A DNA stretch of 50,308 nucleotides from an uncultured Acidimicrobiia bacterium. Lineage in GTDB: Bacteria; Actinomycetota; Acidimicrobiia; Spongiisociales; JAOTWH01. Shown in pieces: positions 1-50,308 of this stretch. Below the pieces are notes generated by a model that saw only the letters and a list, made by a program, of their open reading frames with translations, was not told the DNA's origin and ran no database searches. The translations under genes were made by a program, and so were the position numbers. How positions within the stretch are numbered: the stretch's first letter is position 1; each line of letters opens with the position of its first letter. Location of the stretch: NCBI GenBank assembly GCA_964347285.1, contig CAYFYE010000007.1, positions 1 to 50,308 on the forward strand. The letters run 5' to 3'.

Positions 1-135
1 TGGGGGTTGAACCGGACCGACGATGTCCGTATCCGGTTCGACGGCTGGACCTACCTCTGGGCAGGCGTCGGTCCACCACCCGCAGATCAACCCGGCGGCG
101 GAAGAGTTGTCCTCGGCAATCAGCCCTCTTCGTAG
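1..135 (+). CDS. 3' end of a gene truncated by the window edge (hypothetical)
   Basis: Frame 1 is open from base 1 to TAG at 133-135 (WGLNRTDDVRIRFDGWTYLWAGVG...NQPSS*); no family recognised. Confidence 0.3.
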   Translation, partial: WGLNRTDDVRIRFDGWTYLWAGVGPPPADQPGGGRVVLGNQPSS

Positions 136-274
136 CCGACTCCGGCGCAACGACACGAGGGCGAGTCCGGTCAATGACGCTGCACCAGAGCCAGAGTTCT
201 GGAGCAAGAACGATCCGGTCCCCGAGCCGCCCAGAGCGGCACGTCGCGGAGTATCGAACGTTGGCCTCGACCGG

Positions 275-1402
275 TCAACCCTCGCCGAGCCGGGCCGGCG
301 CCAGGTCCCCGGGACGCAGCCCCAGTACGGCCAGGTCCTCGGGCAGCACCCCGTCCAGGATGAGGCCGGCGGCGGCCCGGGCCAGGGCCGGAGCCGTCTT
401 GATGCCCGATCCCCCTTGCCCGGCCAACCAGAAGAAGGCGGGATGGTCCGGCGCCCATCCGGCTACCGGGATGCGATCGGCGACGAAGGAGCGCAGCCCG
501 GCCCAGGCATGGCGGACGTGGCGGATCTCGAGGGTCGTGGCCGCCTGGATGCGCTCGATGCCCAAGGCGACGTCGACCTCGTCGTGGCGCACGTCGCACG
601 GCTCCATCGGCGTTTCATCGGCCGGTGAGCCGAGGAGGAGAGGCCCCTCCGGCTTGAAGTAGAACTCCTCGTCGACGTCGACGACCATCGGCCAGCCCTC
701 GTGGGCTTGCCCCGGGGGTGGGGCGAAGGTGAAGGCGGTGCGGCGCAAGGGCTGGAGGCCGACCGGCGCCACGCCGGCCATCCCGGCCACCTCGTCACAC
801 CAAGCACCGGCGGCGTTCACCACCACGTCGGCGGCGATCACCTCCTCGCCGATGGAGATCTGCCAGCGGGTTCCGTCCCAGGCGAGGTGCTCGACTCCGG
901 CGTCGGTACGGACCCGGCCCCGGCGGTCCCGAAAGGCGCGCAAGAAGCCTTGATGCAGGGCGTGGACGTCGAGATCGGCGGCTTCGGGTTCGATGACGGC
1001 TCCGGCCACATACCTGGGATCCAGCACCGGGCACACCCGGGCGGCGGCGGTTCCGTCGATGAGGTGGATGGAGGCCACCAGGGCGGCGCCCTGTGAGAGG
1101 GCATCGTCGAGGTGGGCCCTCTGATCATCCCTTCCGACGAACAGGATCGGCCGTTTACTCGAGAGCCGATCTTCGAAGGGCTCCGGCGGGTGCTCCAGGA
1201 ACGAGCGGCCGGCCATGGCCAGGCGGCGTACGGTGGGGTGACCGTAGGCCTCGGTGAAGGTGGCCGCCGAGCGTCCGGTGCTGTGCCGTCCGCACCAGGG
1301 TTCGCGTTCCAGGAGCACCACCGATTGTGTGGCGGACAGCTCGTAGGCCGCCGAAGCCCCGGCGATGCCGCCCCCGATCACTGCGGTGTCGTAGCCCTCC
1401 AT
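275..1402 (-). CDS. FAD-dependent oxidoreductase, DAO/DadA (D-amino-acid dehydrogenase-like) family
   Basis: N-terminal dinucleotide-binding motif VIGGGIAG, HSTGRSAA, C-terminal WAGLRS and GQGGSGIKTAPA. Start placed at ATG 1402 (MEGYD), 7 nt after a TACGCT -10-like hexamer. Confidence 0.85.
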   Translation of the reverse strand: MEGYDTAVIGGGIAGASAAYELSATQSVVLLEREPWCGRHSTGRSAATFTEAYGHPTVRRLAMAGRSFLEHPPEPFEDRLSSKRPILFVGRDDQRAHLDDALSQGAALVASIHLIDGTAAARVCPVLDPRYVAGAVIEPEAADLDVHALHQGFLRAFRDRRGRVRTDAGVEHLAWDGTRWQISIGEEVIAADVVVNAAGAWCDEVAGMAGVAPVGLQPLRRTAFTFAPPPGQAHEGWPMVVDVDEEFYFKPEGPLLLGSPADETPMEPCDVRHDEVDVALGIERIQAATTLEIRHVRHAWAGLRSFVADRIPVAGWAPDHPAFFWLAGQGGSGIKTAPALARAAAGLILDGVLPEDLAVLGLRPGDLAPARLGEG

Positions 1403-1460
1403 TTCGAGCAGCGTAGGCCTCCCCCCGGCGGTGAAGCCGGTCAGCAACGCGGCCGGTCGG

Positions 1461-2027
1461 CTACCCGCGGGCCCGCTCCAGGTCGTCGAGGGTGTTGACC
1501 TGAAAGGGCTCGGGCCGATCGGCCGGTAGGGGCACCGCCACCGCTCCGGCGGCTTCCAGCAGCCCATTCATGTCGAGCCGGCCGGCAGCGATGCGCTCGG
1601 AAACCAGCGGGGCGATCGAGCGGCGGTAGAGGGCGAACAGCGGCTCCCACCGCTGCCGCTCCCGAAAGGCGACGGCAGCCGCGTCGGGGGCGGCTGCCTG
1701 GAGTGTTTCCACCCACGCCGGCCGGGCCTCGACCAGGTCGCACGAGGCCAGCAGCAGCTGGGAGCCGCCTTCTTCGTGCAGGGCCGTGTCGAGCCCGCCG
1801 ATCGGGCCGAGGCCGGGCACCCGATCGGCGATCGTTCTCAATCCGAGATCCCGATACTCGTCGGCGACCCGGGCCACGACGGTGATCCGGGAGGCCACCG
1901 GAGCGAGACCCTCGGCCACCCGGATGATCAGCGGCTTCCCGTCGAGCATTGCCCGGGCCTTGTCGCCCCCGAAGCGAGTGGCCCGCCCCCCGGCCAGGAT
2001 GTACACGGGAACGGCCGACGACCTCAT
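1461..2027 (-). CDS. mobA: Molybdenum cofactor guanylyltransferase
   Basis: ILAGGRATRFGGDKA, GPIGGL, SCDL, EPLFALY, VNTLDDL motifs; ATGA overlap with the upstream mog stop. Confidence 0.9.
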   Translation of the reverse strand: MRSSAVPVYILAGGRATRFGGDKARAMLDGKPLIIRVAEGLAPVASRITVVARVADEYRDLGLRTIADRVPGLGPIGGLDTALHEEGGSQLLLASCDLVEARPAWVETLQAAAPDAAAVAFRERQRWEPLFALYRRSIAPLVSERIAAGRLDMNGLLEAAGAVAVPLPADRPEPFQVNTLDDLERARG

Positions 2028-2554
2028 TCCGACTCGTCGAGGGGCGTCTGGTCGTAGTCGCGTCCGTGGCCTTCGCCGCGCAGCATGTCGATGGCATGCG
2101 GGAGGACGTCGACGAGCGCCTCCAGGCTCTCGACCGCTCCCCGTTCCGACCCGGGAAGGTTGATCACCAACGTGTCCCGGATGGTTCCGGCCACTCCGCG
2201 CGACAGATAGGCGAGTGGCGTCGACTCCGCTCCTCGAACTCGTACCAATTCCATCAGTCCCGAGTGCTCGCGCTCCATCACCTGCCGGGTGGCCTCCGGG
2301 GTGACGTCGCGGGGCCCGAGCCCGGTGCCGCCCGTGGTCACCACCAGCTCGGGAGCGCCGTCGTCGCCGGCCCACTCGGTCAGTTGCCGGGCGATCTCGG
2401 CAGCTTCGTCGGGAACGCAGGCGGTCGCTTTGGCGACGGCGCCCAGCTCGTGCTCGAGGAGTCGTCGCAACGCCGGCCCGGCCGTATCTTCGGCCAGGCC
2501 CCGGTAGCACCGGTCCGACACGGTCAGCACCGCGAAGCTGAATCGACCATTCAT
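2024..2554 (-). CDS. mog: Molybdopterin adenylyltransferase, MogA/MoaB family
   Basis: VLTVSDR, D-x-AGP, TTGGTGLGPRDVTPEAT, LSRGVAG, INLPGS motifs. Confidence 0.9.
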   Translation of the reverse strand: MNGRFSFAVLTVSDRCYRGLAEDTAGPALRRLLEHELGAVAKATACVPDEAAEIARQLTEWAGDDGAPELVVTTGGTGLGPRDVTPEATRQVMEREHSGLMELVRVRGAESTPLAYLSRGVAGTIRDTLVINLPGSERGAVESLEALVDVLPHAIDMLRGEGHGRDYDQTPLDESE

Positions 2555-3039
2555 CCCGGTGGGTCGGGGGCTCGGAAGTCGCCGCTGCGGCCCCCGGTCT
2601 TCTCCAGCAGGCGAATCCGCTCGATGACCATGGCCGGGTCGATCGCCTTGCCCATGTCGATCACGGTGAGGGCGGCGACGGCGACCGCCGTCAGGGCCTC
2701 CATCTCGACCCCGGTGCGGGCGGTGGCCTGGACCGAGGCGCGGACCCGCACGTGGGGGCGCTCCACCCAGGCCTCTACGGAGACATGATCGACGGGGAGC
2801 GGGTGGCACAACGGGATCAGCTCGTCGGTGCGCTTGGCGCCCTGAATGCCGGCCAGCTTGGCCACCTCCAGCAGGTTGCCTTTGGCCAGCTCGTCGCTCT
2901 CGACGGCGTCGAGGAGGGCATCGGAAGCACGGATGAGGGCTTCGGCCACCGCCCGGCGCCGGGTCACTTCCTTGTCGCCGACGTTCACCATACGGGCCCC
3001 CCTCTCCTCATCGAGGTGGCTCAGCCCGTCAGCAGGCAT
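2551..3039 (-). CDS. moaC: Cyclic pyranopterin monophosphate synthase
   Basis: LSHLD..GARMVNVGDK, LIPLCHPL, TGVEMEALTA, LLEKTGGRSG motifs. Confidence 0.95.
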   Translation of the reverse strand: MPADGLSHLDEERGARMVNVGDKEVTRRRAVAEALIRASDALLDAVESDELAKGNLLEVAKLAGIQGAKRTDELIPLCHPLPVDHVSVEAWVERPHVRVRASVQATARTGVEMEALTAVAVAALTVIDMGKAIDPAMVIERIRLLEKTGGRSGDFRAPDPPG

Positions 3040-4234
3040 GCCACGAGTAATAGGGCCATGGGCCCGGACCGGCTTCACCGGGTGGGACTGCCACGAAGCC
3101 GGTGCTCCGGGCGGCCGAGACCAGGTCGCCGGATCCCCGGGTGGGGACCAGCCGGGCCCGTCCCGGGCCGATGAGGCAGACGAGCCGATGCCACCACAGA
3201 TCGATCCGGTCGGCGTCGGGGTCCTCGACGGTGACCATCGCCGGGGGTGGATCGACGTCGGCGAATCCGGCCATCCGGCGCAATGCCACCATTCCGATTC
3301 GGCGAGCGCTCACCGCCACCGATACCGGGTTGCCGGGGAGGCCCAGGATCGCTTCTCCATCCGGCCCGACCGCCCCCAGCATGGGTTTCCCGGGCCGCTG
3401 GGCCAGTCGGTGAAACACGATGTCGGCTCCGGCATCTTGTAGCACCTGGGGCACGTAGTCGTAATCCCCCATCGAGACCCCTCCGGTCAGCATGATGACC
3501 CGGCAGTCGCCGAGCATGCGCCCGAGCGCCTTGCCCAACAGGTCGGGCTCGTCGGTGACTCGTTCGAAGGAGCCGGCCTCGGCCCACGGCAGCCCGTCGA
3601 CCAGCGTCCGCAGCGTCGATCCATTGGAATCACGGAGCTGCCACGGCGTCGGGGCCGCCTCGGGGGGAAGCACTTCGTCCCCGGTGACCATGACCCCGAT
3701 GCGGACCCGCTGGAACAATCGGGGTCTCACGATCCCGAACGAGGCCAGGGCCCCGGCGACGGCGGCGTCGACGGCAATTCCTTTCTCGATGACGACTTCC
3801 CCGCCGCCCAGGTTCTCTCCCTTTCTGCGGATGTGCTGGCCGGGCGAGATGTCGAGGGCGCCGGGGAGCCCGATTCGGCCTGCTCGCTCCTCCACCAGCT
3901 CCCGGGGGATGACCGCTTCGGCACCGGCGGGGACGGCTCCCCCGGTGAAGATCATCACGGCGGCGCCGGGAGCGAGTTCGGGCGGCTCGGTGCCGATGGC
4001 AACTTCCCCGCTCACCGGAAGCTCTGTGCGATCCAGGTCGGCGAGTCGGACCGCGTATCCGTCCATGGCGCTGACGTCACAGGAGGGGCTGGGACGGTCC
4101 GAGGCGATGTCTTCGGCGAGGACCCTGCCCCCGGCCTCGTCGAGGTCCACCTCTTCCCCGCTCACCGGAGCGAGCCGTTCCACGAGTCGGGCAATCGCCT
4201 CGTGGGGCGGTAGGAGCGCAGTGGGGGCGGCCAT
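3029..4234 (-). CDS. moeA: Molybdopterin molybdotransferase
   Basis: GRVLAED, SAMDGYAV, IFTGGAVP, TGDEV, DSNG, TGGVSMGDYD, RPGKP, GLPGNPVS motifs. Confidence 0.95.
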   Translation of the reverse strand: MAAPTALLPPHEAIARLVERLAPVSGEEVDLDEAGGRVLAEDIASDRPSPSCDVSAMDGYAVRLADLDRTELPVSGEVAIGTEPPELAPGAAVMIFTGGAVPAGAEAVIPRELVEERAGRIGLPGALDISPGQHIRRKGENLGGGEVVIEKGIAVDAAVAGALASFGIVRPRLFQRVRIGVMVTGDEVLPPEAAPTPWQLRDSNGSTLRTLVDGLPWAEAGSFERVTDEPDLLGKALGRMLGDCRVIMLTGGVSMGDYDYVPQVLQDAGADIVFHRLAQRPGKPMLGAVGPDGEAILGLPGNPVSVAVSARRIGMVALRRMAGFADVDPPPAMVTVEDPDADRIDLWWHRLVCLIGPGRARLVPTRGSGDLVSAARSTGFVAVPPGEAGPGPWPYYSWHAC

Positions 4235-4236
4235 CC

Positions 4237-4641
4237 TCACATCCCCGGCTCTTCTGCGCTCGACCAGATCGGTTTCTTGAAGATAGGCACGTCTTGCTTC
4301 ATCCGGGTGATGAAGTCTTCCAGGGCGGCCAGCCCCTCGGCGCGGTGTGCGGAGGCGATGCGAAGCCGGAAGGCGCATTCGCCGGGGGCGACCGCCCCGA
4401 GGCTGTGTTCGATGTGCATGGCGATCAGGCTGTGTTGGCCGATCAACTCGGTGCCGAGCGATTCCAGCATGCGTTCCGCCATGGGGCGGTAGGCGTCGTA
4501 GTCGAGGGCATCGATCCGGCAATCTTCCTCGATCGGTCGAACCATTCCTTCGAAGGTGAGCACGGCCCCGGCGCCGTCCGGCGACCAGGGAGGAACCTCT
4601 CGGCCGAGAGGTCCCGGGACGATGTCGATGGAGAGGCTCAT
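4237..4641 (-). CDS. moaE: Molybdopterin synthase catalytic subunit
   Basis: GAVLTFEGMVR, LDYDAY..MA, SAHR, MKQDVPIFKK motifs. Confidence 0.9.
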   Translation of the reverse strand: MSLSIDIVPGPLGREVPPWSPDGAGAVLTFEGMVRPIEEDCRIDALDYDAYRPMAERMLESLGTELIGQHSLIAMHIEHSLGAVAPGECAFRLRIASAHRAEGLAALEDFITRMKQDVPIFKKPIWSSAEEPGM

Positions 4642-4886
4642 CCGCCCGACACCGCTCCGATGATCGCCACCTCGTCTTCGGCGTTGATCGGGTGGTCGTC
4701 GTCGACGAAGCGGTGGTTGACGGCAAAGCGGCAATGCTCCATGTGGTCGGCGAGGACCGGTTCGGCTTCGGCGATTGCCTTGCGCAGCAGTCCGGGTGTG
4801 GTCTGTGGTCCGGGGACGTCGACCTCGATCGTGCGGCGTCCCAGGGCCATGGCTTCGGCACCGAAGAGCTTCACGCGGTGTCTCAT
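4638..4886 (-). CDS. moaD: Molybdopterin synthase sulfur carrier subunit
   Basis: 82-aa ubiquitin-like protein: VKLFG, FAVN, DEVAIIGAVSGG with C-terminal GG; ATGA coupling to moaE. Confidence 0.92.
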   Translation of the reverse strand: MRHRVKLFGAEAMALGRRTIEVDVPGPQTTPGLLRKAIAEAEPVLADHMEHCRFAVNHRFVDDDHPINAEDEVAIIGAVSGG

Positions 4887-4984
4887 CGGTCGTCGGAGGC
4901 GCCGGGCGGGTCCGCGCCGGTGAGCTCCGGCCGGTCGTGGGTCCACTGGTGCGTGGCCCCATTGTTCGGACGATTCGCTGCCAT
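4883..4984 (-). CDS. Possible 33-aa upstream peptide coupled to moaD
   Basis: ATG 4984 to TGA 4883 (MAANRPNNGATHQWTHDRPELTGADPPGASDDR*); its stop overlaps the moaD ATG (ATGA). No family recognised. Confidence 0.25.
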   Translation of the reverse strand: MAANRPNNGATHQWTHDRPELTGADPPGASDDR

Positions 4985-5098
4985 TTGGCTCGTTCTCTCA
5001 CCGCGTGGTGGCGGTGCGGGTCCCTCTCCGTCGGTGGGTTCTGGTGACGATGCTACCGCTGCCGCCGCGTCGGCTGGGAGGCCGGCCGGGCAGCGCCG

Positions 5099-5968
5099 TC
5101 ACCCTTCACTGTCGTATTCCAGAGGGCCGATCCGCAGGCCCTGATCGCGGGCCACTTGGCGCAGGGTCCTCAGCGAGGTAACGCCCAGGGCGCGCTCGGC
5201 GCTCTCGGGGACCTGTTCTACCCCGGGCCCCTTGGCATCGAACTCGTAGATGATGCAGCCGCCCTCGAAGAGGTGGAACCAGGCGGCGTTGTAGTGGCCG
5301 TCGGTGGCGTGGTCTTCGATGCGCTCGATGACATCGCCGAATTCCAGGCCGAGTTCGGGTTCTGCCTGCCCGGGTATGTGGAGGGACAGCCGACGCTGCG
5401 ATTCCTCGCTCGTTCCCAACAACACCGCGAACCGGCCGTCGGCCAGCGCCTCGCCGACCCGCGCCTCCGTCGAGGCGGCTCGGTCGTCGAGCGAGAGCTG
5501 TAGGGGCCTGCCCCGGATGTGGACGCCGGAGAGTTCCACACCCACTTCGGCGGCGTAGTCGTTGTTGTCGGGCGTCGCCGGAACAAGCGTGATCGGTATG
5601 GGCTGGATCTCTTCGGCGACCTCGACGTACCGCTCGACCCGTTCGTCGCCGCCGGGACGGGGGACTGCGCTTCCCGGATCGCAGCTCTCTTGGAGGGTGA
5701 CCTGGAGGAAGCCGTCCCCGACCCGATCGGAATCCAGCCAGAAGCGAGCCTTGCCGCTCTCGATGACCAGGTGGCGGTAGCTCCAGCCCACCTCGAGTTC
5801 GTTGAGGCAAGGGCCGTACTCGGCGGTGGGCACGGCCTGCGCTTCCATGATGAGGGTCAGGGGAACCCCGGTCACCTCGAATTCGCATGCCGGGGTGTCC
5901 CGCCCCAGCCGGCCGCAGGCGGCGGCCGCCATCGCCAGCATCACCACGACGATCGCCCGACGCCTCAC
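5099..5968 (-). CDS. Hypothetical lipoprotein
   Basis: GTG overlapping the upstream stop (GTGA); signal RRRAIVVVMLAMAAAA-C with lipobox cysteine. Confidence 0.7.
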   Translation of the reverse strand: MRRRAIVVVMLAMAAAACGRLGRDTPACEFEVTGVPLTLIMEAQAVPTAEYGPCLNELEVGWSYRHLVIESGKARFWLDSDRVGDGFLQVTLQESCDPGSAVPRPGGDERVERYVEVAEEIQPIPITLVPATPDNNDYAAEVGVELSGVHIRGRPLQLSLDDRAASTEARVGEALADGRFAVLLGTSEESQRRLSLHIPGQAEPELGLEFGDVIERIEDHATDGHYNAAWFHLFEGGCIIYEFDAKGPGVEQVPESAERALGVTSLRTLRQVARDQGLRIGPLEYDSEG

Positions 5969-7749
5969 AGCAGCCCACCCCGGGTGATGTTCTCCACGGC
6001 CAGCCCTACCAGGACCAGGCCGGTCCCGGCCACCGCGGCGGCCAGACCCAGCCGCCGCACGCTGAAGCGTTGCACGGAGATCGGATCTCGGGGCGGGGCC
6101 AGGCTGCGGAACGCCTCCACCAGGTCCAGGTTGTCCGCGTGTTGCCGGGCCTTGAGTTCGGTCTGGAGCTGGCGGGGAATCGTGATGCTGCGAGTAGCGG
6201 CAAAGGCCTCGGCGATGTCCTCGGGAGCGAAGTACCGCAGCGCCCGCAGGTAGACCCTCTCCGGTTCGCAGTGGAGGGCGAGCACCAGCATCATGTTGGC
6301 CAGGTCGACCGCCTGCCGCCACGGCGTGGGCCGCAGCGTTCCGAACGCCACGTCGATCAGCCGCACCCGCCCCTCGCGGACCATGACGTTGGAGGGCTTG
6401 ATGTCGCGATGCGCCAGGCCGCCGTCCCAGAGCTGGCGGACCGCAACCAGCGCGGCGTCGATGATCTCGTCGTCGATGGCGGCGTCGGTGATCTCACGGG
6501 CGTCCTGGAGAAACTCGGTGACCACCAGATACTCCCGCTCCGGAGTGATCTCGACGATGCCGTGGGGCTCTGCGGAGGGCACCCCGGCTTCCCGCATCGT
6601 GAGGAGCATGTAGTGCTCGTATTCGACGAGTCGGCGCACCGAGGTGAAACGCACCTCGTCCTCGAGGGCCCCATACAGGATCGTGCGCCCCAGCTTGTAC
6701 CAGCGGTCGGCGCGCAAGTGACTGGACGCGTACAGCTTGGCGAACACGGCCGGAGCCGGGCCACCGCCGATCCAGAGTCGGAGCGGGGTGGAGCCTCCCG
6801 ATCCCGCCAGCCCAACCGGCTCGAGATCGGTCACCGCCCACCCGAGCTGGTCGGCCACGGCATTCCGGATGGCGCTCCCGCGGGCCCCGCCCACGTCGAG
6901 GTGGGCCGTTACCCCGCGCCGGTACCTGACCGGGAAGAGCGCCTCGGGAACGAACAGCCGGAACATCACCACTGCCACCGAACCGCCGATGAGGGCGGCC
7001 ACGATTCCGTCGGTGAGGTGATCGACCCCGAGGTACCCCCTGGCCAGGATCAGGACACCCACGGCCGCCACCGAGGCACCCATCCACCAGTTGCGCCACC
7101 GTCCCTTCGGGAAGAGCGAAAATCCCATCAACGCCAGCGTCACCGACAGTGAGGCCACCGGCTGGGCCGGATGGGAGTAGCCGCTCCAGGCGCCGATGAT
7201 CTCGACGAAGGGCCGGGGCCGGGCGATCTCGTTGACGATCCAGGTCAGCAGGGATTCGACGCCGACGATGGCCACTGCGGCGGCCAGGAGATGGCGCCAG
7301 CGGCGATAGGCGATGAGGATCGCCACGGTGATCCATCGCAGCGGTCGCCACGCCCAGACGGACCCGAGGGCGTGGGTCGCCTTGCCGACGGCCGTGGCCG
7401 CGTCGTTCCGCAGGTCGACGAACCAGTTGAGGAGTTCCAGGTCGCGCTGCGTCCACCAGTCGGCGGTTTGGGGCCAGGCGAACAGCGAGATCCACAACAC
7501 GACCGTGATCACGCCGATGACCAGCCAGAACCAACCGCTGGCCCGGAGCTGGCGGGGGAGGGGGGGTCGCTCTCCGGACGGTCGACGACGCTTGCCGGTA
7601 ACCCGGAAATGGCCGAGACGAATCTCGCGCCGCTCGCCCACCCCCTCCAGGTGCTGAGCGACCCGCTCGCCGAGTTCGATCTGGTCGAGGCTCAGCTCGA
7701 CGGGTTGGCTCTGGTCCGGGCCAAGGTCGTCGCCGGTCGAATTGGACAA
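5965..7749 (-). CDS. Membrane protein: PAP2-type phosphatase domain fused to a protein-kinase-like (RIO/Kdo-like) domain
   Basis: RPRP...YSHP and ARGYLGVDHLTD (PAP2-like); VFAKLY, HRDIKPSNVMV, LIDVAFG (kinase fold). Start set at TTG 7749 behind GGAGG. Confidence 0.75.
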   Translation of the reverse strand: MSNSTGDDLGPDQSQPVELSLDQIELGERVAQHLEGVGERREIRLGHFRVTGKRRRPSGERPPLPRQLRASGWFWLVIGVITVVLWISLFAWPQTADWWTQRDLELLNWFVDLRNDAATAVGKATHALGSVWAWRPLRWITVAILIAYRRWRHLLAAAVAIVGVESLLTWIVNEIARPRPFVEIIGAWSGYSHPAQPVASLSVTLALMGFSLFPKGRWRNWWMGASVAAVGVLILARGYLGVDHLTDGIVAALIGGSVAVVMFRLFVPEALFPVRYRRGVTAHLDVGGARGSAIRNAVADQLGWAVTDLEPVGLAGSGGSTPLRLWIGGGPAPAVFAKLYASSHLRADRWYKLGRTILYGALEDEVRFTSVRRLVEYEHYMLLTMREAGVPSAEPHGIVEITPEREYLVVTEFLQDAREITDAAIDDEIIDAALVAVRQLWDGGLAHRDIKPSNVMVREGRVRLIDVAFGTLRPTPWRQAVDLANMMLVLALHCEPERVYLRALRYFAPEDIAEAFAATRSITIPRQLQTELKARQHADNLDLVEAFRSLAPPRDPISVQRFSVRRLGLAAAVAGTGLVLVGLAVENITRGGLL

Positions 7750-7825
7750 CAGCAGACCTCCGCGCCTCAACCTAACAACTCGGCGGGGGGTCTCGATTCG
7801 CCGGGTAGGGTCGGTGGCAGGCTCC

Positions 7826-8875
7826 ATGGACGACCAGCAGCGCTCAGCGGTGGCCGAGTCACCCCCGAGTCGAGCGCGTCGCGTCACCAAGGCGGCGGTG
7901 TCGATTGCCATCGGCCTGGCGCTGCTGATCGGAGTGCTGCCCCGGATCGCAGACTTCGGCGAGGTGTGGGCGACCATCCGCACGATGACGGCCTGGGAGG
8001 TGATCGCGCTCCTGGCCGCGGCGGCGTGGAACATCGCCACCTACCTGTTCGTGATGATGTCCGCCCTCCCCGGGCTGAGCGCCGGACAGGCCTTCGTCGC
8101 AGGACAGCTGTCCACGGCCATCTCCAACACCGTCCCCGCCGGCAGCGTGGTCGGCATCGGCGTCACCTACGCCGTCTTGTCCTCCTTCGGCCACGCGACG
8201 GGCTCGATCGCCATTGCCGCCGTGCTGACCGGGGTATGGAACACCTTCGCCAAATTCGCCTTCCCGATCGTCGCCCTCGCCATCCTCGCCATCTTCGGCA
8301 ACACCAATCCGGCACTGGTGTCTGCGGCGATCTTCGGCTTGGCGCTCCTGGTTGCCGCAGTGGGTCTGCTGGGTGGTGCGCTCTCGAGCGATCGACTGGC
8401 CCGCACGGTCGGAGGTTGGGCCGGCCGGGCCGTATCGGCGCTGCGGCGCCCATTCCGCAAGCCGCCGATCGAACGATGGGATGAGTCGTTCGCCAGGTTT
8501 CGCCGCCAGAGCATCGGCATACTGCGGCGGCGCTGGCACTGGCTGACTCTGGCCACCGTTCTCAGCCACCTGTCGCTCTACGTGGTGCTTTTGCTGGCGC
8601 TGAGGCACCTTGGAGTCTCCGGGGATGTGGTGACGGCCTCGGAGGCCTTCGGCGTCTTCTCCGTGGTCCGTCTGGCCACCGCGGTGCCGATCACTCCCGG
8701 CGGGCTGGGCCTGGTCGAGGTCGGTATGACCGCCGGCCTGGTGCTGGCCGGGGGACCGGAGTCCCAGGTCGTGGCGGCGGTGCTCGTGTATCGGGCCTTG
8801 ACCTACGCCTTGCAAGTGCCGCTCGGCGCCGCCTCCTACGTGATCTGGCAGCGCCGGATGGTGCGGGTCGCTTGA
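7826..8875 (+). CDS. Lysylphosphatidylglycerol synthase TM-domain (YbhN/flippase-like) membrane protein
   Basis: Multi-TM protein with SNTVPAG, VPITPGGLGLVE and AAVLVYRALTY motifs. Confidence 0.85.
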   Translation: MDDQQRSAVAESPPSRARRVTKAAVSIAIGLALLIGVLPRIADFGEVWATIRTMTAWEVIALLAAAAWNIATYLFVMMSALPGLSAGQAFVAGQLSTAISNTVPAGSVVGIGVTYAVLSSFGHATGSIAIAAVLTGVWNTFAKFAFPIVALAILAIFGNTNPALVSAAIFGLALLVAAVGLLGGALSSDRLARTVGGWAGRAVSALRRPFRKPPIERWDESFARFRRQSIGILRRRWHWLTLATVLSHLSLYVVLLLALRHLGVSGDVVTASEAFGVFSVVRLATAVPITPGGLGLVEVGMTAGLVLAGGPESQVVAAVLVYRALTYALQVPLGAASYVIWQRRMVRVA

Positions 8876-8897
8876 GGGTTGGGAGTCTCTGAGAAGC

Positions 8898-10256
8898 TCA
8901 GGTGTACTCGGTGGGGTCGACGTCGGGGACGCGGGCCCGACGCAGGAGCAGGTAGCCGGCGGCTCCGGCTGCGATCGTGGCCGCCAGGATCCCGATCTTG
9001 GCCAGATCGGTGATCGCCGGGTCGGCGAACGCCAGACCGGTGATGAACAGGGACACGGTGAAGCCGATGCCGGCCAGGGCGGCCAGGGCGACGATGTGGT
9101 CCCATCCGGTGCGCGCCGGAAGACGTCCCAGGCCGAGCCGGACTGCCAGCCAGGTGAAGAAGGTGATTCCGACGGTCTTGCCCACCAGTAGCCCGAGCGC
9201 CACGCCCAGGGTCACCGGGTGGGTTGCCGCCTCGACGAGATCGAGGCCGGCAAACCGGACCCCGGCGTTGGCCAGGGCGAAGATGGGAACGACGACGAAA
9301 GACGACCAGGGGTGGAGCGCCTCCTCCAGGCGGGTGAGCGGCGATACCGCCTCACGGGCCACGTTGGCCATGCTGAGCACCTCGTGGTCGACGTGCTCCC
9401 GGGCGACCACCGTCGACTCGTCGGGCGGGTAGGTCTCGATGATGGTCCGGGCGACGCGGTCGAACTCGGCACCCGAGTAGAAGGCGTGGGTCGGAGTGAG
9501 CCAGCCCAGGAGAACGCCGGCCAGGGTGGCGTGGACGCCTGATTCGAAGGTGGCGAACCAGACGAAGGATCCCACGATCCAGTAGAAGGCCATCGATCGC
9601 ACCTGGGACTGCTTGGCGGCGTAGACCACTCCGTAGGCCAGCACGGCGACCGCCAGCCAGCCCAGCGACAGGTCTTCGGTGTAGAAGACGGCGATGACGG
9701 CTATGGCCCCGATGTCGTCGGCAATGGCGAGCGCCAGCAGGAACAGCTTGGCTCCCGAGGGGACCCGCGACCCGAGCAGGGCGATGACGCCCAGGGCGAA
9801 GGCGATGTCCGTTGCCATCGGTATTCCCCAGCCCCGGGAGGCTTCGCCGGTCGGATTGAAAGAGAAGTAGATCAATGCCGGGACCGCCATGCCCCCGAGG
9901 GCGGCCAGCGCCGGGAGGGCGGCGACCTTTCGGTCGCGCAGATCGCCGAGCCGGACCTCCCGCTTGATTTCGAGGCCGACGACGAAGAAGAAGATCGTCA
10001 TCAGGGCGTCGTTGACCAACTCACGGAGGCTCTCCTGGATCTCGATCGGCCCGGCGACGAAGTCGATCTCGGTTTCCCAGAAGGTCTGGTAGCTGTCGCC
10101 GAACAGGCCCAGATTGGCCCACAGCAGCGCGGCTATGGCCGCCGCCAGCAGCACGATGCCCGACGACGCTTCCAACTCCATGAACCGGAGGGCCGGGCGC
10201 ATGAATCGGGTCGGTATCCATCGGTCTGACTCGAGCCAGGTCGGTCGCTGGGCCAT
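8898..10256 (-). CDS. nhaA: Na+/H+ antiporter NhaA
   Basis: VNDALMTIFFFVVGLEIKRE, GWGIPMATDIAF, LAIADDIGAI, SGVHATLAG, PIFALANAG, GIGFTVSLFI motifs. Confidence 0.96.
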   Translation of the reverse strand: MAQRPTWLESDRWIPTRFMRPALRFMELEASSGIVLLAAAIAALLWANLGLFGDSYQTFWETEIDFVAGPIEIQESLRELVNDALMTIFFFVVGLEIKREVRLGDLRDRKVAALPALAALGGMAVPALIYFSFNPTGEASRGWGIPMATDIAFALGVIALLGSRVPSGAKLFLLALAIADDIGAIAVIAVFYTEDLSLGWLAVAVLAYGVVYAAKQSQVRSMAFYWIVGSFVWFATFESGVHATLAGVLLGWLTPTHAFYSGAEFDRVARTIIETYPPDESTVVAREHVDHEVLSMANVAREAVSPLTRLEEALHPWSSFVVVPIFALANAGVRFAGLDLVEAATHPVTLGVALGLLVGKTVGITFFTWLAVRLGLGRLPARTGWDHIVALAALAGIGFTVSLFITGLAFADPAITDLAKIGILAATIAAGAAGYLLLRRARVPDVDPTEYT

Positions 10257-10452
10257 GGACGGTCAATCTACCCGGCGTCGGCTCGGAGCCTGCGAGGAGG
10301 CCCGGCAACATTCCGGGGCCCAAAGCGGTCGGACCCGATGCCTACCTGGTCGGTCCGGTGGCTCCGGCCCGGCCGCGCCGACGCACTGCCGTTCGCCCGC
10401 CGCACCCGAGCATGGGACGGCTACGCCCTCGGGTTGGTGAAGACGCTCCGGA

Positions 10453-11037
10453 TCAATCGGGCTCGCCGGTCACCAGCAGGGCCAGGACGCCGCCGGCAGC
10501 TCCCAGGCCCACCCCCCCGACCGCGTCGAGCGGGAAATGGGCGCCGACGTACACGCGCATCAAGGCCACCGCCGCAGCTACCCCGCCGAGCAGTGACCTG
10601 TGGGCGGGGAAGACTCGTCCACCCACCACCGCCAGGGCGGCGGCCACCGCCGAATGGCCCGACGGATAGCCCAGTCCCGACTGGGGGCGTCCCCGGACGT
10701 TCACCCCGTCGAGGTGGTCGGAGGGCCGGCCCCGGCCGATGAGGTGCTTGACGACCTTGCAGCCCAGCCACATCGTCCCGCCCCCGAGGGCCAGGGCCGC
10801 AGCAGTGGATCGGCGTCGGGCCGCCACGGCGATAGCCGACGAGGCGACTACGGCACCGAGGCTTCCGGCCTGCATCACGACCCAACCGGGGAGGTGGAGG
10901 GCCTCGGGCCAGCCGTTGACAGACCGGAACAGCCTCTCATCCAGAGGCCCCACCACTCCGTTAGCCGCCCGCCCCGCGCCGGCGGCAAATACAGCCGTTC
11001 CCGCCGCCGCCACGGCTCCTCGTAGCCGGCGACTCAC
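10453..11037 (-). CDS. PAP2-family phosphatase
   Basis: K..IGRGRP, YPSGH and RVYVGAHFPLD catalytic motifs; GTGA coupling to the upstream hydrolase. Confidence 0.88.
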   Translation of the reverse strand: MSRRLRGAVAAAGTAVFAAGAGRAANGVVGPLDERLFRSVNGWPEALHLPGWVVMQAGSLGAVVASSAIAVAARRRSTAAALALGGGTMWLGCKVVKHLIGRGRPSDHLDGVNVRGRPQSGLGYPSGHSAVAAALAVVGGRVFPAHRSLLGGVAAAVALMRVYVGAHFPLDAVGGVGLGAAGGVLALLVTGEPD

Positions 11038-11918
11038 CGGCCGGCGCGCCGCGGTAGGGAGTGTTCCCAGTCGGCGAGCAGGGTGCGCAGGGCGGCCACG
11101 AAGGCGAGCGGCTGGTCGAGGAACAGGTGGTGATGCGCCTCGGGGATGGTGATCACCGGAGCCTCGCGTCCCATCAGCTCGTACATGTATTCGGCGGTGT
11201 CGGCGGGGACGACCACGGAATGGTGGCCCCGGAACAGCGCCACCCGGATCTTCACGGCTGCCAGCTGCTCGTTGAGAGGAACCATGGTGTGGGTGAACAG
11301 GTTGGGGTCGAACTTCCACGTCCAGCCCTCGTTGGTCTCGATCAGCGAGTGGCGCCCGATGTGATCGAGGATGAAGTCGTTGTCACACGGCTGGGGCGGG
11401 ATGAGCCGGAAATGCGTCATCGCCTCGTCGAGGGTGGGGTAGACCCCCGGCGAGCGGAAGGCGGCTCCCCGGGCCCCCTCCTCGGATTCCGGGTCGGGGC
11501 GGCGCACCGGGGAGTCGACGATCACCGTCCCGGCCAGGGAGTCGCCGTGGGTGACGGCCGCTTGGATGGCTACCAGGCCGCCCAGGCTGTGCCCCACCAA
11601 AACGGGGGGCCCCGGGAAGTGGGCGTGCTCCGCCACCGCCATGATCTCCGCCGTCCATTGCCCGTACGAGTAGCGCGGGCGCCGGCCGCTGTCGCCGTGG
11701 CCCGACAGATCGAGGGCGACGACGTGGTAGCGGTGGGTGAAGAACGGGGCCACGAACCCCCACCAGTGGGCGTGGGCGGCCCCCCCGTGGATCAGCACCA
11801 GGCCCGGCATCCGTTCGGTCCCCCAGTCCATGTACCGAATCGGCGTTCCATCGACGTCGATGGTGCGCTCCGAAACGGCGGCATCGAGGGCGGTCTTGAA
11901 CCAGGCGGGAGCCTCCAT
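11034..11918 (-). CDS. Alpha/beta fold hydrolase
   Basis: LIHGG, DLSGHGDS, nucleophile elbow GHSLGG, HHH..LDQP. Alternative GTG start at 11924. Confidence 0.9.
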   Translation of the reverse strand: MEAPAWFKTALDAAVSERTIDVDGTPIRYMDWGTERMPGLVLIHGGAAHAHWWGFVAPFFTHRYHVVALDLSGHGDSGRRPRYSYGQWTAEIMAVAEHAHFPGPPVLVGHSLGGLVAIQAAVTHGDSLAGTVIVDSPVRRPDPESEEGARGAAFRSPGVYPTLDEAMTHFRLIPPQPCDNDFILDHIGRHSLIETNEGWTWKFDPNLFTHTMVPLNEQLAAVKIRVALFRGHHSVVVPADTAEYMYELMGREAPVITIPEAHHHLFLDQPLAFVAALRTLLADWEHSLPRRAGR

Positions 11919-12139
11919 GACCACAGGGTAGATAACGGTCGCGTTTGCCCGTCGTCCGGCCGGTCCTCGGGGCGAAGGGCCGCCCGGCCCGGGCGACCCG
12001 GCCGCCGGCCCCTGCCGGCGCCGCCCACGGCCTCCTACGGTTGGGCAGCAGTCGGAACGACGGTGTCACCGCGGCGGCGCGGTAGCCTGGTGGCCACGCG
12101 GCCCCGAGTGGGCCGGTGACCCCGCAGAAGGAGGGATCT

Positions 12140-12616
12140 GTGGCCGATCCGATGACCAGGCGCAAGTTCCTCGCCCGGACCACCGTTGCCATCGGAGCGG
12201 TCCTGACCGCCGGCCTCGCCGTTCCAGCCGTCGCTTACGTGCTCGGCACGGCCGGCCAGAGGGCCCGTACCCTGGAGTGGAAGCCTCTCGGGGCGGCCGG
12301 CAAGATCGAATTGGGCATCCCGACCCTCTTCAAGATCACCGTCGAGCGCACCGCCGGCTGGGTGACCCAGGAGGAGGAGATCTCGGTGTACGTGATCACC
12401 GAGAACGGTCGGGATTTCGTGGCCCTCTCCAACGTGTGCACCCATCTGAGCTGCCGGGTGCGCTGGGTCGACGATCAGCAGTCGTTCTTCTGTCCGTGCC
12501 ACAACGCCGTGTTCTCGAAGACGGGTGAGGTCGTGTCGGGTCCTCCGCCGCGACCGCTCGACCGGTTCGAGGTCAGGACTGAGGCGGGACAGGTCCAGGT
12601 GGCGGTGGAGGTTTGA
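12140..12616 (+). CDS. qcrA: Rieske [2Fe-2S] subunit of a menaquinol:cytochrome c reductase
   Basis: Tat motif TRRKFL plus TM; CTHLSC and CPCH boxes; GPPPRPL. GTG start behind GGAGGG. Confidence 0.92.
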   Translation: MADPMTRRKFLARTTVAIGAVLTAGLAVPAVAYVLGTAGQRARTLEWKPLGAAGKIELGIPTLFKITVERTAGWVTQEEEISVYVITENGRDFVALSNVCTHLSCRVRWVDDQQSFFCPCHNAVFSKTGEVVSGPPPRPLDRFEVRTEAGQVQVAVEV

Positions 12617-12617
12617 T

Positions 12618-13277
12618 GTGACTGAGGGGCCCGGAACCTGGCTGGAGGAACGGACGGGCGCCCGGACCGTCTGGGAGACGCTCTTTCTTCGCAACATCCC
12701 CAAGGTGAACTGGCTCTACACCCTGGGGAGCGCCACGCTATTCGTGGTGGTGAACCAGATCGTCACCGGGATCCTGCTCACCATCTACTACGTGCCCAGT
12801 CCCCAGGACGCCTACGACACCGTCAACTTCATCGACAGCAGCCTTCCGGCCGGATGGCTGATCCGGGGCATGCACCGCTGGGGCGCCACCGCCATGGTGG
12901 CCCTCGTGCTTCTCCACATGTTGCGGGTCCTGTACCACGGTGCTTACAAGTATCCCCGGGAGATCACCTGGATCACCGGCGTGATTCTGCTACTGATCAC
13001 CCTGGCCTTCGGATTCACCGGGTACCTGCTCCCGTGGGATCAGAAAGCCTTCTGGGCCACCACGGTGGGGACCAGCATCATGGATGCAGTTCCCGGTATC
13101 GGCGACTGGCTGTTGCGCGCCGCCCGCGGCGGAGAGGAGTTATCTGCCGTAACCCTGTCCCGGTTCTTCGGGATCCACGTGTGGATCCTTCCTGCCGCGC
13201 TGCTGGTCACGCTTGGTTTCCATCTCTACCTCGTGGTCAGGAACGGCATCACCGAGCCGCCCCGCAGGAAAGACTGA
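12618..13277 (+). CDS. qcrB: Cytochrome b, short b6-type (N-terminal half)
   Basis: TGILLTIYYVPS, GWLIRGMHRWGA, LHMLRV, FTGYLLPWDQ, RFFGIHV, FHLYLV; 219 aa. Confidence 0.92.
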   Translation: MTEGPGTWLEERTGARTVWETLFLRNIPKVNWLYTLGSATLFVVVNQIVTGILLTIYYVPSPQDAYDTVNFIDSSLPAGWLIRGMHRWGATAMVALVLLHMLRVLYHGAYKYPREITWITGVILLLITLAFGFTGYLLPWDQKAFWATTVGTSIMDAVPGIGDWLLRAARGGEELSAVTLSRFFGIHVWILPAALLVTLGFHLYLVVRNGITEPPRRKD

Positions 13278-13283
13278 TCTCCG

Positions 13284-15368
13284 ATGAAAGATGAGGAGAA
13301 GAGGGAGTACCTCGAGGAGTACCAGGAGGCCAAGAAACGGGGCATCCCGTTCTTCCCCGACGCGATCTTCAAGGATGCCGTTGTTGCCCTGCTGGTGTTC
13401 CTGGCACTGGTCGGTTTGGCCGCCTTCATCGGCTCCGAGCTCGACGAACCCGCCGATCCGGCCGCCGAGTTCGATCCCCGACCCGAGTGGTATTTCCTGT
13501 TCCTCTTCCAGCTGCTGAAGCACTTCCCGGGAAACCTGGAGTTCGTCGGCGCGGTCGTGCTTCCCACCGTGGTCATCATCCTCCTGTTCGCCCTGCCCTG
13601 GCTCGACCGCTCCAGGCGCCGCCATATCCTGGCCCGCCCCGTCGTGCTCGGAGTGAGCCTCTTCGTGATTGCCGGCGTCGTGCTGCTGAGCGTTCAGGCT
13701 CTGCTGGAGACCCCGCCTCCCTCCGGTGTCGAGGCGGCCGGCGATCCGGTGGCCGCCCTCTACACCGACAACTGCGCCGGTTGCCACGGGGGAGTGGTCA
13801 CCGTTCCCGAAGGCGTCGACCTGATCACAGTGATCACCACCGGCGGTCACGAGGGCATGCCCTCCTGGAGCGCCGACCTCTCGTCGGACGAGATCGACGC
13901 ACTGGCCGGCTTCATCCTTTCGCCGAGCGGCTTCGCCGTGTTCGAGTCGTCGTGCGCCGAGTGCCACGAGGTCGCCGACCTGAGCGCTGCCAGCCCATCC
14001 GACTTCCGGGCGGCCCTCCAGGAGGGCACCGACTTCGCCCCCCACGCCGGTGCCGGGACCCCCGATTTTGCCGCGGTCCTGTCGCCCCAGAGTCGCACCG
14101 CTCTGCTCAACTTCCTGGTCGCTCCCGACGGCCAGCGGCTCTTTGCCGTCAACTGCTCGTCGTGTCACGGGAGTGCGGTGGCCTGGACGGGGAGCCGAGA
14201 GGAGCTGCGCCAGGTCATCGAACAAGGAGGGCAGCACCTCGACATGCCGGCAATGGGGGCCATCCTCAGCGACACCGAGGTGGCCCAGCTGGCCGACTAC
14301 GTGGTGATGCCGACCGGTGCGACCGAGGGCAGCGCGCTGTTCGCCCGGCACTGCACGACGTGCCACGGTGGCCGGATCCCCACCGCCGAAACCCTGGAAG
14401 AGGCCACCGTCGCCATCACCCAGGGTGGAGGTCACGAGGACATGCCGGTGTGGGGAGAGATCCTGACCGAGGAACAACTCGACGCGCTCACCGATTACGC
14501 GCTCGAAGCGGCGCGGGGCACTCCGGTCATGGCCGGCCAGGAGCTGTACGCCGCCAACTGTGTGGTCTGTCATGGGGAATTCGGCGAGGGCGGACCTAAC
14601 CCGGCCAACCCCGCCCAGATCATTCCCCCGATCAGCACCGCCGGCTACCTGTCCACGCGCGATGACTTCACGCTGCGGGCCATCATTTCCCAGGGCCAGC
14701 CCGACTTCGGGATGTCTCCATTTGGCCTGGCCTTCGGCGGCTCTCTCGATGGGGAAGACGTCGACGCATTGGTGGCCTTCATCAGGTCGTGGCAGGACAA
14801 CCCGCCGGTGGAGCTGCCTCCCGAGGTCCAACGAGGACCTTTGGCGGGAACTCCGGCCGAGGTGTACGAGGAGTTCTGCGCCCAGTGCCATGGATTGGAG
14901 GGTGAAGGCGGAATTGGGCCGTCGTTCCAGGATCCCGCATTCCAGACGGGGATGAGCGACGCCGAGCTCGTCGAGACGATCGATCTCGGACATGCCGCCA
15001 CCGCCATGATCGCCTGGGGGGAGGTGCTCACCGACCCTCAGATCGAGGGCCTGGTCGAGTTCATCCGGCGGCTGGGGGGAATCGAAGGAGCCGAGGTCTC
15101 GTTCGCCAACGATGTGCTGCCGATCTTCGAGGCCGAGTGTGTGGTGTGCCATGGGGCGTCGGGGAACTGGGCCGCCGACAGCTACCAGGCGGTGATGGGG
15201 ACCGGCGATTCGGCCCCGGTGGTGATTCCCGGCGACCCGGATGAGAGCGTGCTCGTGCAACGGCTGGAGGGGACCGAAGGGGCGCTGATGCCCCCGGCCG
15301 GGAAGTGGCCGGACAGCCAGATCCAGCTCGTCCGGGACTGGATCGCCGCCGGCGCCCAGGACAACTGA
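13284..15368 (+). CDS. qcrC: Cytochrome b6 subunit IV (PEWY) fused to seven c-type cytochrome domains
   Basis: PFFPD, RPEWYFLF and three TM segments, then CAGCH, CAECH, CSSCH, CTTCH, CVVCH, CAQCH, CVVCH; the last domain is planctomycete cytochrome c-like. Confidence 0.88.
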   Translation: MKDEEKREYLEEYQEAKKRGIPFFPDAIFKDAVVALLVFLALVGLAAFIGSELDEPADPAAEFDPRPEWYFLFLFQLLKHFPGNLEFVGAVVLPTVVIILLFALPWLDRSRRRHILARPVVLGVSLFVIAGVVLLSVQALLETPPPSGVEAAGDPVAALYTDNCAGCHGGVVTVPEGVDLITVITTGGHEGMPSWSADLSSDEIDALAGFILSPSGFAVFESSCAECHEVADLSAASPSDFRAALQEGTDFAPHAGAGTPDFAAVLSPQSRTALLNFLVAPDGQRLFAVNCSSCHGSAVAWTGSREELRQVIEQGGQHLDMPAMGAILSDTEVAQLADYVVMPTGATEGSALFARHCTTCHGGRIPTAETLEEATVAITQGGGHEDMPVWGEILTEEQLDALTDYALEAARGTPVMAGQELYAANCVVCHGEFGEGGPNPANPAQIIPPISTAGYLSTRDDFTLRAIISQGQPDFGMSPFGLAFGGSLDGEDVDALVAFIRSWQDNPPVELPPEVQRGPLAGTPAEVYEEFCAQCHGLEGEGGIGPSFQDPAFQTGMSDAELVETIDLGHAATAMIAWGEVLTDPQIEGLVEFIRRLGGIEGAEVSFANDVLPIFEAECVVCHGASGNWAADSYQAVMGTGDSAPVVIPGDPDESVLVQRLEGTEGALMPPAGKWPDSQIQLVRDWIAAGAQDN

Positions 15369-15397
15369 CCCGCCACCCGCTCCCATCCGGCGGCCCG

Positions 15398-16276
15398 ATG
15401 GGTCGCCTGCCCGGGCCGGTGCAGGTCCCCACCAACGGCATCGAGCTGAGCGTCGTCGTCGAAGGTGAGGGCTACCCGGTGGTCCTCCTTCACGGGTTCC
15501 CGGAGCTGGCCTACTCCTGGCGGTTTCAGGTCCCGGCGCTGGCCGAGGCGGGCTTTCGAGTCATCGCCCCCGATCTGCGCGGCTACGGAGGCTCGGACAA
15601 GCCGCCCGACACCGAGGCCTATCGGCTGTCGGCCCTGGTCGCCGATGTGCTCGGCGTGCTCGACGCCCTCGAGGGGGAGCGGGCGGTGGTGGTGGGCCAC
15701 GACTGGGGCAGCATCATCGGCTGGAACCTGGCCCTGGCCCATGCCGACCGTGTCGAGCGCCTGGTGAGCCTCAACGTTCCCTACCGTGGGCATCCCGGCG
15801 GTTTCCCCAACACCACGTACATCCGGGAGCATCTGGCCGACCGGTTCGGCTACGTGCTCTTCTTTCAGGAGCCCGGCCCGGCGGAAGCCTGGTTCGCCCA
15901 GGATCTGGCGCTGCGGCTTAGAACGATCTACCAGGGGGTGGCCGCCGACCCCTCGTTCATGGGCGACGACGAGTTCGCCGTCTATCTGAACGCGTTTCGG
16001 GCCGGGGGTATGACCGGTCCGCTCAACTATTACCGCAACATAGACGCCAACTGGGCGGCCACCGAAGCGTCGGCCGGGTCGCCCGTCCGGGTTCCGGCCC
16101 TCATGGTCACGGCCGACTCGGATCCGGTGCTCCCGGCATCGCTCGCCGAGGGCATGGATCGCTGGGTTTCCGAGCTGCGGGTCGAGCACATCAGGCGCTG
16201 CGGGCACTGGACGCAGCAGGAACGGCCCGGTCCGGTGAATGAGGTTCTGTTGGACTACCTCGGAGATCTTCGCTAG
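15398..16276 (+). CDS. Epoxide hydrolase-like alpha/beta hydrolase
   Basis: LLHGFPE, PDLRGYG, GHDWG, LNYYR, GHWTQQE motifs. Confidence 0.9.
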   Translation: MGRLPGPVQVPTNGIELSVVVEGEGYPVVLLHGFPELAYSWRFQVPALAEAGFRVIAPDLRGYGGSDKPPDTEAYRLSALVADVLGVLDALEGERAVVVGHDWGSIIGWNLALAHADRVERLVSLNVPYRGHPGGFPNTTYIREHLADRFGYVLFFQEPGPAEAWFAQDLALRLRTIYQGVAADPSFMGDDEFAVYLNAFRAGGMTGPLNYYRNIDANWAATEASAGSPVRVPALMVTADSDPVLPASLAEGMDRWVSELRVEHIRRCGHWTQQERPGPVNEVLLDYLGDLR

Positions 16277-16315
16277 CAGGGCGCCCGGGCACCGCCCCGT
16301 CTGCCCGGCGGAGGG

Positions 16316-17905
16316 CTAGTAGCCCGATGTCGGGGTGTGGCACTGGGTGCACTTGATGGTCTTCCACACCTCGCCGATGTCCACCGGGTGTTCGAATTCC
16401 AGCCCGGCGATGTCGTCGTCGAGCTCCATCAGGTCGTCGGATGGGCCCTGGGCAACGATAGAGTGACAGCTCTCGCAGTCACTCGAGATCCGCTCGCCGG
16501 CCTCGTTCTCCAGCTCGGTGAAGTGGCACCGGAAGCATCCATCGTTGACGAAGTGGCTGAGATGGTTGACGCGGGCCCGATAGTCGGTCTTCATCTCGGG
16601 GAAGAAGTTTTGGTTGTAGATCCGCTGCAGGACGTCTCCCGCCTGCTCGACCTTGTCCCTCAGGACTTCCATCTCGTCGGGGTACTGCGTCGAGTAGAAC
16701 TCCACGAGCCCGGTCCGGATCGCTTCGTTTGCCTCTTCCCGGGTCTCGTACGAGTCGTTCAGCAGCTCGAGACCGACCTTGCGGATGAAGTGGAGATCCT
16801 TGGCGATGGTGCCTTTGGCCAGCTCCAGGTTCATCGCCGTGGCCGGTGGTTCGAACGTGTGGCTGGGACGGTTGTGGCAGTCCATGCAGTCGAACAGGCG
16901 GATCTCGGTGTCCCCGTCCTCGGGGTCGGGGATCTCGGCGTTGGGGTCCGCGTACACAGTCACGCTGCCGTCGCTCGGGTCGGTCACTCGGACCCAGGGG
17001 ATCACTTCCCGTTTCTCGTCCGTGGCGATGTACTCCACCTGGGCGCTGCTCAGCATGTGCCAGTGGATCCCCTCGAGCTTGCCGGTGCGGGGATTCCCGC
17101 CCCCGATGTTCATGAGGAGGCTGATCGTCCACGGCGAGTTGTCCTCGTCGGTCCGGTAGTAGCTGCGGTTGACCAGCTTCTGTCCGATGAATTGCTGCGG
17201 CCAATGGCAGCCCTCGCAGGTCGCCTGGGCGGGCCGGAGGGTTTCGACCGGAGTACCGATGGGCCGTTCGAAGCTGTTGGTGGCGGTGGCGTAAACCTGA
17301 CGGATGCCGTCGATCTTCGATTTGACCCAGAACGACCCGCCGGGACCGATGTGGCAGTCCACGCAGGGCACTCGGGCATGGGGTCCGTTGGCGTAGGTGA
17401 CGTTCTGCGGATCCATCACATGGCACGACTCGCCGCAAAAGCCGACCGAGTCGGTGGCCTCATATGCCTTGAACCCGCCCCAGGCCACGACGGCCACGAA
17501 GACGCCGCTGAGGCCGAGGAAGAACCACAGGTTGCGCATGTAGTGAGGGTCGGAGACCTCGATCCGTAACACGAAACGAACTCTCTCTCCGCGCCTTCGA
17601 GCCGCCCGGACCTGAAGCCATATGGCGACCAAGAAGAGAATCACTCCGATGGTGACCACGGCCGGGGCGGCGACGAAGGTCACCAGCGAGCGATAGGGGT
17701 TCTCGGACTTCGTGGCGATGTCGACGGCGGCGAGGACGACGAACGCGAATACGCCGGCGACGATCATGGCCCCGCCCACGGCCGCCAGCGGGTGGCGGTA
17801 CAGGGTCCTCGTTTCGAGTTCGCCGCCCGCGGGTTCCGGGCCGTTGCCCGAACTTGGGACCTCGTCCGGCTCCCGGTACTCCTCCGTGGGGCCTCTATCG
17901 CTCAG
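16316..17905 (-). CDS. NapC/NirT-related membrane heptaheme cytochrome c (ImcH-like quinol oxidase)
   Basis: Three N-terminal TM segments; CGESCHVM (CX3CH-x-M), CVDCH, CEGCH, CMDCH, CFRCH, CESCH, CTQCH; GIHWH. Start probably CTG 17905 behind GAGGT; nearest GTG is 17779. Confidence 0.8.
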   Translation of the reverse strand: MSDRGPTEEYREPDEVPSSGNGPEPAGGELETRTLYRHPLAAVGGAMIVAGVFAFVVLAAVDIATKSENPYRSLVTFVAAPAVVTIGVILFLVAIWLQVRAARRRGERVRFVLRIEVSDPHYMRNLWFFLGLSGVFVAVVAWGGFKAYEATDSVGFCGESCHVMDPQNVTYANGPHARVPCVDCHIGPGGSFWVKSKIDGIRQVYATATNSFERPIGTPVETLRPAQATCEGCHWPQQFIGQKLVNRSYYRTDEDNSPWTISLLMNIGGGNPRTGKLEGIHWHMLSSAQVEYIATDEKREVIPWVRVTDPSDGSVTVYADPNAEIPDPEDGDTEIRLFDCMDCHNRPSHTFEPPATAMNLELAKGTIAKDLHFIRKVGLELLNDSYETREEANEAIRTGLVEFYSTQYPDEMEVLRDKVEQAGDVLQRIYNQNFFPEMKTDYRARVNHLSHFVNDGCFRCHFTELENEAGERISSDCESCHSIVAQGPSDDLMELDDDIAGLEFEHPVDIGEVWKTIKCTQCHTPTSGY

Positions 17906-17954
17906 GGCGCACCTCGCTTTCGGTGCGAACGTAGGTGAGGCTCACCCTCGGGTC

Positions 17955-17974
17955 GTAGGGTCCAGAGTCCCAAG
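17955..17974. promoter_or_regulatory. DosR/DevR-like palindrome upstream of the ImcH-like gene
   Basis: GTA-GGGTC-CAGA-GTCCC-AAG; a weaker adjacent copy begins at 17977. Confidence 0.6.
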
Positions 17975-18022
17975 AGTAGGGGACGTTGGGCCGGGTTCCG
18001 CCGTGTGGACGACGGCGCCGGC

Positions 18023-19222
18023 TCATCGTTGTGGGGCGCCCGCCAGGATCCAGTCGCGCACTGCCTCGATCTCGTCCTCGGTCAACTGGGCGGGATGGCC
18101 TCCGGCGACCTGTGTAACCAGCACCTGGCTCTGCTCGGGCTCACCGGCTACGATCCCCGGTCCGCCGGCGCCACCGGCGATTGCGGCCTCATAGGAGCTG
18201 AGATCGAGGCCGGCGGTGGCGTTGGCCGAACCGTGACACACGCCGCACTTCTGCGAGAACAGCTCGGCAAATTCGCCGTCCCAGGTGGCGGCCGCAGAGG
18301 GCGCCACCGTCGTAGCTCCGGGTGCCGTCGAAGTGGTCGTGGTGCCGGGCGAAGTCGTGGTCGGTGCCGGAAGGGTCGTTTCCGTGAGGGGGGCGAACAC
18401 GGTGACCGGCTCGGCAGGCTCGATGGTCTGAATGGCGGTCTCCTCGAAGCTCACGAACAGCCAGATGCCCGCCAGCATGATCCCGGCAAAGGCCCCGTAG
18501 GCCGGCAGGTATCTGCGACGACGCTGTATCCGCTCTTCGGGATCCGTTCGGCCTCCCGACTCCCCTGCCTTTATGGCGGCCAGCTCGAGGGCGTGCTCTT
18601 CGAGCATCTCCTCCCGGGAGATGTACCCGGTGAAGATCGTGGTCTTGAAGGTTCTGATGTGCACGTGGTAAATGTGCCAGACGACGATCGCCAGCACGGC
18701 CAGCAGCGCTTCGCCGCCGTGGATGGCCCTGGCGGCAGGGATGAACTCCCCCGGGAGGAATCGGGCGCTGGCAATGGGGTTCCACAGCAGGAAGCCGGTG
18801 ACGATCATGATGACCGTTCCCCATACCAGGGACCAGTACTCGATCTTTTCCTCGAAGGTGAACCTGCCCTGCTCGGGTCTGCGGTCGCGCCACCCCAGGT
18901 TGTAGCCGAGCGACTGCCAGGCGGCCCGCAGATCGTCGACCCCGGGGATCATTGCCCGGGGGGTGCGGAGGACGTAGGCACGGTATCCGGCAACCCCGAA
19001 GTGATACACGACCGCCACCATGAGGATCGCGGAAAAGACTCGGTGGATGATGCGGACGGCCTCGATGCCTCCGAGCAGGTCGATGATGGCCTGCGAAAAA
19101 GACGCAGCGTGATACCGCTGCACCAGACCGGTGACCGCCAGCGGGACGAAGGTCCCGATCTGGACCCAGTGCTCGGCCCGATCCGAGATCGAGAAGCGTT
19201 TGTAGCGTTGAGCCTCAGTCAC
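18023..19222 (-). CDS. FdnI/HydC-type cytochrome b with a Thr-rich linker and a C-terminal monoheme cytochrome c domain
   Basis: RF...DRAEHW, RIIHR, GRFTFEEKIEYW, AIHGGEA, WHIYHVH; TTTSPGTTTTST linker; CGVCH. Confidence 0.85.
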   Translation of the reverse strand: MTEAQRYKRFSISDRAEHWVQIGTFVPLAVTGLVQRYHAASFSQAIIDLLGGIEAVRIIHRVFSAILMVAVVYHFGVAGYRAYVLRTPRAMIPGVDDLRAAWQSLGYNLGWRDRRPEQGRFTFEEKIEYWSLVWGTVIMIVTGFLLWNPIASARFLPGEFIPAARAIHGGEALLAVLAIVVWHIYHVHIRTFKTTIFTGYISREEMLEEHALELAAIKAGESGGRTDPEERIQRRRRYLPAYGAFAGIMLAGIWLFVSFEETAIQTIEPAEPVTVFAPLTETTLPAPTTTSPGTTTTSTAPGATTVAPSAAATWDGEFAELFSQKCGVCHGSANATAGLDLSSYEAAIAGGAGGPGIVAGEPEQSQVLVTQVAGGHPAQLTEDEIEAVRDWILAGAPQR

Positions 19223-20387
19223 GGCGCCGCCTGCGATTGCGGAGGAGGCGCCTGCCGCCGTCGATGCTCACATAGGCGAGCATCGCCCCGATCACGACCG
19301 GAATGATGATCTTGTAGAAGAGCCTCGCCGCGAACACGAGCGGCGAGTGCTCGACGGTGGGCTGGTAGTGACTGAGCCAGGCGGCCGGAAAGTTCGTGGT
19401 GGCGTCGGGGTGACAACGCTGGCACGTTCCCAGCAGGTTCTCCCTGAAGACCGAGCTCCCGGGGTCCTCGGCGGGAACGATGTGGTGCACCCCGTGGCAG
19501 TCGATGCACACCGGCTTGTTGGTCTCCTGGTCCGGGGCGAGGTCCTCGAAGAGCAGCACCGTGGTGCCGTGGAAGTCGGCGATGTACGTCTCGAACACCT
19601 CCGTGCTGATCCCGTATTTGCCCATGAGTTCGGAGTCCGCATGGCATTCGGCGCAGATCTCGGGCGAGAACAGATGGAACGGCGAGTCGGTGGGACCCTC
19701 GACGCTGTGCACACCGTGGCAGTCGGTGCAGGTGGGAACGTCCTGGTTGTCCTCCTCGAACAACGCGGCGCCGTGGACGCTTTCGGCATAGAGGTCGTAG
19801 ATCTGGGAGTGACAGGCCCGGCAGGTCAGCGGGATCGCCGTGCTCGTTTCGCCGCGACGCACCACATCGTGGGAGCCGTGGCAGTCGGTACACACCGCGG
19901 CCTCCTGGTTCCCCTCTTCGAGGGCGTGGGCGTGGACGTTGTCGAGGGTGGCGGTGTACTCCGGCTCGTGACAGACCGAGCACGACTGGTAGAGGTCGAG
20001 GGTGAACTCGCGTCGTGACTGTGCCGTCAACGCAGGATGGGGGAAGCCTTCGATGTTGGTGTGGCAGAGGACGCAGGGCAGCTCCAGCTGGCCGTGCACG
20101 GACTTCTCGTAGGTGGTCCGATCGACCACTGCGTTGAGTATTTCTCCCGAGGGGAGGGGCACCTCCAGGCTCTCCACATCGTGGCAGCCCAGGCAGAACT
20201 CGTTGTCCCAGCGCTGATCCTCCTGGGCCTCCTCCTGAGCCGAGACTCCACCGCCCGGCCCCACAACCACGAAGAAGAACCCGGCCGTAACCGCGAGGAG
20301 CAGGCCCCCGATCGACCGGTGTTGCCGGCCCGCATTCGGGTTCCGGGCCGAACCGTGCCGTGATCCCTCAGGCGCGCTCCGTTCCAC
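19215..20387 (-). CDS. Nonaheme cytochrome c with signal peptide and C-terminal TM anchor (CbcL c-domain-like)
   Basis: CLGCH, CVLCH, CSVCH, CTDCH, CRACH, CTDCH, CAECH, CIDCH, CQRCH; recurring SVHG/NVH distal-His motifs; overlaps the cytochrome b start by 8 nt. Confidence 0.88.
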   Translation of the reverse strand: MERSAPEGSRHGSARNPNAGRQHRSIGGLLLAVTAGFFFVVVGPGGGVSAQEEAQEDQRWDNEFCLGCHDVESLEVPLPSGEILNAVVDRTTYEKSVHGQLELPCVLCHTNIEGFPHPALTAQSRREFTLDLYQSCSVCHEPEYTATLDNVHAHALEEGNQEAAVCTDCHGSHDVVRRGETSTAIPLTCRACHSQIYDLYAESVHGAALFEEDNQDVPTCTDCHGVHSVEGPTDSPFHLFSPEICAECHADSELMGKYGISTEVFETYIADFHGTTVLLFEDLAPDQETNKPVCIDCHGVHHIVPAEDPGSSVFRENLLGTCQRCHPDATTNFPAAWLSHYQPTVEHSPLVFAARLFYKIIIPVVIGAMLAYVSIDGGRRLLRNRRRRRD

Positions 20388-20421
20388 TACTGCCGACCGT
20401 ACCTCCGGCCTCGCGACCTGC

Positions 20422-20441
20422 TCAGGGCCGAGAGGCCCGAT
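20422..20441. promoter_or_regulatory. DosR/DevR-like palindrome upstream of the nonaheme/cytochrome b pair
   Basis: TCA-GGGCC-GAGA-GGCCC-GAT. Confidence 0.5.
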
Positions 20442-20584
20442 TGGGGCGGGACCTGTGGGTACCCATCGGCTGGTCGTCCTCGACCCGCCGACTGCTGCCG
20501 GTCGCCACGAGGCTCGGGGAAGGGAGAGGTCCCAGGGTTTCGCGAGAACTGCGAAACACTCCGGGACCTGCCCCTAGCCAGCGT

Positions 20585-20983
20585 TCAGCCGGTCCACTCG
20601 TAGGCGATCCAGTGGTAGTTCCGCTCGGCGTCCACCTCGTATTCGATGACCGTCGCGACGTTCATGAGTCGCTCCAGCTCCCCAGTCGCCTCTGGCCAGC
20701 TACCTGCTACTCCGAACTTGGCGGCCGGAGGCGCACCAACTGGCTTCCCGACACCGAAGCCTTCCCAGACGTACCGGCTCCCTTCGGCCGTCATGGCGAC
20801 GGTACGACCTTCTCCATAGAGCACGCCCGGTCGCCGAATCGTTTGGACATAGGTGCCGGCCTCGGAGATGTCGTGACCCAGGACCATGCCGCGGCCCTGG
20901 AACGATATCTCCAGCTTGCCTTCGGGAAGCACCCGAACGCCGGTGATTTGGCCGGAAGCCTCTCCAATCTTCTCCCCTTGCAT
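20585..20983 (-). CDS. Hypothetical beta-rich protein (132 aa)
   Basis: Clean ORF with GAGGTG RBS and protein-like composition; function not recognised. Confidence 0.7.
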   Translation of the reverse strand: MQGEKIGEASGQITGVRVLPEGKLEISFQGRGMVLGHDISEAGTYVQTIRRPGVLYGEGRTVAMTAEGSRYVWEGFGVGKPVGAPPAAKFGVAGSWPEATGELERLMNVATVIEYEVDAERNYHWIAYEWTG

Positions 20984-21371
20984 GACGTCACCTCTCGACG
21001 CGCGCTTCGATAAGCGGATACTTGGAAACTCACCCCCTCCCCGGGGCTATCTTCCGGGCGATCGCCCGATGCCCTCATGGCGCACGATGCCAGGGCGTTG
21101 CGGCACGTACTAGGGGCGAACGGCACTACAGATCGCTGATGGGGCGTGCCGCGCGGCGCGACTCTCCTCGACTTCCAGGGCTGGTCCGCAGCGCGGGCAG
21201 GTTGCCGGTTCCGCCGCCGCAACATGCCGCCGACGGGCGCGGCGCCGCCTTCGTGAGGCCGTGACGGCAGTTTCCCGCCCGCTGGAGTGCCGTCGCCTGC
21301 CAACCCCGCCCCGCGGCGCGAATGCCCGTCACCCATGGGCAATTCCAGCCGGGGGCGCGTAGTTTGCGGTT

Positions 21372-22364
21372 ATGGACCGACCCCGCCTCGATCTCGTCGC
21401 CTGGACGCCCCTCAAGGATCCGGGGCTCATCGGGAGCTTTGCCGAGAACACCCGCCTCGCGGCGTTGCTCCGCGTTCCCGTTCCCGGGGAGGGACCCGAG
21501 GACGTCGTGGTGGACGAGAACGGGCGCGTCGTCTACGGCCTCGTCGACGGGCGGATCCTGTCCTCAGCGCCCGACGGCTCCGACCACCGGCTGATCGCCG
21601 ACACCGGCGGCCGTCCCCTCGGGATCGAGGTCCATCCCGACGGCAGGCTGGTGGTGTGCGACGCTCACCGGGGATTATTGGCCGTCGCCGAGCGCCGCGT
21701 CGAGGTCCTCGCCGACAGTTTTGAGGGCGTCCCCTTCCGGTTCACGAACAACGCCGCCATCGGCGACGACGGCTCCATCTACTTCACCGACTCGTCGCAG
21801 CGCTTCGGCCTCGAGCACTACAGGGCCGACATCATCGAGCACTCGAACACGGGTCGGCTGTTCCGACGCCATCCCGACGGAACACTCGAAGTGCTCGCGG
21901 GCGGGTTGTCGTTCGCCAACGGCGTCGCCCTCTCCTCCGATGGGACTTCCGTGTTCGTCGCCGAAACGGGGGAGTACCGAATCAACCGCTGCCATCTGTC
22001 GGGCCCGCAGGAGGGGAGCATGGAGGTGCTCGTCGCGAACCTCCCCGGGATCCCCGACAACCTCAGCTCGACCCCGGCAGGGACGATCTGGGCGGCGATG
22101 TTCATGCCCCGCAACAAGCCCCTCGACGTGCTGTTGCCCCGACCCAGGCTGCGCGGTCTGGTGGCCAGGCTGCCGGAGAGCATGCAGCCCCAGCCGGTGC
22201 GCTACGGCTTCGTGGTGGGCTTCGACGAGGGGACGGGAGCGGTGACCCACAACCTCCAGGATCCGTCGGGCAGCTACGCGCCGATCACCTCAGTGCGCGA
22301 GCACGAGGGTCAGCTGTGGTTGGGGAGCCTCACCGAACCGGCGGTGGCAACGATCCCCCTTTGA
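21372..22364 (+). CDS. SMP-30/gluconolactonase (strictosidine synthase-like) beta-propeller protein
   Basis: GPEDV, TGGRPLGI, FTNN, IYFTDSS, FANGVAL, NLPGIPDN, ITSVRE motifs. Confidence 0.9.
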   Translation: MDRPRLDLVAWTPLKDPGLIGSFAENTRLAALLRVPVPGEGPEDVVVDENGRVVYGLVDGRILSSAPDGSDHRLIADTGGRPLGIEVHPDGRLVVCDAHRGLLAVAERRVEVLADSFEGVPFRFTNNAAIGDDGSIYFTDSSQRFGLEHYRADIIEHSNTGRLFRRHPDGTLEVLAGGLSFANGVALSSDGTSVFVAETGEYRINRCHLSGPQEGSMEVLVANLPGIPDNLSSTPAGTIWAAMFMPRNKPLDVLLPRPRLRGLVARLPESMQPQPVRYGFVVGFDEGTGAVTHNLQDPSGSYAPITSVREHEGQLWLGSLTEPAVATIPL

Positions 22365-22420
22365 GTTTCGCGGTGTCACGATCGGCGCCGTCTGTCCCTC
22401 AACGGTCGCGGCGCTGCCGA

Positions 22421-22444
22421 GGGTACTGGGTACTGAGTACTGGG
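22421..22444. repeat. Short heptamer tandem repeat
   Basis: GGGTACT-GGGTACT-GAGTACT-GGG. Confidence 0.6.
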
Positions 22445-22502
22445 AAAGATGCACGAGTCGGTCCTATCGGGTCCTAGCAGCTGCGCTGCGCTCCCTCGGG
22501 CA

Positions 22503-22565
22503 CCATTTCTCCCCCCAGCGAACGACATGGGGGGAGTCCGGCGCAGCCGGGAGGGGAAGAAATGG
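22503..22565. repeat. REP-like nested palindromic element
   Basis: Outer inverted repeat CCATTTCT/AGAAATGG; inner CTCCCCCCA/TGGGGGGAG and CCGGC-GCA-GCCGG hairpins. Confidence 0.55.
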
Positions 22566-22689
22566 CGCGTCGTCTTCTTGTCCCCTGGCCTCGGAAGGCG
22601 TCTCGAGGGTCGTCGCTCCTACGGGACGGCGAGAGAGCCCCAGAGGAACCGGGACCGGGGATCCCGGCCCGCTTCGCTACTGTCGGGCC

Positions 22690-23109
22690 ATGACCGATGA
22701 CCGGCCGGTTGGCCTGACCAGGGACGCCGGGTGGCAGATCGGCGTGCAGGCCACCGTTTCGGCCCCGCTGGAGGCGGTGTGGGACTACCTCACCGGCGAC
22801 GCCGGGCTCGACCGCTGGCTGGGGCCTGGGGCGCGTCCTGAATGGAAGAAGGGGAGTCGGTATCGGGCCGCCGACGGCACGGAGGGCGAAGTGCGCAGCG
22901 TTCGGCTTCACGACCGGATCCGCCTCACCCGGCGACCGCCCCGGTGGGACCACGACTCCACCCTTCAGGTGACGGTCCGCTCTACCCCGGGCGGCACCGC
23001 CATCCGCTTTCACCAGGAGCGTCTCGCCGGCGCCGAGGAGCGGGAGGCGATGCGTGCTCACTGGAGGGGAGTGCTCGCCGGTGTGGCCGAGGACCTGGCC
23101 GACGGTTAG
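22690..23109 (+). CDS. SRPBCC/AHSA1-like domain protein
   Basis: APLEAVWDYLT..GLDRWLG, RIRLT, TAIRFHQE, HWRGVL pattern. Confidence 0.8.
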   Translation: MTDDRPVGLTRDAGWQIGVQATVSAPLEAVWDYLTGDAGLDRWLGPGARPEWKKGSRYRAADGTEGEVRSVRLHDRIRLTRRPPRWDHDSTLQVTVRSTPGGTAIRFHQERLAGAEEREAMRAHWRGVLAGVAEDLADG

Positions 23110-23208
23110 CCGGGCGACCCGGCGCCCACCTCGGCATCCCAAATCAGCCCCATACCCCCCAGGTGGAGGCGCGCCCAGAAGAGCTCAAAACGGGAGGGTT
23201 GCCCGCCG

Positions 23209-23228
23209 ATAGGGGCTAATGCCCCTAG
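23209..23228. promoter_or_regulatory. DosR/DevR-like palindrome upstream of the nrfC/nrfD-like operon
   Basis: ATA-GGGGC-TAAT-GCCCC-TAG. Confidence 0.65.
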
Positions 23229-23270
23229 TCAACGCCCCCCCGTCTACCGCACGCTCCGCAACGTAGGCCC

Positions 23271-24425
23271 ATGGCGGCGAGGAGGCTCATGGGTACAGCT
23301 CGGCAAGCGCCCGTCGGCGGGTCCCGAAGGGCGTATCTGGTGGGGGCGGGTGCACTCGTCGTTGCAGTGGCCCTGGCGGTCTTGCTCTCGGGCGTCGGCG
23401 GGCCGGGGCTGGTTCTGCCGAGCGCGGCGGTTTTGCTGGCGCTGATAGCGCTGCTCTACAAGCGAGCCCGGCAGGCGGCTCCATCCGCTTCACAAACCCA
23501 CAAGAGCCTGCTGCGCCGGTTCGCCGGTGGTTCGAGGATCACCGATCGCCGCACGGCGCTCCGGCTGATCGGCATGTCGGCCTTGTTCGCCGGTCCGTTG
23601 CAGGCGGTCCCGCGGGTGCTCGAACGCGCACTCGGCCAGGAAGCCTCCAACGTAGTGGCCCAGGAGGACCAGCCGTTCTTCTTCCGCGTCCGCCAGTGGA
23701 CGATGATCATCGACCTCAGATTCTGTGACGGCTGTCAGAGTGTCGGCACGCCTCCCCGGTGCACGACGTCCTGTGTCGAGGGTCATCTGGCGCCGGCCCC
23801 CATGCAGTGGATCGAGGTATTCGAGGAGGAGCTGCCGGGTGAGGGCACTCGATTTCTGCCGACACCGTGCCAGCACTGCCAGAACCCGCCGTGCGTCAAC
23901 GTGTGCCCGGTGGCAGCCACGTTTTCCACGCCCGAAGGTTTGGTGCTCATCGACCAGGACCGCTGTATTGGCTGCCGCATCTGCATGGCGGCGTGTCCCT
24001 ACGATCGCCGGTTCTTCAATTGGGGCGACCCGCCCATACCTCCCGAGGCCCTCACAGCAGACTACGACCTGGAAGTACAGACGCCGGCCGTCAAGGGCAC
24101 CGTCATGAAGTGCGACTTCTGTCCCGACATGGTTCGGGCGGGCACGCTCCCCTATTGCGTGCAGGCGTGTCCGAATCAGGCCATCTACTACGGGGATCTC
24201 GAGGAGGACGTCGCCTCCAACGGCGTGAGCGTGGTTGCGGTGTCCAAGTTCGTGGCGGAGAACGACGCCTTTGTCCTCAAGGAAGAACTGGGCACCAAGC
24301 CGCGGGTGTTCTACATTCCCGGCCACGGTGAGGCGGTCGGACGCCTCACGACCGATGAGGGTCTGTTGCCGGTGCACTGGCCGTGGACGAGGCCCGTCGA
24401 GGGGAGCGACCAATGGAGCCGCTGA
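23271..24425 (+). CDS. NrfC/DmsB-type 4x[4Fe-4S] ferredoxin subunit with an N-terminal membrane extension
   Basis: WTMIIDL..CDGC-X8-CTTSC, PCQHCQNPPCVNVCP, CIGCRICMAACPY, KCDFC...CVQACP, LKEELGTKPRVFY. Alternative ATG at 23289. Confidence 0.88.
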   Translation: MAARRLMGTARQAPVGGSRRAYLVGAGALVVAVALAVLLSGVGGPGLVLPSAAVLLALIALLYKRARQAAPSASQTHKSLLRRFAGGSRITDRRTALRLIGMSALFAGPLQAVPRVLERALGQEASNVVAQEDQPFFFRVRQWTMIIDLRFCDGCQSVGTPPRCTTSCVEGHLAPAPMQWIEVFEEELPGEGTRFLPTPCQHCQNPPCVNVCPVAATFSTPEGLVLIDQDRCIGCRICMAACPYDRRFFNWGDPPIPPEALTADYDLEVQTPAVKGTVMKCDFCPDMVRAGTLPYCVQACPNQAIYYGDLEEDVASNGVSVVAVSKFVAENDAFVLKEELGTKPRVFYIPGHGEAVGRLTTDEGLLPVHWPWTRPVEGSDQWSR

Positions 24426-25768
24426 CCGACTGGCAGCGGCGACTCGAGGAAACGACCCTCGAACCGGCTCGGACGACTACCCGTGCCTACTACCTCGTCG
24501 TGGCCGGACTCATGGCGATCCTCGCCGTGGCCGTGTATGCCTGGTCGGTCCAGATTCGCGACGGCCTCGTGGTGACCGGCATGCGAGACCGCATCTCATG
24601 GGGCCTCTACATCACGATGTTCGTGTTCTTCATCGGCATCAGCCATGCCGGCACCCTCATCTCTGCCATCTTGCGGGTGTCCAACGCCACGTGGAGGACG
24701 CCGGTCACTCGCATGGCCGAGTTCATCACCACCGTGGCTCTGCTGACCGGTGCGCTGTTCGTCGTCGTCGACCTGGGTCGTCCCGACCGACTGCTCAGCG
24801 TCCTGGTGCACGGACGGTGGCAGTCACCGATCGTTTGGGATGTGCTGGCGATCTCCACCTACCTCGTGGCCAGCATGGTGTACCTGTACTTGCCGATGAT
24901 TCCGGACCTGGCCCTGTTCCGCGATCGGCTCAAGGGTCGAGTCTCGGCGTGGCGGATCTTCTGGTACCGGCACCTCGCCATCAACTGGAAGGGGACCGAG
25001 CGCCAGAAGTCCAAGCTGCACACGTCTATCTCGATCATGATGATCCTCATCATCCCGATAGCCGTGTCGGTGCACACCGTCGTGTCGTGGATATTCGCCA
25101 TGACGCTGCGGGAGGCGTGGAACAGCGCCATCTTCGGCTTCTTCTTCGTAGCGGGGGCCATCTTTTCGGGGATCGCCACGCTGATCCTCATGATGGCGAT
25201 CCTGCGGCGGGTCTATCGCCTCGAGGAGTACATCACCCAAAAGCACTTCCTTTACCTCGGTTACCTGATGGCGACCATGGCGGCGGTGATGATCTATGCC
25301 AACGTTTCCGAGTACGTCACCTCCGGTTTCAAGTTCGAGGAAGGCTCGGAGTTCATCTTTCGCCAGCTCTTCGTTGCCGAGTTCGCCCCGTACTTCTGGT
25401 TCTACTTCATCGGCGGCCTGATCGTTCCCATCGCGCTCATGGTGCTGCCACCGACGCGCACGATTTGGGGGGTCGTCGTCGCTGCGATCCTGGTGGATGC
25501 CGGGATGTGGGTGGAGCGTTACTTCATCGTCGTTACCGGTTTGCGAGCGCCGCTCATGCCGTACGAGCCCGCCAACTACGCCCCGACCTGGGTCGAGTGG
25601 ATGATCACCCTGGGCGGCTTTGCCTTCTTCGCCCTGCTGGTGACCCTGTTCGTCAAGGCGTTCCCGATCATGGCGGTGTACGAGATGACGGAGGAGCGTG
25701 AGAAGGTCACAGCCCCGGCGGTCGCCGAGCCGGTTGCCGGTACGCTTTCGGAAGGAGCACCGTCATGA
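24413..25768 (+). CDS. NrfD/PsrC/ActC-family quinone-interacting membrane subunit
   Basis: GLVVTGM, WGLYITMFVFFIGISHAGTLISAILR, TRMAE, DLGRPDR, SPIVWDV, VSVHTVVS, WVERYFIV, YAPTWVEW motifs. Confidence 0.92.
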   Translation: MEPLTDWQRRLEETTLEPARTTTRAYYLVVAGLMAILAVAVYAWSVQIRDGLVVTGMRDRISWGLYITMFVFFIGISHAGTLISAILRVSNATWRTPVTRMAEFITTVALLTGALFVVVDLGRPDRLLSVLVHGRWQSPIVWDVLAISTYLVASMVYLYLPMIPDLALFRDRLKGRVSAWRIFWYRHLAINWKGTERQKSKLHTSISIMMILIIPIAVSVHTVVSWIFAMTLREAWNSAIFGFFFVAGAIFSGIATLILMMAILRRVYRLEEYITQKHFLYLGYLMATMAAVMIYANVSEYVTSGFKFEEGSEFIFRQLFVAEFAPYFWFYFIGGLIVPIALMVLPPTRTIWGVVVAAILVDAGMWVERYFIVVTGLRAPLMPYEPANYAPTWVEWMITLGGFAFFALLVTLFVKAFPIMAVYEMTEEREKVTAPAVAEPVAGTLSEGAPS

Positions 25769-27141
25769 AACGCTGGCGTAGGCGGGCGATCTCGCTGACC
25801 GTCTTGGTGGGCGCGGCGTTGTCTCTACTCCAGGGAGGGGCGGCAGCCGACCATCTCGTGATCGAGCTCACTGCTCCCGAGGAGGCGACCCTCGGGGAGT
25901 CGCTTCAGATCACCGCCGCAGTGTACTGGGCGGAAGACGGAGAGCCCGCCGACGGGATACCGATAACGTTCTTCACCGATGCGGCATTCGCCGGGGTCAT
26001 CGGTGACGTCGAGCTGGGCACGGTCACCACCAACGAGATCGGGGTGGCCACGTTTCCGGTCTCCTTCTTGGTCAGCCGTCAGCACACGATCCGTGCCGAG
26101 GCAGTGGCTCAACCGGGTGCCGAGCCGGAATCGGTCACGGTCCCGGTTCTGGCCACCCGGCAATTGGTCACGTCGGAGGCCGGAATTCGGATCCCCGGGA
26201 TCGGAGGCTGGCTGCTGGTGGTCCTCATCGGCTCCGTTTGGGCGATCATGATCTTCGCCGCTTTCCGGGTCGTCGTGGTTTCCCGGGCCCATGAGGAAGG
26301 CAGGGGCGTCTCCGACGCGCTGGCCGAAGGTCGCCGGGAGGGATGGGCCAGCAGGCACCACTTCAATCTGGCGGTGCTGGTGGCCGGGATCATGATCGTG
26401 CTGAGCCTCGGCTTGCTGGTTCTCCTGGTGAGAAGCCCCGATACCCATGCCAACCTCAACCCGGAGGGCTACGACCGCACCGTGGTGGCCTATACCAACG
26501 CCTCCTATCTGTATCCGGGGCCCGGACTCGCCGCAGGCAGCTTCACTGGGGATCTCGTGGAGGACGGTCGGCTCTTGTTCGTGAGCAAGGGCTGCGCCGG
26601 GTGTCACGGTCTCGAGGCCGAGGGCGCTGTTGCCGCGGCGTCTCCCGCGCTGGTCAGCCGGGACTGGCTCGGCGATGTGGTTCGCTCGGGGATCCGGGGG
26701 CTGATGCCGTCCTACTCCGAGGTCGAAGTGAACGAGCCCGGACTCGACGCCATCTACGCGTTCTTCGAGGAAGCTCGCCAGGCCCTCGAGGCGGAGTCCC
26801 CCGCAACAACGGTGGGCGAGCCCGAGGCGACGGCTCCCCTCGCTGCGCCCGAGGAGCACCCGACCCCCACCTACACCGACGATGTCGCGCCGATCTTCCG
26901 GGCTCAATGCGTCGTGTGCCATGGGGACGCCGGTGGGTGGAGCGCCGCCGACTACCAGTCGGTGATGACGAGCGGGGACCACGGCCCGACGGTGGTGCCG
27001 GGCCGCCCGGAGGAGAGCTTGCTGGCCCAGAAGATCCTGGGAACCCAGACCGAGGGAGCGCTGATGCCCCCGGGCGGGCGGCTATCCGACCAGGACATTC
27101 ACACGATCGTTGACTGGATCCTGGGCGGAGCTCCGGAGTGA
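25765..27141 (+). CDS. Membrane diheme cytochrome c (signal, Ig-like beta domain, 2 TM, two c domains)
   Basis: KGCAGCH...LMPSY and CVVCH...LMPP (planctomycete cytochrome c-like); ATGA coupling to the nrfD-like gene. Confidence 0.8.
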   Translation: MKRWRRRAISLTVLVGAALSLLQGGAAADHLVIELTAPEEATLGESLQITAAVYWAEDGEPADGIPITFFTDAAFAGVIGDVELGTVTTNEIGVATFPVSFLVSRQHTIRAEAVAQPGAEPESVTVPVLATRQLVTSEAGIRIPGIGGWLLVVLIGSVWAIMIFAAFRVVVVSRAHEEGRGVSDALAEGRREGWASRHHFNLAVLVAGIMIVLSLGLLVLLVRSPDTHANLNPEGYDRTVVAYTNASYLYPGPGLAAGSFTGDLVEDGRLLFVSKGCAGCHGLEAEGAVAAASPALVSRDWLGDVVRSGIRGLMPSYSEVEVNEPGLDAIYAFFEEARQALEAESPATTVGEPEATAPLAAPEEHPTPTYTDDVAPIFRAQCVVCHGDAGGWSAADYQSVMTSGDHGPTVVPGRPEESLLAQKILGTQTEGALMPPGGRLSDQDIHTIVDWILGGAPE

Positions 27142-28832
27142 GCATGGATCGGAAACGGCAGGCCCCGAGATTGTTCCTCTTCGGGGCGTCCGCGCTGGTT
27201 GCGGTCGCATTGGCCGTAGCCGGTGCCGCAGCAGCGGCCGGTGCCGCCACCCCGAAGCAGGATCTACCGACCGCCAGAGCCCTCTCTTCAGAGCTCCAGT
27301 ACCAGATCGATGACATCGATGAAGACTCCGAGCCGATCTACGCCGAGCAATGCGCTGCCTGCCATGGCGCGGACGGCGAAGGCGGCGTGGGGCCCGCCTT
27401 CACCGAGAGCACGCTCACGTTGCCCGAGCGAGTGGATCTCATCACGGAGGGCCGCGGCGGCATGCCGGGATTCGACGCGACCCTCACCGCCGACCAGATC
27501 GCTGCGATGGCCTCCTTCCTGGACACATTCGTCGCCCAGGAGATCTACAGACAGCAGTGTGCCCCCTGTCACGGTGCCGATGGCGAGGGCGGGATCGGCC
27601 CGGGACTACAGCAAAGCAACCTGACGGACGCCGAGGCACTGGACATCATCGGTCAGGGGCAGGGGGCCATGCCGGCCTTCGGCCCCACCCTCACCGCCGA
27701 CCAGCTCGCCGCCGTGACGGATTTCACCGTCGGCCTCAGATCCATCGAGGCCATAGGGGAACAGGTCTACGTGGAGCAGTGTGCGCCTTGCCACGGCCTC
27801 GAGGGCGAGGGCGGGGTCGGCACCAACCTGCAGACGAGTGTTCTGCCACGACAGGAGCTCTCGACCCTCATCACCGAGGGGCGTGGCGGTATGCCGGCTT
27901 TCGCTGCCACGCTCGGCCCGGAGGAGATCGAGGGTGTCGCCGACTACGTTGCCGGGCTGCGGGCGGCGACGGAGGAGCCGAGCGCCGCGGAAGCGGGGGC
28001 CGAGCTCTTTTCCCAGCATTGTGCCGCTTGTCACGGCGCCGACGGTTCCGGAGGTACCGGTCCATCCCTGACGGAGTCCGACCTCTCCTTCAGTGAGATG
28101 GTCTTGCTGGTGGCGGAAGGGCGAGGGCCCATGCCTCGCTTCTCAGAGACTCTGTCCGGCGATGAGATTCAGGCGGTGGCCACTTACACCGCCGGGCTCG
28201 AGCCGGCGGAGATCGCCCAACCAGAACCGGCCGGGGCCGAGCTCTACTCCCAGCAATGTGCCGGTTGCCACGCCGCCGATGGCTCGGGGGGGGTGGGACC
28301 CTCCCTGCAGACTGCGGCTCTTTCGAACGAAGAGCTGCTGGCGCTGGTCTCCGACGGCGCCGGCTCCATGCCCGGCTTTGCCGCTACGCTCACCGACGAT
28401 GAGATCCAGGCGCTGATCGCCTACGTCCGGGAGTCGCTGGTCGTCGAAGTCGAAGAGGGCGCTGCCGGGCCGACCGGGCAAGAGCTGTTCGAGGCCGAAT
28501 GTGCGCCGTGTCATGGAGTTCAGGGCGAAGGAGGCATCGGGCCCTCGTTGCGCGAATCCGATCTCTCGGTGAACCACGTGATCTCGCAAATCTTCGGTGG
28601 TCACGGTCCCGAAATGCCGGCATTCGAGGGAGAGCTCGACTCCGGCCAGGTCCAGGCAGTGGCCCAGTACGTCCTGTCTCTGCGGGATGTGGCTCAGCCG
28701 GACGAGGGCGGCGGAGTGGGCCTGTTTGTGATCGTGGCTGTCATCGTCGGCGCTGTGGTGGTGATCTCCGCAGGACTGGCTTGGCTGAGAACACAGAAGA
28801 GGGACCGGTCGGACTCCGACGTCCAGGTCTGA
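27138..28832 (+). CDS. Membrane-anchored cytochrome c built from six tandem class I (c551/c6-like) domains
   Basis: CAACH, CAPCH, CAPCH, CAACH, CAGCH, CAPCH, each followed by G.GG.G and MPxF; N-terminal signal and C-terminal TM. Confidence 0.88.
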   Translation: MSMDRKRQAPRLFLFGASALVAVALAVAGAAAAAGAATPKQDLPTARALSSELQYQIDDIDEDSEPIYAEQCAACHGADGEGGVGPAFTESTLTLPERVDLITEGRGGMPGFDATLTADQIAAMASFLDTFVAQEIYRQQCAPCHGADGEGGIGPGLQQSNLTDAEALDIIGQGQGAMPAFGPTLTADQLAAVTDFTVGLRSIEAIGEQVYVEQCAPCHGLEGEGGVGTNLQTSVLPRQELSTLITEGRGGMPAFAATLGPEEIEGVADYVAGLRAATEEPSAAEAGAELFSQHCAACHGADGSGGTGPSLTESDLSFSEMVLLVAEGRGPMPRFSETLSGDEIQAVATYTAGLEPAEIAQPEPAGAELYSQQCAGCHAADGSGGVGPSLQTAALSNEELLALVSDGAGSMPGFAATLTDDEIQALIAYVRESLVVEVEEGAAGPTGQELFEAECAPCHGVQGEGGIGPSLRESDLSVNHVISQIFGGHGPEMPAFEGELDSGQVQAVAQYVLSLRDVAQPDEGGGVGLFVIVAVIVGAVVVISAGLAWLRTQKRDRSDSDVQV

Positions 28833-28877
28833 CCAGGGCTCATTTCCCATCTCGGCGCGCCGAGGCCGTACTTCCGC

Positions 28878-28911
28878 GAGAGAGGCCGGGCCCATTCGCC
28901 CGGCCTCTCTC
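28878..28911. terminator. Hairpin between convergent genes (probable bidirectional terminator)
   Basis: GAGAGAGGCCGGGC-ccattc-GCCCGGCCTCTCTC, 14-bp perfect stem. Confidence 0.7.
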
Positions 28912-28928
28912 TCCTCTGCGAGGTGAGG

Positions 28929-31166
28929 CTACGGTCTGGTCATTCCGCTGGTGTCTCCACCGATGTCGGCGAGCGAGTCGTACAGCAGCTGCAGCACGTA
29001 CGCCGGGTTGTGGGCGAACCCACCGGGGTCTTTGGAGGCGTACTGGTAGTTGTACGCAGCTCTCAGCAGCCTGGGCGTCCAGGTGACGTATCGGTTGTCG
29101 AAGGCTGCCTCCTCATCGTCGGGTTCGCCATCGCCATCGGAATCGATGAAGAAGTACGGATAGGCGGCTGAGGAATAGATCACCGGGTCCACCCCCTCGG
29201 TCGCGACCGTGTAGTCCTGTATCGCGGCGAGGAGGGCGGCCTTGAGGGTGTCGATCTCTCCATAGATGCCCTCGGCCTCGTTGCCATCGCCGTCGAAGTC
29301 CCCTTCGGTCAATCGGATGTCCTTGAGGTCTTCGAACGCGGCGACGTCGCTGTGACATGCGGAGCACTCCTGGACCTTGACCTCGAGCTTGTGCTGGTCG
29401 TGGCACTCGGTGCAGGTGTCGAACGGCTCGACGTGCTCACGGCGGCCCGCGTAGGTGTTGCCTTCGTATTCGTAGCCGCCCATCGCCTCGGTGCCGAACA
29501 GAGTGGCACCGGCCGCGAAATAGTGGATGTTCACGAACCGGAGATCCTCGCTCACCGTGTCGTCGGGAGTGTCGCCGATCACGTTGTTGACGCTCACCGC
29601 CGATTCGCGGCCCTGGTGACAGGTCATGCAGAGGTTGGCATCCGGGTCACCGCTGTCGACCGTCTTCCCGCTGGGGAACGTGACCTCCAGGGCCTCGTGG
29701 CGAGTGTACGTCTCCAGATCGTTGTGGCACGTCGAACACAGGAAGCCGTTGGTCGGCGGCTGGTTTATGACGACACCTTGCTCGAGGAACAGGGGCAGGC
29801 CGCCGGCAGAGTGGCAACGAGCGCACATGTAGGGCCCGCCGCCGGGCACCACCGCCGGATCATCCTCGTCCCAGTGACGGAACGCCTCCTCGGAACCGGC
29901 GAAGTGCCCATGGTCGATCCGGCTCATGCCCTCAAGAGATACTGGAGTGCTTAGCGCTTCGTTGAGGTTCTCGATCGAGTCGTACATCAGCTGGATGTGG
30001 TACTTGCCGCCGTGGGCGAAGTTGCCCGGGTCCTTGAGCGAGAACTGGTAGTTGTAGGCCGCCTTCAGGAGCCGTGGCGTCCAGGCGTTGTACTGGTTGG
30101 GGAACGCCGCCTCGTCTCCGTCCACCTCGCCGTCGCCGTCCGTGTCGATGAAGAAATACGGGTAGGCGGCGCTGTCGTAGACGATCGGCGTACCGGACAC
30201 CTCTTCGGCGTACAGCTGTAGGGCCTCCAGGAGCTTCTCTCTCAGTCCCTCGAGCTCGAACGGCATGCCCTCGGTGATGTCTCCGTCTCCGTCGTAGTCG
30301 ACCTGGGAGCCGGGCATCCGGTTCTGTTTGAGGTCTTCGGTGGTCTGCAGGTCTACGACCACGCCTCCGCCGTCGGCCAGCACCGGGTTGCTGTGGCAAG
30401 TGGCGCACTCGTCGAGCTTGAGCTCGAGGGTGTGTGGGTCGTGGCACTGATGGCACGCGGTGTAACCCTCCACATGGGTGAAGAAGGCGTCGTAGGTCTT
30501 GCCGTCGTACTCATAGCCGCCCTTGGCCTCGGTGCCGTACTTCGATGCGGCGGCGGCGTAGTAGTGGATGTTGAGGAAGCCGAGATCCTCGCTCACCTCG
30601 TCATCGTCGGCACCGGCCTCCTCGATGGCGGCGTTCACGCTGACGGTCGAGTGCCGCCCCTGGTGGCAGTTCATGCACCGGGCCTCGCGTCCGAGGCCGG
30701 TGAGGACCAACCCGGACGGCATCTCCACCGAGTCGAGGGTCAGAGTGACGTCGTTGTGGCACGTCACGCACGAAATCGTGGTCCCCGGATCGACGTCGGC
30801 TTCGACCGAGCCGAAGGCGCTGCCGTCGACACCGAGGAAGTCGAGGTGGCCTGTTTGACTGTGGCATCTGGCACACGTCGACGGTATCACCGGCGGGTCG
30901 TCCTCGTCCCAGTGGCGGAATGCCTCGGCGTTGACGTCGTTGTGGCCCGACCCCGTCCATCTTTCGAGGAAGGGGACTGTGACCTCGGCGGCCGCGACCG
31001 GGGGCGCCTCGGCAGCGGTGGTCTCGGGAGCCGCCTCGGTCTCCTCCGGGGCGGCCGTTTCGGGCGCGGCTGTAGTGTCGGCTGCCCCATCTTCGCACGC
31101 CGCCAACACCAGCGAGAACGCGATCAGAACTGCCCCGAATGAGAGCAACTTGCTGTGCCGTCGCAC
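28929..31166 (-). CDS. Decaheme cytochrome c lipoprotein (two tandem pentaheme modules)
   Basis: Lipobox LAA-C; Ala/Glu/Thr/Pro linker; CARCH, CVTCH, CMNCH, CHQCH, CATCH / CARCH, CSTCH, CMTCH, CTECH, CSACH; each half ends AAYNYQ..KDPG.FAH..Y..QL.YDS. Confidence 0.88.
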   Translation of the reverse strand: MRRHSKLLSFGAVLIAFSLVLAACEDGAADTTAAPETAAPEETEAAPETTAAEAPPVAAAEVTVPFLERWTGSGHNDVNAEAFRHWDEDDPPVIPSTCARCHSQTGHLDFLGVDGSAFGSVEADVDPGTTISCVTCHNDVTLTLDSVEMPSGLVLTGLGREARCMNCHQGRHSTVSVNAAIEEAGADDDEVSEDLGFLNIHYYAAAASKYGTEAKGGYEYDGKTYDAFFTHVEGYTACHQCHDPHTLELKLDECATCHSNPVLADGGGVVVDLQTTEDLKQNRMPGSQVDYDGDGDITEGMPFELEGLREKLLEALQLYAEEVSGTPIVYDSAAYPYFFIDTDGDGEVDGDEAAFPNQYNAWTPRLLKAAYNYQFSLKDPGNFAHGGKYHIQLMYDSIENLNEALSTPVSLEGMSRIDHGHFAGSEEAFRHWDEDDPAVVPGGGPYMCARCHSAGGLPLFLEQGVVINQPPTNGFLCSTCHNDLETYTRHEALEVTFPSGKTVDSGDPDANLCMTCHQGRESAVSVNNVIGDTPDDTVSEDLRFVNIHYFAAGATLFGTEAMGGYEYEGNTYAGRREHVEPFDTCTECHDQHKLEVKVQECSACHSDVAAFEDLKDIRLTEGDFDGDGNEAEGIYGEIDTLKAALLAAIQDYTVATEGVDPVIYSSAAYPYFFIDSDGDGEPDDEEAAFDNRYVTWTPRLLRAAYNYQYASKDPGGFAHNPAYVLQLLYDSLADIGGDTSGMTRP

Positions 31167-31224
31167 GACCCGTCCTCCCTGCTTTTGGTACCAGACACAG
31201 TGTCGACAAAACGCCGGCTCATCG

Positions 31225-31244
31225 ATAGGGGCCTATGGCTCTAT
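31225..31244. promoter_or_regulatory. DosR/DevR-like palindrome upstream of the decaheme gene
   Basis: ATA-GGGGC-CTAT-GGCTC-TAT. Confidence 0.55.
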
Positions 31245-31452
31245 TGGCGGGTGATTTTTCGCGCTTCTGCGGACAGTCGACCGTGACCGAGCGTCCTCGT
31301 CCGGTGGCGGAGGGTCTCCTCCGAACCGGTGAAGGCCGCTGATCGTTGCGGCGCTTGCACGAGAACCGGTGCCGCGAGAGCTCCGCCCGTGCCTGTCAGC
31401 ACCACTCCGCGGGCGACCCGCCGAGTCGAGTGTCAGGGCGGCGGCTCGGGGG

Positions 31453-32547
31453 TCAGGGTGCTGTGGTCGTCGTCGTGGTCTCGGAGACGACTGCTTCCGG
31501 CAGTACCTCGAGCGCGTACTCCAGCAAGGCCCTGGCGAACGGCGGATTGTGGACGCCCTTGCTCTGATCTTCGAGGACGAACATGTAGTTCCACATCGCG
31601 TTGGCGACTTCTTCGGGGAACGTGCCCTCGACCGACCGGTTCTCCGACAGTTCCTCGCCTTCGCCGATGTCGACCAGGATGCCGGCGGCGCTCAATCGAG
31701 CCTTGGTCTCCGCCAGCATCTCCTCGATCTCGGTCTGGACTCCATTGCGATCGAAGGTGTCCAGATCGGCATGACAGCTCTGGCAATTGTCCAGGCTGGG
31801 TTCGAACGTGTGATTGCGGCTCTCGCCCATGTGGCAGCCGACGCAGGTGTTCTCGACCGCATAGTGGAAACTCTCCGAGCCGGTGACCCCAAGTCCGCCG
31901 ATGCCGAGCAACATCTGTGATTCGACGCCATGATGTGTGCCGAAGCGAGTGCTACCGGTCTCGATCTCACCGCCGGTCGCCACCGGCAACTCGTTGCGGA
32001 TCTGGTGGCAGTTCGCGCACAGGTTGCCGAGACCCCCGTCGAACGTGCCGCCGGTTGTCTCCATCTCCGCGGGTTGGGCATCCCCGGTCAGGGAGAAGTC
32101 GGCAGCCGTGTAGGTGGTGTGGATGTCGTGGCACGTGCGACAGGTATATGGCGAAACGTTGACTATGCCCTCCACCGAGGGGTCGTGCGGTGGAAGTCCC
32201 GCCTCGATGCGCGTTTCGGCGCCCTCGCTCCCGTGACACCCCGCGCAGTTGGTGTTTTCGCCTCGTATGAATGCCTCTCCGGCTCCGTGCAACGACTCCT
32301 CCAACTGCGCCTGCTTGGAGACGAGGAGCGTCCCGCTTTCGTGGCATTCGGTGCACGTGAGGTCGGTCGCGACGGCCGCCTCGGCGGCAGGACCGGGGGG
32401 CCCCTCAGGACCGGGAGGACCGGGGGGGCCTTCAGGACCGGCAGGACCGGTATCACCACTGCAGCTGGCCAGGGCAAGGAGAAGGCCGACCATCAGCGCC
32501 AAGGGGACGTACCGGCTGAGGGGGCGGTGTCGGTGTTCTCGGTGCAT
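31453..32547 (-). CDS. Hexaheme cytochrome c lipoprotein with a collagen-like stalk
   Basis: Lipobox LAS-C; (Gly-X-Y)8 GDTGPAGPEGPPGPPGPEGPPGPA; CTECH, CAGCH, CRTCH, CANCH, CVGCH, CQSCH; WNY..VLEDQSKGVHNP; GGAGGAG RBS. Confidence 0.88.
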   Translation of the reverse strand: MHREHRHRPLSRYVPLALMVGLLLALASCSGDTGPAGPEGPPGPPGPEGPPGPAAEAAVATDLTCTECHESGTLLVSKQAQLEESLHGAGEAFIRGENTNCAGCHGSEGAETRIEAGLPPHDPSVEGIVNVSPYTCRTCHDIHTTYTAADFSLTGDAQPAEMETTGGTFDGGLGNLCANCHQIRNELPVATGGEIETGSTRFGTHHGVESQMLLGIGGLGVTGSESFHYAVENTCVGCHMGESRNHTFEPSLDNCQSCHADLDTFDRNGVQTEIEEMLAETKARLSAAGILVDIGEGEELSENRSVEGTFPEEVANAMWNYMFVLEDQSKGVHNPPFARALLEYALEVLPEAVVSETTTTTTAP

Positions 32548-32726
32548 TGGCTCCTCCCAAGACGTTCTGTTATCGCAAGGCGTCCCTATTGGTCATCTTG
32601 TGTGACCCGGACTGTGGGGGATGATTCGGAGGGTTTACAGGCCGGCGAAACAGTCGCCGTCGCGATCGGCAGAATCCGTCCTCCCTGTTGGTCGACGGGG
32701 CCTAGCGTTGATGAACGGCCGGATCA

Positions 32727-32752
32727 CAGATAGGGCCTTTAGGCCCTATCTG
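32727..32752. promoter_or_regulatory. Perfect palindrome containing a DosR/DevR-like core, upstream of the hexaheme gene
   Basis: CAGATAGGGCCT-TT-AGGCCCTATCTG (12-bp arms). Confidence 0.65.
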
Positions 32753-32930
32753 GTAGCCAGTTTTTGCCGCTCCGAGGGTCGATTCGGCCGGGCCACCACT
32801 GCAGCCAGTGTCCGCTCCTACCGGGAGTGCGAGGGGGTCAGGGTTCGGCGCCGATCGCTTGTGGGGCGGTATGGCTGCCGGAGAGCCATCGGACTGTCCT
32901 GGCGAGCGGCCATGGTATAGGGGTCAATGG

Positions 32931-33146
32931 CGTCCCCTGCACACCGGGGTGGTGTCGCCGGCGGCCACAGAGGTGGCACGGTCGCCGGCCGCCGAGTGGA
33001 AGCCGAGGTAAACGTCGGGCGCACAAAATTCGCGGGCGAACCCCTGCCCGGCCGTGCGGTGACCTCTGGAAGGGGGCTCAACGGGCCGCAGGAGCTCACT
33101 GGATCCCCGAACACCTGGGCTCGGCGACGGCCGTCTCGTTGACGGC
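32931..33146 (+). ncRNA. Candidate structured ncRNA (long irregular rod; possibly 6S/Ms1-like)
   Basis: Nested complementary segments 32954-60/33122-28, 32961-66/33084-89, 32968-74/33062-68, 32976-84/33049-57; upstream TGGTATAGG; 3' hairpin at 33130-33146. Family and strand not established. Confidence 0.3.
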
Positions 33147-33158
33147 GAGGACCGTTCC

Positions 33159-33803
33159 CTACTCCGGGTTGCCCACCCCGCCGGTGCATGTGCCGTTGGG
33201 TTCGGGAGTGTCCGGCCCGTTCTTCATCGAGATCACGAACTGAGAGAGGCGGGGATCGTCGGCTCCGTCGAGACGGATCTGGTTTCCCCACGTCGAGGCG
33301 ACCACCGGAACGTCCAGGCCCGGGTACGGGCTCACCAACACCTCGGGCTGATCGGCGAAGTCGCGCAGCACGTCGACGGAGTCTTGGTCGAGTTCGGGCT
33401 GATAGGTGATCCACACCACCCCGTGCTCCAACGAGTGAACGCCGAGCTCATTGGGGATCGGGGTCGAGTAGTAGCCGCAGTTCTGCCAGGCGGGGGAGTG
33501 GAGTCCGCCGACCGGAGGCGACTGCTCGTAGGCGACCGGCTCATCGGTGTGGGCCGCAGGCAGGCCGAAGTAGCGCTCGATCCCTTCCGGGGGGTCGGCG
33601 GATCCACCCCCGAGACTGCCGAAGGCGAGGGCCAGCAGCACCACCAGCCCCACCGCCCCACCGCCCCAGATGAGCCACTTGCCCCAGGGACGTTTCGGCT
33701 TCTGCTCGACCGGCGTCGTAGCTCGTGGGGCGGCGCGGGACGGCGACTTCTTCTTGGCGGCGGTCGCCTTGGTCTTGGCGCGGGTGCGCGGCTTGTTACC
33801 CAT
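33159..33803 (-). CDS. DUF3105-domain membrane-anchored protein
   Basis: Basic N-terminus plus TM; Y..SPPVGGLH, NCGYY, VHSLEHGVVWITY, SPYP, WG motifs. Confidence 0.85.
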   Translation of the reverse strand: MGNKPRTRAKTKATAAKKKSPSRAAPRATTPVEQKPKRPWGKWLIWGGGAVGLVVLLALAFGSLGGGSADPPEGIERYFGLPAAHTDEPVAYEQSPPVGGLHSPAWQNCGYYSTPIPNELGVHSLEHGVVWITYQPELDQDSVDVLRDFADQPEVLVSPYPGLDVPVVASTWGNQIRLDGADDPRLSQFVISMKNGPDTPEPNGTCTGGVGNPE

Positions 33804-33837
33804 GCCTTTCGTCGCAAGCCTATCGGGGCCCCACAGG

Positions 33838-34830
33838 TTACCGGTCCGGAGCCAGCAGCCCCACTTCTTGCAGCCACGGCACACACGCCGCCACACCAGC
33901 TTCCAGGTCGTAGCGAGGCTGCCAGTCGAGGCGCGCTCGGGCCTTGTCCATCGGATAGCGCTTGGTTCGCTCGAGATAGTCGAGCATCAGCGGTGCCTCC
34001 TTGAGGTAGGTGTGGCGAGGGGCCAACGGCGCTGCCAGCCGGGTGGCCCCCCGGAGGAGACCGGTGGGAACGCCCAGCCACGACTCGTTGCCGACCAGCC
34101 GGCCGTAGGCGTGGTGGTACTCCTTGACTGTGGGCGACGGATCGAGTGCGCAATTGAACGCTTCATTGGTGGCGGCGGCATGGGTGGCGGCGACGAGGCA
34201 CAGATCGACGACGTCATCGACGAATATCACCGGGAGAGTTCCCCGGCCGCTGCCGACGAAGACGATCGGTCGGCGGCGGACCCGCTTGAAATAGCCCTTG
34301 GTCCAATAGCCGGCCTCGGGACCGAAGATGCCGGCCGGGCGGATGATGGCCACCTCGAGGCCCCGGCGTGCAGCGATCTCTCGAGCGGCGTGCTCTCCTT
34401 CTGCTTTGCTCGTCGAGTAGGCATGGTCAGACGGGGCGAGCTCGGTCTCCTCCGGGTAGGTAGCGGCGGTGAACCCGTAGGCGGCGATCGACGAGATGTG
34501 GACGGCCCGGGCCGCTCCGGCGGCCGCGGCTGCGCCCAACACATTGGCGGTTCCCTCGACGTTGGTGTGACGCTGATGGGAGAGCGAACCGCCCATGGCC
34601 GCCGCAGCGTGGATGACCAGGTCGCAGCCGGCGACCAGTTCGCTCATGCAGGCTTCGTCGGTGATGTCCCCGTAGACGACATCGCTGTCGGCGGGCAGTC
34701 GCCGGGCTCTCTCCTCGGAGCGGGCCAGGGCGCGGACCCGGGCACCCTCGGCCACCAGGCGGCGGGTCAGGGCCCGGCCCAGGAATCCGGTGGCTCCGGA
34801 GATGAAAACGGTCCGGTCGGTGAGGGTCAT
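33838..34830 (-). CDS. NAD-dependent epimerase/dehydratase (extended SDR)
   Basis: SGATGFLG, HAAA, NVEGT, SSIAAYG, YSTSK, RPAGIFGP motifs. Confidence 0.9.
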   Translation of the reverse strand: MTLTDRTVFISGATGFLGRALTRRLVAEGARVRALARSEERARRLPADSDVVYGDITDEACMSELVAGCDLVIHAAAAMGGSLSHQRHTNVEGTANVLGAAAAAGAARAVHISSIAAYGFTAATYPEETELAPSDHAYSTSKAEGEHAAREIAARRGLEVAIIRPAGIFGPEAGYWTKGYFKRVRRRPIVFVGSGRGTLPVIFVDDVVDLCLVAATHAAATNEAFNCALDPSPTVKEYHHAYGRLVGNESWLGVPTGLLRGATRLAAPLAPRHTYLKEAPLMLDYLERTKRYPMDKARARLDWQPRYDLEAGVAACVPWLQEVGLLAPDR

Positions 34831-35005
34831 GGGATCCGTGATGGCCGCCTCTGCTCAGGACGTCTCGATGTCCGTCGGCTTTCTACCTCGCGGCGAGCCG
34901 CTTCGCGAAAGAAACCGGGCCCTCGCGAAACAAAACCAGCGGCCTCCCTTGACCGTCGCCGGGGGGAGGGCTACAAACCTCGACCGCAAGATCATGCAAA
35001 TACCC

Positions 35006-35035
35006 TTGACGTAATCACATTGATGTGATTATGAT
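35006..35035 (+). promoter_or_regulatory. Sigma70/SigA-type promoter of nrdJ with a palindromic operator in the spacer
   Basis: TTGACG (35006-11), 18-nt spacer, TATGAT (35030-35); inverted repeat TAATCACAT-TG-ATGTGATTA (35012-31). Confidence 0.7.
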
Positions 35036-35048
35036 TGCGGTCCTGGCA

Positions 35049-35096
35049 CCGCAAGATGCTGTGGTCCAGCTACTTCCCCACCACCACATCTTGTAG
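35049..35096. promoter_or_regulatory. Tandem NrdR boxes
   Basis: CCGCAAGATGCTGTGG (35049-64) and CCACCACATCTTGTAG (35081-96), starts 32 nt apart, directly upstream of an RNR gene. Confidence 0.8.
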
Positions 35097-35097
35097 C

Positions 35098-35106
35098 TGT
35101 GGATAA
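35098..35106 (-). promoter_or_regulatory. DnaA box
   Basis: TGTGGATAA, the exact reverse complement of consensus TTATCCACA. Confidence 0.6.
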
Positions 35107-35155
35107 GAGAAGCTGAGGGGGCTTCGCCGGCGGAGAAAAAGGAGGAGTGGCGCCG

Positions 35156-38100
35156 ATGACCGAGGGACTGCAGATCGAGCGGAGGTTCACCGCCGCGGGC
35201 CAGGATCCGTTCGCCACCGTCGAGTGGGAGAAGCGCGACAGCCGCATCACCAATCCCGACGGCTCGGTCGTGTTCGAGATGGAGGGAGCCGAGGTCCCCG
35301 CCGCTTGGTCGCAAGTCGCCTCCGACATCATCGTCTCCAAGTACTTCCGCAAGGCGGGCGTTCCCCTGTACGACGAAAAGGGCGACCCGATCCTGGACGC
35401 CGACGGCAGCCAGGTGACCGGGCCCGAGCGCTCGGCCCGTCAAACGATCGCCCGACTGGCCGCCACCTGGCGTTGCTGGGGCGAGGAAAACGGCTACTTC
35501 GCATCCGCTGAGGATGCCCAGGCCTTCGAGGACGAGATGAACTACATGCTCGTTCATCAGATGGGATCTCCCAACAGTCCTCAGTGGTTCAATACCGGGC
35601 TTCACCACGCCTACGGCATCACCGGTACCGCCGAGGGCTTCTGGTACGTGGACCCCGACAGCGGCGAGGTGACGGCATCCCCGGACAGCTACAGCCGGCC
35701 GGCCCCCCACGCCTGCTTCATCCAGAGCGTGCGGGACGACCTCGTCAACGAGGGCGGCATCATGGACCTTTGGGTACGGGAGGCCCGCCTCTTCAAGTTC
35801 GGCTCGGGCACGGGCACGAACTTCTCCTCGATACGAGCCGAGAGTGAACCGCTATCGGGGGGCGGCAAGTCGTCCGGACTGATGTCGTTCCTCCGGGTCG
35901 GAGATCGGGCCGCCGGGGCGATCAAGTCGGGGGGCACCACCCGGCGGGCCGCCAAGATGGTCATCTTGGACCTCGACCATCCCGACATCGAAGACTTCAT
36001 CGTTTGGAAGGTCGATGAGGAGCGCAAGGTGCGGGCCCTCATTGCCGCGGGCTACCCCGCCGATTTCAACGGCGAGGCTTACCAGACGGTATCGGGACAG
36101 AACTCCAACAACTCGGTACGCATACCCAACGAATTCGTGGAGGCGGTGGGCAACGACGGGGTGTGGGAGCTCACCGCTCGCACGACCGGAGAAGTCGTCA
36201 AGACGGTCAAGGCTCGGGACCTGTGGCACCGCGTCGCCCGAGCAGCCTGGGAGTGCGCCGATCCCGGCGTCCAGTTCGACACGACCATCAACGAGTGGCA
36301 CACCTGCCCGGCCGGGGGTCGCATCCGAGCTTCCAATCCGTGCTCGGAGTACATGTTCCTCGACAACACGGCCTGCAATCTGGCCAGCCTCAACCTCACC
36401 AAGTTCTACGACGACGACACCGGCACGTTCGACGTCGAGTCCTACAAGCATGCCATCCGCCTGTGGACGCTGGCTCTGGAGATCTCGGTGACGATGGCCC
36501 AATTCCCGTCGAAGGAGATCGCCCAGGGTTCGTATGACTACCGGACATTGGGCCTCGGTTACGCCAACCTCGGCTCGCTGCTGATGCGCCAGGGCGTCCC
36601 CTACGACACCGACGAGGGCAGGGCGCTGGCCGGTGCCTTGACCGCCATCCTCACCGGCCACGCCTACGCCACCTCGGCAGAGATCGCAGCAGCCGTAGGT
36701 CCTTTCGCCAGATTCGCCGAGAACCGGGAGGCGATGCTGCGGGTGATCCGTAACCACCGCAGAGCTGCCTACGACGAAGACGAGTACGAGGGCGTTTCCG
36801 TTCCCGTCGTGGGCATCGACGCCGACGTGTGCCCGCCCGACCTGCTCAAGGCGGCCCGGGAGGCCTGGGACGTGGCCCTGGAGCGCGGTGAGGCGGCCGG
36901 GTACCGCAATGCCCAAGTGTCGGTGCTCGCACCCACCGGGACCATCGGCCTCCAGATGGACTGCGACACCACTGGGGTCGAGCCCGACTTCGCCCTGGTG
37001 AAGTTCAAGAAGCTGGCCGGGGGCGGGTACTTCAAGATCGTCAATCAATCGGTGGAGCCGGCCCTGCGCCGCTTGGGCTACTCGGATGCCGAGATCGCCG
37101 ACATCACCACTTACGTAGTGGGCTCGATGACGCTGGCCGGTGCGCCCCACATCAACAAGGAGTCGCTGGCCGCCAAAGGGCTGCACGCCGACGAGATCGC
37201 CCGCATCGAGGCTCAGCTTCCCGGCGTATTCGACCTGCGCCACGCCTTCAGCCTCTTCACGCTGGGCCACGAGGCTCTGGAGCGACTCGGCTTCACCGAG
37301 GACGTCTACGGTGCATACGACTTCGATGTCCTGGCCGCTCTGGGCTTCACCAGGCAGCAGATCGCCGAGGCCAATGACGCCATTTGCGGCCGCCAGGCCA
37401 TCGAGGGAGCAGCTGGTCTCCGCCTCGAGCACCTGCCGGTCTTCGACACGGCCAACAAGAACGGCAAGCACGGCCGGCGCTTCATCCATCACACCGGGCA
37501 CATCCGGATGATGGGGGCCGCCCAGCCCTTCATCTCGGGCGCCATCTCCAAGACCATCAACATGCCCAACGAGGTCACGGTCCGAGAGATCGAGGAGTCC
37601 TACCTGCTGTCCTGGGAGCTGGGACTGAAGGCGATGGCCCTCTACCGGGACGGATCCAAGGCTTCCCAGCCGCTGTCGGCCACCGCCGATGAGGCGCCCG
37701 AGACGGAGGACGGAGACGAGGAGCTGGCCGACGCTCTGGAGAGCGAGGCTCGGGTCGTCACCGGCCTGTTCGCGCCGGGGGTCAGCCCCACTGCGGCGTA
37801 CGCCGGCGCGGTCCGGCCTCGGTTCCTGCTTCCTGCCAAGCGCAACGGCTGGACCCAGGAGGCTCGCATCGGCGGCCACAAGGTGTTCTTGCGCACCGGT
37901 GAATACGACGACGGGAGCATCGGCGAGCTGTTCATCGATCTGGCCAAGGAGGGGGCGACGCTGCGCGGCGTGCTCTCGTGCTTCGCCATCGCCGTTTCCA
38001 AGGGCCTCCAGTACGGCGTGCCGCTCGACGAGTTCGTGGACACCTTCACCTTCCACACCTTCGAGCCGCGGGGAATGGTCGAGGGCCACCCCAACATCAA

Positions 38101-38632
38101 GATGGCCAACTCGATCATCGACTACGTCTTCCGGGCCCTCGGCCTCGAGTACCTGGGACGAACCGATCTGGTCCAGGTGCCACCCGCCGAGAGCGAACTG
38201 CCCGAGCCGCCCAAGGGGGTCGCCGTGGACGCCGGTGTCCAGCTCGACCTCGAGGAGGCGGCCGCCGAAGCCGATGTCGAGGCGGTCAAGGAAGCCGTCG
38301 CCTTCGTCGATGGGGATCCCTTCGCTCCCCACGGCAACGGTCCCGATGGCCACCGGCCCAACGGACAGAGCAAGAAGGCGGTGAATCTGCTCACCCAGGC
38401 GGAGGTCGAGATGGCCGCCGCAAGGGTCGAGAGCGCTGCCGCGAAGGTCGAGGCGGCCGTCGCGGTTGGTGCGGCTCCCGGTGCGGCGCTCCCGGCTGCA
38501 GACCCGATGGCCTGGGCGCTGGGAGACCTCATGGGAGATGCTCCGCTGTGTGACACCTGCGGGCACATCACCGTTCGTAACGGCTCGTGCTACCGATGTC
38601 TGAATTGTGGCAACAGCATGGGGTGCAGCTGA
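35156..38632 (+). CDS. nrdJ: Class II (adenosylcobalamin-dependent) ribonucleotide reductase
   Basis: PNSPQWFNTG, HACFI, GGTTRRAAKM, ASNPCSEY, APTGTIG, ISKTINMP, YRDGSK, C-terminal CDTC...CYRCLNCG..MGCS; GGAGGA RBS. Confidence 0.96.
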   Translation: MTEGLQIERRFTAAGQDPFATVEWEKRDSRITNPDGSVVFEMEGAEVPAAWSQVASDIIVSKYFRKAGVPLYDEKGDPILDADGSQVTGPERSARQTIARLAATWRCWGEENGYFASAEDAQAFEDEMNYMLVHQMGSPNSPQWFNTGLHHAYGITGTAEGFWYVDPDSGEVTASPDSYSRPAPHACFIQSVRDDLVNEGGIMDLWVREARLFKFGSGTGTNFSSIRAESEPLSGGGKSSGLMSFLRVGDRAAGAIKSGGTTRRAAKMVILDLDHPDIEDFIVWKVDEERKVRALIAAGYPADFNGEAYQTVSGQNSNNSVRIPNEFVEAVGNDGVWELTARTTGEVVKTVKARDLWHRVARAAWECADPGVQFDTTINEWHTCPAGGRIRASNPCSEYMFLDNTACNLASLNLTKFYDDDTGTFDVESYKHAIRLWTLALEISVTMAQFPSKEIAQGSYDYRTLGLGYANLGSLLMRQGVPYDTDEGRALAGALTAILTGHAYATSAEIAAAVGPFARFAENREAMLRVIRNHRRAAYDEDEYEGVSVPVVGIDADVCPPDLLKAAREAWDVALERGEAAGYRNAQVSVLAPTGTIGLQMDCDTTGVEPDFALVKFKKLAGGGYFKIVNQSVEPALRRLGYSDAEIADITTYVVGSMTLAGAPHINKESLAAKGLHADEIARIEAQLPGVFDLRHAFSLFTLGHEALERLGFTEDVYGAYDFDVLAALGFTRQQIAEANDAICGRQAIEGAAGLRLEHLPVFDTANKNGKHGRRFIHHTGHIRMMGAAQPFISGAISKTINMPNEVTVREIEESYLLSWELGLKAMALYRDGSKASQPLSATADEAPETEDGDEELADALESEARVVTGLFAPGVSPTAAYAGAVRPRFLLPAKRNGWTQEARIGGHKVFLRTGEYDDGSIGELFIDLAKEGATLRGVLSCFAIAVSKGLQYGVPLDEFVDTFTFHTFEPRGMVEGHPNIKMANSIIDYVFRALGLEYLGRTDLVQVPPAESELPEPPKGVAVDAGVQLDLEEAAAEADVEAVKEAVAFVDGDPFAPHGNGPDGHRPNGQSKKAVNLLTQAEVEMAAARVESAAAKVEAAVAVGAAPGAALPAADPMAWALGDLMGDAPLCDTCGHITVRNGSCYRCLNCGNSMGCS

Positions 38633-38859
38633 TGACGTCCGTCGTCGAGTGGGAACGACGCCGGCGCGAGCGGCTGGACCGGGAGATAGCGAAGATGGCC
38701 TCGCCCATTCTCCAGGAAGAGTTCGACCGGTTCCTGCACGGCTATGGGGGACGCACCACCGCCGAAATTCGCCGGGCGTGGCGGCGGCACTTCGGAGATG
38801 ATCCGCCCGCCGGGATCGTCCGGGCCGTAGAGAAAGGAGTGCGGCTGCGCTTCGAGTAG
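38632..38859 (+). CDS. Small hypothetical protein (75 aa) coupled to nrdJ
   Basis: TGATG overlap with the nrdJ stop; MTSVVEWERRRRERLDREIAK...VRLRFE*. Confidence 0.6.
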   Translation: MTSVVEWERRRRERLDREIAKMASPILQEEFDRFLHGYGGRTTAEIRRAWRRHFGDDPPAGIVRAVEKGVRLRFE

Positions 38860-38860
38860 A

Positions 38861-38891
38861 GAATTGCGGAAACACCAAGGGGTGCAGCTAG
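38861..38891 (+). repeat. Degenerate duplicate of the last 31 nt of nrdJ
   Basis: GAATTGCGGAAACACCAAGGGGTGCAGCTAG versus 38602-38632 GAATTGTGGCAACAGCATGGGGTGCAGCTGA: 25/31 identical; encodes NCGNTKGCS* versus NCGNSMGCS*. Confidence 0.8.
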
Positions 38892-38938
38892 GGCCCCTCC
38901 CCCTCTCCCCTCTAGCCCGCCCTCTGTTTCCGCACCGA

Positions 38939-38971
38939 GAGAGAGGCCCCCTCGCCCAGGGGGCCTCTCTC
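38939..38971 (+). terminator. Hairpin, probable terminator of the nrdJ unit
   Basis: GAGAGAGGCCCCCT-cgccc-AGGGGGCCTCTCTC, 14-bp stem. Confidence 0.65.
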
Positions 38972-39073
38972 GCGTGATGCCCTGTCTGCGGTGCGGGAAC
39001 TCCAACGCCGGAGGGCGGTCGGACTACGCTGGCCTGCCTCGGGAGACGACACGGCCGAGGAGAGGAAGCGGGC

Positions 39074-39985
39074 GTGGAGCCGACAGAGCTCATCTGGATG
39101 GACGGCGAGCTGATCGCGTGGGGAGATGCCCAGGTGCACGTCCTCAGCCACGCCCTCCACTACGGCACCGGCGTGTTCGAGGGCATTCGTGCCTACCGGA
39201 ATGAGGATGGAACGGCCATCTTCCGGCTCCGGGACCACATGGAGAGGCTGCGACGCTCGGCCGATGCCTATTCGATGCCGCTGGAGTGGTCGGTCGATGA
39301 GCTGGTCGCCGCCGCCAAAGAGACGGTGGTCGTCAACGAACTCTCCTCTGGGTATGTGAGGCCCATAGTCTTCTACGAGTTGGGGACGATTGGGCTCAAC
39401 CCGACCCGGGCGCGTCTGCGGTCGGCAATCATCGTGTTCGGGTGGGGCGCCTACATGGGGGAGGATGGCCTCCGCTACGGCATCCGGACGAAGATCTCAT
39501 CCTGGGCGCGCATCTCGCCCCAGGCATTTCCCGCTGCCAAGGCCACCGGTCCCTACATCAATGCCATCCTGGCCAACCTAGAGGCAGTGAAGGCCGGATA
39601 CGACGAGGCGATCCTCCTCACGACCGATGGCATGGTTTCCGAGGGCAGCGGAGAGAACCTCTTTGCGGTCGCCGACGGCAAAGTGCTCACACCCCCTCTC
39701 ACCGATGGTTGCTTGGACGGCATCACCCGGCAATCGGTGATGACCCTGCTCGCCGAAGATGGCCGTGAAGTAGTCGAGGAATCGCTCTCTCCCGACGAGC
39801 TGTACGGAGCGGATGAACTGTTCTTCACGGGCACCGCCGCCGAGGTCACCCCCATCCGCGAAGTCGACGGCCACTCCATCGGCGGCGGCGAGCCGGGGCC
39901 GATCACTCGCCGGGCCCAGTCTCTCTTCCAGGACGCGGTATCGGGTCGGCTGCCCGACCATCGCGACTGGCTCGACTACGTCTAG
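39074..39985 (+). CDS. ilvE: Branched-chain amino acid aminotransferase
   Basis: LHYGTGVFEGIRAY, YVRP, AKATGPY, EGSGENLF, LDGITR, GTAAEVTP motifs. Confidence 0.95.
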   Translation: MEPTELIWMDGELIAWGDAQVHVLSHALHYGTGVFEGIRAYRNEDGTAIFRLRDHMERLRRSADAYSMPLEWSVDELVAAAKETVVVNELSSGYVRPIVFYELGTIGLNPTRARLRSAIIVFGWGAYMGEDGLRYGIRTKISSWARISPQAFPAAKATGPYINAILANLEAVKAGYDEAILLTTDGMVSEGSGENLFAVADGKVLTPPLTDGCLDGITRQSVMTLLAEDGREVVEESLSPDELYGADELFFTGTAAEVTPIREVDGHSIGGGEPGPITRRAQSLFQDAVSGRLPDHRDWLDYV

Positions 39986-40584
39986 AGGACCGGTTTGTGG
40001 GCCGGGCGGGCCATTTCGTAGCGGCTGATTTGGCTCTCGTTTTCCAGGGTGAGGCCCACTTCGTCGAGACCGTGCGTGAGCATGCGTTTGACGTACGGAT
40101 CCATCCCGAAGCCGGCCTCGACTCCCGGGGCGGTGACCACTTGTCGGTTGACGTCGATCGAGATCTCGGCGGCGGGCTGGGCCCGGGCCAGCTCGAGGAG
40201 GGATGTCGTGACTTCAGCGGGAAGCTCCACGGTGAGGAGCCCGACCTTGTGACAGTTGTTGCGGAAGATGTCGCCGAAGGAAGGAGCGACTATGGCGCGA
40301 AATCCCCAGTCGGCGAGGGCCCATGGGGCATGCTCGCGCGACGAGCCCGTTCCGAAGTTGGGGCCGGTGACCAGGACCGTGGCGCTGCGATGTTCGGGCC
40401 GGTTGAGCACGAAATCGGGATCGGCGTTTCCATCGTGATCGTGGGCCCAGTCGTAGAAGAGGTATTGCCCGAAGCCGGTACGTTCGAGCCGCTTGAGGAA
40501 CTGCTTGGGGATGATCTGATCGGTGTCGACGTGGGACCTCGGCAACGGTGCCATCGTCCCCACGATGTCGGTGACCCGTTTCAT
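39982..40584 (-). CDS. leuD: 3-isopropylmalate dehydratase small subunit
   Basis: [42 protein letters not shown] motifs. Confidence 0.96.
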
Positions 40585-41993
40585 CCGTCCCACTCCCTGA
40601 TATCCACGAAGTGGCCGGCAACGGCGGCCGCGGCGGCCATGGGCGGGCTCACGAGATGGGTGCGCCCTCCCTGGCCCTGGCGGCCCTCGAAATTGCGGTT
40701 GGACGTCGAGGCGCAACGCTCGCCGGGGGCGAGGATGTCGGGGTTCATCCCCAGGCACATCGAGCAACCCGGCTCTCGCCACTCGAACCCGGCGTCGGTG
40801 AACACACGATCGAGCCCCTCGGCTTCGGCCTGCTCTTTGACCAGACCCGATCCCGGAACGACCAGGGCCGACACGTGCGGATGTACTTTGCGTCCGGCTA
40901 CGACGGCAGCAGCTCGGCGCAGATCTTCGATCCGGGCATTGGTGCACGAGCCCAGGAACACCCGGTCGACGCGGACGTCGGTGATCGGAGTCCCCGGCTC
41001 CAGCGCCATGTACGCCAGAGCCCGGGCGGCCGCCTCTCGCTCGTGGGGGTCGTCGAACGCCTCCGGCCCCGGCACAGTCCCCGTGACCGGGACGGTCTGG
41101 GACGGGTTGGTGCCCCAGCTGACGTACGGGTCCATCCGGGACGCGTCGAGGACGACCTCGGTTGCGAACCTGGCACCGTCGTCGGTGGGCAGCGAACGCC
41201 AGTAGGCGAGCGCGTCTTCCCACTCCGCGCCGGTGGGGGCGTAGGGGCGGCGTTCGAGGTAGGCGAACGTTGACTCGTCGGGACCGATGAGCCCGGCGCG
41301 GGCTCCCGCCTCTATCGACATGTTGCATACCGTCATTCGTTCCTCCACCGAGAGGCTGCGGATGGCTTCCCCCCGGTATTCGATGACGTGCCCGGCGCCG
41401 CCGCCGACGCCGATGTGAGAGATGATGCCCAACACCAGGTCTTTGGCGGTTACTCCCTTCGGCATCGTTCCGTCGATGGTGATCGCCATCGAGCGCGGCT
41501 TGCGCTGCCTGATGGTCTGGGTGGCGAGCACGTGCTCCACCTCGGTGGTGCCGATGCCGAATGCCAGCGCCCCGAAAGCCCCGTGGGTGGAGGTGTGGCT
41601 GTCCCCACACACGATTGTCGTTCCCGGCTGGGTCAGTCCCTGTTCCGGCCCGATGACGTGGACGATTCCGTTGCGCCGGTCGGAGGGGCCGAACAGCGTG
41701 ATGCCGGCGGCGCGGCAGTTCTCGACGAGGGCCTCTACCTGTCGTCGGGAGAGGGGATCGGCGATGCCGGCGGCCCGGTGGGTGGTCGGGACGGCGTGGT
41801 CGACCGTAGCCAGCGTGAGGTCGGGCCGGCGCACGGTCCGCCCCGCCAGCCGGAGTCCGTCGAATGCCTGGGGAGAAGTGACCTCGTGCACGAGGTGGAG
41901 GTCGACGTAGAGGAGATCGGGCTCCCCCTCTCCTCCGGAGACGACGACGTGATCGTCCCAGATCTTCTCCACCAGGGTGCGGGGCGCGCTCAC
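40581..41993 (-). CDS. leuC: 3-isopropylmalate dehydratase large subunit
   Basis: [52 protein letters not shown] motifs. Confidence 0.97.
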
Positions 41994-43042
41994 GATCCGG
42001 TCGCCACCAGCTCGGCCACCCGATTTCCCAGCTCGGCAGTCGACATGCCCATCTCGCCTGCGGCAAGCGATGGCAGCAAGCCTGCCATCCTGGCCGCCGC
42101 ATTCTCGATAGCGGCGCCCTCGTCCTCGTGGCCGTTGTGCGACAGCAGCAGAGCGGCTGCGACGATCGCGGCCAAGGGATTGATCCGGCCCTTGCCGGCG
42201 ACGTCGGGAGCCGTTCCTCCGATCGGCTCGAACATCGAGACGCCGTCGGGATTGAGGTTGGCCCCGGCCGCGATGCCGAGGCCACCCTGAATGGCAGCGC
42301 CGAGATCCGTGATGATGTCGCCGAACATGTTGTCGGTGACGATGACATCGAAGCGTTGCGGCTGCTGCACCATCCAGGCGCAGGCCGCATCGATGTTGGC
42401 GTAGTCGCTCGTCACGTCGGGATACTCGGCGGCCACCTCGTCCACGACGCGCTGCCACAGGTCATGGGCGTGCACCAAGACGTTGGACTTGCCGCAGAAC
42501 GTGAGGGCGCGCCGGGGCCGGCTCCGGGCCAGCTCGAATGCGTAGCGCACGCAGCGCTCGACGCCGAAGCGGGTGTTGACCGATTCCTCGATGGCCACTT
42601 CCCGCCAGGAGCCGCGACCGACGAAGCCGCCGATGCCCGAGTAGAGGCCCTCGGTGTTCTCGCGCACTACCACCAAGTCGACGTCGGCCGGGGTGGCGTC
42701 CCGCAGCGGGCCGGCGACTCCCGGGTAGAGCTTCACTGGCCGCAGGTTGACGTACTGGTCCAGCTCGCGACGCAGCCGGAGGATGATTCCGTGTTCGAGG
42801 ATGCCCGGTGCGACGTCGGGATGCCCTATTGCGCCGAGCAGGATGGCGTCGGCTTTCCCCAGCTCCTTGAGCACGGGATCGGGAAGCACATCACCGGTGC
42901 GGAGATAGCGCTCGCCGCCCAGGTCGTAGTGCTCGTACTCCAGCTCGAGGTCGAAGCGAAGCGCTGCTGCGTCGAGCGCCTTCACAGCTTCGGCGATCAC
43001 CTCGGGACCGGTTCCGTCTCCGGGGAGCAGAGCAATTCGCAT
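41990..43042 (-). CDS. leuB: 3-isopropylmalate dehydrogenase
   Basis: [43 protein letters not shown]; position in the leu operon. Confidence 0.92.
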
Positions 43043-43069
43043 TGGTGTCTGGAGTTCGACGGCCTTGGC

Positions 43070-43432
43070 TCAGCTGCTCCGTTCCAGGGCGGCGGCAAAG
43101 GCGCGCACCGATCCGGTGACCACATCGTCGCCGGAACCGCTGCCCACACAGACCTGACCATCGACCTGGACCGTCGCCGTCACCTGGGCCGTTGTATGGG
43201 CATCGGCGCGAACCGGGCGCACGCTATAGCCGGCCAAGCGGGCGTGTACGCCGATGAGCCGGCAGTACGCCTCGAAGGCGGCCCCAACCTCTGGGTAGTC
43301 CTCGGGCTCGTATTCGATCGTGAGTTCTCGCGCCGCCACCTTTGCCCAGGGACGGGGCTCCACCCTCCGTCCGGCAGTCACCTGTTGTGACACCTGTTGG
43401 GCCATTACGTCGATGTGTCCGTTGCTGTTCAT
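43070..43432 (-). CDS. Stand-alone 2-isopropylmalate synthase regulatory (LeuA dimer)-like domain protein
   Basis: Strong AAAGGAGGA RBS; C-terminal half L.GYSV.....AQVT..V..DG....GSG...DVVTGSVRAF..AL resembles the LeuA allosteric domain. Confidence 0.7.
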   Translation of the reverse strand: MNSNGHIDVMAQQVSQQVTAGRRVEPRPWAKVAARELTIEYEPEDYPEVGAAFEAYCRLIGVHARLAGYSVRPVRADAHTTAQVTATVQVDGQVCVGSGSGDDVVTGSVRAFAAALERSS

Positions 43433-43452
43433 GGGTATTCCTCCTTTGTGTG

Positions 43453-44607
43453 CTAATCCAACGAGGCCACTATCTGGGCCGCGTCTTCCGAGCTGAAGAT
43501 TCCGCCGCCGTCGGCCAGCTCCTTGAACCGGGCGAAGGCGCGCTGAAAGGTGGCGTCGTGCACCGTTACCCCGCTCCGCTCCAGAGCGTCGCGGAAAGCG
43601 GCCCGGCCCGAGTGCTTGCCCAGCACGATCGTCGAGCCTTCCTGGCCCACGGCAGTCGGATCCATGATCTCGTAGGTGGTTCGTTCCCGGAGCACCCCGT
43701 GCTGGTGAATGCCGGACTCGTGGGCGAAGGCGTTGCGCCCGACCACCGCCTTGTTGTATTGGACCGGATAGCCGCTGATCTCGGCCACTTCGGTCGACGT
43801 CGGGTAGATCTGGGTGGTGTCGATCCCGACCTCGACGCCGTATCGATCGCTTCGCACCACGAGCGCCATCACCACCTCCTCGAGGGAGGTGTTGCCGGCC
43901 CGCTCTCCGAGTCCGTTGATGGCCCCCTCGATCTGACGAGCGCCGGCCTCCACGGCGGCGAGCGCGTTGGCAACCGCCAACCCGAGATCGTTGTGGCAGT
44001 GGGTCGAGACGATCACGTCGCTGCGCCCGTCGGCGACCTCGTCGACCACGGTCCTGATCAGGGTGGCGTAATCGCCCGGTGTGGCGAACCCGCACGTGTC
44101 GGGAATGTTGATCGTCGTGGCCCCGGCGTCGACGGCGAGGCTGCAGACGTCGACGACGAACTCGGGGTCGGAACGCGTGGCATCCTCCGGAGAGAACTCG
44201 ACGTCCTCGCAGTAGCTGCGGGCCCGGGCGACGCCGTCCTTGACGGCGGCGCGGACTTCGTCCGGAGTCATACCCAGCTTGCGCTCCATGTGTATGGGGG
44301 ACGTGGCGAGGAACACGTGGATGCGCCCGTAGGCAGCGTCTCGCACCGCATTCCAGGCTCGATCGATGTCGGCGTCCACCGCTCGGGCGAGGCCGGCCAC
44401 GATGGGTCCTTCCACCTCGCGGGCGACGCGTTGCACCGCGGTGAAATCACCCTCCGAGGCCGTGGGGAATCCGGCTTCGATCACGTCGACGCCGAGGGCA
44501 GCCAGCCGGTGGGCGATGGCCACCTTGTCGTCGGGGGTGAAGGCGATGCCGGGAGATTGCTCTCCGTCTCTGAGGGTGGTGTCGAATATTCGTACTCGGT
44601 CGGTCAT
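43453..44607 (-). CDS. leuA: 2-isopropylmalate synthase, short form lacking the regulatory domain
   Basis: FDTTLRDGEQSPG, PDT.G, HCHNDLG, GLGERAGN, HESGIHQHG, LGKHSGR; 384 aa. Confidence 0.93.
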   Translation of the reverse strand: MTDRVRIFDTTLRDGEQSPGIAFTPDDKVAIAHRLAALGVDVIEAGFPTASEGDFTAVQRVAREVEGPIVAGLARAVDADIDRAWNAVRDAAYGRIHVFLATSPIHMERKLGMTPDEVRAAVKDGVARARSYCEDVEFSPEDATRSDPEFVVDVCSLAVDAGATTINIPDTCGFATPGDYATLIRTVVDEVADGRSDVIVSTHCHNDLGLAVANALAAVEAGARQIEGAINGLGERAGNTSLEEVVMALVVRSDRYGVEVGIDTTQIYPTSTEVAEISGYPVQYNKAVVGRNAFAHESGIHQHGVLRERTTYEIMDPTAVGQEGSTIVLGKHSGRAAFRDALERSGVTVHDATFQRAFARFKELADGGGIFSSEDAAQIVASLD

Positions 44608-44665
44608 GAATCCTCCTAGGGGTGGGCGCCCGGCGGCGCACCGGCGTTGGCGGGCTGGGGCCGGG

Positions 44666-44740
44666 TCAGCCGGAACGGCTGCCCGGCCCGGTAAGCGCCA
44701 GACCGGGCGGCATCAACGCCAAACGCAGGAGGATGATCAC
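44666..44740 (-). promoter_or_regulatory. Leu-rich leader peptide / LEU-element-like control of leuA
   Basis: GTG overlapping the ilvC stop gives [24 protein letters not shown]; leader ATCCTCCT is the exact complement of the leuA Shine-Dalgarno AGGAGGAT. Confidence 0.7.
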
Positions 44741-45747
44741 GACTGGGGACTCCTCGGGTCGAGGAAGGTCATCATGGACCGCAGCTGTGCCCCCACCTCT
44801 TCAATGGGGTGTCCGCGTTCCTGGTCGCGGTACTTGGCCAGAGTCGGCTCGCCATTGCGGTACTCGTTGATCCACTCACGGGCGAACTGGCCCGACTGGA
44901 CTTCGGCGAGGATCTCTCGCATTGCTCGGCGCGTCTGCTTGGTGATGATCCTCGGTCCCCGGGTGTAGTCGCCGTACTCAGCCGTGTCGGACACCGAGTG
45001 GCGCATCCACGCCAGCCCGCCTTCGAAGAGGAGGTCGACGATGAGCTTGAGCTCGTGCAGGCACTCGAAGTAGGCCGACTCGGGTGCGTATCCGGCGGCA
45101 ACGAGCGTTTCGAAAGAGGCCTTGATCAGCTCGGACACCCCACCGCACAAGATGACCTGCTCGCCGAACAGGTCGGTCTCGGTCTCTTCGCGGAACGTGG
45201 TCTCGAGAACGCCGGCCCGAGTGGCCCCGATGGCGTCGGCATAAGAGATGGCCAGTGGCATGGCTCCACCGGTGGCGTCCGTCGCCACCGCCACCAGTGC
45301 GGGGACTCCGCTCCCTTCCTCATAGGCCCGGCGCACCAGGTGGCCGGGCCCCTTGGGAGCCACCATCGCCACATCGATCCCCTTCGGGGCCTCGATTTGG
45401 CCGAAGTGAACGTTGAAGCCGTGGGCGAAGAAGAGGGCGTCGCCGGTCTCGAGATGGGGACCGACGGCCTCCTGATAGACCTCGGGCTGGCGCTGGTCGG
45501 GGACCAGCATCATGACGAGATCGGCCCAGCCGGCGGCCTCGGCCGGCGGAAGTACGGTCATCCGGTCGTCTTCCGCCTTTTCTCGCGACTTTGAGCCTTC
45601 CTGCAGGCCCACGACGACCTCGACTCCGGAATCCCGCAGATTGAGGGCATGGGCGTGGCCCTGGCTGCCGTAGCCGATGACGGCGACCCGCCGGCCGGCG
45701 ACCAGCTTCGGGTCGGCATCGGCCTCGTAGAAGATGCGAACGCTCAC
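44737..45747 (-). CDS. ilvC: Ketol-acid reductoisomerase
   Basis: [44 protein letters not shown] motifs. Confidence 0.97.
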
Positions 45748-46247
45748 GAGACGCTCCCGGTCGACGCGACTCGGGATTCGGCGTCGCGAGCTATGGCGAT
45801 GCGGCCGGACTTGACGAGCTCGACCACGCCGTAGCGCTCGATCAGGGAGAGGAAATCGGCCAGGCGGGACGGATGGTCGCACAGCTCGAACGTGAGCGAG
45901 CCGCCGCCCGTGTCGACGGTGCTGGCGCCGAAGGCCTCGGCTTCATCGCGCACCTCACGATGGTTCTCCGGCCCGGCCTCGACCCGGACCAGCATCACCT
46001 CCCGCTCCAGCGACTCCTCCGGAGCCAGCTCGATGATCCTGATGACGTTCACCAGCTTGCGAAGCTGCTTCGTGACCTGATCCACGTCCACGGCGTCGAC
46101 GACGAGTGTGATGCGGGAGAACCCGGGCTGGTGGATCGGGCCTACCGCCAGCGAGTGGATGTTGAAGGCTCGCCTGGTGAAGAGGGAAGCCACTCGGGCC
46201 AGGACTCCGGGCTTGTCTTCGACCAACACCGCCAGCGTGTGCTTCAT
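45744..46247 (-). CDS. ilvN: Acetolactate synthase regulatory subunit
   Basis: [46 protein letters not shown] motifs. Confidence 0.95.
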
Positions 46248-47959
46248 TGCAGATCCTCCGGTGTGAGCGCGATGTTGTCGTTGGATCCGCCGGCAGGAAC
46301 CATCGGAAAGCACATCTCGTCGCGATCGACCTTGAACTCCACGACAACGGGCCGATCGTCGATCGCCAGCGCCTTGTGGAGTGCCGGCCTGACTTCTTCG
46401 GGAGTCTCCGCCTGAAGCCCAACGCAGCCCATCGCCTCGGCCAGAGCCGGGTAGTCGGGGATCTCGCCGCCGAGGTCGATGGCCGAAAAGCGACTTTCGA
46501 AGAAGAGTCGCTGCCACTGGCGCACCATTCCGTGGCCGCCGTTGTTCATGACCAAGAGCTTGATCGGCACCTCTTCGGTAGCCGCCGTGACGAGCTCCTG
46601 ACACGTCATCTGAAACGACCCATCGCCATCGATGGCGACTACCAGCTCTTCGGGGCGTGCCACCTTGGCTCCGATGGCTGCCGGGATGGCGAATCCCATT
46701 GTTCCCAATCCCCCCGAGTTGATCCAAGTTCGGGGTCGGGAGAACCGCCAGTATTGCGACGCCCACATCTGGTGCTGGCCGACGCCGGACACCACCACTG
46801 CGTCGCCGTCGGTGGCCTCGTGAAGTTGCTCGATGACGAACTGCGGCTTGATGGGCCCACCGTTGGCTTGGTCGTACTGGAGGGGGTATTCCGCCTGCCA
46901 CGTCCGCAGTGTGGCCGCCCACTCGGAGCGATTCGGCGGCGACTGGTTGGAAAGGCGCGTGCCCAGCTCGGTGACGAGCTGGCCGAGCACCGCCCTCACG
47001 TCCCCGACGATGGGCACCTCGGCCCGGCGTACTTTGCCGATCTCGGCCGGATCGACATCGACGTGGACCACCTTGGCCTCGGGAGCGAAGGCCTGCGGGT
47101 CACCGGTCACCCGGTCGTCGAATCGGGCGCCCAGTGCCACCAGCAAGTCGGCCTTTTGCATGGCGGTGACGGCGGTGTAGTTGCCGTGCATGCCCGGCAT
47201 CCCGAGGGCGAGGGGATGGTCGTCGGGAAAGGCGCCTCGAGCCATGAGTGTGGTGACCACCGGGACCTCGCCCATCTCCGCGAAACGGAGGAGCTCGGCG
47301 TGGGCTCCGGCGGCGATGACCCCGCCTCCGACGTAGAGAACGGGTCGCTCGGAACGCATGAGCAGGTCGATTGCCTGGCAGATTTGATGGGAGGAGCCGT
47401 GGCGAGTGGGCCGGTAGCCGGGCAATTCCACCGGCGCCGGCTCGTTCCAGGTCGTCGGAGCGTTGAGAACATCCTTGGGCACGTCGATGAGGACCGGGCC
47501 CGGGCGCCCCGACGTTGCGATGTGGAAGGCCTCGTGGACGACGTCCACCAGCTCGTCGGGGTCGGCGACGAGGTAGGCGTGTTTGGTGCAGTGCATCCCC
47601 ATGCCGATGGTGAAGGCCTCCTGGAAGGCGTCGTTGCCCATCGCCGCCGTGGGGACCTGGCCGGTGACCGCCACGATCGGCACCGAGTCCATCAAGGCGT
47701 CCTGGAGGGGCGTCATCAGGTTGGTTGCTCCGGGTCCCGACGTGGCGATGGCGACGCCCACCCGGCCGGTGGCGTGGGCATACCCTTCTGCCATATGGCC
47801 GGCGCCCTGTTCGTGTCGCGCCAGGACGTGTCTGATGGGGCTTTCCAGCAAGGGGTCGTACGCCGGCAGAATGGCTCCGCCGGGCACGCCGAAAACCACC
47901 TCGACGCCCTCGTATTCGAGCGTCTTCACCAGTGCCTGAGCGCCGGTTGTTTGCGTCAT
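46244..47959 (-). CDS. ilvB: Acetolactate synthase large subunit
   Basis: FGVPGGAIL, RHEQGAGH, TSGPGATN, GMPGMHG, RFDDRVTG, GDGSFQM...NN motifs. Confidence 0.97.
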   Translation of the reverse strand: MTQTTGAQALVKTLEYEGVEVVFGVPGGAILPAYDPLLESPIRHVLARHEQGAGHMAEGYAHATGRVGVAIATSGPGATNLMTPLQDALMDSVPIVAVTGQVPTAAMGNDAFQEAFTIGMGMHCTKHAYLVADPDELVDVVHEAFHIATSGRPGPVLIDVPKDVLNAPTTWNEPAPVELPGYRPTRHGSSHQICQAIDLLMRSERPVLYVGGGVIAAGAHAELLRFAEMGEVPVVTTLMARGAFPDDHPLALGMPGMHGNYTAVTAMQKADLLVALGARFDDRVTGDPQAFAPEAKVVHVDVDPAEIGKVRRAEVPIVGDVRAVLGQLVTELGTRLSNQSPPNRSEWAATLRTWQAEYPLQYDQANGGPIKPQFVIEQLHEATDGDAVVVSGVGQHQMWASQYWRFSRPRTWINSGGLGTMGFAIPAAIGAKVARPEELVVAIDGDGSFQMTCQELVTAATEEVPIKLLVMNNGGHGMVRQWQRLFFESRFSAIDLGGEIPDYPALAEAMGCVGLQAETPEEVRPALHKALAIDDRPVVVEFKVDRDEMCFPMVPAGGSNDNIALTPEDLQ

Positions 47960-47986
47960 CGGACCTTTCCTTGCTGTGTCGGGTAC

Positions 47987-48016
47987 AAAAAAACCCTCCG
48001 GCCGGGGCGGGAGGGT
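47987..48016 (-). terminator. Attenuator terminator upstream of ilvB
   Basis: Minus strand ACCCTCC-cgccccggcc-GGAGGGT followed by a T-tract. Confidence 0.85.
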
Positions 48017-48041
48017 GCGCACACGCGTCTGTACGTGTGCG

Positions 48042-48077
48042 CTACATGAGGATTACGAGGGTGGCAAAAACGGACAT
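48042..48077 (-). CDS. ilvB attenuation leader peptide MSVFATLVILM
   Basis: Consecutive Leu-Val-Ile-Leu codons; leader ACCCTC repeats the terminator 5' arm and can pair with its GAGGGT arm. Confidence 0.8.
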   Translation of the reverse strand: MSVFATLVILM

Positions 48078-48181
48078 GGTGACCTGCGATTATGGGGGAA
48101 CCACCCAGCGCTGTCAACCCCCGACTTCGGCTTTCTCGGGGGACCTCGTGCGGCGGTCCGGGTGCCCCGTAGGATGCCGTC

Positions 48182-49843
48182 ATGAGCAAGCGCTCCGACG
48201 ACGTCACCCGTTGGCCGGAAGCGGCGGGAGCGCGAGCCATGCTGCGGGCAGTGGGCCTCACAGACGGGGACTTCTCCAAGCCCCAGGTGGGTGTGGTCTC
48301 GGCCGGCAACGAGGTGACGCCATGCAACATCAGCGGTCCCCGGCTCGCCGCCGCAGCCAAGAAAGGAGTGAGGGCGGCCGGGGGCGTCGGGCTGACATTC
48401 GCCACGATCGCCGTTTCCGACGGCATTGCGATGGGCCACGAGGGCATGCGAGCCTCACTGGTGTCGCGCGAGGTCATCGCCGATTCGGTGGAGCTGGTGC
48501 TACACGCTGAGCGCTTCGACGCCATGGTCTCTATCGCCGGATGCGACAAGTCGCTCCCCGGCATGCTCATGGCGGCGGCCCGCACCAACCTGCCTTCGGT
48601 GTTCCTCTATGGCGGGACCTCCCTGCCCGGCCGATGGCGGGATCGCGACGTATCGATCGTCGACGTATTCGAAGGCATCGGCGCTCACTCCGAGGGCGCG
48701 ATGTCCGACGAGGATCTGTTGGAGCTGGAGAAGGCGGCCTGTCCCGGCGAAGGCTCATGCGCCGGCATGTTCACGGCGAACACGATGGCCGCGGTCGGCG
48801 AGGCGCTGGGTATGTCGCTTCCCGGAAGTGCGGCCGTACCCGCCGTCGATCCTCGACTGGATGAGTTTGCCGTGGCTTCGGGGAGCGCCGTGATGGCGCT
48901 GCTCGAAGCCGACGTACGCCCCCGCCGGGTCATGACCAGGGGGGCCTTCGAGAACGCCATCACCGTGGTCATGGCCCTGGGGGGCTCGACCAACGCCGTG
49001 CTCCATCTCCTGGCGATTGCCCGAGAAGTCGGAGTCGAGCTTTCGCTCGAGGACTTCGACCGCGTCAGCCGTCGTACCCCCCACGTGGGTGATCTGCGCC
49101 CCTTCGGCCGTTATCACATGGTGGACCTGGACGACATCGGTGGAGTGCCGGTGGTGCTCCGCACGCTGCTCGACGAGGGGCTGTTGGCCGGCGACACACT
49201 GACGGTCACCGGCAGGACGATGGCCGAGAACCTCGAAGGCGTCGCCGTTCCTGCCGACCAGGACGTCATTCGCTCCCTGTCCGATCCGTTTCGCGAGGAC
49301 GGCGGCATTGCGATCCTGCGCGGCTCGCTCGCCCCGGGTGGGGCCGTGGTGAAGGTGGCCGGGATCGCCGACACCGTTTTCGATGGCCGGGCCCGCGTGT
49401 TCGAAAGCGAGCAGGACGCCCTCCTTGCTCTGCGCCACCACGGTCTCGGAGAGGGAGACGTCGTGGTCATCCGCAACGAGGGCCCGAAGGGTGGACCGGG
49501 CATGCGGGAGATGTTGGCGATCACGGCCGGAATCAAGGGGGCGGGCTTGGGCCGGTCGGTTGCGCTCCTCACCGATGGGCGCTTCTCGGGTGGAACCACC
49601 GGGCTGTGTATCGGTCACGTCGCTCCCGAGGCGGCGGCCGGGGGTCCGGTAGCGTTGGTAGAAGAGGGCGACCCCATCCGGATCGATGTTCCGAAGAGGC
49701 GGGTGGACCTTCTGGTGGATGAGGGCATCTTGCAGAAGCGCCGGGAAAGATGGAAGCCGGCTCCGCCTCGCTACCCAACAGGCGCCCTTGCCAAGTACGC
49801 TCGACTCGTGGGGTCGGCCGAAGAGGGTGCCGTCTGCGACTAG
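48182..49843 (+). CDS. ilvD: Dihydroxy-acid dehydratase
   Basis: [68 protein letters not shown] motifs. Confidence 0.97.
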
Positions 49844-49881
49844 GACGACCTCGTTTCGGTCCAGGCGCGAACGCGGTACGC

Positions 49882-49923
49882 CGGGCCGCCGGTGCCGGAC
49901 CCCAACGGCACCGGATCGGCCCG
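49882..49923 (+). terminator. Hairpin after ilvD
   Basis: CGGGCCG-CCGGTGCCG-gaccccaa-CGGCACCGG-at-CGGCCCG. Confidence 0.55.
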
Positions 49924-49987
49924 ACGAGTATCGTCTACGGGGTGGCCGAGGCCACGCGGGAGTTGTTGGAATAAGCGAGGAGTGGAT

Positions 49988-50308
49988 ATGCGAGGGAGAA
50001 TGTTGATTGCCGCCGCAGCTCTGTTCGGCCTGGGACTGGCCGCCTGCGGCGGTGACGAGGCCCATCCCGACGTGACCGCGGACCGGGATGCGGCCTCGGT
50101 AGCGGCCGGAGAAGCGATCTACCAGGAGAACTGTGCCGGATGCCACGGCGCCGCCCTCGAAGGTGGTGCGGGTCCGGGCCTGGTGGACGCGGAACTCGGG
50201 CATCCGGACTCAGACTTCGTGGAAGCCATCACCAACGGCAAGGGCGAGATGCCGGCGTTCGGTGGGCAGCTGTCCGCCGAAGAAATCGCCTCGGCGGTCG
50301 ACTTTGTG
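49988..50308 (+). CDS. Class I cytochrome c lipoprotein (c551-like), truncated by the window end
   Basis: Not in the ORF track. GAGGAG RBS, MRGRMLIAAAALFGLGLAA-C lipobox, NCAGCHG..LEGGAGP, GKGEMPAF. Confidence 0.88.
   Translation, partial: MRGRMLIAAAALFGLGLAACGGDEAHPDVTADRDAASVAAGEAIYQENCAGCHGAALEGGAGPGLVDAELGHPDSDFVEAITNGKGEMPAFGGQLSAEEIASAVDFV

Follow-up and report, generated by a model that had tools for sequence, protein, structure and literature searches.

A haem-rich island with an inferred route for electrons out of the cell

We find that a 20-kb stretch of the genome of an uncultured Acidimicrobiia bacterium combines multihaem cytochromes, quinone-reacting membrane modules and conserved DosR-type palindromes, and on the strength of its sequence we lean towards hypoxia-induced extracellular electron transfer as its function. 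Within the window (the whole 50,308-nucleotide stretch of DNA analysed here), a six-frame count placed 47 CxxCH motifs and one CX3CH motif in eight ORFs with coding-type GC3, in agreement with the 48 haem motifs in eight proteins given by the initial annotation; in gene order these ORFs contain 7, 6 (plus the CX3CH), 1, 9, 2, 6, 10 and 6 CxxCH. The coding-like ORFs of the entire 2.63-Mb assembly hold 84 CxxCH motifs, 47 of which fall inside the 20-kb stretch, and the only ORF outside it to exceed two motifs, on contig C3, has 12. Beside the haem ORFs, Pfam and NCBIfam/TIGR profiles identified Rieske/b6, NapC/NirT-type, FdnI-type b and NrfD-type quinone modules, the same four that had been proposed earlier, and a paralogous PSCyt1 monohaem domain forms the C-terminal end of three membrane modules. 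A Pfam scan of the 44 window ORFs, several of them small and without a family, returned no terminal-reductase, oxidase or barrel/porin family, as had been claimed.

Membrane modules

ImcH of Geobacter sulfurreducens is an inner-membrane quinol oxidase for high-potential extracellular acceptors. The window encodes a putative ImcH-type heptahaem quinol dehydrogenase (16316..17779, minus strand) of 487 residues, with three N-terminal helices (TM-like segments at 4-22, 35-53 and 81-99), a membrane-adjacent CX3CH at residue 115 and six CxxCH; it matches the NapC/NirT family (PF03264, 1.8e-10), and its N-terminus matches the NrfH model TIGR03153 (E 3e-18). This corresponds to the architecture given for ImcH in the accessible part of PMC6295460 (495-519 residues, three N-terminal transmembrane segments, an atypical CX3CH beside them and six CX2CH), so that family membership is suggested by described architecture only, not by alignment. 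Unlike that of Geobacter ImcH, the host is an actinobacterium; the same part of that paper lists one actinobacterial ImcH homologue, in Intrasporangium.

The adjacent pair of genes appears to have the architecture of CbcL, again a membership by architecture only. CbcL joins nine c haems to a HydC/FdnI-type dihaem b domain (accessible part of PMC6295460) in one polypeptide, whereas here a nonahaem c cytochrome (19215..20387, minus strand; nine CxxCH) and an FdnI/HydC-type dihaem cytochrome b (18023..19222, minus strand; PF01292, 6e-17; TIGR01583, 4.9e-16) are encoded by two genes with an 8-nt overlap. The c half has an N-terminal signal or anchor and a C-terminal membrane helix (TM-like 25-43 and 357-375), bringing the pair to about six helices, and the b half, unlike CbcL, continues through a PT-rich linker into an additional C-terminal PSCyt1 monohaem c domain (PF07635, 1.3e-8). 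For the 9-haem protein, 7454 of 8000 scored database proteins were reached at E<=1e-3. Table 1 of PMC6295460, in the portion available, counts zero CbcL homologues in Actinobacteria and Chloroflexi, and we suspect that split forms were perhaps missed in that count.

The third module resides at 12116..15368 on the plus strand. Its Rieske 2Fe-2S subunit (12116..12616; PF00355, E 2.3e-11) has, by motif and hydropathy, a TAT motif (TRRKFL) and one membrane anchor, and reaches E 1.6e-17 with the b6-f iron-sulfur model NF010001, under the model cut-off. It is followed by cytochrome b6, the N-terminal half of a split cytochrome b (12618..13277; PF00033, E 1.5e-50; NF002990, E 9.5e-68, also under the cut-off). 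A b6 start at 12525 was replaced by the GTG at 12618, which is in frame, two bases past the Rieske stop, and most likely the true start. The next gene (13284..15368) fuses a PetD-like, subunit IV three-helix part (PF00032, 6.8e-11; three TM-like segments) to seven class-I c haem domains (seven CxxCH; PF13442, 4e-65 in six stretches), the last of which is of the PSCyt1 type (PF07635).

In the b6c-type complexes of Bacillota, cytochrome c is likewise fused to subunit IV. The window resembles them in having a Rieske protein, b6 and a subunit IV joined to c haem domains, but its fusion has seven such domains where theirs has one, and unlike them it is rare in its class and tied to the multihaem core: the b6c heptahaem gene was found in six of 201 sampled Acidimicrobiia genomes, all six also with the 9-haem gene, and in several relatives it adjoins a lipoprotein gene.

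The fourth module is an operon on the plus strand that encodes a 4Fe-4S protein of the NrfC/DsrO type in which a TAT-like motif is internal (23271..24425; PF13247, 3.7e-21; NF045797 DsrO, 3.4e-50), an NrfD/DsrP-type integral membrane quinone-site subunit (24383..25768; PF03916, 7e-41; NF045798, 4.5e-42), a dihaem membrane protein in which an Ig-like N-terminal domain and two helices are combined with single class-I c and PSCyt1 domains (25765..27141), and a hexahaem protein whose six class-I (c550/c551-like) domains form a chain anchored in the membrane at its C-terminus (27138..28832; PF13442, 3e-103 in six stretches; NF045773, 8e-70; TM-like 527-545). An FeS protein, an NrfD membrane subunit and c cytochromes in one operon recall alternative complex III, Qrc and DsrJOP, to which every NCBIfam match is under cut-off. 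Unlike those systems, the operon has a single NrfD-type subunit and no molybdopterin-like domain (domain searches found none in the NrfC/DsrO-type protein), and in place of ActA/ActE, QrcA or DsrJ it has the dihaem and hexahaem class-I cytochromes.

Two stalked lipoproteins related to OcwA and OmhA

OcwA and OmhA are cell-surface terminal reductases of Gram-positive iron reducers. The initial annotation described two lipid-anchored multihaem cytochromes on flexible stalks, and both are borne out by their lipoboxes (LAAC and LASC) and low-complexity linkers; an Lgt gene is present in the genome. The decahaem lipoprotein (28929..31166, minus strand; lipobox LAAC; ten CxxCH) consists of a tandem pair of NrfA-type pentahaem modules, both of which have a DxDGDGD loop, behind a disordered PTAE linker of about 40 residues (model pLDDT <50 at residues 22-63), and its residues 60-408 match the folds of NrfA (Z 12.2), OcwA (Z 11.6) and OmhA (Z 10.7). 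Its family includes 4923 of 8000 scored proteins, with an unusually high mean column identity of 63%. The hexahaem lipoprotein (31453..32547, minus strand; lipobox LASC; six CxxCH) has one extra haem and one NrfA-type pentahaem module, is homologous to either half of the decahaem protein (E 9e-13) and is carried on a stalk of eight collagen-like G-X-Y triplets, a feature of most members of its family.

The comparison with OcwA and OmhA made earlier holds by profile, Foldseek and fold Z. A 44-member profile of the 6-haem family scored OmhA (1.4e-14) and OcwA (2.1e-13) highest among PDB sequences, with NrfA behind (2.7e-11); Foldseek matched the hexahaem lipoprotein to OcwA at E 1.5e-6, and VIA gave Z 15.7 for OcwA, 15.2 for OmhA and about 13 for NrfAs. 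The window lipoproteins share with OcwA (Thermincola potens, PDB 6I5B) and OmhA (Carboxydothermus ferrireducens, PDB 6QVM) an NrfA-type pentahaem module with C-terminal helices and a host without an outer membrane, and the 6-haem family has a conserved HH pair that lines up with HH in OcwA and with 'GVHH' in OmhA. By position, this pair probably corresponds to the distal histidines that the accessible part of PMC9250108 names as non-bonding at the open haem. Identity is only about 22-28%. OcwA and OmhA have 9 or 11 haems, the window proteins 6 or 10; unlike the two reductases, the window proteins have no c554-type N-terminal tetrahaem module and are held by a lipid anchor whose stalk is collagen-like or disordered. 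Two NrfA-type modules in tandem, as in the decahaem protein, are a layout absent from the homologous-group list in the available part of PMC9250108.

Every lipoprotein module has the fold of NrfA, just as the ImcH-type protein has an NrfH-like start. Unlike NrfA/NrfH, however, the window lipoproteins have lipid anchors, stalks and a tandem duplication and do not contain the catalytic CxxCK motif, all 16 of their motifs being CxxCH. Outside the motifs, six histidines are invariant in each module, so that all of its five or six haems could be bis-His.

DosR-type palindromes precede the multihaem genes

Five 18-bp palindromes of the DosR type, and a weaker sixth, are found in the window: TAGGGTCCAGAGTCCCAA (17956..17973), 176 nt upstream of the ImcH-type gene; the weaker CAGGGCCGAGAGGCCCGA (20423..20440; two mismatches), 35 nt upstream of the 9-haem gene; TAGGGGCGAACGGCACTA (21111..21128), 128 nt upstream of a small minus-strand ORF (20585-20983); TAGGGGCTAATGCCCCTA (23210..23227), 43 nt upstream of the annotated NrfC start; TAGGGGCCTATGGCTCTA (31226..31243), 59 nt upstream of the decahaem gene; and the perfect palindrome TAGGGCCTTTAGGCCCTA (32731..32748), 183 nt upstream of the hexahaem lipoprotein gene. 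The palindrome search of the window found none upstream of the Rieske operon. With at most one mismatch, the pattern TAGGGNCNNNNGNCCCTA, itself derived from these sites, occurs five times in the window against 0.05 expected. Of the 16 sites in the 2.63-Mb genome, five belong to the island, and another precedes the 12-haem gene of contig C3 by 74 nt. One box of the pattern precedes a Crp/Fnr-family regulator gene.

Nineteen actinobacterial related loci (356 kb) contain 16 TAGGGNCNNNNGNCCCTA sites, most of which precede a decahaem or ImcH-type orthologue by 60-110 nt, and 68 other related loci (1.07 Mb) contain none. Upstream boxes accompany the ImcH-type genes of loci L016, L019, L023, L047 and L060, and occur at comparable distances from the decahaem orthologues of L010, L016, L018, L031, L047, L060, L095 and L097; box positions are thus conserved among actinobacterial relatives. 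The critical bases of the Dev box are G3, G4, G5 and C7 in both halves (PMC3177182), and the window palindromes resemble the DevR/DosR boxes of Mycobacterium tuberculosis in having all of these together with an A/T-rich centre; because position 6 varies, the strict GGGAC core is not enriched. Unlike the M. tuberculosis regulon, the targets are multihaem cytochromes. Since these boxes are conserved and retain the critical DevR/DosR bases, the island genes are predicted to be induced at low oxygen.

Distribution and host

Co-occurrence was counted in one sample of 201 Acidimicrobiia genomes, in which the 9-haem gene has nine carriers, the ImcH-type gene eight, the decahaem gene six, the hexahaem lipoprotein gene five and the b6c heptahaem gene six. 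All carriers of these five genes come from one set of nine genomes, each with the decahaem and/or hexahaem lipoprotein (9/9), but they belong to one order and are therefore not independent. The 9-haem gene and the b gene were found, side by side, in 51 of the 80 loci that contain a decahaem relative, and the ImcH-type gene and a collagen-stalked multihaem ORF in 31 each. Chloroflexota loci have a 9/14-haem gene, the b gene and the decahaem gene in order on the same strand, flanked by housekeeping genes, with no catalytic subunit in these loci. In the Acidimicrobiia sample, the presence of close NrfD orthologues does not follow that of the multihaem core. The island is therefore a composite and not one unit. 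A Geobacter-like multi-exit chain, as first proposed, accordingly gains from the ImcH and split CbcL architectures and loses the NrfCD module, which is distributed apart from the rest.

The nearest syntenic loci are from Acidimicrobiia, as expected of the acidimicrobial host named earlier, and the host's proposed single membrane is supported by the failure to find Omp85/BamA in the 90.5%-complete genome with a search that was positive in seven control genomes. Elsewhere in the genome, haem-copper oxidases are encoded at four loci and cytochrome b at two more, and a NirK-like gene scores just under cut-off. Searches of the genome found no NirS and no respiratory molybdoenzyme, the molybdopterin loci being a cytoplasmic-type Fdh and NuoG only.

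Alternative functions of the island

The initial annotation had itself named catalytic lipoproteins as a finding that would overturn its reading, and the NrfA-type fold (Z 12-13 in both lipoproteins) and the OcwA-aligned HH pair are compatible with that role. The lipoproteins would then reduce soluble oxyanions of nitrogen or sulfur (nitrite, hydroxylamine, NO, sulfite, tetrathionate), with the ImcH-type protein as an enlarged NrfH-like quinol donor, and the island would serve not as a mineral conduit but as a nitrite-type pathway, detoxifying or respiratory, that works anaerobically outside the membrane. We regard this as doubtful, if a serious contender. The HH pair and the high conservation of the decahaem protein, with its DxDGDGD loops, would suit an enzyme; the NrfA match of the 6-haem profile, the NrfH-model match and the search results for NirS and NirK point the same way. 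OcwA reduces nitrite and hydroxylamine in vitro, although its nitrite turnover is far under that of NrfA (accessible part of PMC6703420). The missing CxxCK motif and the potential for bis-His ligation of every haem argue against catalysis, as does the preference of the 6-haem protein for OmhA and OcwA over NrfA in both sequence and fold, and a soluble substrate needs neither a lipid anchor nor a stalk of 24-40 residues, one of them collagen-like.

Two other explanations give weight to the oxidases. The stalked cytochromes might draw electrons inward, the donor being Fe(II), Mn(II), a partner cell or a mineral that acts like a cathode; the class-I wires would feed oxidases or the NirK-like enzyme, and quinone could be reduced by the b6c and CbcL-type modules. 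The 13 His/Met-type class-I domains in two wires, the oxidase and NirK-like genes, the lipoprotein gene next to the b6c heptahaem gene in several relatives and the presence of CbcL/MtoC relatives in Fe(II) oxidisers and Fe(III) reducers alike (accessible part of PMC6295460) are compatible with such a chain. We nevertheless find it improbable: a search of the 90%-complete genome returned no RuBisCO large subunit, ImcH relatives are reported solely from reducers in the same part of PMC6295460, DosR-type boxes indicate low oxygen, when oxidases are least useful, and the nearest solved relatives of the lipoproteins are reductases of iron reducers. Least probable in our view, and highly so, is an ordinary aerobic toolkit in which Rieske/b6 is complex III and NrfCD is alternative complex III, both feeding oxidases by way of cytochromes c that are anchored in the membrane, a necessity where there is no periplasm, with the other cytochromes neighbours by chance. 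Class-I domains with C-terminal anchors, the branched aerobic chain implied by the additional cytochrome b and oxidase loci, and NrfD orthologues without the multihaem core would all fit. The confinement of the b6c heptahaem gene to 9-haem carriers, six among 201, argues that it is not the class's housekeeping complex III, the shared palindromes join the NrfCD operon to the multihaem genes, and the ImcH-type, CbcL-type and OcwA-type proteins would be left without a role.

A model for extracellular electron transfer

The proposed conduit to a surface acceptor thus draws support from OcwA/OmhA kinship and the DosR-type boxes, and is weakened in that the class-I cytochrome chains could simply serve the four oxidases or the NirK-like enzyme. 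We infer the direction of electron flow, the acceptor and the surface exposure of the lipoproteins. In our preferred reading, extracellular electron transfer, a fall in oxygen would cause a DosR-like regulator to turn on the island genes, and the membrane modules would oxidise quinol; two of them, the ImcH-type and split CbcL-type quinol dehydrogenases, would represent the architectures that Geobacter needs for extracellular acceptors, and the NrfCD-dihaem-hexahaem operon may act as an ACIII-like quinol:cytochrome c module, co-regulated in the window and outside the conserved core. Outward-facing haem domains would pass electrons to the lipoproteins on their stalks, within the wall or outside it, the PSCyt1 domains of three membrane modules being a possible common hand-over point, and the lipoproteins would reduce an acceptor not taken into the cell, such as Fe(III)/Mn(IV) oxides, humics or a partner. 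For respiration with a mineral or a partner, which has barely been studied in this single-membrane actinobacterial group, the island is a good, though unproven, candidate.

Eight multihaem genes and their genomic setting

A six-frame count returned the same 48 haem motifs in eight proteins as the initial annotation, and all eight ORFs have coding-type GC3. Along the island (12140..32547) these are the b6c heptahaem ORF (13284-15368, + strand, seven CxxCH), the ImcH-type ORF (16316-17779, - strand, six CxxCH and one CX3CH), the b cytochrome (18023-19222, - strand, one CxxCH), the nonahaem protein (19215-20387, - strand, nine CxxCH), the dihaem protein of the NrfCD operon (25765-27141, + strand, two CxxCH), the class-I hexahaem chain (27138-28832, + strand, six CxxCH), the decahaem lipoprotein (28929-31166, - strand, ten CxxCH) and the hexahaem lipoprotein (31453-32547, - strand, six CxxCH). 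The assembly (2.63 Mb in 187 contigs, 90.5% complete, with the window forming all of contig C7) holds 84 CxxCH in coding-like ORFs, 47 of which lie within the island's 20-kb stretch; a single ORF outside the island, with 12 motifs on contig C3, carries more than two.

Other elements of that annotation also withstood database comparison. Pfam and NCBIfam agree on four quinone-reacting kinds (Rieske/b6, NapC/NirT-type, FdnI-type b and NrfD), and the scanned window ORFs included no member of a terminal reductase, oxidase or barrel family, nor a beta-barrel partner of the MtrCAB/Pcc type. The host had been taken for a monoderm; consistent with this, Omp85 was not found in the genome (90.5% complete), and diderm controls gave matches. 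Both cytochromes described as lipid-anchored and stalked have lipoboxes (LAAC and LASC) followed by low-complexity linkers, and Lgt is encoded in the genome.

The other window ORFs are housekeeping genes, among them MoaC, MoeA, MoaD, NhaA, ilv genes and a class II ribonucleotide reductase. This last gene (35117-38632, + strand) adjoins the island and encodes a B12-dependent enzyme with a TSCPD domain; reductases of this class function without oxygen. Non-redox proteins of the alpha/beta hydrolase, strictosidine-synthase-like and AHSA1/SRPBCC types are encoded between the cytochrome operons (15305-16276 and 21372-23109, both + strand), and tblastn found none of these genes near the cytochromes of related loci. 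A further class-I cytochrome c gene with one CxxCH (49844-50308, + strand; PF13442, E 1e-18) is cut by the contig end.

Quinone-reacting modules of the island

The ImcH-type protein of 487 aa has three N-terminal transmembrane-like segments by hydropathy (residues 4-22, 35-53 and 81-99), a CX3CH at residue 115, directly past the third hydrophobic segment, and six CxxCH at residues 139, 188, 298, 415, 435 and 477. It matches NapC/NirT (PF03264) over residues 85-171 (E 1.8e-10) and NrfH (TIGR03153; E 3e-18). Zhong and Shi (PMC6295460) describe ImcH homologues as proteins of 495-519 aa with three transmembrane segments, an atypical CX3CH by the transmembrane domain, six CX2CH and likeness to NapC/NirT, with 31-49% identity between the G. 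sulfurreducens protein and distant members. The three N-terminal segments, the CX3CH with six CX2CH and the NapC/NirT-like stretch all recur in the window heptahaem protein, which, set beside ImcH by this published description, is probably of ImcH type as judged from architecture and family models. Single ImcH homologues are already listed there for Actinobacteria and Chloroflexi (PMC6295460). As a lead only, the protein Atlas contains like-sized NapC/NirT-type clusters in Acidobacteriota, Bacteroidota, Verrucomicrobiota and Thermodesulfobacteriota.

The nonahaem protein, with its nine CxxCH, ends at its C-terminus in one membrane helix, and its gene is overlapped by 8 nt by that of the FdnI-type b cytochrome (PF01292, TIGR01583). 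CbcL as described has nine CX2CH ahead of six HydC/FdnI-like helices (PMC6295460). Nine such motifs are present likewise in the window protein, but the HydC/FdnI-like dihaem b domain, which in CbcL belongs to one polypeptide, makes the window unit a matter of two genes. Because the FdnI-type b has a gene of its own, overlapping that of the 9-haem protein, the unit is CbcL-like but split; architecture and family models, compared with CbcL as published, point to this assignment. A search with the 9-haem protein covered proteins of similar length, and its best 120 matches were all split forms, with no fused CbcL form among them.

Three consecutive genes encode a Rieske protein (PF00355), cytochrome b6 (PF00033) and subunit IV (PF00032), the combination of Rieske protein and split cytochrome b by which b6c/b6f-type complexes are recognised, and in the b6c heptahaem protein a PetD-like part is joined to a series of seven class-I haem domains. 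The NrfD protein adjoins an NrfC/DsrO-like FeS protein (23271-24425). This module differs from alternative complex III on three counts: ActB has a molybdopterin-like domain, whereas the NrfC-like protein has Fer4 domains only; alternative complex III has two NrfD-type subunits and the window one NrfD gene; and in place of the pentahaem ActA the window has dihaem and hexahaem class-I cytochromes. A PSCyt1-type monohaem domain forms the C-terminus of the b6c heptahaem protein (15096-15368), the FdnI-type b cytochrome (18023-18280) and the NrfCD dihaem protein (26860-27141). The three domains are paralogous, the second and third sharing 53% and 36% identity with the first, and may serve as a common docking or exit domain.

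Two stalked lipoproteins related to OcwA and OmhA

The hexahaem lipoprotein belongs to a family of 1676 representative clusters at E<=1e-3. When a 44-row profile of this family was compared with all PDB sequences, OmhA (1.4e-14) and OcwA (2.1e-13) were the top two matches, with NrfA behind them (2.7e-11). Its structural model (pLDDT 85.1) matched OcwA in Foldseek (E 1.5e-6) and superposed on it with Z 15.7 and an rmsd of 3.3 over 223 residues; the Z-score was 15.2 for OmhA and near 13 for NrfAs. Both sequence homology and fold are therefore common to this lipoprotein and to OcwA and OmhA, which act as terminal reductases at the cell surface of Thermincola and Carboxydothermus (PMC6703420, PMC9250108).

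The decahaem family is larger still, with 4923 of 8000 scored proteins at E<=1e-3 and a mean column identity of 63% in a 30-row alignment; Myxococcales and other diderms have longer forms. Searched whole, the decahaem model (pLDDT 77.7, linker disordered) gave no Foldseek match at E<=1e-3, with OcwA (E 0.03) and OmhA ranked top, so that its likeness to NrfA and OcwA rests on second-look Z-scores: residues 60-408 align with NrfA at Z 12.2 (rmsd 3.9 over 248 residues), with OcwA at Z 11.6 and with OmhA at Z 10.7. The decahaem profile had no significant match among PDB sequences (best 6r2q_A, E 0.006), and single-sequence PDB searches with either lipoprotein returned nothing relevant. As the hexahaem lipoprotein is homologous to each decahaem half (E 9e-13), the decahaem protein consists of two NrfA-type pentahaem modules in tandem; the hexahaem protein is a single module of this kind with one additional haem.

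The window lipoproteins differ from OcwA and OmhA in build. Those proteins have nine or eleven haems, with a second open haem in an N-terminal module of the c554 type, unlike the six and ten haems found here, arranged as one extra haem plus one pentahaem module and as two pentahaem modules. Another trait of the OcwA/OmhA group is a five-coordinate haem with non-bonding distal histidines; residues 204-205 of the hexahaem protein (HH), which align with HH in OcwA and GVHH in OmhA, are a candidate for such a pair in a model that contains no haems. Family alignments contain six invariant non-motif histidines per lipoprotein module.

The stalks of the two families also differ in composition. At least four consecutive G-X-Y triplets lie near the N-terminus in 38 of 44 hexahaem relatives, 34 of which 44 carry a lipobox-like motif; among the decahaem rows, lipobox-like motifs occur in 23/30 and G-X-Y runs in 0/30. 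Of 80 related loci, 31 contain a multihaem ORF in which five or more G-X-Y triplets occur. The surface cytochrome of Ardenticatena maritima was considered as an example of the decahaem family and ruled out, since it is described as a 7-haem protein in a genome where no protein exceeds that haem number (PMC5808234).

Conservation, co-occurrence and origin

Scanning a single genome for each species yielded at least 563 stretches with a decahaem relative. The 80 loci kept are chiefly from Anaerolineae-type Chloroflexota and Acidimicrobiia/Actinomycetota MAGs, and many are short contigs. At tblastn E<=1e-8 with the best segment covering more than 40% of the query, the 9-haem and b cytochrome genes of the split CbcL-type unit were each found in 51/80 loci. 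The ImcH-type gene was present in 31/80, NrfC in 20/80, b6 in 12/80, Rieske in 10/80 and the b6c heptahaem gene in 8/80. In Chloroflexota the order is a 9- or 14-haem gene, b and decahaem on the same strand, without a catalytic subunit; in Candidatus Leptofilum an 8-haem protein whose linker is collagen-like precedes this set, with gyrA flanking.

Five island genes were also sought in one set of 201 Acidimicrobiia genomes. The decahaem gene was found in six, the ImcH-type gene in eight, the 9-haem gene in nine, the b6c heptahaem gene (E<=1e-60) in six and the hexahaem lipoprotein gene in five. All matches were confined to the same nine genomes, which belong to one order and each have the decahaem gene, the hexahaem lipoprotein gene or both; the other 192 have none of the five. 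Because the nine carriers are kin, these counts overstate independence. The closest hexahaem orthologue of the class sample (G138:C10:22563-23597, 70% identity) has one in-frame TAG. NrfD orthologues of at least 63% identity occur in four other genomes, just one of them among the nine carriers. Thus the proposal that the island is one system holds for a core of ImcH-type protein, split CbcL-type unit and OcwA-type lipoprotein, whose sampled genes are confined to the nine genomes, but not for NrfCD. From co-occurrence and the separate distribution of NrfD, the island falls into three parts: the conserved core, an associated b6c-heptahaem complex and an independently distributed ACIII-like NrfCD module.

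In a midpoint-rooted tree of full-length decahaem ORFs from 78 of the 80 loci, nine Actinomycetota rows, the window and four unlabelled rows form one group (SH-aLRT 94), nested in a supported 27-row set with 14 Chloroflexota. This nesting, together with rarity within the class, suggests that the decahaem gene was acquired by transfer, with Chloroflexota as a possible donor.

DosR-type boxes upstream of island genes

The motif GGGACNNNNGTCCC, which we take to be the strict DevR core, shows no enrichment (6 matches, 7.46 expected), and enrichment appears only when position 6 is left free. By comparison, the window contains five matches to the degenerate form TAGGGNCNNNNGNCCCTA when up to one mismatch is allowed, with an expectation of 0.05, and no shuffle contained more than one. 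The boxes lie at 17956 (176 nt upstream of the ImcH-type gene), 21111 (128 nt upstream of a small ORF), 23210 (43 nt upstream of NrfC), 31226 (59 nt upstream of the decahaem gene) and 32731, where the perfect palindrome TAGGGCCTTTAGGCCCTA stands 183 nt upstream of the hexahaem lipoprotein gene; a two-mismatch site at 20423 is 35 nt upstream of the 9-haem gene. The small ORF (20585-20983, - strand, 132 aa) is on the same strand as the 9-haem gene and upstream of it, and has neither a Pfam or NCBIfam family nor a signal peptide. Chauhan et al. (PMC3177182) describe the Dev box as an 18-bp palindrome with critical G3, G4, G5 and C7 in both halves, and all of these are kept in the five window sites, with at most one mismatch.

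Genome-wide, 16 boxes were found in 2.63 Mb, five of them in the island. One, TAGGGTCCAACGGCCCTT at C3:6729, is 74 nt upstream of the 12-haem gene (C3:4133-6655, - strand), which probably belongs to the island's regulon. A perfect box, TAGGGACTAAAGGCCCTA, at C100:4470 stands 77 nt upstream of a gene for a 726-aa multicopper-oxidase-like protein, and another at C17:12329 precedes by 141 nt a Crp/Fnr-family regulator gene, whose product could be an alternative candidate regulator or a target.

As the pattern was derived from window sites, relatives provide an independent test. The 19 actinobacterial loci (two being the same region) contain 16 boxes in 356 kb, and the other 68 loci contain none across 1.07 Mb. 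Boxes lie some 60-110 nt before the start of the decahaem match in L010, L016, L018/L099, L031, L047, L060, L095 and L097, and precede ImcH-type genes in L016, L019, L023, L047 and L060. From boxes of this type, induction by low oxygen is predicted.

Acceptors, maturation and competing explanations

The genome has two Cytochrom_C_asm matches, and haem attachment is therefore not in doubt; a search for ccs-type maturation did not find ResB in the 90.5% complete genome. Two further cytochrome b loci are present. Only two molybdopterin loci were found, a cytoplasmic-type formate dehydrogenase adjoining formate-THF ligase and NuoG, and the genome yielded no molybdoenzyme of anaerobic respiration. 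A formate dehydrogenase alpha match (C22:11696-12967, locus L005) has one in-frame TGA, which may encode selenocysteine or mark a break, and molybdenum cofactor genes (MoaC, MoeA and a MoaD-like ThiS) lie in the window at 2551-4997 (- strand).

The best-supported reading of the region is a hypoxia-induced outward electron path, and it has three rivals. In one, the NrfA-type modules are catalytic. OcwA, which has two open haems, slowly reduces nitrite and hydroxylamine (PMC6703420, PMC9250108), and some NrfA variants are reported to do without the CxxCK lysine (PMC9250108); NrfA has a CxxCK catalytic motif, whereas the window lipoproteins carry CxxCH only, and the closest solved relatives of the hexahaem lipoprotein are the surface reductases. 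The second, inward electron flow, would run the same carriers in reverse, and no RuBisCO large subunit was found in the genome.

Plain aerobic respiration, the third, can draw on four haem-copper oxidase loci (two aa3-type, one distant and one weak ccoN-like) and on the two class-I chains, whose translations contain seven and six domains with G..MP-type methionine motifs and which are what a periplasm-less cell would need for reaching oxidases. A NirK-like gene scores 286.8 bits against a cut-off of 296.3, and NirS was not found in the genome (90.5% complete). Oxygen, and perhaps nitrite, are the acceptors that can be recognised from this genome.

Discussion

In the favoured outward path, quinol would be oxidised by the ImcH-type and split CbcL-type modules, and probably also by the b6c module, electrons would move on to the stalked OcwA-type lipoproteins, and these would reduce an acceptor beyond the wall. 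Here we infer the carrier order, electron direction, acceptor and surface exposure; the homologies, synteny, co-occurrence and boxes are observed. The earlier interpretation as extracellular electron transfer survives to the extent that the feature is real and coherent and has a core with ImcH-, CbcL- and OcwA-type parts, but the NrfCD module falls outside that core.

A more ambitious and distinctly tentative proposal, which we consider possible but rather unlikely, is that the region represents a full regulon for extracellular respiration in Actinobacteria, induced by hypoxia and possibly derived from Chloroflexota, with three quinol-oxidising complexes, a PSCyt1 hand-over, two wall-spanning cytochrome designs and a DosR-type switch. 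The ImcH-type, split CbcL-type and dedicated b6c complex with its heptahaem tail would then serve acceptors of differing potential, and those complexes ending in the paralogous PSCyt1 domain would pass electrons through it to the wall-spanning cytochromes. The latter would be a trimeric collagen-stalked OcwA-type hexahaem protein and a tandem-NrfA-module decahaem protein, both designs previously undescribed, and the DosR-type switch would control the entire set.

In one marine sediment, Acidimicrobiia are reported to rank with the most abundant classes (PMC12175321), and a 2020 paper recorded multihaem cytochromes from very few neutrophilic Actinobacteria (PMC7399161). For the multihaem cytochromes of Anaerolineae, extracellular electron transfer has already been proposed in general terms (10.1101/2021.08.23.457424, PMC7399161). 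The literature searched contained no study of such a pathway by multihaem proteins in Acidimicrobiia and, supplements aside, no description of the core, the tandem-module decahaem protein, the collagen-stalked cytochromes or their DosR-type boxes. No paper was found that pairs 'collagen-like' with multihaem or c-type cytochromes, and searches joining OcwA with Chloroflexota and Actinobacteria returned nothing relevant, an unrelated review aside.

The comparative data replace a loose count of 48 haems with a testable core of ImcH-type protein, split CbcL-type unit and OcwA-type lipoprotein, in a group, the Acidimicrobiia, that is little studied for such a pathway. They also link OcwA and OmhA of Gram-positives to a far larger family that extends beyond Bacillota, the decahaem family having thousands of members, and the stalked lipoproteins suggest a physical means of crossing the cell wall.

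Follow-up and report, generated by a model that had tools for sequence, protein, structure and literature searches.

Three genes for multihaem cytochromes stand side by side on the minus strand in the genome of what looks like a monoderm member of the Acidimicrobiia. Do they encode known quinol-oxidizing cytochromes or a new system, do their products act as one machine or as several, and which way would electrons pass through them? The features that bear on these questions within the window, by which we mean the whole 50,308-nt stretch of DNA analysed, are as follows.

16316–17905, minus strand: predicted ImcH-family heptahaem quinol dehydrogenase, with three transmembrane (TM) helices, one CX3CH and six CXXCH
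17906–18022, minus strand: 117-nt spacer from the b gene to the ImcH-type gene, in which all hairpins are short
18023–19222, minus strand: cytochrome b subunit, with FdnI-type dihaem b core, fifth TM helix and monohaem c domain
19215–20387, minus strand: nonahaem cytochrome c subunit, with nine CXXCH, N-terminal signal/anchor and C-terminal TM helix
20521–20575, minus strand: strong hairpin upstream of the nonahaem gene, just past the stop of the ORF 20585–20983
28929–31166, minus strand: decahaem lipoprotein-like cytochrome, candidate electron acceptor
31453–32547, minus strand: hexahaem lipoprotein-like cytochrome, candidate additional link in the chain

All three ORFs of 16316–20387 lie where the initial annotation had placed them, and its outline of a nonahaem c gene overlapping an FdnI-type b gene, with a three-TM heptahaem gene on the same strand, agrees with our coordinates, motifs and 8-nt overlap. 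The trio consists of an ImcH-type cytochrome and a two-gene cytochrome bc of the CbcL/MtrH/MtoC type, that is, of known families and not of a new system. In the entire 2.63-Mb assembly only seven ORFs of at least 80 aa have three or more CXXCH motifs; because six of the seven fall within the window, their grouping exceeds chance.

An ImcH-type heptahaem protein

The longest ORF of this gene that begins with ATG, GTG or TTG starts at 17779 and encodes 487 aa. The gene probably starts instead at a CTG at 17905, preceded 6 nt upstream by GAGG and giving 529 aa, a start that the earlier description had overlooked. Within the 487-aa ORF there are one CX3CH (115) and six CXXCH motifs (139, 188, 298, 415, 435 and 477). 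The CX3CH, which reads CGESCH (115–120), directly follows the membrane domain, and all three hydropathy segments (4–22, 35–53 and 84–102) precede it; the AF2 model of the 529-aa form has helices at 39–64, 70–104 and 120–159, with pLDDT of 64–89 there. The protein matches NapC/NirT (PF03264, E = 2e-10, 41 bits against a cut-off of 24.1) and NrfH (TIGR03153, E = 3e-18, under the cut-off; PDB 2j7a_C, E = 2e-8).

ImcH (GSU3259) of Geobacter sulfurreducens and its family, surveyed by Zhong & Shi 2018 (PMC6295460), are described as having three N-terminal TM helices and a CX3CH after TM3, and the haem spacing is near-equal: 24, 49, 110, 117, 20 and 42 in the window protein against 24, 49, 106, 117, 20 and 38 in Table S3 of that survey. 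The likeness extends to the NapC/NirT/NrfH homology over haems 1–3, to length (529 aa against 507 aa) and probably to a Lys and a Gln conserved close to haem 1. Judged from its sequence, the heptahaem protein has all the structural hallmarks published for the ImcH family, which bears out the ImcH-like assignment proposed before. The CX3CH is invariant in alignments of 20 and 122 rows, and of the homologues at the best 80 of 597 loci, all have a single CX3CH and 78 have six CXXCH.

The alignment with NrfH of Desulfovibrio vulgaris (PDB 2J7A/2VR0) covers the last TM helix and haems 1–3 and brings the quinol-site residues into register: M49 of NrfH corresponds to M122, D89 to Q161 and K82 to S154, which adjoins K155. 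Both K155 and Q161 are invariant or almost so in the 20- and 122-row alignments. They lie six residues apart, like K173 and Q179 of ImcH, and by haem-motif count they are one residue off the Geobacter numbers. By these correspondences the protein keeps the quinol-site pattern of NrfH (M122, Q161 and K155). NrfH differs in having one TM helix, four haems and a CXXCH at haem 1, and in acting bound to NrfA. ImcH itself is reported to oxidize menaquinol and to reduce PpcA (10.1101/2023.05.03.539133).

The window protein also has features of its own. No Geobacter locus is among the best 80 of the 597, and identity is 38–45% to loci of Melioribacteraceae, Caldithrix, Korobacteraceae and Omnitrophota, which are kin of the carriers of ImcH homologues in Table S3 of PMC6295460. 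The tree places it, with support of 100, in a clade of 38 of the 88 rows, separate from the clade of these Table S3 kin and very conserved, at 56–83% identity across Actinomycetota, Ignavibacteriota, Zixibacteria and one Pseudomonadales MAG. Its function could differ, since it falls in a clade separate from the Table S3 kin. It also differs in its probable CTG start and in a host that looks monoderm; the comparison with GSU3259 was made through the published motif table and intermediate sequences.

A two-gene cytochrome bc of the CbcL/MtrH/MtoC type

The nonahaem protein (390 aa) has an N-terminal signal/anchor, CXXCH motifs at 65, 105, 136, 166, 189, 220, 245, 294 and 322 (spacing 40, 31, 30, 23, 31, 25, 49 and 28) and a C-terminal TM helix at about 348–378. 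Nine non-motif histidines are invariant, and a conserved histidine, within a conserved W-L-S-H340-Y, precedes this helix (TM1 of the pair). All 120 best homologues are 318–419 aa long, that is, separate c subunits. The AF2 model (pLDDT 76) superposes weakly on the linear haem wire of decahaem MtrA in the Shewanella Mtr complex (PDB 6R2Q chain A; VIA Z 6.0, below the tool's reliable level, with an rmsd of 4.5 Å over 209 aligned residues); MtrA differs in lacking a membrane anchor and in being housed in an outer-membrane porin.

The b subunit (399 aa), whose GTG start overlaps the nonahaem stop by 8 nt (GTGACTGA), matches PF01292 (E = 6e-17, 62 bits against a cut-off of 30.1), FdnI-type NCBIfam models (TIGR01583, E = 5e-16), under their cut-offs, and FdnI itself (PDB 1kqf_C, E = 2e-7). 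Its core is a four-helix dihaem b with haem histidines H18, H60, H168 and H183; the first three are invariant, Escherichia coli FdnI included, and H183 is invariant within the family. TM helices were assigned by a hydropathy script and alignment to FdnI, with the first b helix (about 18–38), which falls below the hydropathy threshold, assigned by the alignment alone. A fifth TM helix at 239–259 leads into a T/P-rich linker. The C-terminal monohaem c domain beyond it (CGVCH, C326–H330; PF07635 PSCyt1, E = 1e-8) had been overlooked, and relatives have from none to five such tail domains. In E. coli formate dehydrogenase-N (PDB 1KQF), FdnI shows the same histidine pattern, and its partner FdnH likewise supplies one C-terminal TM helix, but identity is 21%, the window b adds the fifth helix and the c domain, and its partner is a multihaem cytochrome in place of an iron–sulfur subunit.

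Together the two proteins have 1 + 5 TM helices: the c domain is followed by TM1, and this by the b core and the last TM. From end to end they are collinear with the single-chain proteins of the CbcL/MtrH/MtoC type (BLASTP, 29–38% identity), the gene break falling between TM1 and TM2 of the fused architecture. In a 923-aa, 19-haem fused protein, whose haem positions track those of Cabys_319 (Table S2, PMC6295460), nonahaem residues 156–390 align with 424–639 (E = 1e-29) and b residues 5–258 with 648–913 (E = 7e-30). Fused proteins with 13 haems are also collinear with the pair (E down to 2e-43 and 5e-41), as is a 730-aa fused form from Nitrospirota (36–37% identity; E = 2e-70 and 3e-44). In the fused forms the anchor helix is followed directly by the motif with which the b subunit of the window begins. 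A search of proteins of at least 700 aa found no N-terminally fused form above 38% identity.

CbcL (GSU0274) is described (PMC9129911) as a protein of six helices that binds nine c haems and two b haems, and MtrH and MtoC likewise have nine c haems. The window pair has the same nine, within the 3–23 CXXCH by which the family's c domain is defined, together with one TM helix after the c domain, an FdnI-type core with the dihaem histidines, a last TM helix that brings the total to six, and homology over both domains. It departs from the family's single polypeptide in being encoded by two overlapping genes, and from CbcL, MtrH and MtoC in its extra monohaem c domain on a T/P-rich linker past the last TM helix. 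Its haem spacing is only partly like that of MtoC and MtrH and unlike that published for CbcL (23, 25, 23, 24, 29, 28, 43 and 28). The b tree, which is linked to CbcL, MtrH and MtoC by published spacing and intermediates, places the pair in its own, mostly split clade, whose sister is formed by 13-haem + b pairs of Nitrospirota. This clade stands apart from those with CbcL-like or MtrH/MtoC-like haem spacing, and the window b lies outside an all-fused clade with a tail spacing of 30, 28–29, 42–43 and 28 (29, 28, 43 and 28 in CbcL).

The pair had been described as a CbcL split into two genes. Collinearity with the single-chain proteins makes 'split CbcL-like' correct at the level of the family. 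As a statement about CbcL proper the description goes too far: given the different spacing, the separate and mostly split clade and how common split forms are, it overstates both the orthology and the direction of change.

CbcBA (GSU0593–0594) of G. sulfurreducens is, as described in 10.1101/2021.04.15.440034, also a two-gene system of an anchored multihaem c and a separate dihaem b. CbcA has seven haems, against nine here, and CbcB has four TM helices and three histidines, with CbcA supplying the fourth, against five TM helices and all four FdnI-type histidines in the window b. CbcB is said there to have no sequence homology to CbcL; our comparison of the window pair with CbcBA is one of published architecture.

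Direction of electron flow and final acceptor

We consider it fairly likely that the trio represents two membrane modules, each a separate quinol:cytochrome c oxidoreductase, that likely pass electrons from menaquinol to haem proteins at the outer side of the membrane. We infer both the direction and the final acceptor, and two other courses have to be weighed.

First, flow may be inward, since MtoC-type relatives are proposed to be quinone reductases of iron oxidizers (PMC6295460): electrons from Fe(II), Mn(II) or reduced humics would enter by way of the lipoprotein cytochromes and serve to reduce quinone. CbcL/MtrH/MtoC homologues are reported in Fe(III) reducers and Fe(II) oxidizers alike (PMC6295460), and the haem-copper oxidases of this genome would make aerobic lithotrophy possible. 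The sequence holds no directional marker, and that survey likewise reports finding none; according to it, ImcH homologues are so far linked only to quinol oxidation. We regard inward flow as unlikely.

Second, the genome has four COX1 matches to haem-copper oxidases which, together with the class-I-type c tail on b, mean that electrons may reach oxygen and not the outside. The modules would then be aerobic branches, quinol:cytochrome c oxidoreductases feeding the oxidases through tethered class-I c domains, with no extracellular acceptor. A PSCyt1-type monohaem domain closes three complexes of the window (the b subunit, a b6/subunit-IV–c fusion and an NrfD-associated c protein), suggesting a common soluble-type partner, and the variable number of tail domains in relatives, from 0 to 5, is in keeping with this. 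Set against it, reaching an oxidase requires neither nine- or ten-haem wires nor lipoprotein multihaem cytochromes, the b6-type and NrfCD-type complexes also encoded in the window are already available for that role, and the relatives named above function in extracellular electron transfer in the literature cited. This course we judge improbable.

Co-located modules

Of 40 related genomes, the same 10 give ImcH, nonahaem and strong b matches, and in all 10 these are adjacent; the trio is contiguous in 10 of the 12 stretches fetched from related genomes, and a homologue of the decahaem cytochrome is found within 8 kb of it in 5 of the 12. With ImcH and b trees that are broadly congruent, both modules are inherited together in the Acidimicrobiia. 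Beyond this class, 23 of the best 80 of 597 loci have a window-like FdnI-type b no more than 8 kb from imcH; they come from many phyla, and in 8 of them the b is a fused form. For three MAGs, the locus tags that PMC6295460 gives in its Tables S2 and S3 show ImcH and CbcL homologues to be neighbours. The co-location of the two cytochrome types had been proposed before; its conservation in relatives and recurrence in other phyla had been overlooked.

Each unit had also been credited with its own upstream palindrome. Ahead of the nonahaem gene this is borne out by the hairpin at 20521–20575 (−40.7 kcal/mol, z = −4.4, equalled by 1 of 200 shuffles), about 135 nt before the start codon. It begins 10 nt past the stop of the ORF 20585–20983 and so may be the terminator of that ORF. 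Ahead of the ImcH-type gene the spacer holds only weak hairpins (z = −2.4). A search of 16000–21000 found no sigma-70-like promoter.

Adjacency in all ten genomes, congruent trees, the 23 neighbouring b genes with their 8 fusions and the three MAGs would also suit a single supercomplex, in which ImcH docks onto the bc module and shares the nonahaem exit or closes a redox loop that joins the b haems to an outer quinol site, but this is quite doubtful: 57 of the same best 80 loci lack a b gene of this kind within 8 kb, none of five Nitrospirota genomes that carry the bc pair nearest to this one gave a full-length ImcH match, second ImcH copies stand alone (loci L024 and L046), the genes are convergent in one genus, b and imcH are here separated by 117 nt with hairpins between, and Geobacter ImcH, which has been isolated and studied alone, is reported to be needed at other acceptor potentials than CbcL (10.1101/2021.04.15.440034, 10.1101/2023.05.03.539133). 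That each module is found without the other argues for two co-located modules and not one machine. The high-potential and low-potential routes that the initial annotation assigned to them are an extrapolation from Geobacter.

On the reading of two separate modules, the first is a two-subunit cytochrome bc, its nonahaem c held by one C-terminal helix and its b subunit carrying four histidines for two b haems, with a fifth helix and, facing outward, the monohaem c tail. The second is the ImcH-family protein, with three TM helices, haem 1 on the CX3CH and six further haems. Both would likely draw on the menaquinol pool and, by analogy with NrfH, ImcH and CbcL, oxidize quinol at the outer face. 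Electrons would exit by way of the nonahaem chain, the tethered c domain and haem 7 of ImcH, and pass to the neighbouring deca- and hexahaem cytochromes, both of which have lipoprotein-like signals at their N termini, and then to an extracellular acceptor. The two modules may serve the cell as alternatives for different conditions, not as parts of one complex.

The CbcL-type module in two genes

The initial annotation had placed ImcH-like and split CbcL-like quinol oxidases side by side at 16316–20387, and we confirmed three minus-strand open reading frames (ORFs) there with the expected haem motifs and family matches:

19215–20387, minus strand: nonahaem cytochrome c, 390 aa, bearing an N-terminal signal/anchor, nine CXXCH motifs and, at its C terminus, a hydrophobic helix
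18023–19222, minus strand: FdnI/HydC-type cytochrome b, 399 aa, with PF01292, NCBIfam and PDB matches
16316–17779, minus strand: ImcH-type protein, 487 aa, with three hydrophobic helices, six CXXCH motifs and a CX3CH (CGESCH, at 115)

The stop codon of the nonahaem gene and the GTG start of the cytochrome b gene overlap by 8 nt (GTGACTGA). The nonahaem protein has Pfam matches only to generic multihaem families. The cytochrome b matches PF01292 at 62 bits and PDB 1kqf_C at an E value of 2e-7, with FdnI-type NCBIfam models below cut-off; a protein atlas search returned PF01292 clusters only, and no RNA holder is listed for the 4-kb stretch. In the alignment, H18, H60 and H168 are common to Escherichia coli FdnI, and H183 lies one column off the fourth FdnI ligand and is invariant within the family. 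The four-helix core is followed by a fifth helix (239–259) and then by a Thr/Pro-rich linker leading to a monohaem c domain (CGVCH at 326; PF07635); none of the three is in the initial annotation. Five helices and a predicted N-in topology would place this c domain on the outer side, as needed for the attachment of haem c. The AF2 model of the nonahaem protein (pLDDT 76) had no Foldseek match in the PDB at E ≤ 0.001, the best being HAO (0.024) and MtrA (0.087). VIA-align gave Z scores of 6.0–6.3 for HAO and MtrA, a resemblance too weak for us to name the fold.

CbcL of Geobacter sulfurreducens, as described in PMC9129911, is a single chain of 619 aa in which six transmembrane (TM) helices come after nine c haems, whereas the pair here has nine c haems and one TM helix in its first protein and five TM helices in its second. 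BLASTP aligned both subunits with fused proteins in strict collinearity:

923-aa, 19-haem fused protein: nonahaem 156–390 on 424–639, cytochrome b 5–258 on 648–913
732-aa, 13-haem fused protein: nonahaem 65–386 on 131–471, cytochrome b 4–223 on 490–721
730-aa fused Nitrospirota form (36–37% identity): nonahaem 46–381 on 153–479, cytochrome b 2–215 on 494–711

The 923-aa protein adjoins imcH in a Calditrichaceae metagenome-assembled genome (MAG), and its haem positions track those of Cabys_319 (Table S2 of PMC6295460). In a multiple alignment, the ‘RF..ER..H’ motif at the start of the b subunit directly continues the anchor helix of the fused forms. By this continuity and the collinearity, the pair is a two-gene homologue of the CbcL/MtrH/MtoC architecture, with the gene break between TM1 and TM2. 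We rejected a gene-call artefact as the source of the split, because every relative examined keeps the genes separate and overlapping.

As far as can be told from spacing and phylogeny, the pair is not CbcL proper. Its haem spacing is 40, 31, 30, 23, 31, 25, 49, 28, compared with 23, 25, 23, 24, 29, 28, 43, 28 in CbcL, and fits that of the last nine haems of Nitrospirota 13-haem proteins (37–38, 31, 30, 23, 31, 25, 48–53, 28), whose partners are cytochromes b of 213–250 aa (lengths per ORF scan). Such Nitrospirota pairs were seen at loci L110 and L117–L120 (genomes G041, G207, G155, G077 and G264), and one 730-aa fused form exists. A quick IQ-TREE tree of 46 cytochrome b rows (SH-aLRT support), which had no CbcL sequence among them, placed the b subunit in a 14-row Actinomycetota clade (98), sister to the rows from Nitrospirota 13-haem pairs (joint clade 98). 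It is separate both from a clade made up wholly of fused forms, whose tail spacing is CbcL-like, and from a Caldithrix-type clade, whose tail spacing resembles that of MtrH/MtoC. The original reading is partly supported: the CbcL/MtrH/MtoC architecture in two genes stands, on collinear BLASTP, as does the ImcH-type protein beside it, on motif criteria; assignment to CbcL proper is not supported by haem spacing or by the position of the b subunit in the tree.

Split bc forms are common, and the split or fused state changes at least three times on the cytochrome b tree. The best 120 nonahaem homologues are all 318–419 aa long, and, of 301 Nitrospirota genomes in a sample, 112 have a b core match (E ≤ 1e-8), most often in an open frame of 230–330 aa. 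Among proteins of at least 700 aa, the nearest relatives (48–59% identity) are b subunits whose tails comprise four or five monohaem domains, and the nearest N-terminally fused ones reach only 38%; orthologues of the b subunit carry 0 to 5 such domains. At one Melioribacteraceae MAG locus (L062, 2163–7674), a split 23-haem c and 281-aa b pair directly adjoins a 16-haem fused bc protein; both are within 8 kb of imcH, so the two states occur in one locus.

Upstream of the trio lies a 132-aa ORF (20585–20983, minus strand) with a strong hairpin 3′ of its stop (20521–20575); the ORF has no Pfam match and no counterpart at the loci of relatives. The palindromes that the initial annotation had assigned to each unit were re-examined, and upstream hairpins as unit-specific operators were rejected, since the strong one may be the terminator of this ORF and the 117 nt ahead of the ImcH-type gene have short hairpins only.

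The ImcH-type protein

The third ORF matches NapC/NirT and NrfH and has all three features that Zhong and Shi give for the ImcH family (PMC6295460): three TM helices, an adjacent CX3CH and five to nine CXXCH motifs. Its motif spacing is 24, 49, 110, 117, 20, 42, compared with 24, 49, 106, 117, 20, 38 in G. sulfurreducens ImcH (GSU3259; published motif table). This large family had 5047 matches among 7999 candidates scored, and a genome scan gave 597 loci. It is also uniform: in the homologues fetched from the best 80 of these loci, CX3CH occurs once in 80 of 80 and six CXXCH in 78, and none of the 80 is from Desulfuromonadia. On alignment with NrfH, NrfH M49 corresponds to M122, D89 to Q161 and K82 to S154, beside K155. 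With residues paired in this way through NrfH, the M122/Q161/K155 pattern is consistent with the His/Gln haem 1 and conserved Lys described in an ImcH preprint (10.1101/2023.05.03.539133). The AF2 model is poor (mean pLDDT 56, haem domain below 50).

Upstream of GTG 17779 the reading frame stays open for a further 54 codons. They encode RTLYRHPLAAVGG, a segment conserved in homologues, and include no ATG, GTG or TTG. A CTG at 17905 (minus strand), with GAGG six bases upstream, would give a product of 529 aa; the closest homologue, P0002 (83% identical), is exactly 529 aa and starts MSD where the window reads LSD. CTG 17905 is probably the start of the gene, and the spacer from the b gene to it is 117 nt.

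A FastTree phylogeny of 88 ImcH sequences has two fully supported halves. The window falls in clade A (38 rows, 56–83% identity). Here 21 Actinomycetota-type rows group together (support 99), next to rows from Ignavibacteriota, Zixibacteria and Calditrichota and a single one from Pseudomonadales. Clade B (50 rows, 38–45% identity) includes Melioribacteraceae, Caldithrix, Korobacteraceae and Omnitrophota, and kin of its members carry ImcH homologues in Table S3 of PMC6295460. The presence of Ignavibacteriota, Zixibacteria and Calditrichota in both suggests that the two clades are old paralogues. Clade A is unusually conserved across phyla, at 56% identity or more.

Linkage of the two modules

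Of 40 related genomes, 10 carry the ImcH-type gene, and it is in these same genomes that the nonahaem gene and the strong b matches lie; the trio is absent from all seven same-family genomes (70–89% complete). The three genes are contiguous in 10 of 12 stretches fetched from related genomes (convergent in three of the 10, all one genus); the other two hold a divergent 15-haem and b pair 2.4 kb from imcH and a lone second imcH. A homologue of the window’s decahaem lipoprotein lies near the trio in 5 of the 12.

Further afield, a b gene like that of the window lies within 8 kb of imcH at 23 of the best 80 of 597 loci; none was found within that distance at the other 57. The close group (27 loci) accounts for 11 of the 23 and the distant group (53 loci) for 12, and eight are fused forms. 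Locus tags in Tables S2 and S3 of PMC6295460 put ImcH next to a fused CbcL homologue in three MAGs (A2X79_01185/01190, A2X96_02395/02390 and A2X92_08560/08565), an adjacency on which sections 10–11 of that paper do not remark. Five Nitrospirota genomes that carry the closest bc pair yielded no full-length match to ImcH; in two of them there were partial matches of NrfH size. As ImcH loci thus occur with no such b gene within 8 kb, and Nitrospirota bc pairs with no full-length ImcH match, we interpret the three genes as two separable modules that this lineage has kept side by side.

A cytochrome island

The window is the genome’s cytochrome island, holding six of its seven ORFs with three or more CXXCH motifs. 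The seventh, on another contig (C3, 4133–6655), has 12 motifs, 840 aa and a C-terminal TM helix. Further redox genes flank the trio:

12525–15368, plus strand: b6-type gene, then a 694-aa fusion of a subunit-IV-like protein with seven monohaem c domains
23271–28832, plus strand: NrfC-type 4Fe-4S protein, NrfD-type membrane protein and two c-type proteins, of 458 aa (two c haems) and 564 aa (six monohaem c domains)
28929–32547, minus strand: deca- and hexahaem cytochromes with lipoprotein-like N-termini

No Rieske gene was recognized among the ORFs scanned next to the b6-type gene. The second set looks like an alternative-complex-III-like quinol:cytochrome c module. PDB sequence searches with the deca- and hexahaem proteins returned nothing meaningful. 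The genome has four haem-copper oxidase matches.

The same PSCyt1-type monohaem c domain (copies 36–37% identical) occurs at 18026–18250, 15099–15359 and 26752–27138, where it ends the CbcL-type b subunit, the b6/subunit-IV–c fusion and the NrfD-associated c protein. One domain ending three membrane complexes hints at a common redox partner.

Discussion

Cofactor-binding motifs, topology logic, homology and linkage of the trio are directly supported. Both modules would oxidize menaquinol at the outer face; the nonahaem chain, the tethered c domain and the last haem of ImcH would carry the electrons to the lipoprotein cytochromes, from which they would pass to an external acceptor. By analogy with Geobacter, the two modules may serve different conditions. 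Inward electron flow through the modules is a less likely alternative, as is delivery of electrons from them to oxidases. More speculatively, and in our estimate improbably, clade-A ImcH, the split bc cytochrome and the lipoprotein decahaem of Acidimicrobiia might form one inherited monoderm conduit, a single supercomplex with ImcH and the b subunit each providing a quinol site that feeds a shared nonahaem wire; if so, the Geobacter inner-membrane exit would have a differently built counterpart in Gram-positive bacteria.

Extracellular electron transfer begins with quinol-oxidizing cytochromes, work on which has, to our knowledge, been confined almost entirely to Geobacter and Shewanella. Here both families stand in one conserved block in Acidimicrobiia-type Actinomycetota, presumably monoderm, beside lipoprotein multihaem cytochromes. 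The locus opens no new mechanism; it is a variant, in split, tailed and actinobacterial form, of a kind already known. None of the papers listed in our literature search dealt with a two-gene CbcL-type module or with ImcH from Acidimicrobiia; CbcL homologues are reported in 8 of 19 Thermoleophilia MAGs (10.1101/2022.03.26.485925), and in a term search Table S2 of PMC6295460 had no rows for either Actinobacteria or Chloroflexi. A naturally split bc cytochrome might express and solve more easily than CbcL. The two-gene form is the usual form of the CbcL-type module in several phyla, and surveys for fused homologues only, such as that table, would miss it, which bears on counts of electroactive potential in sediments and soils.
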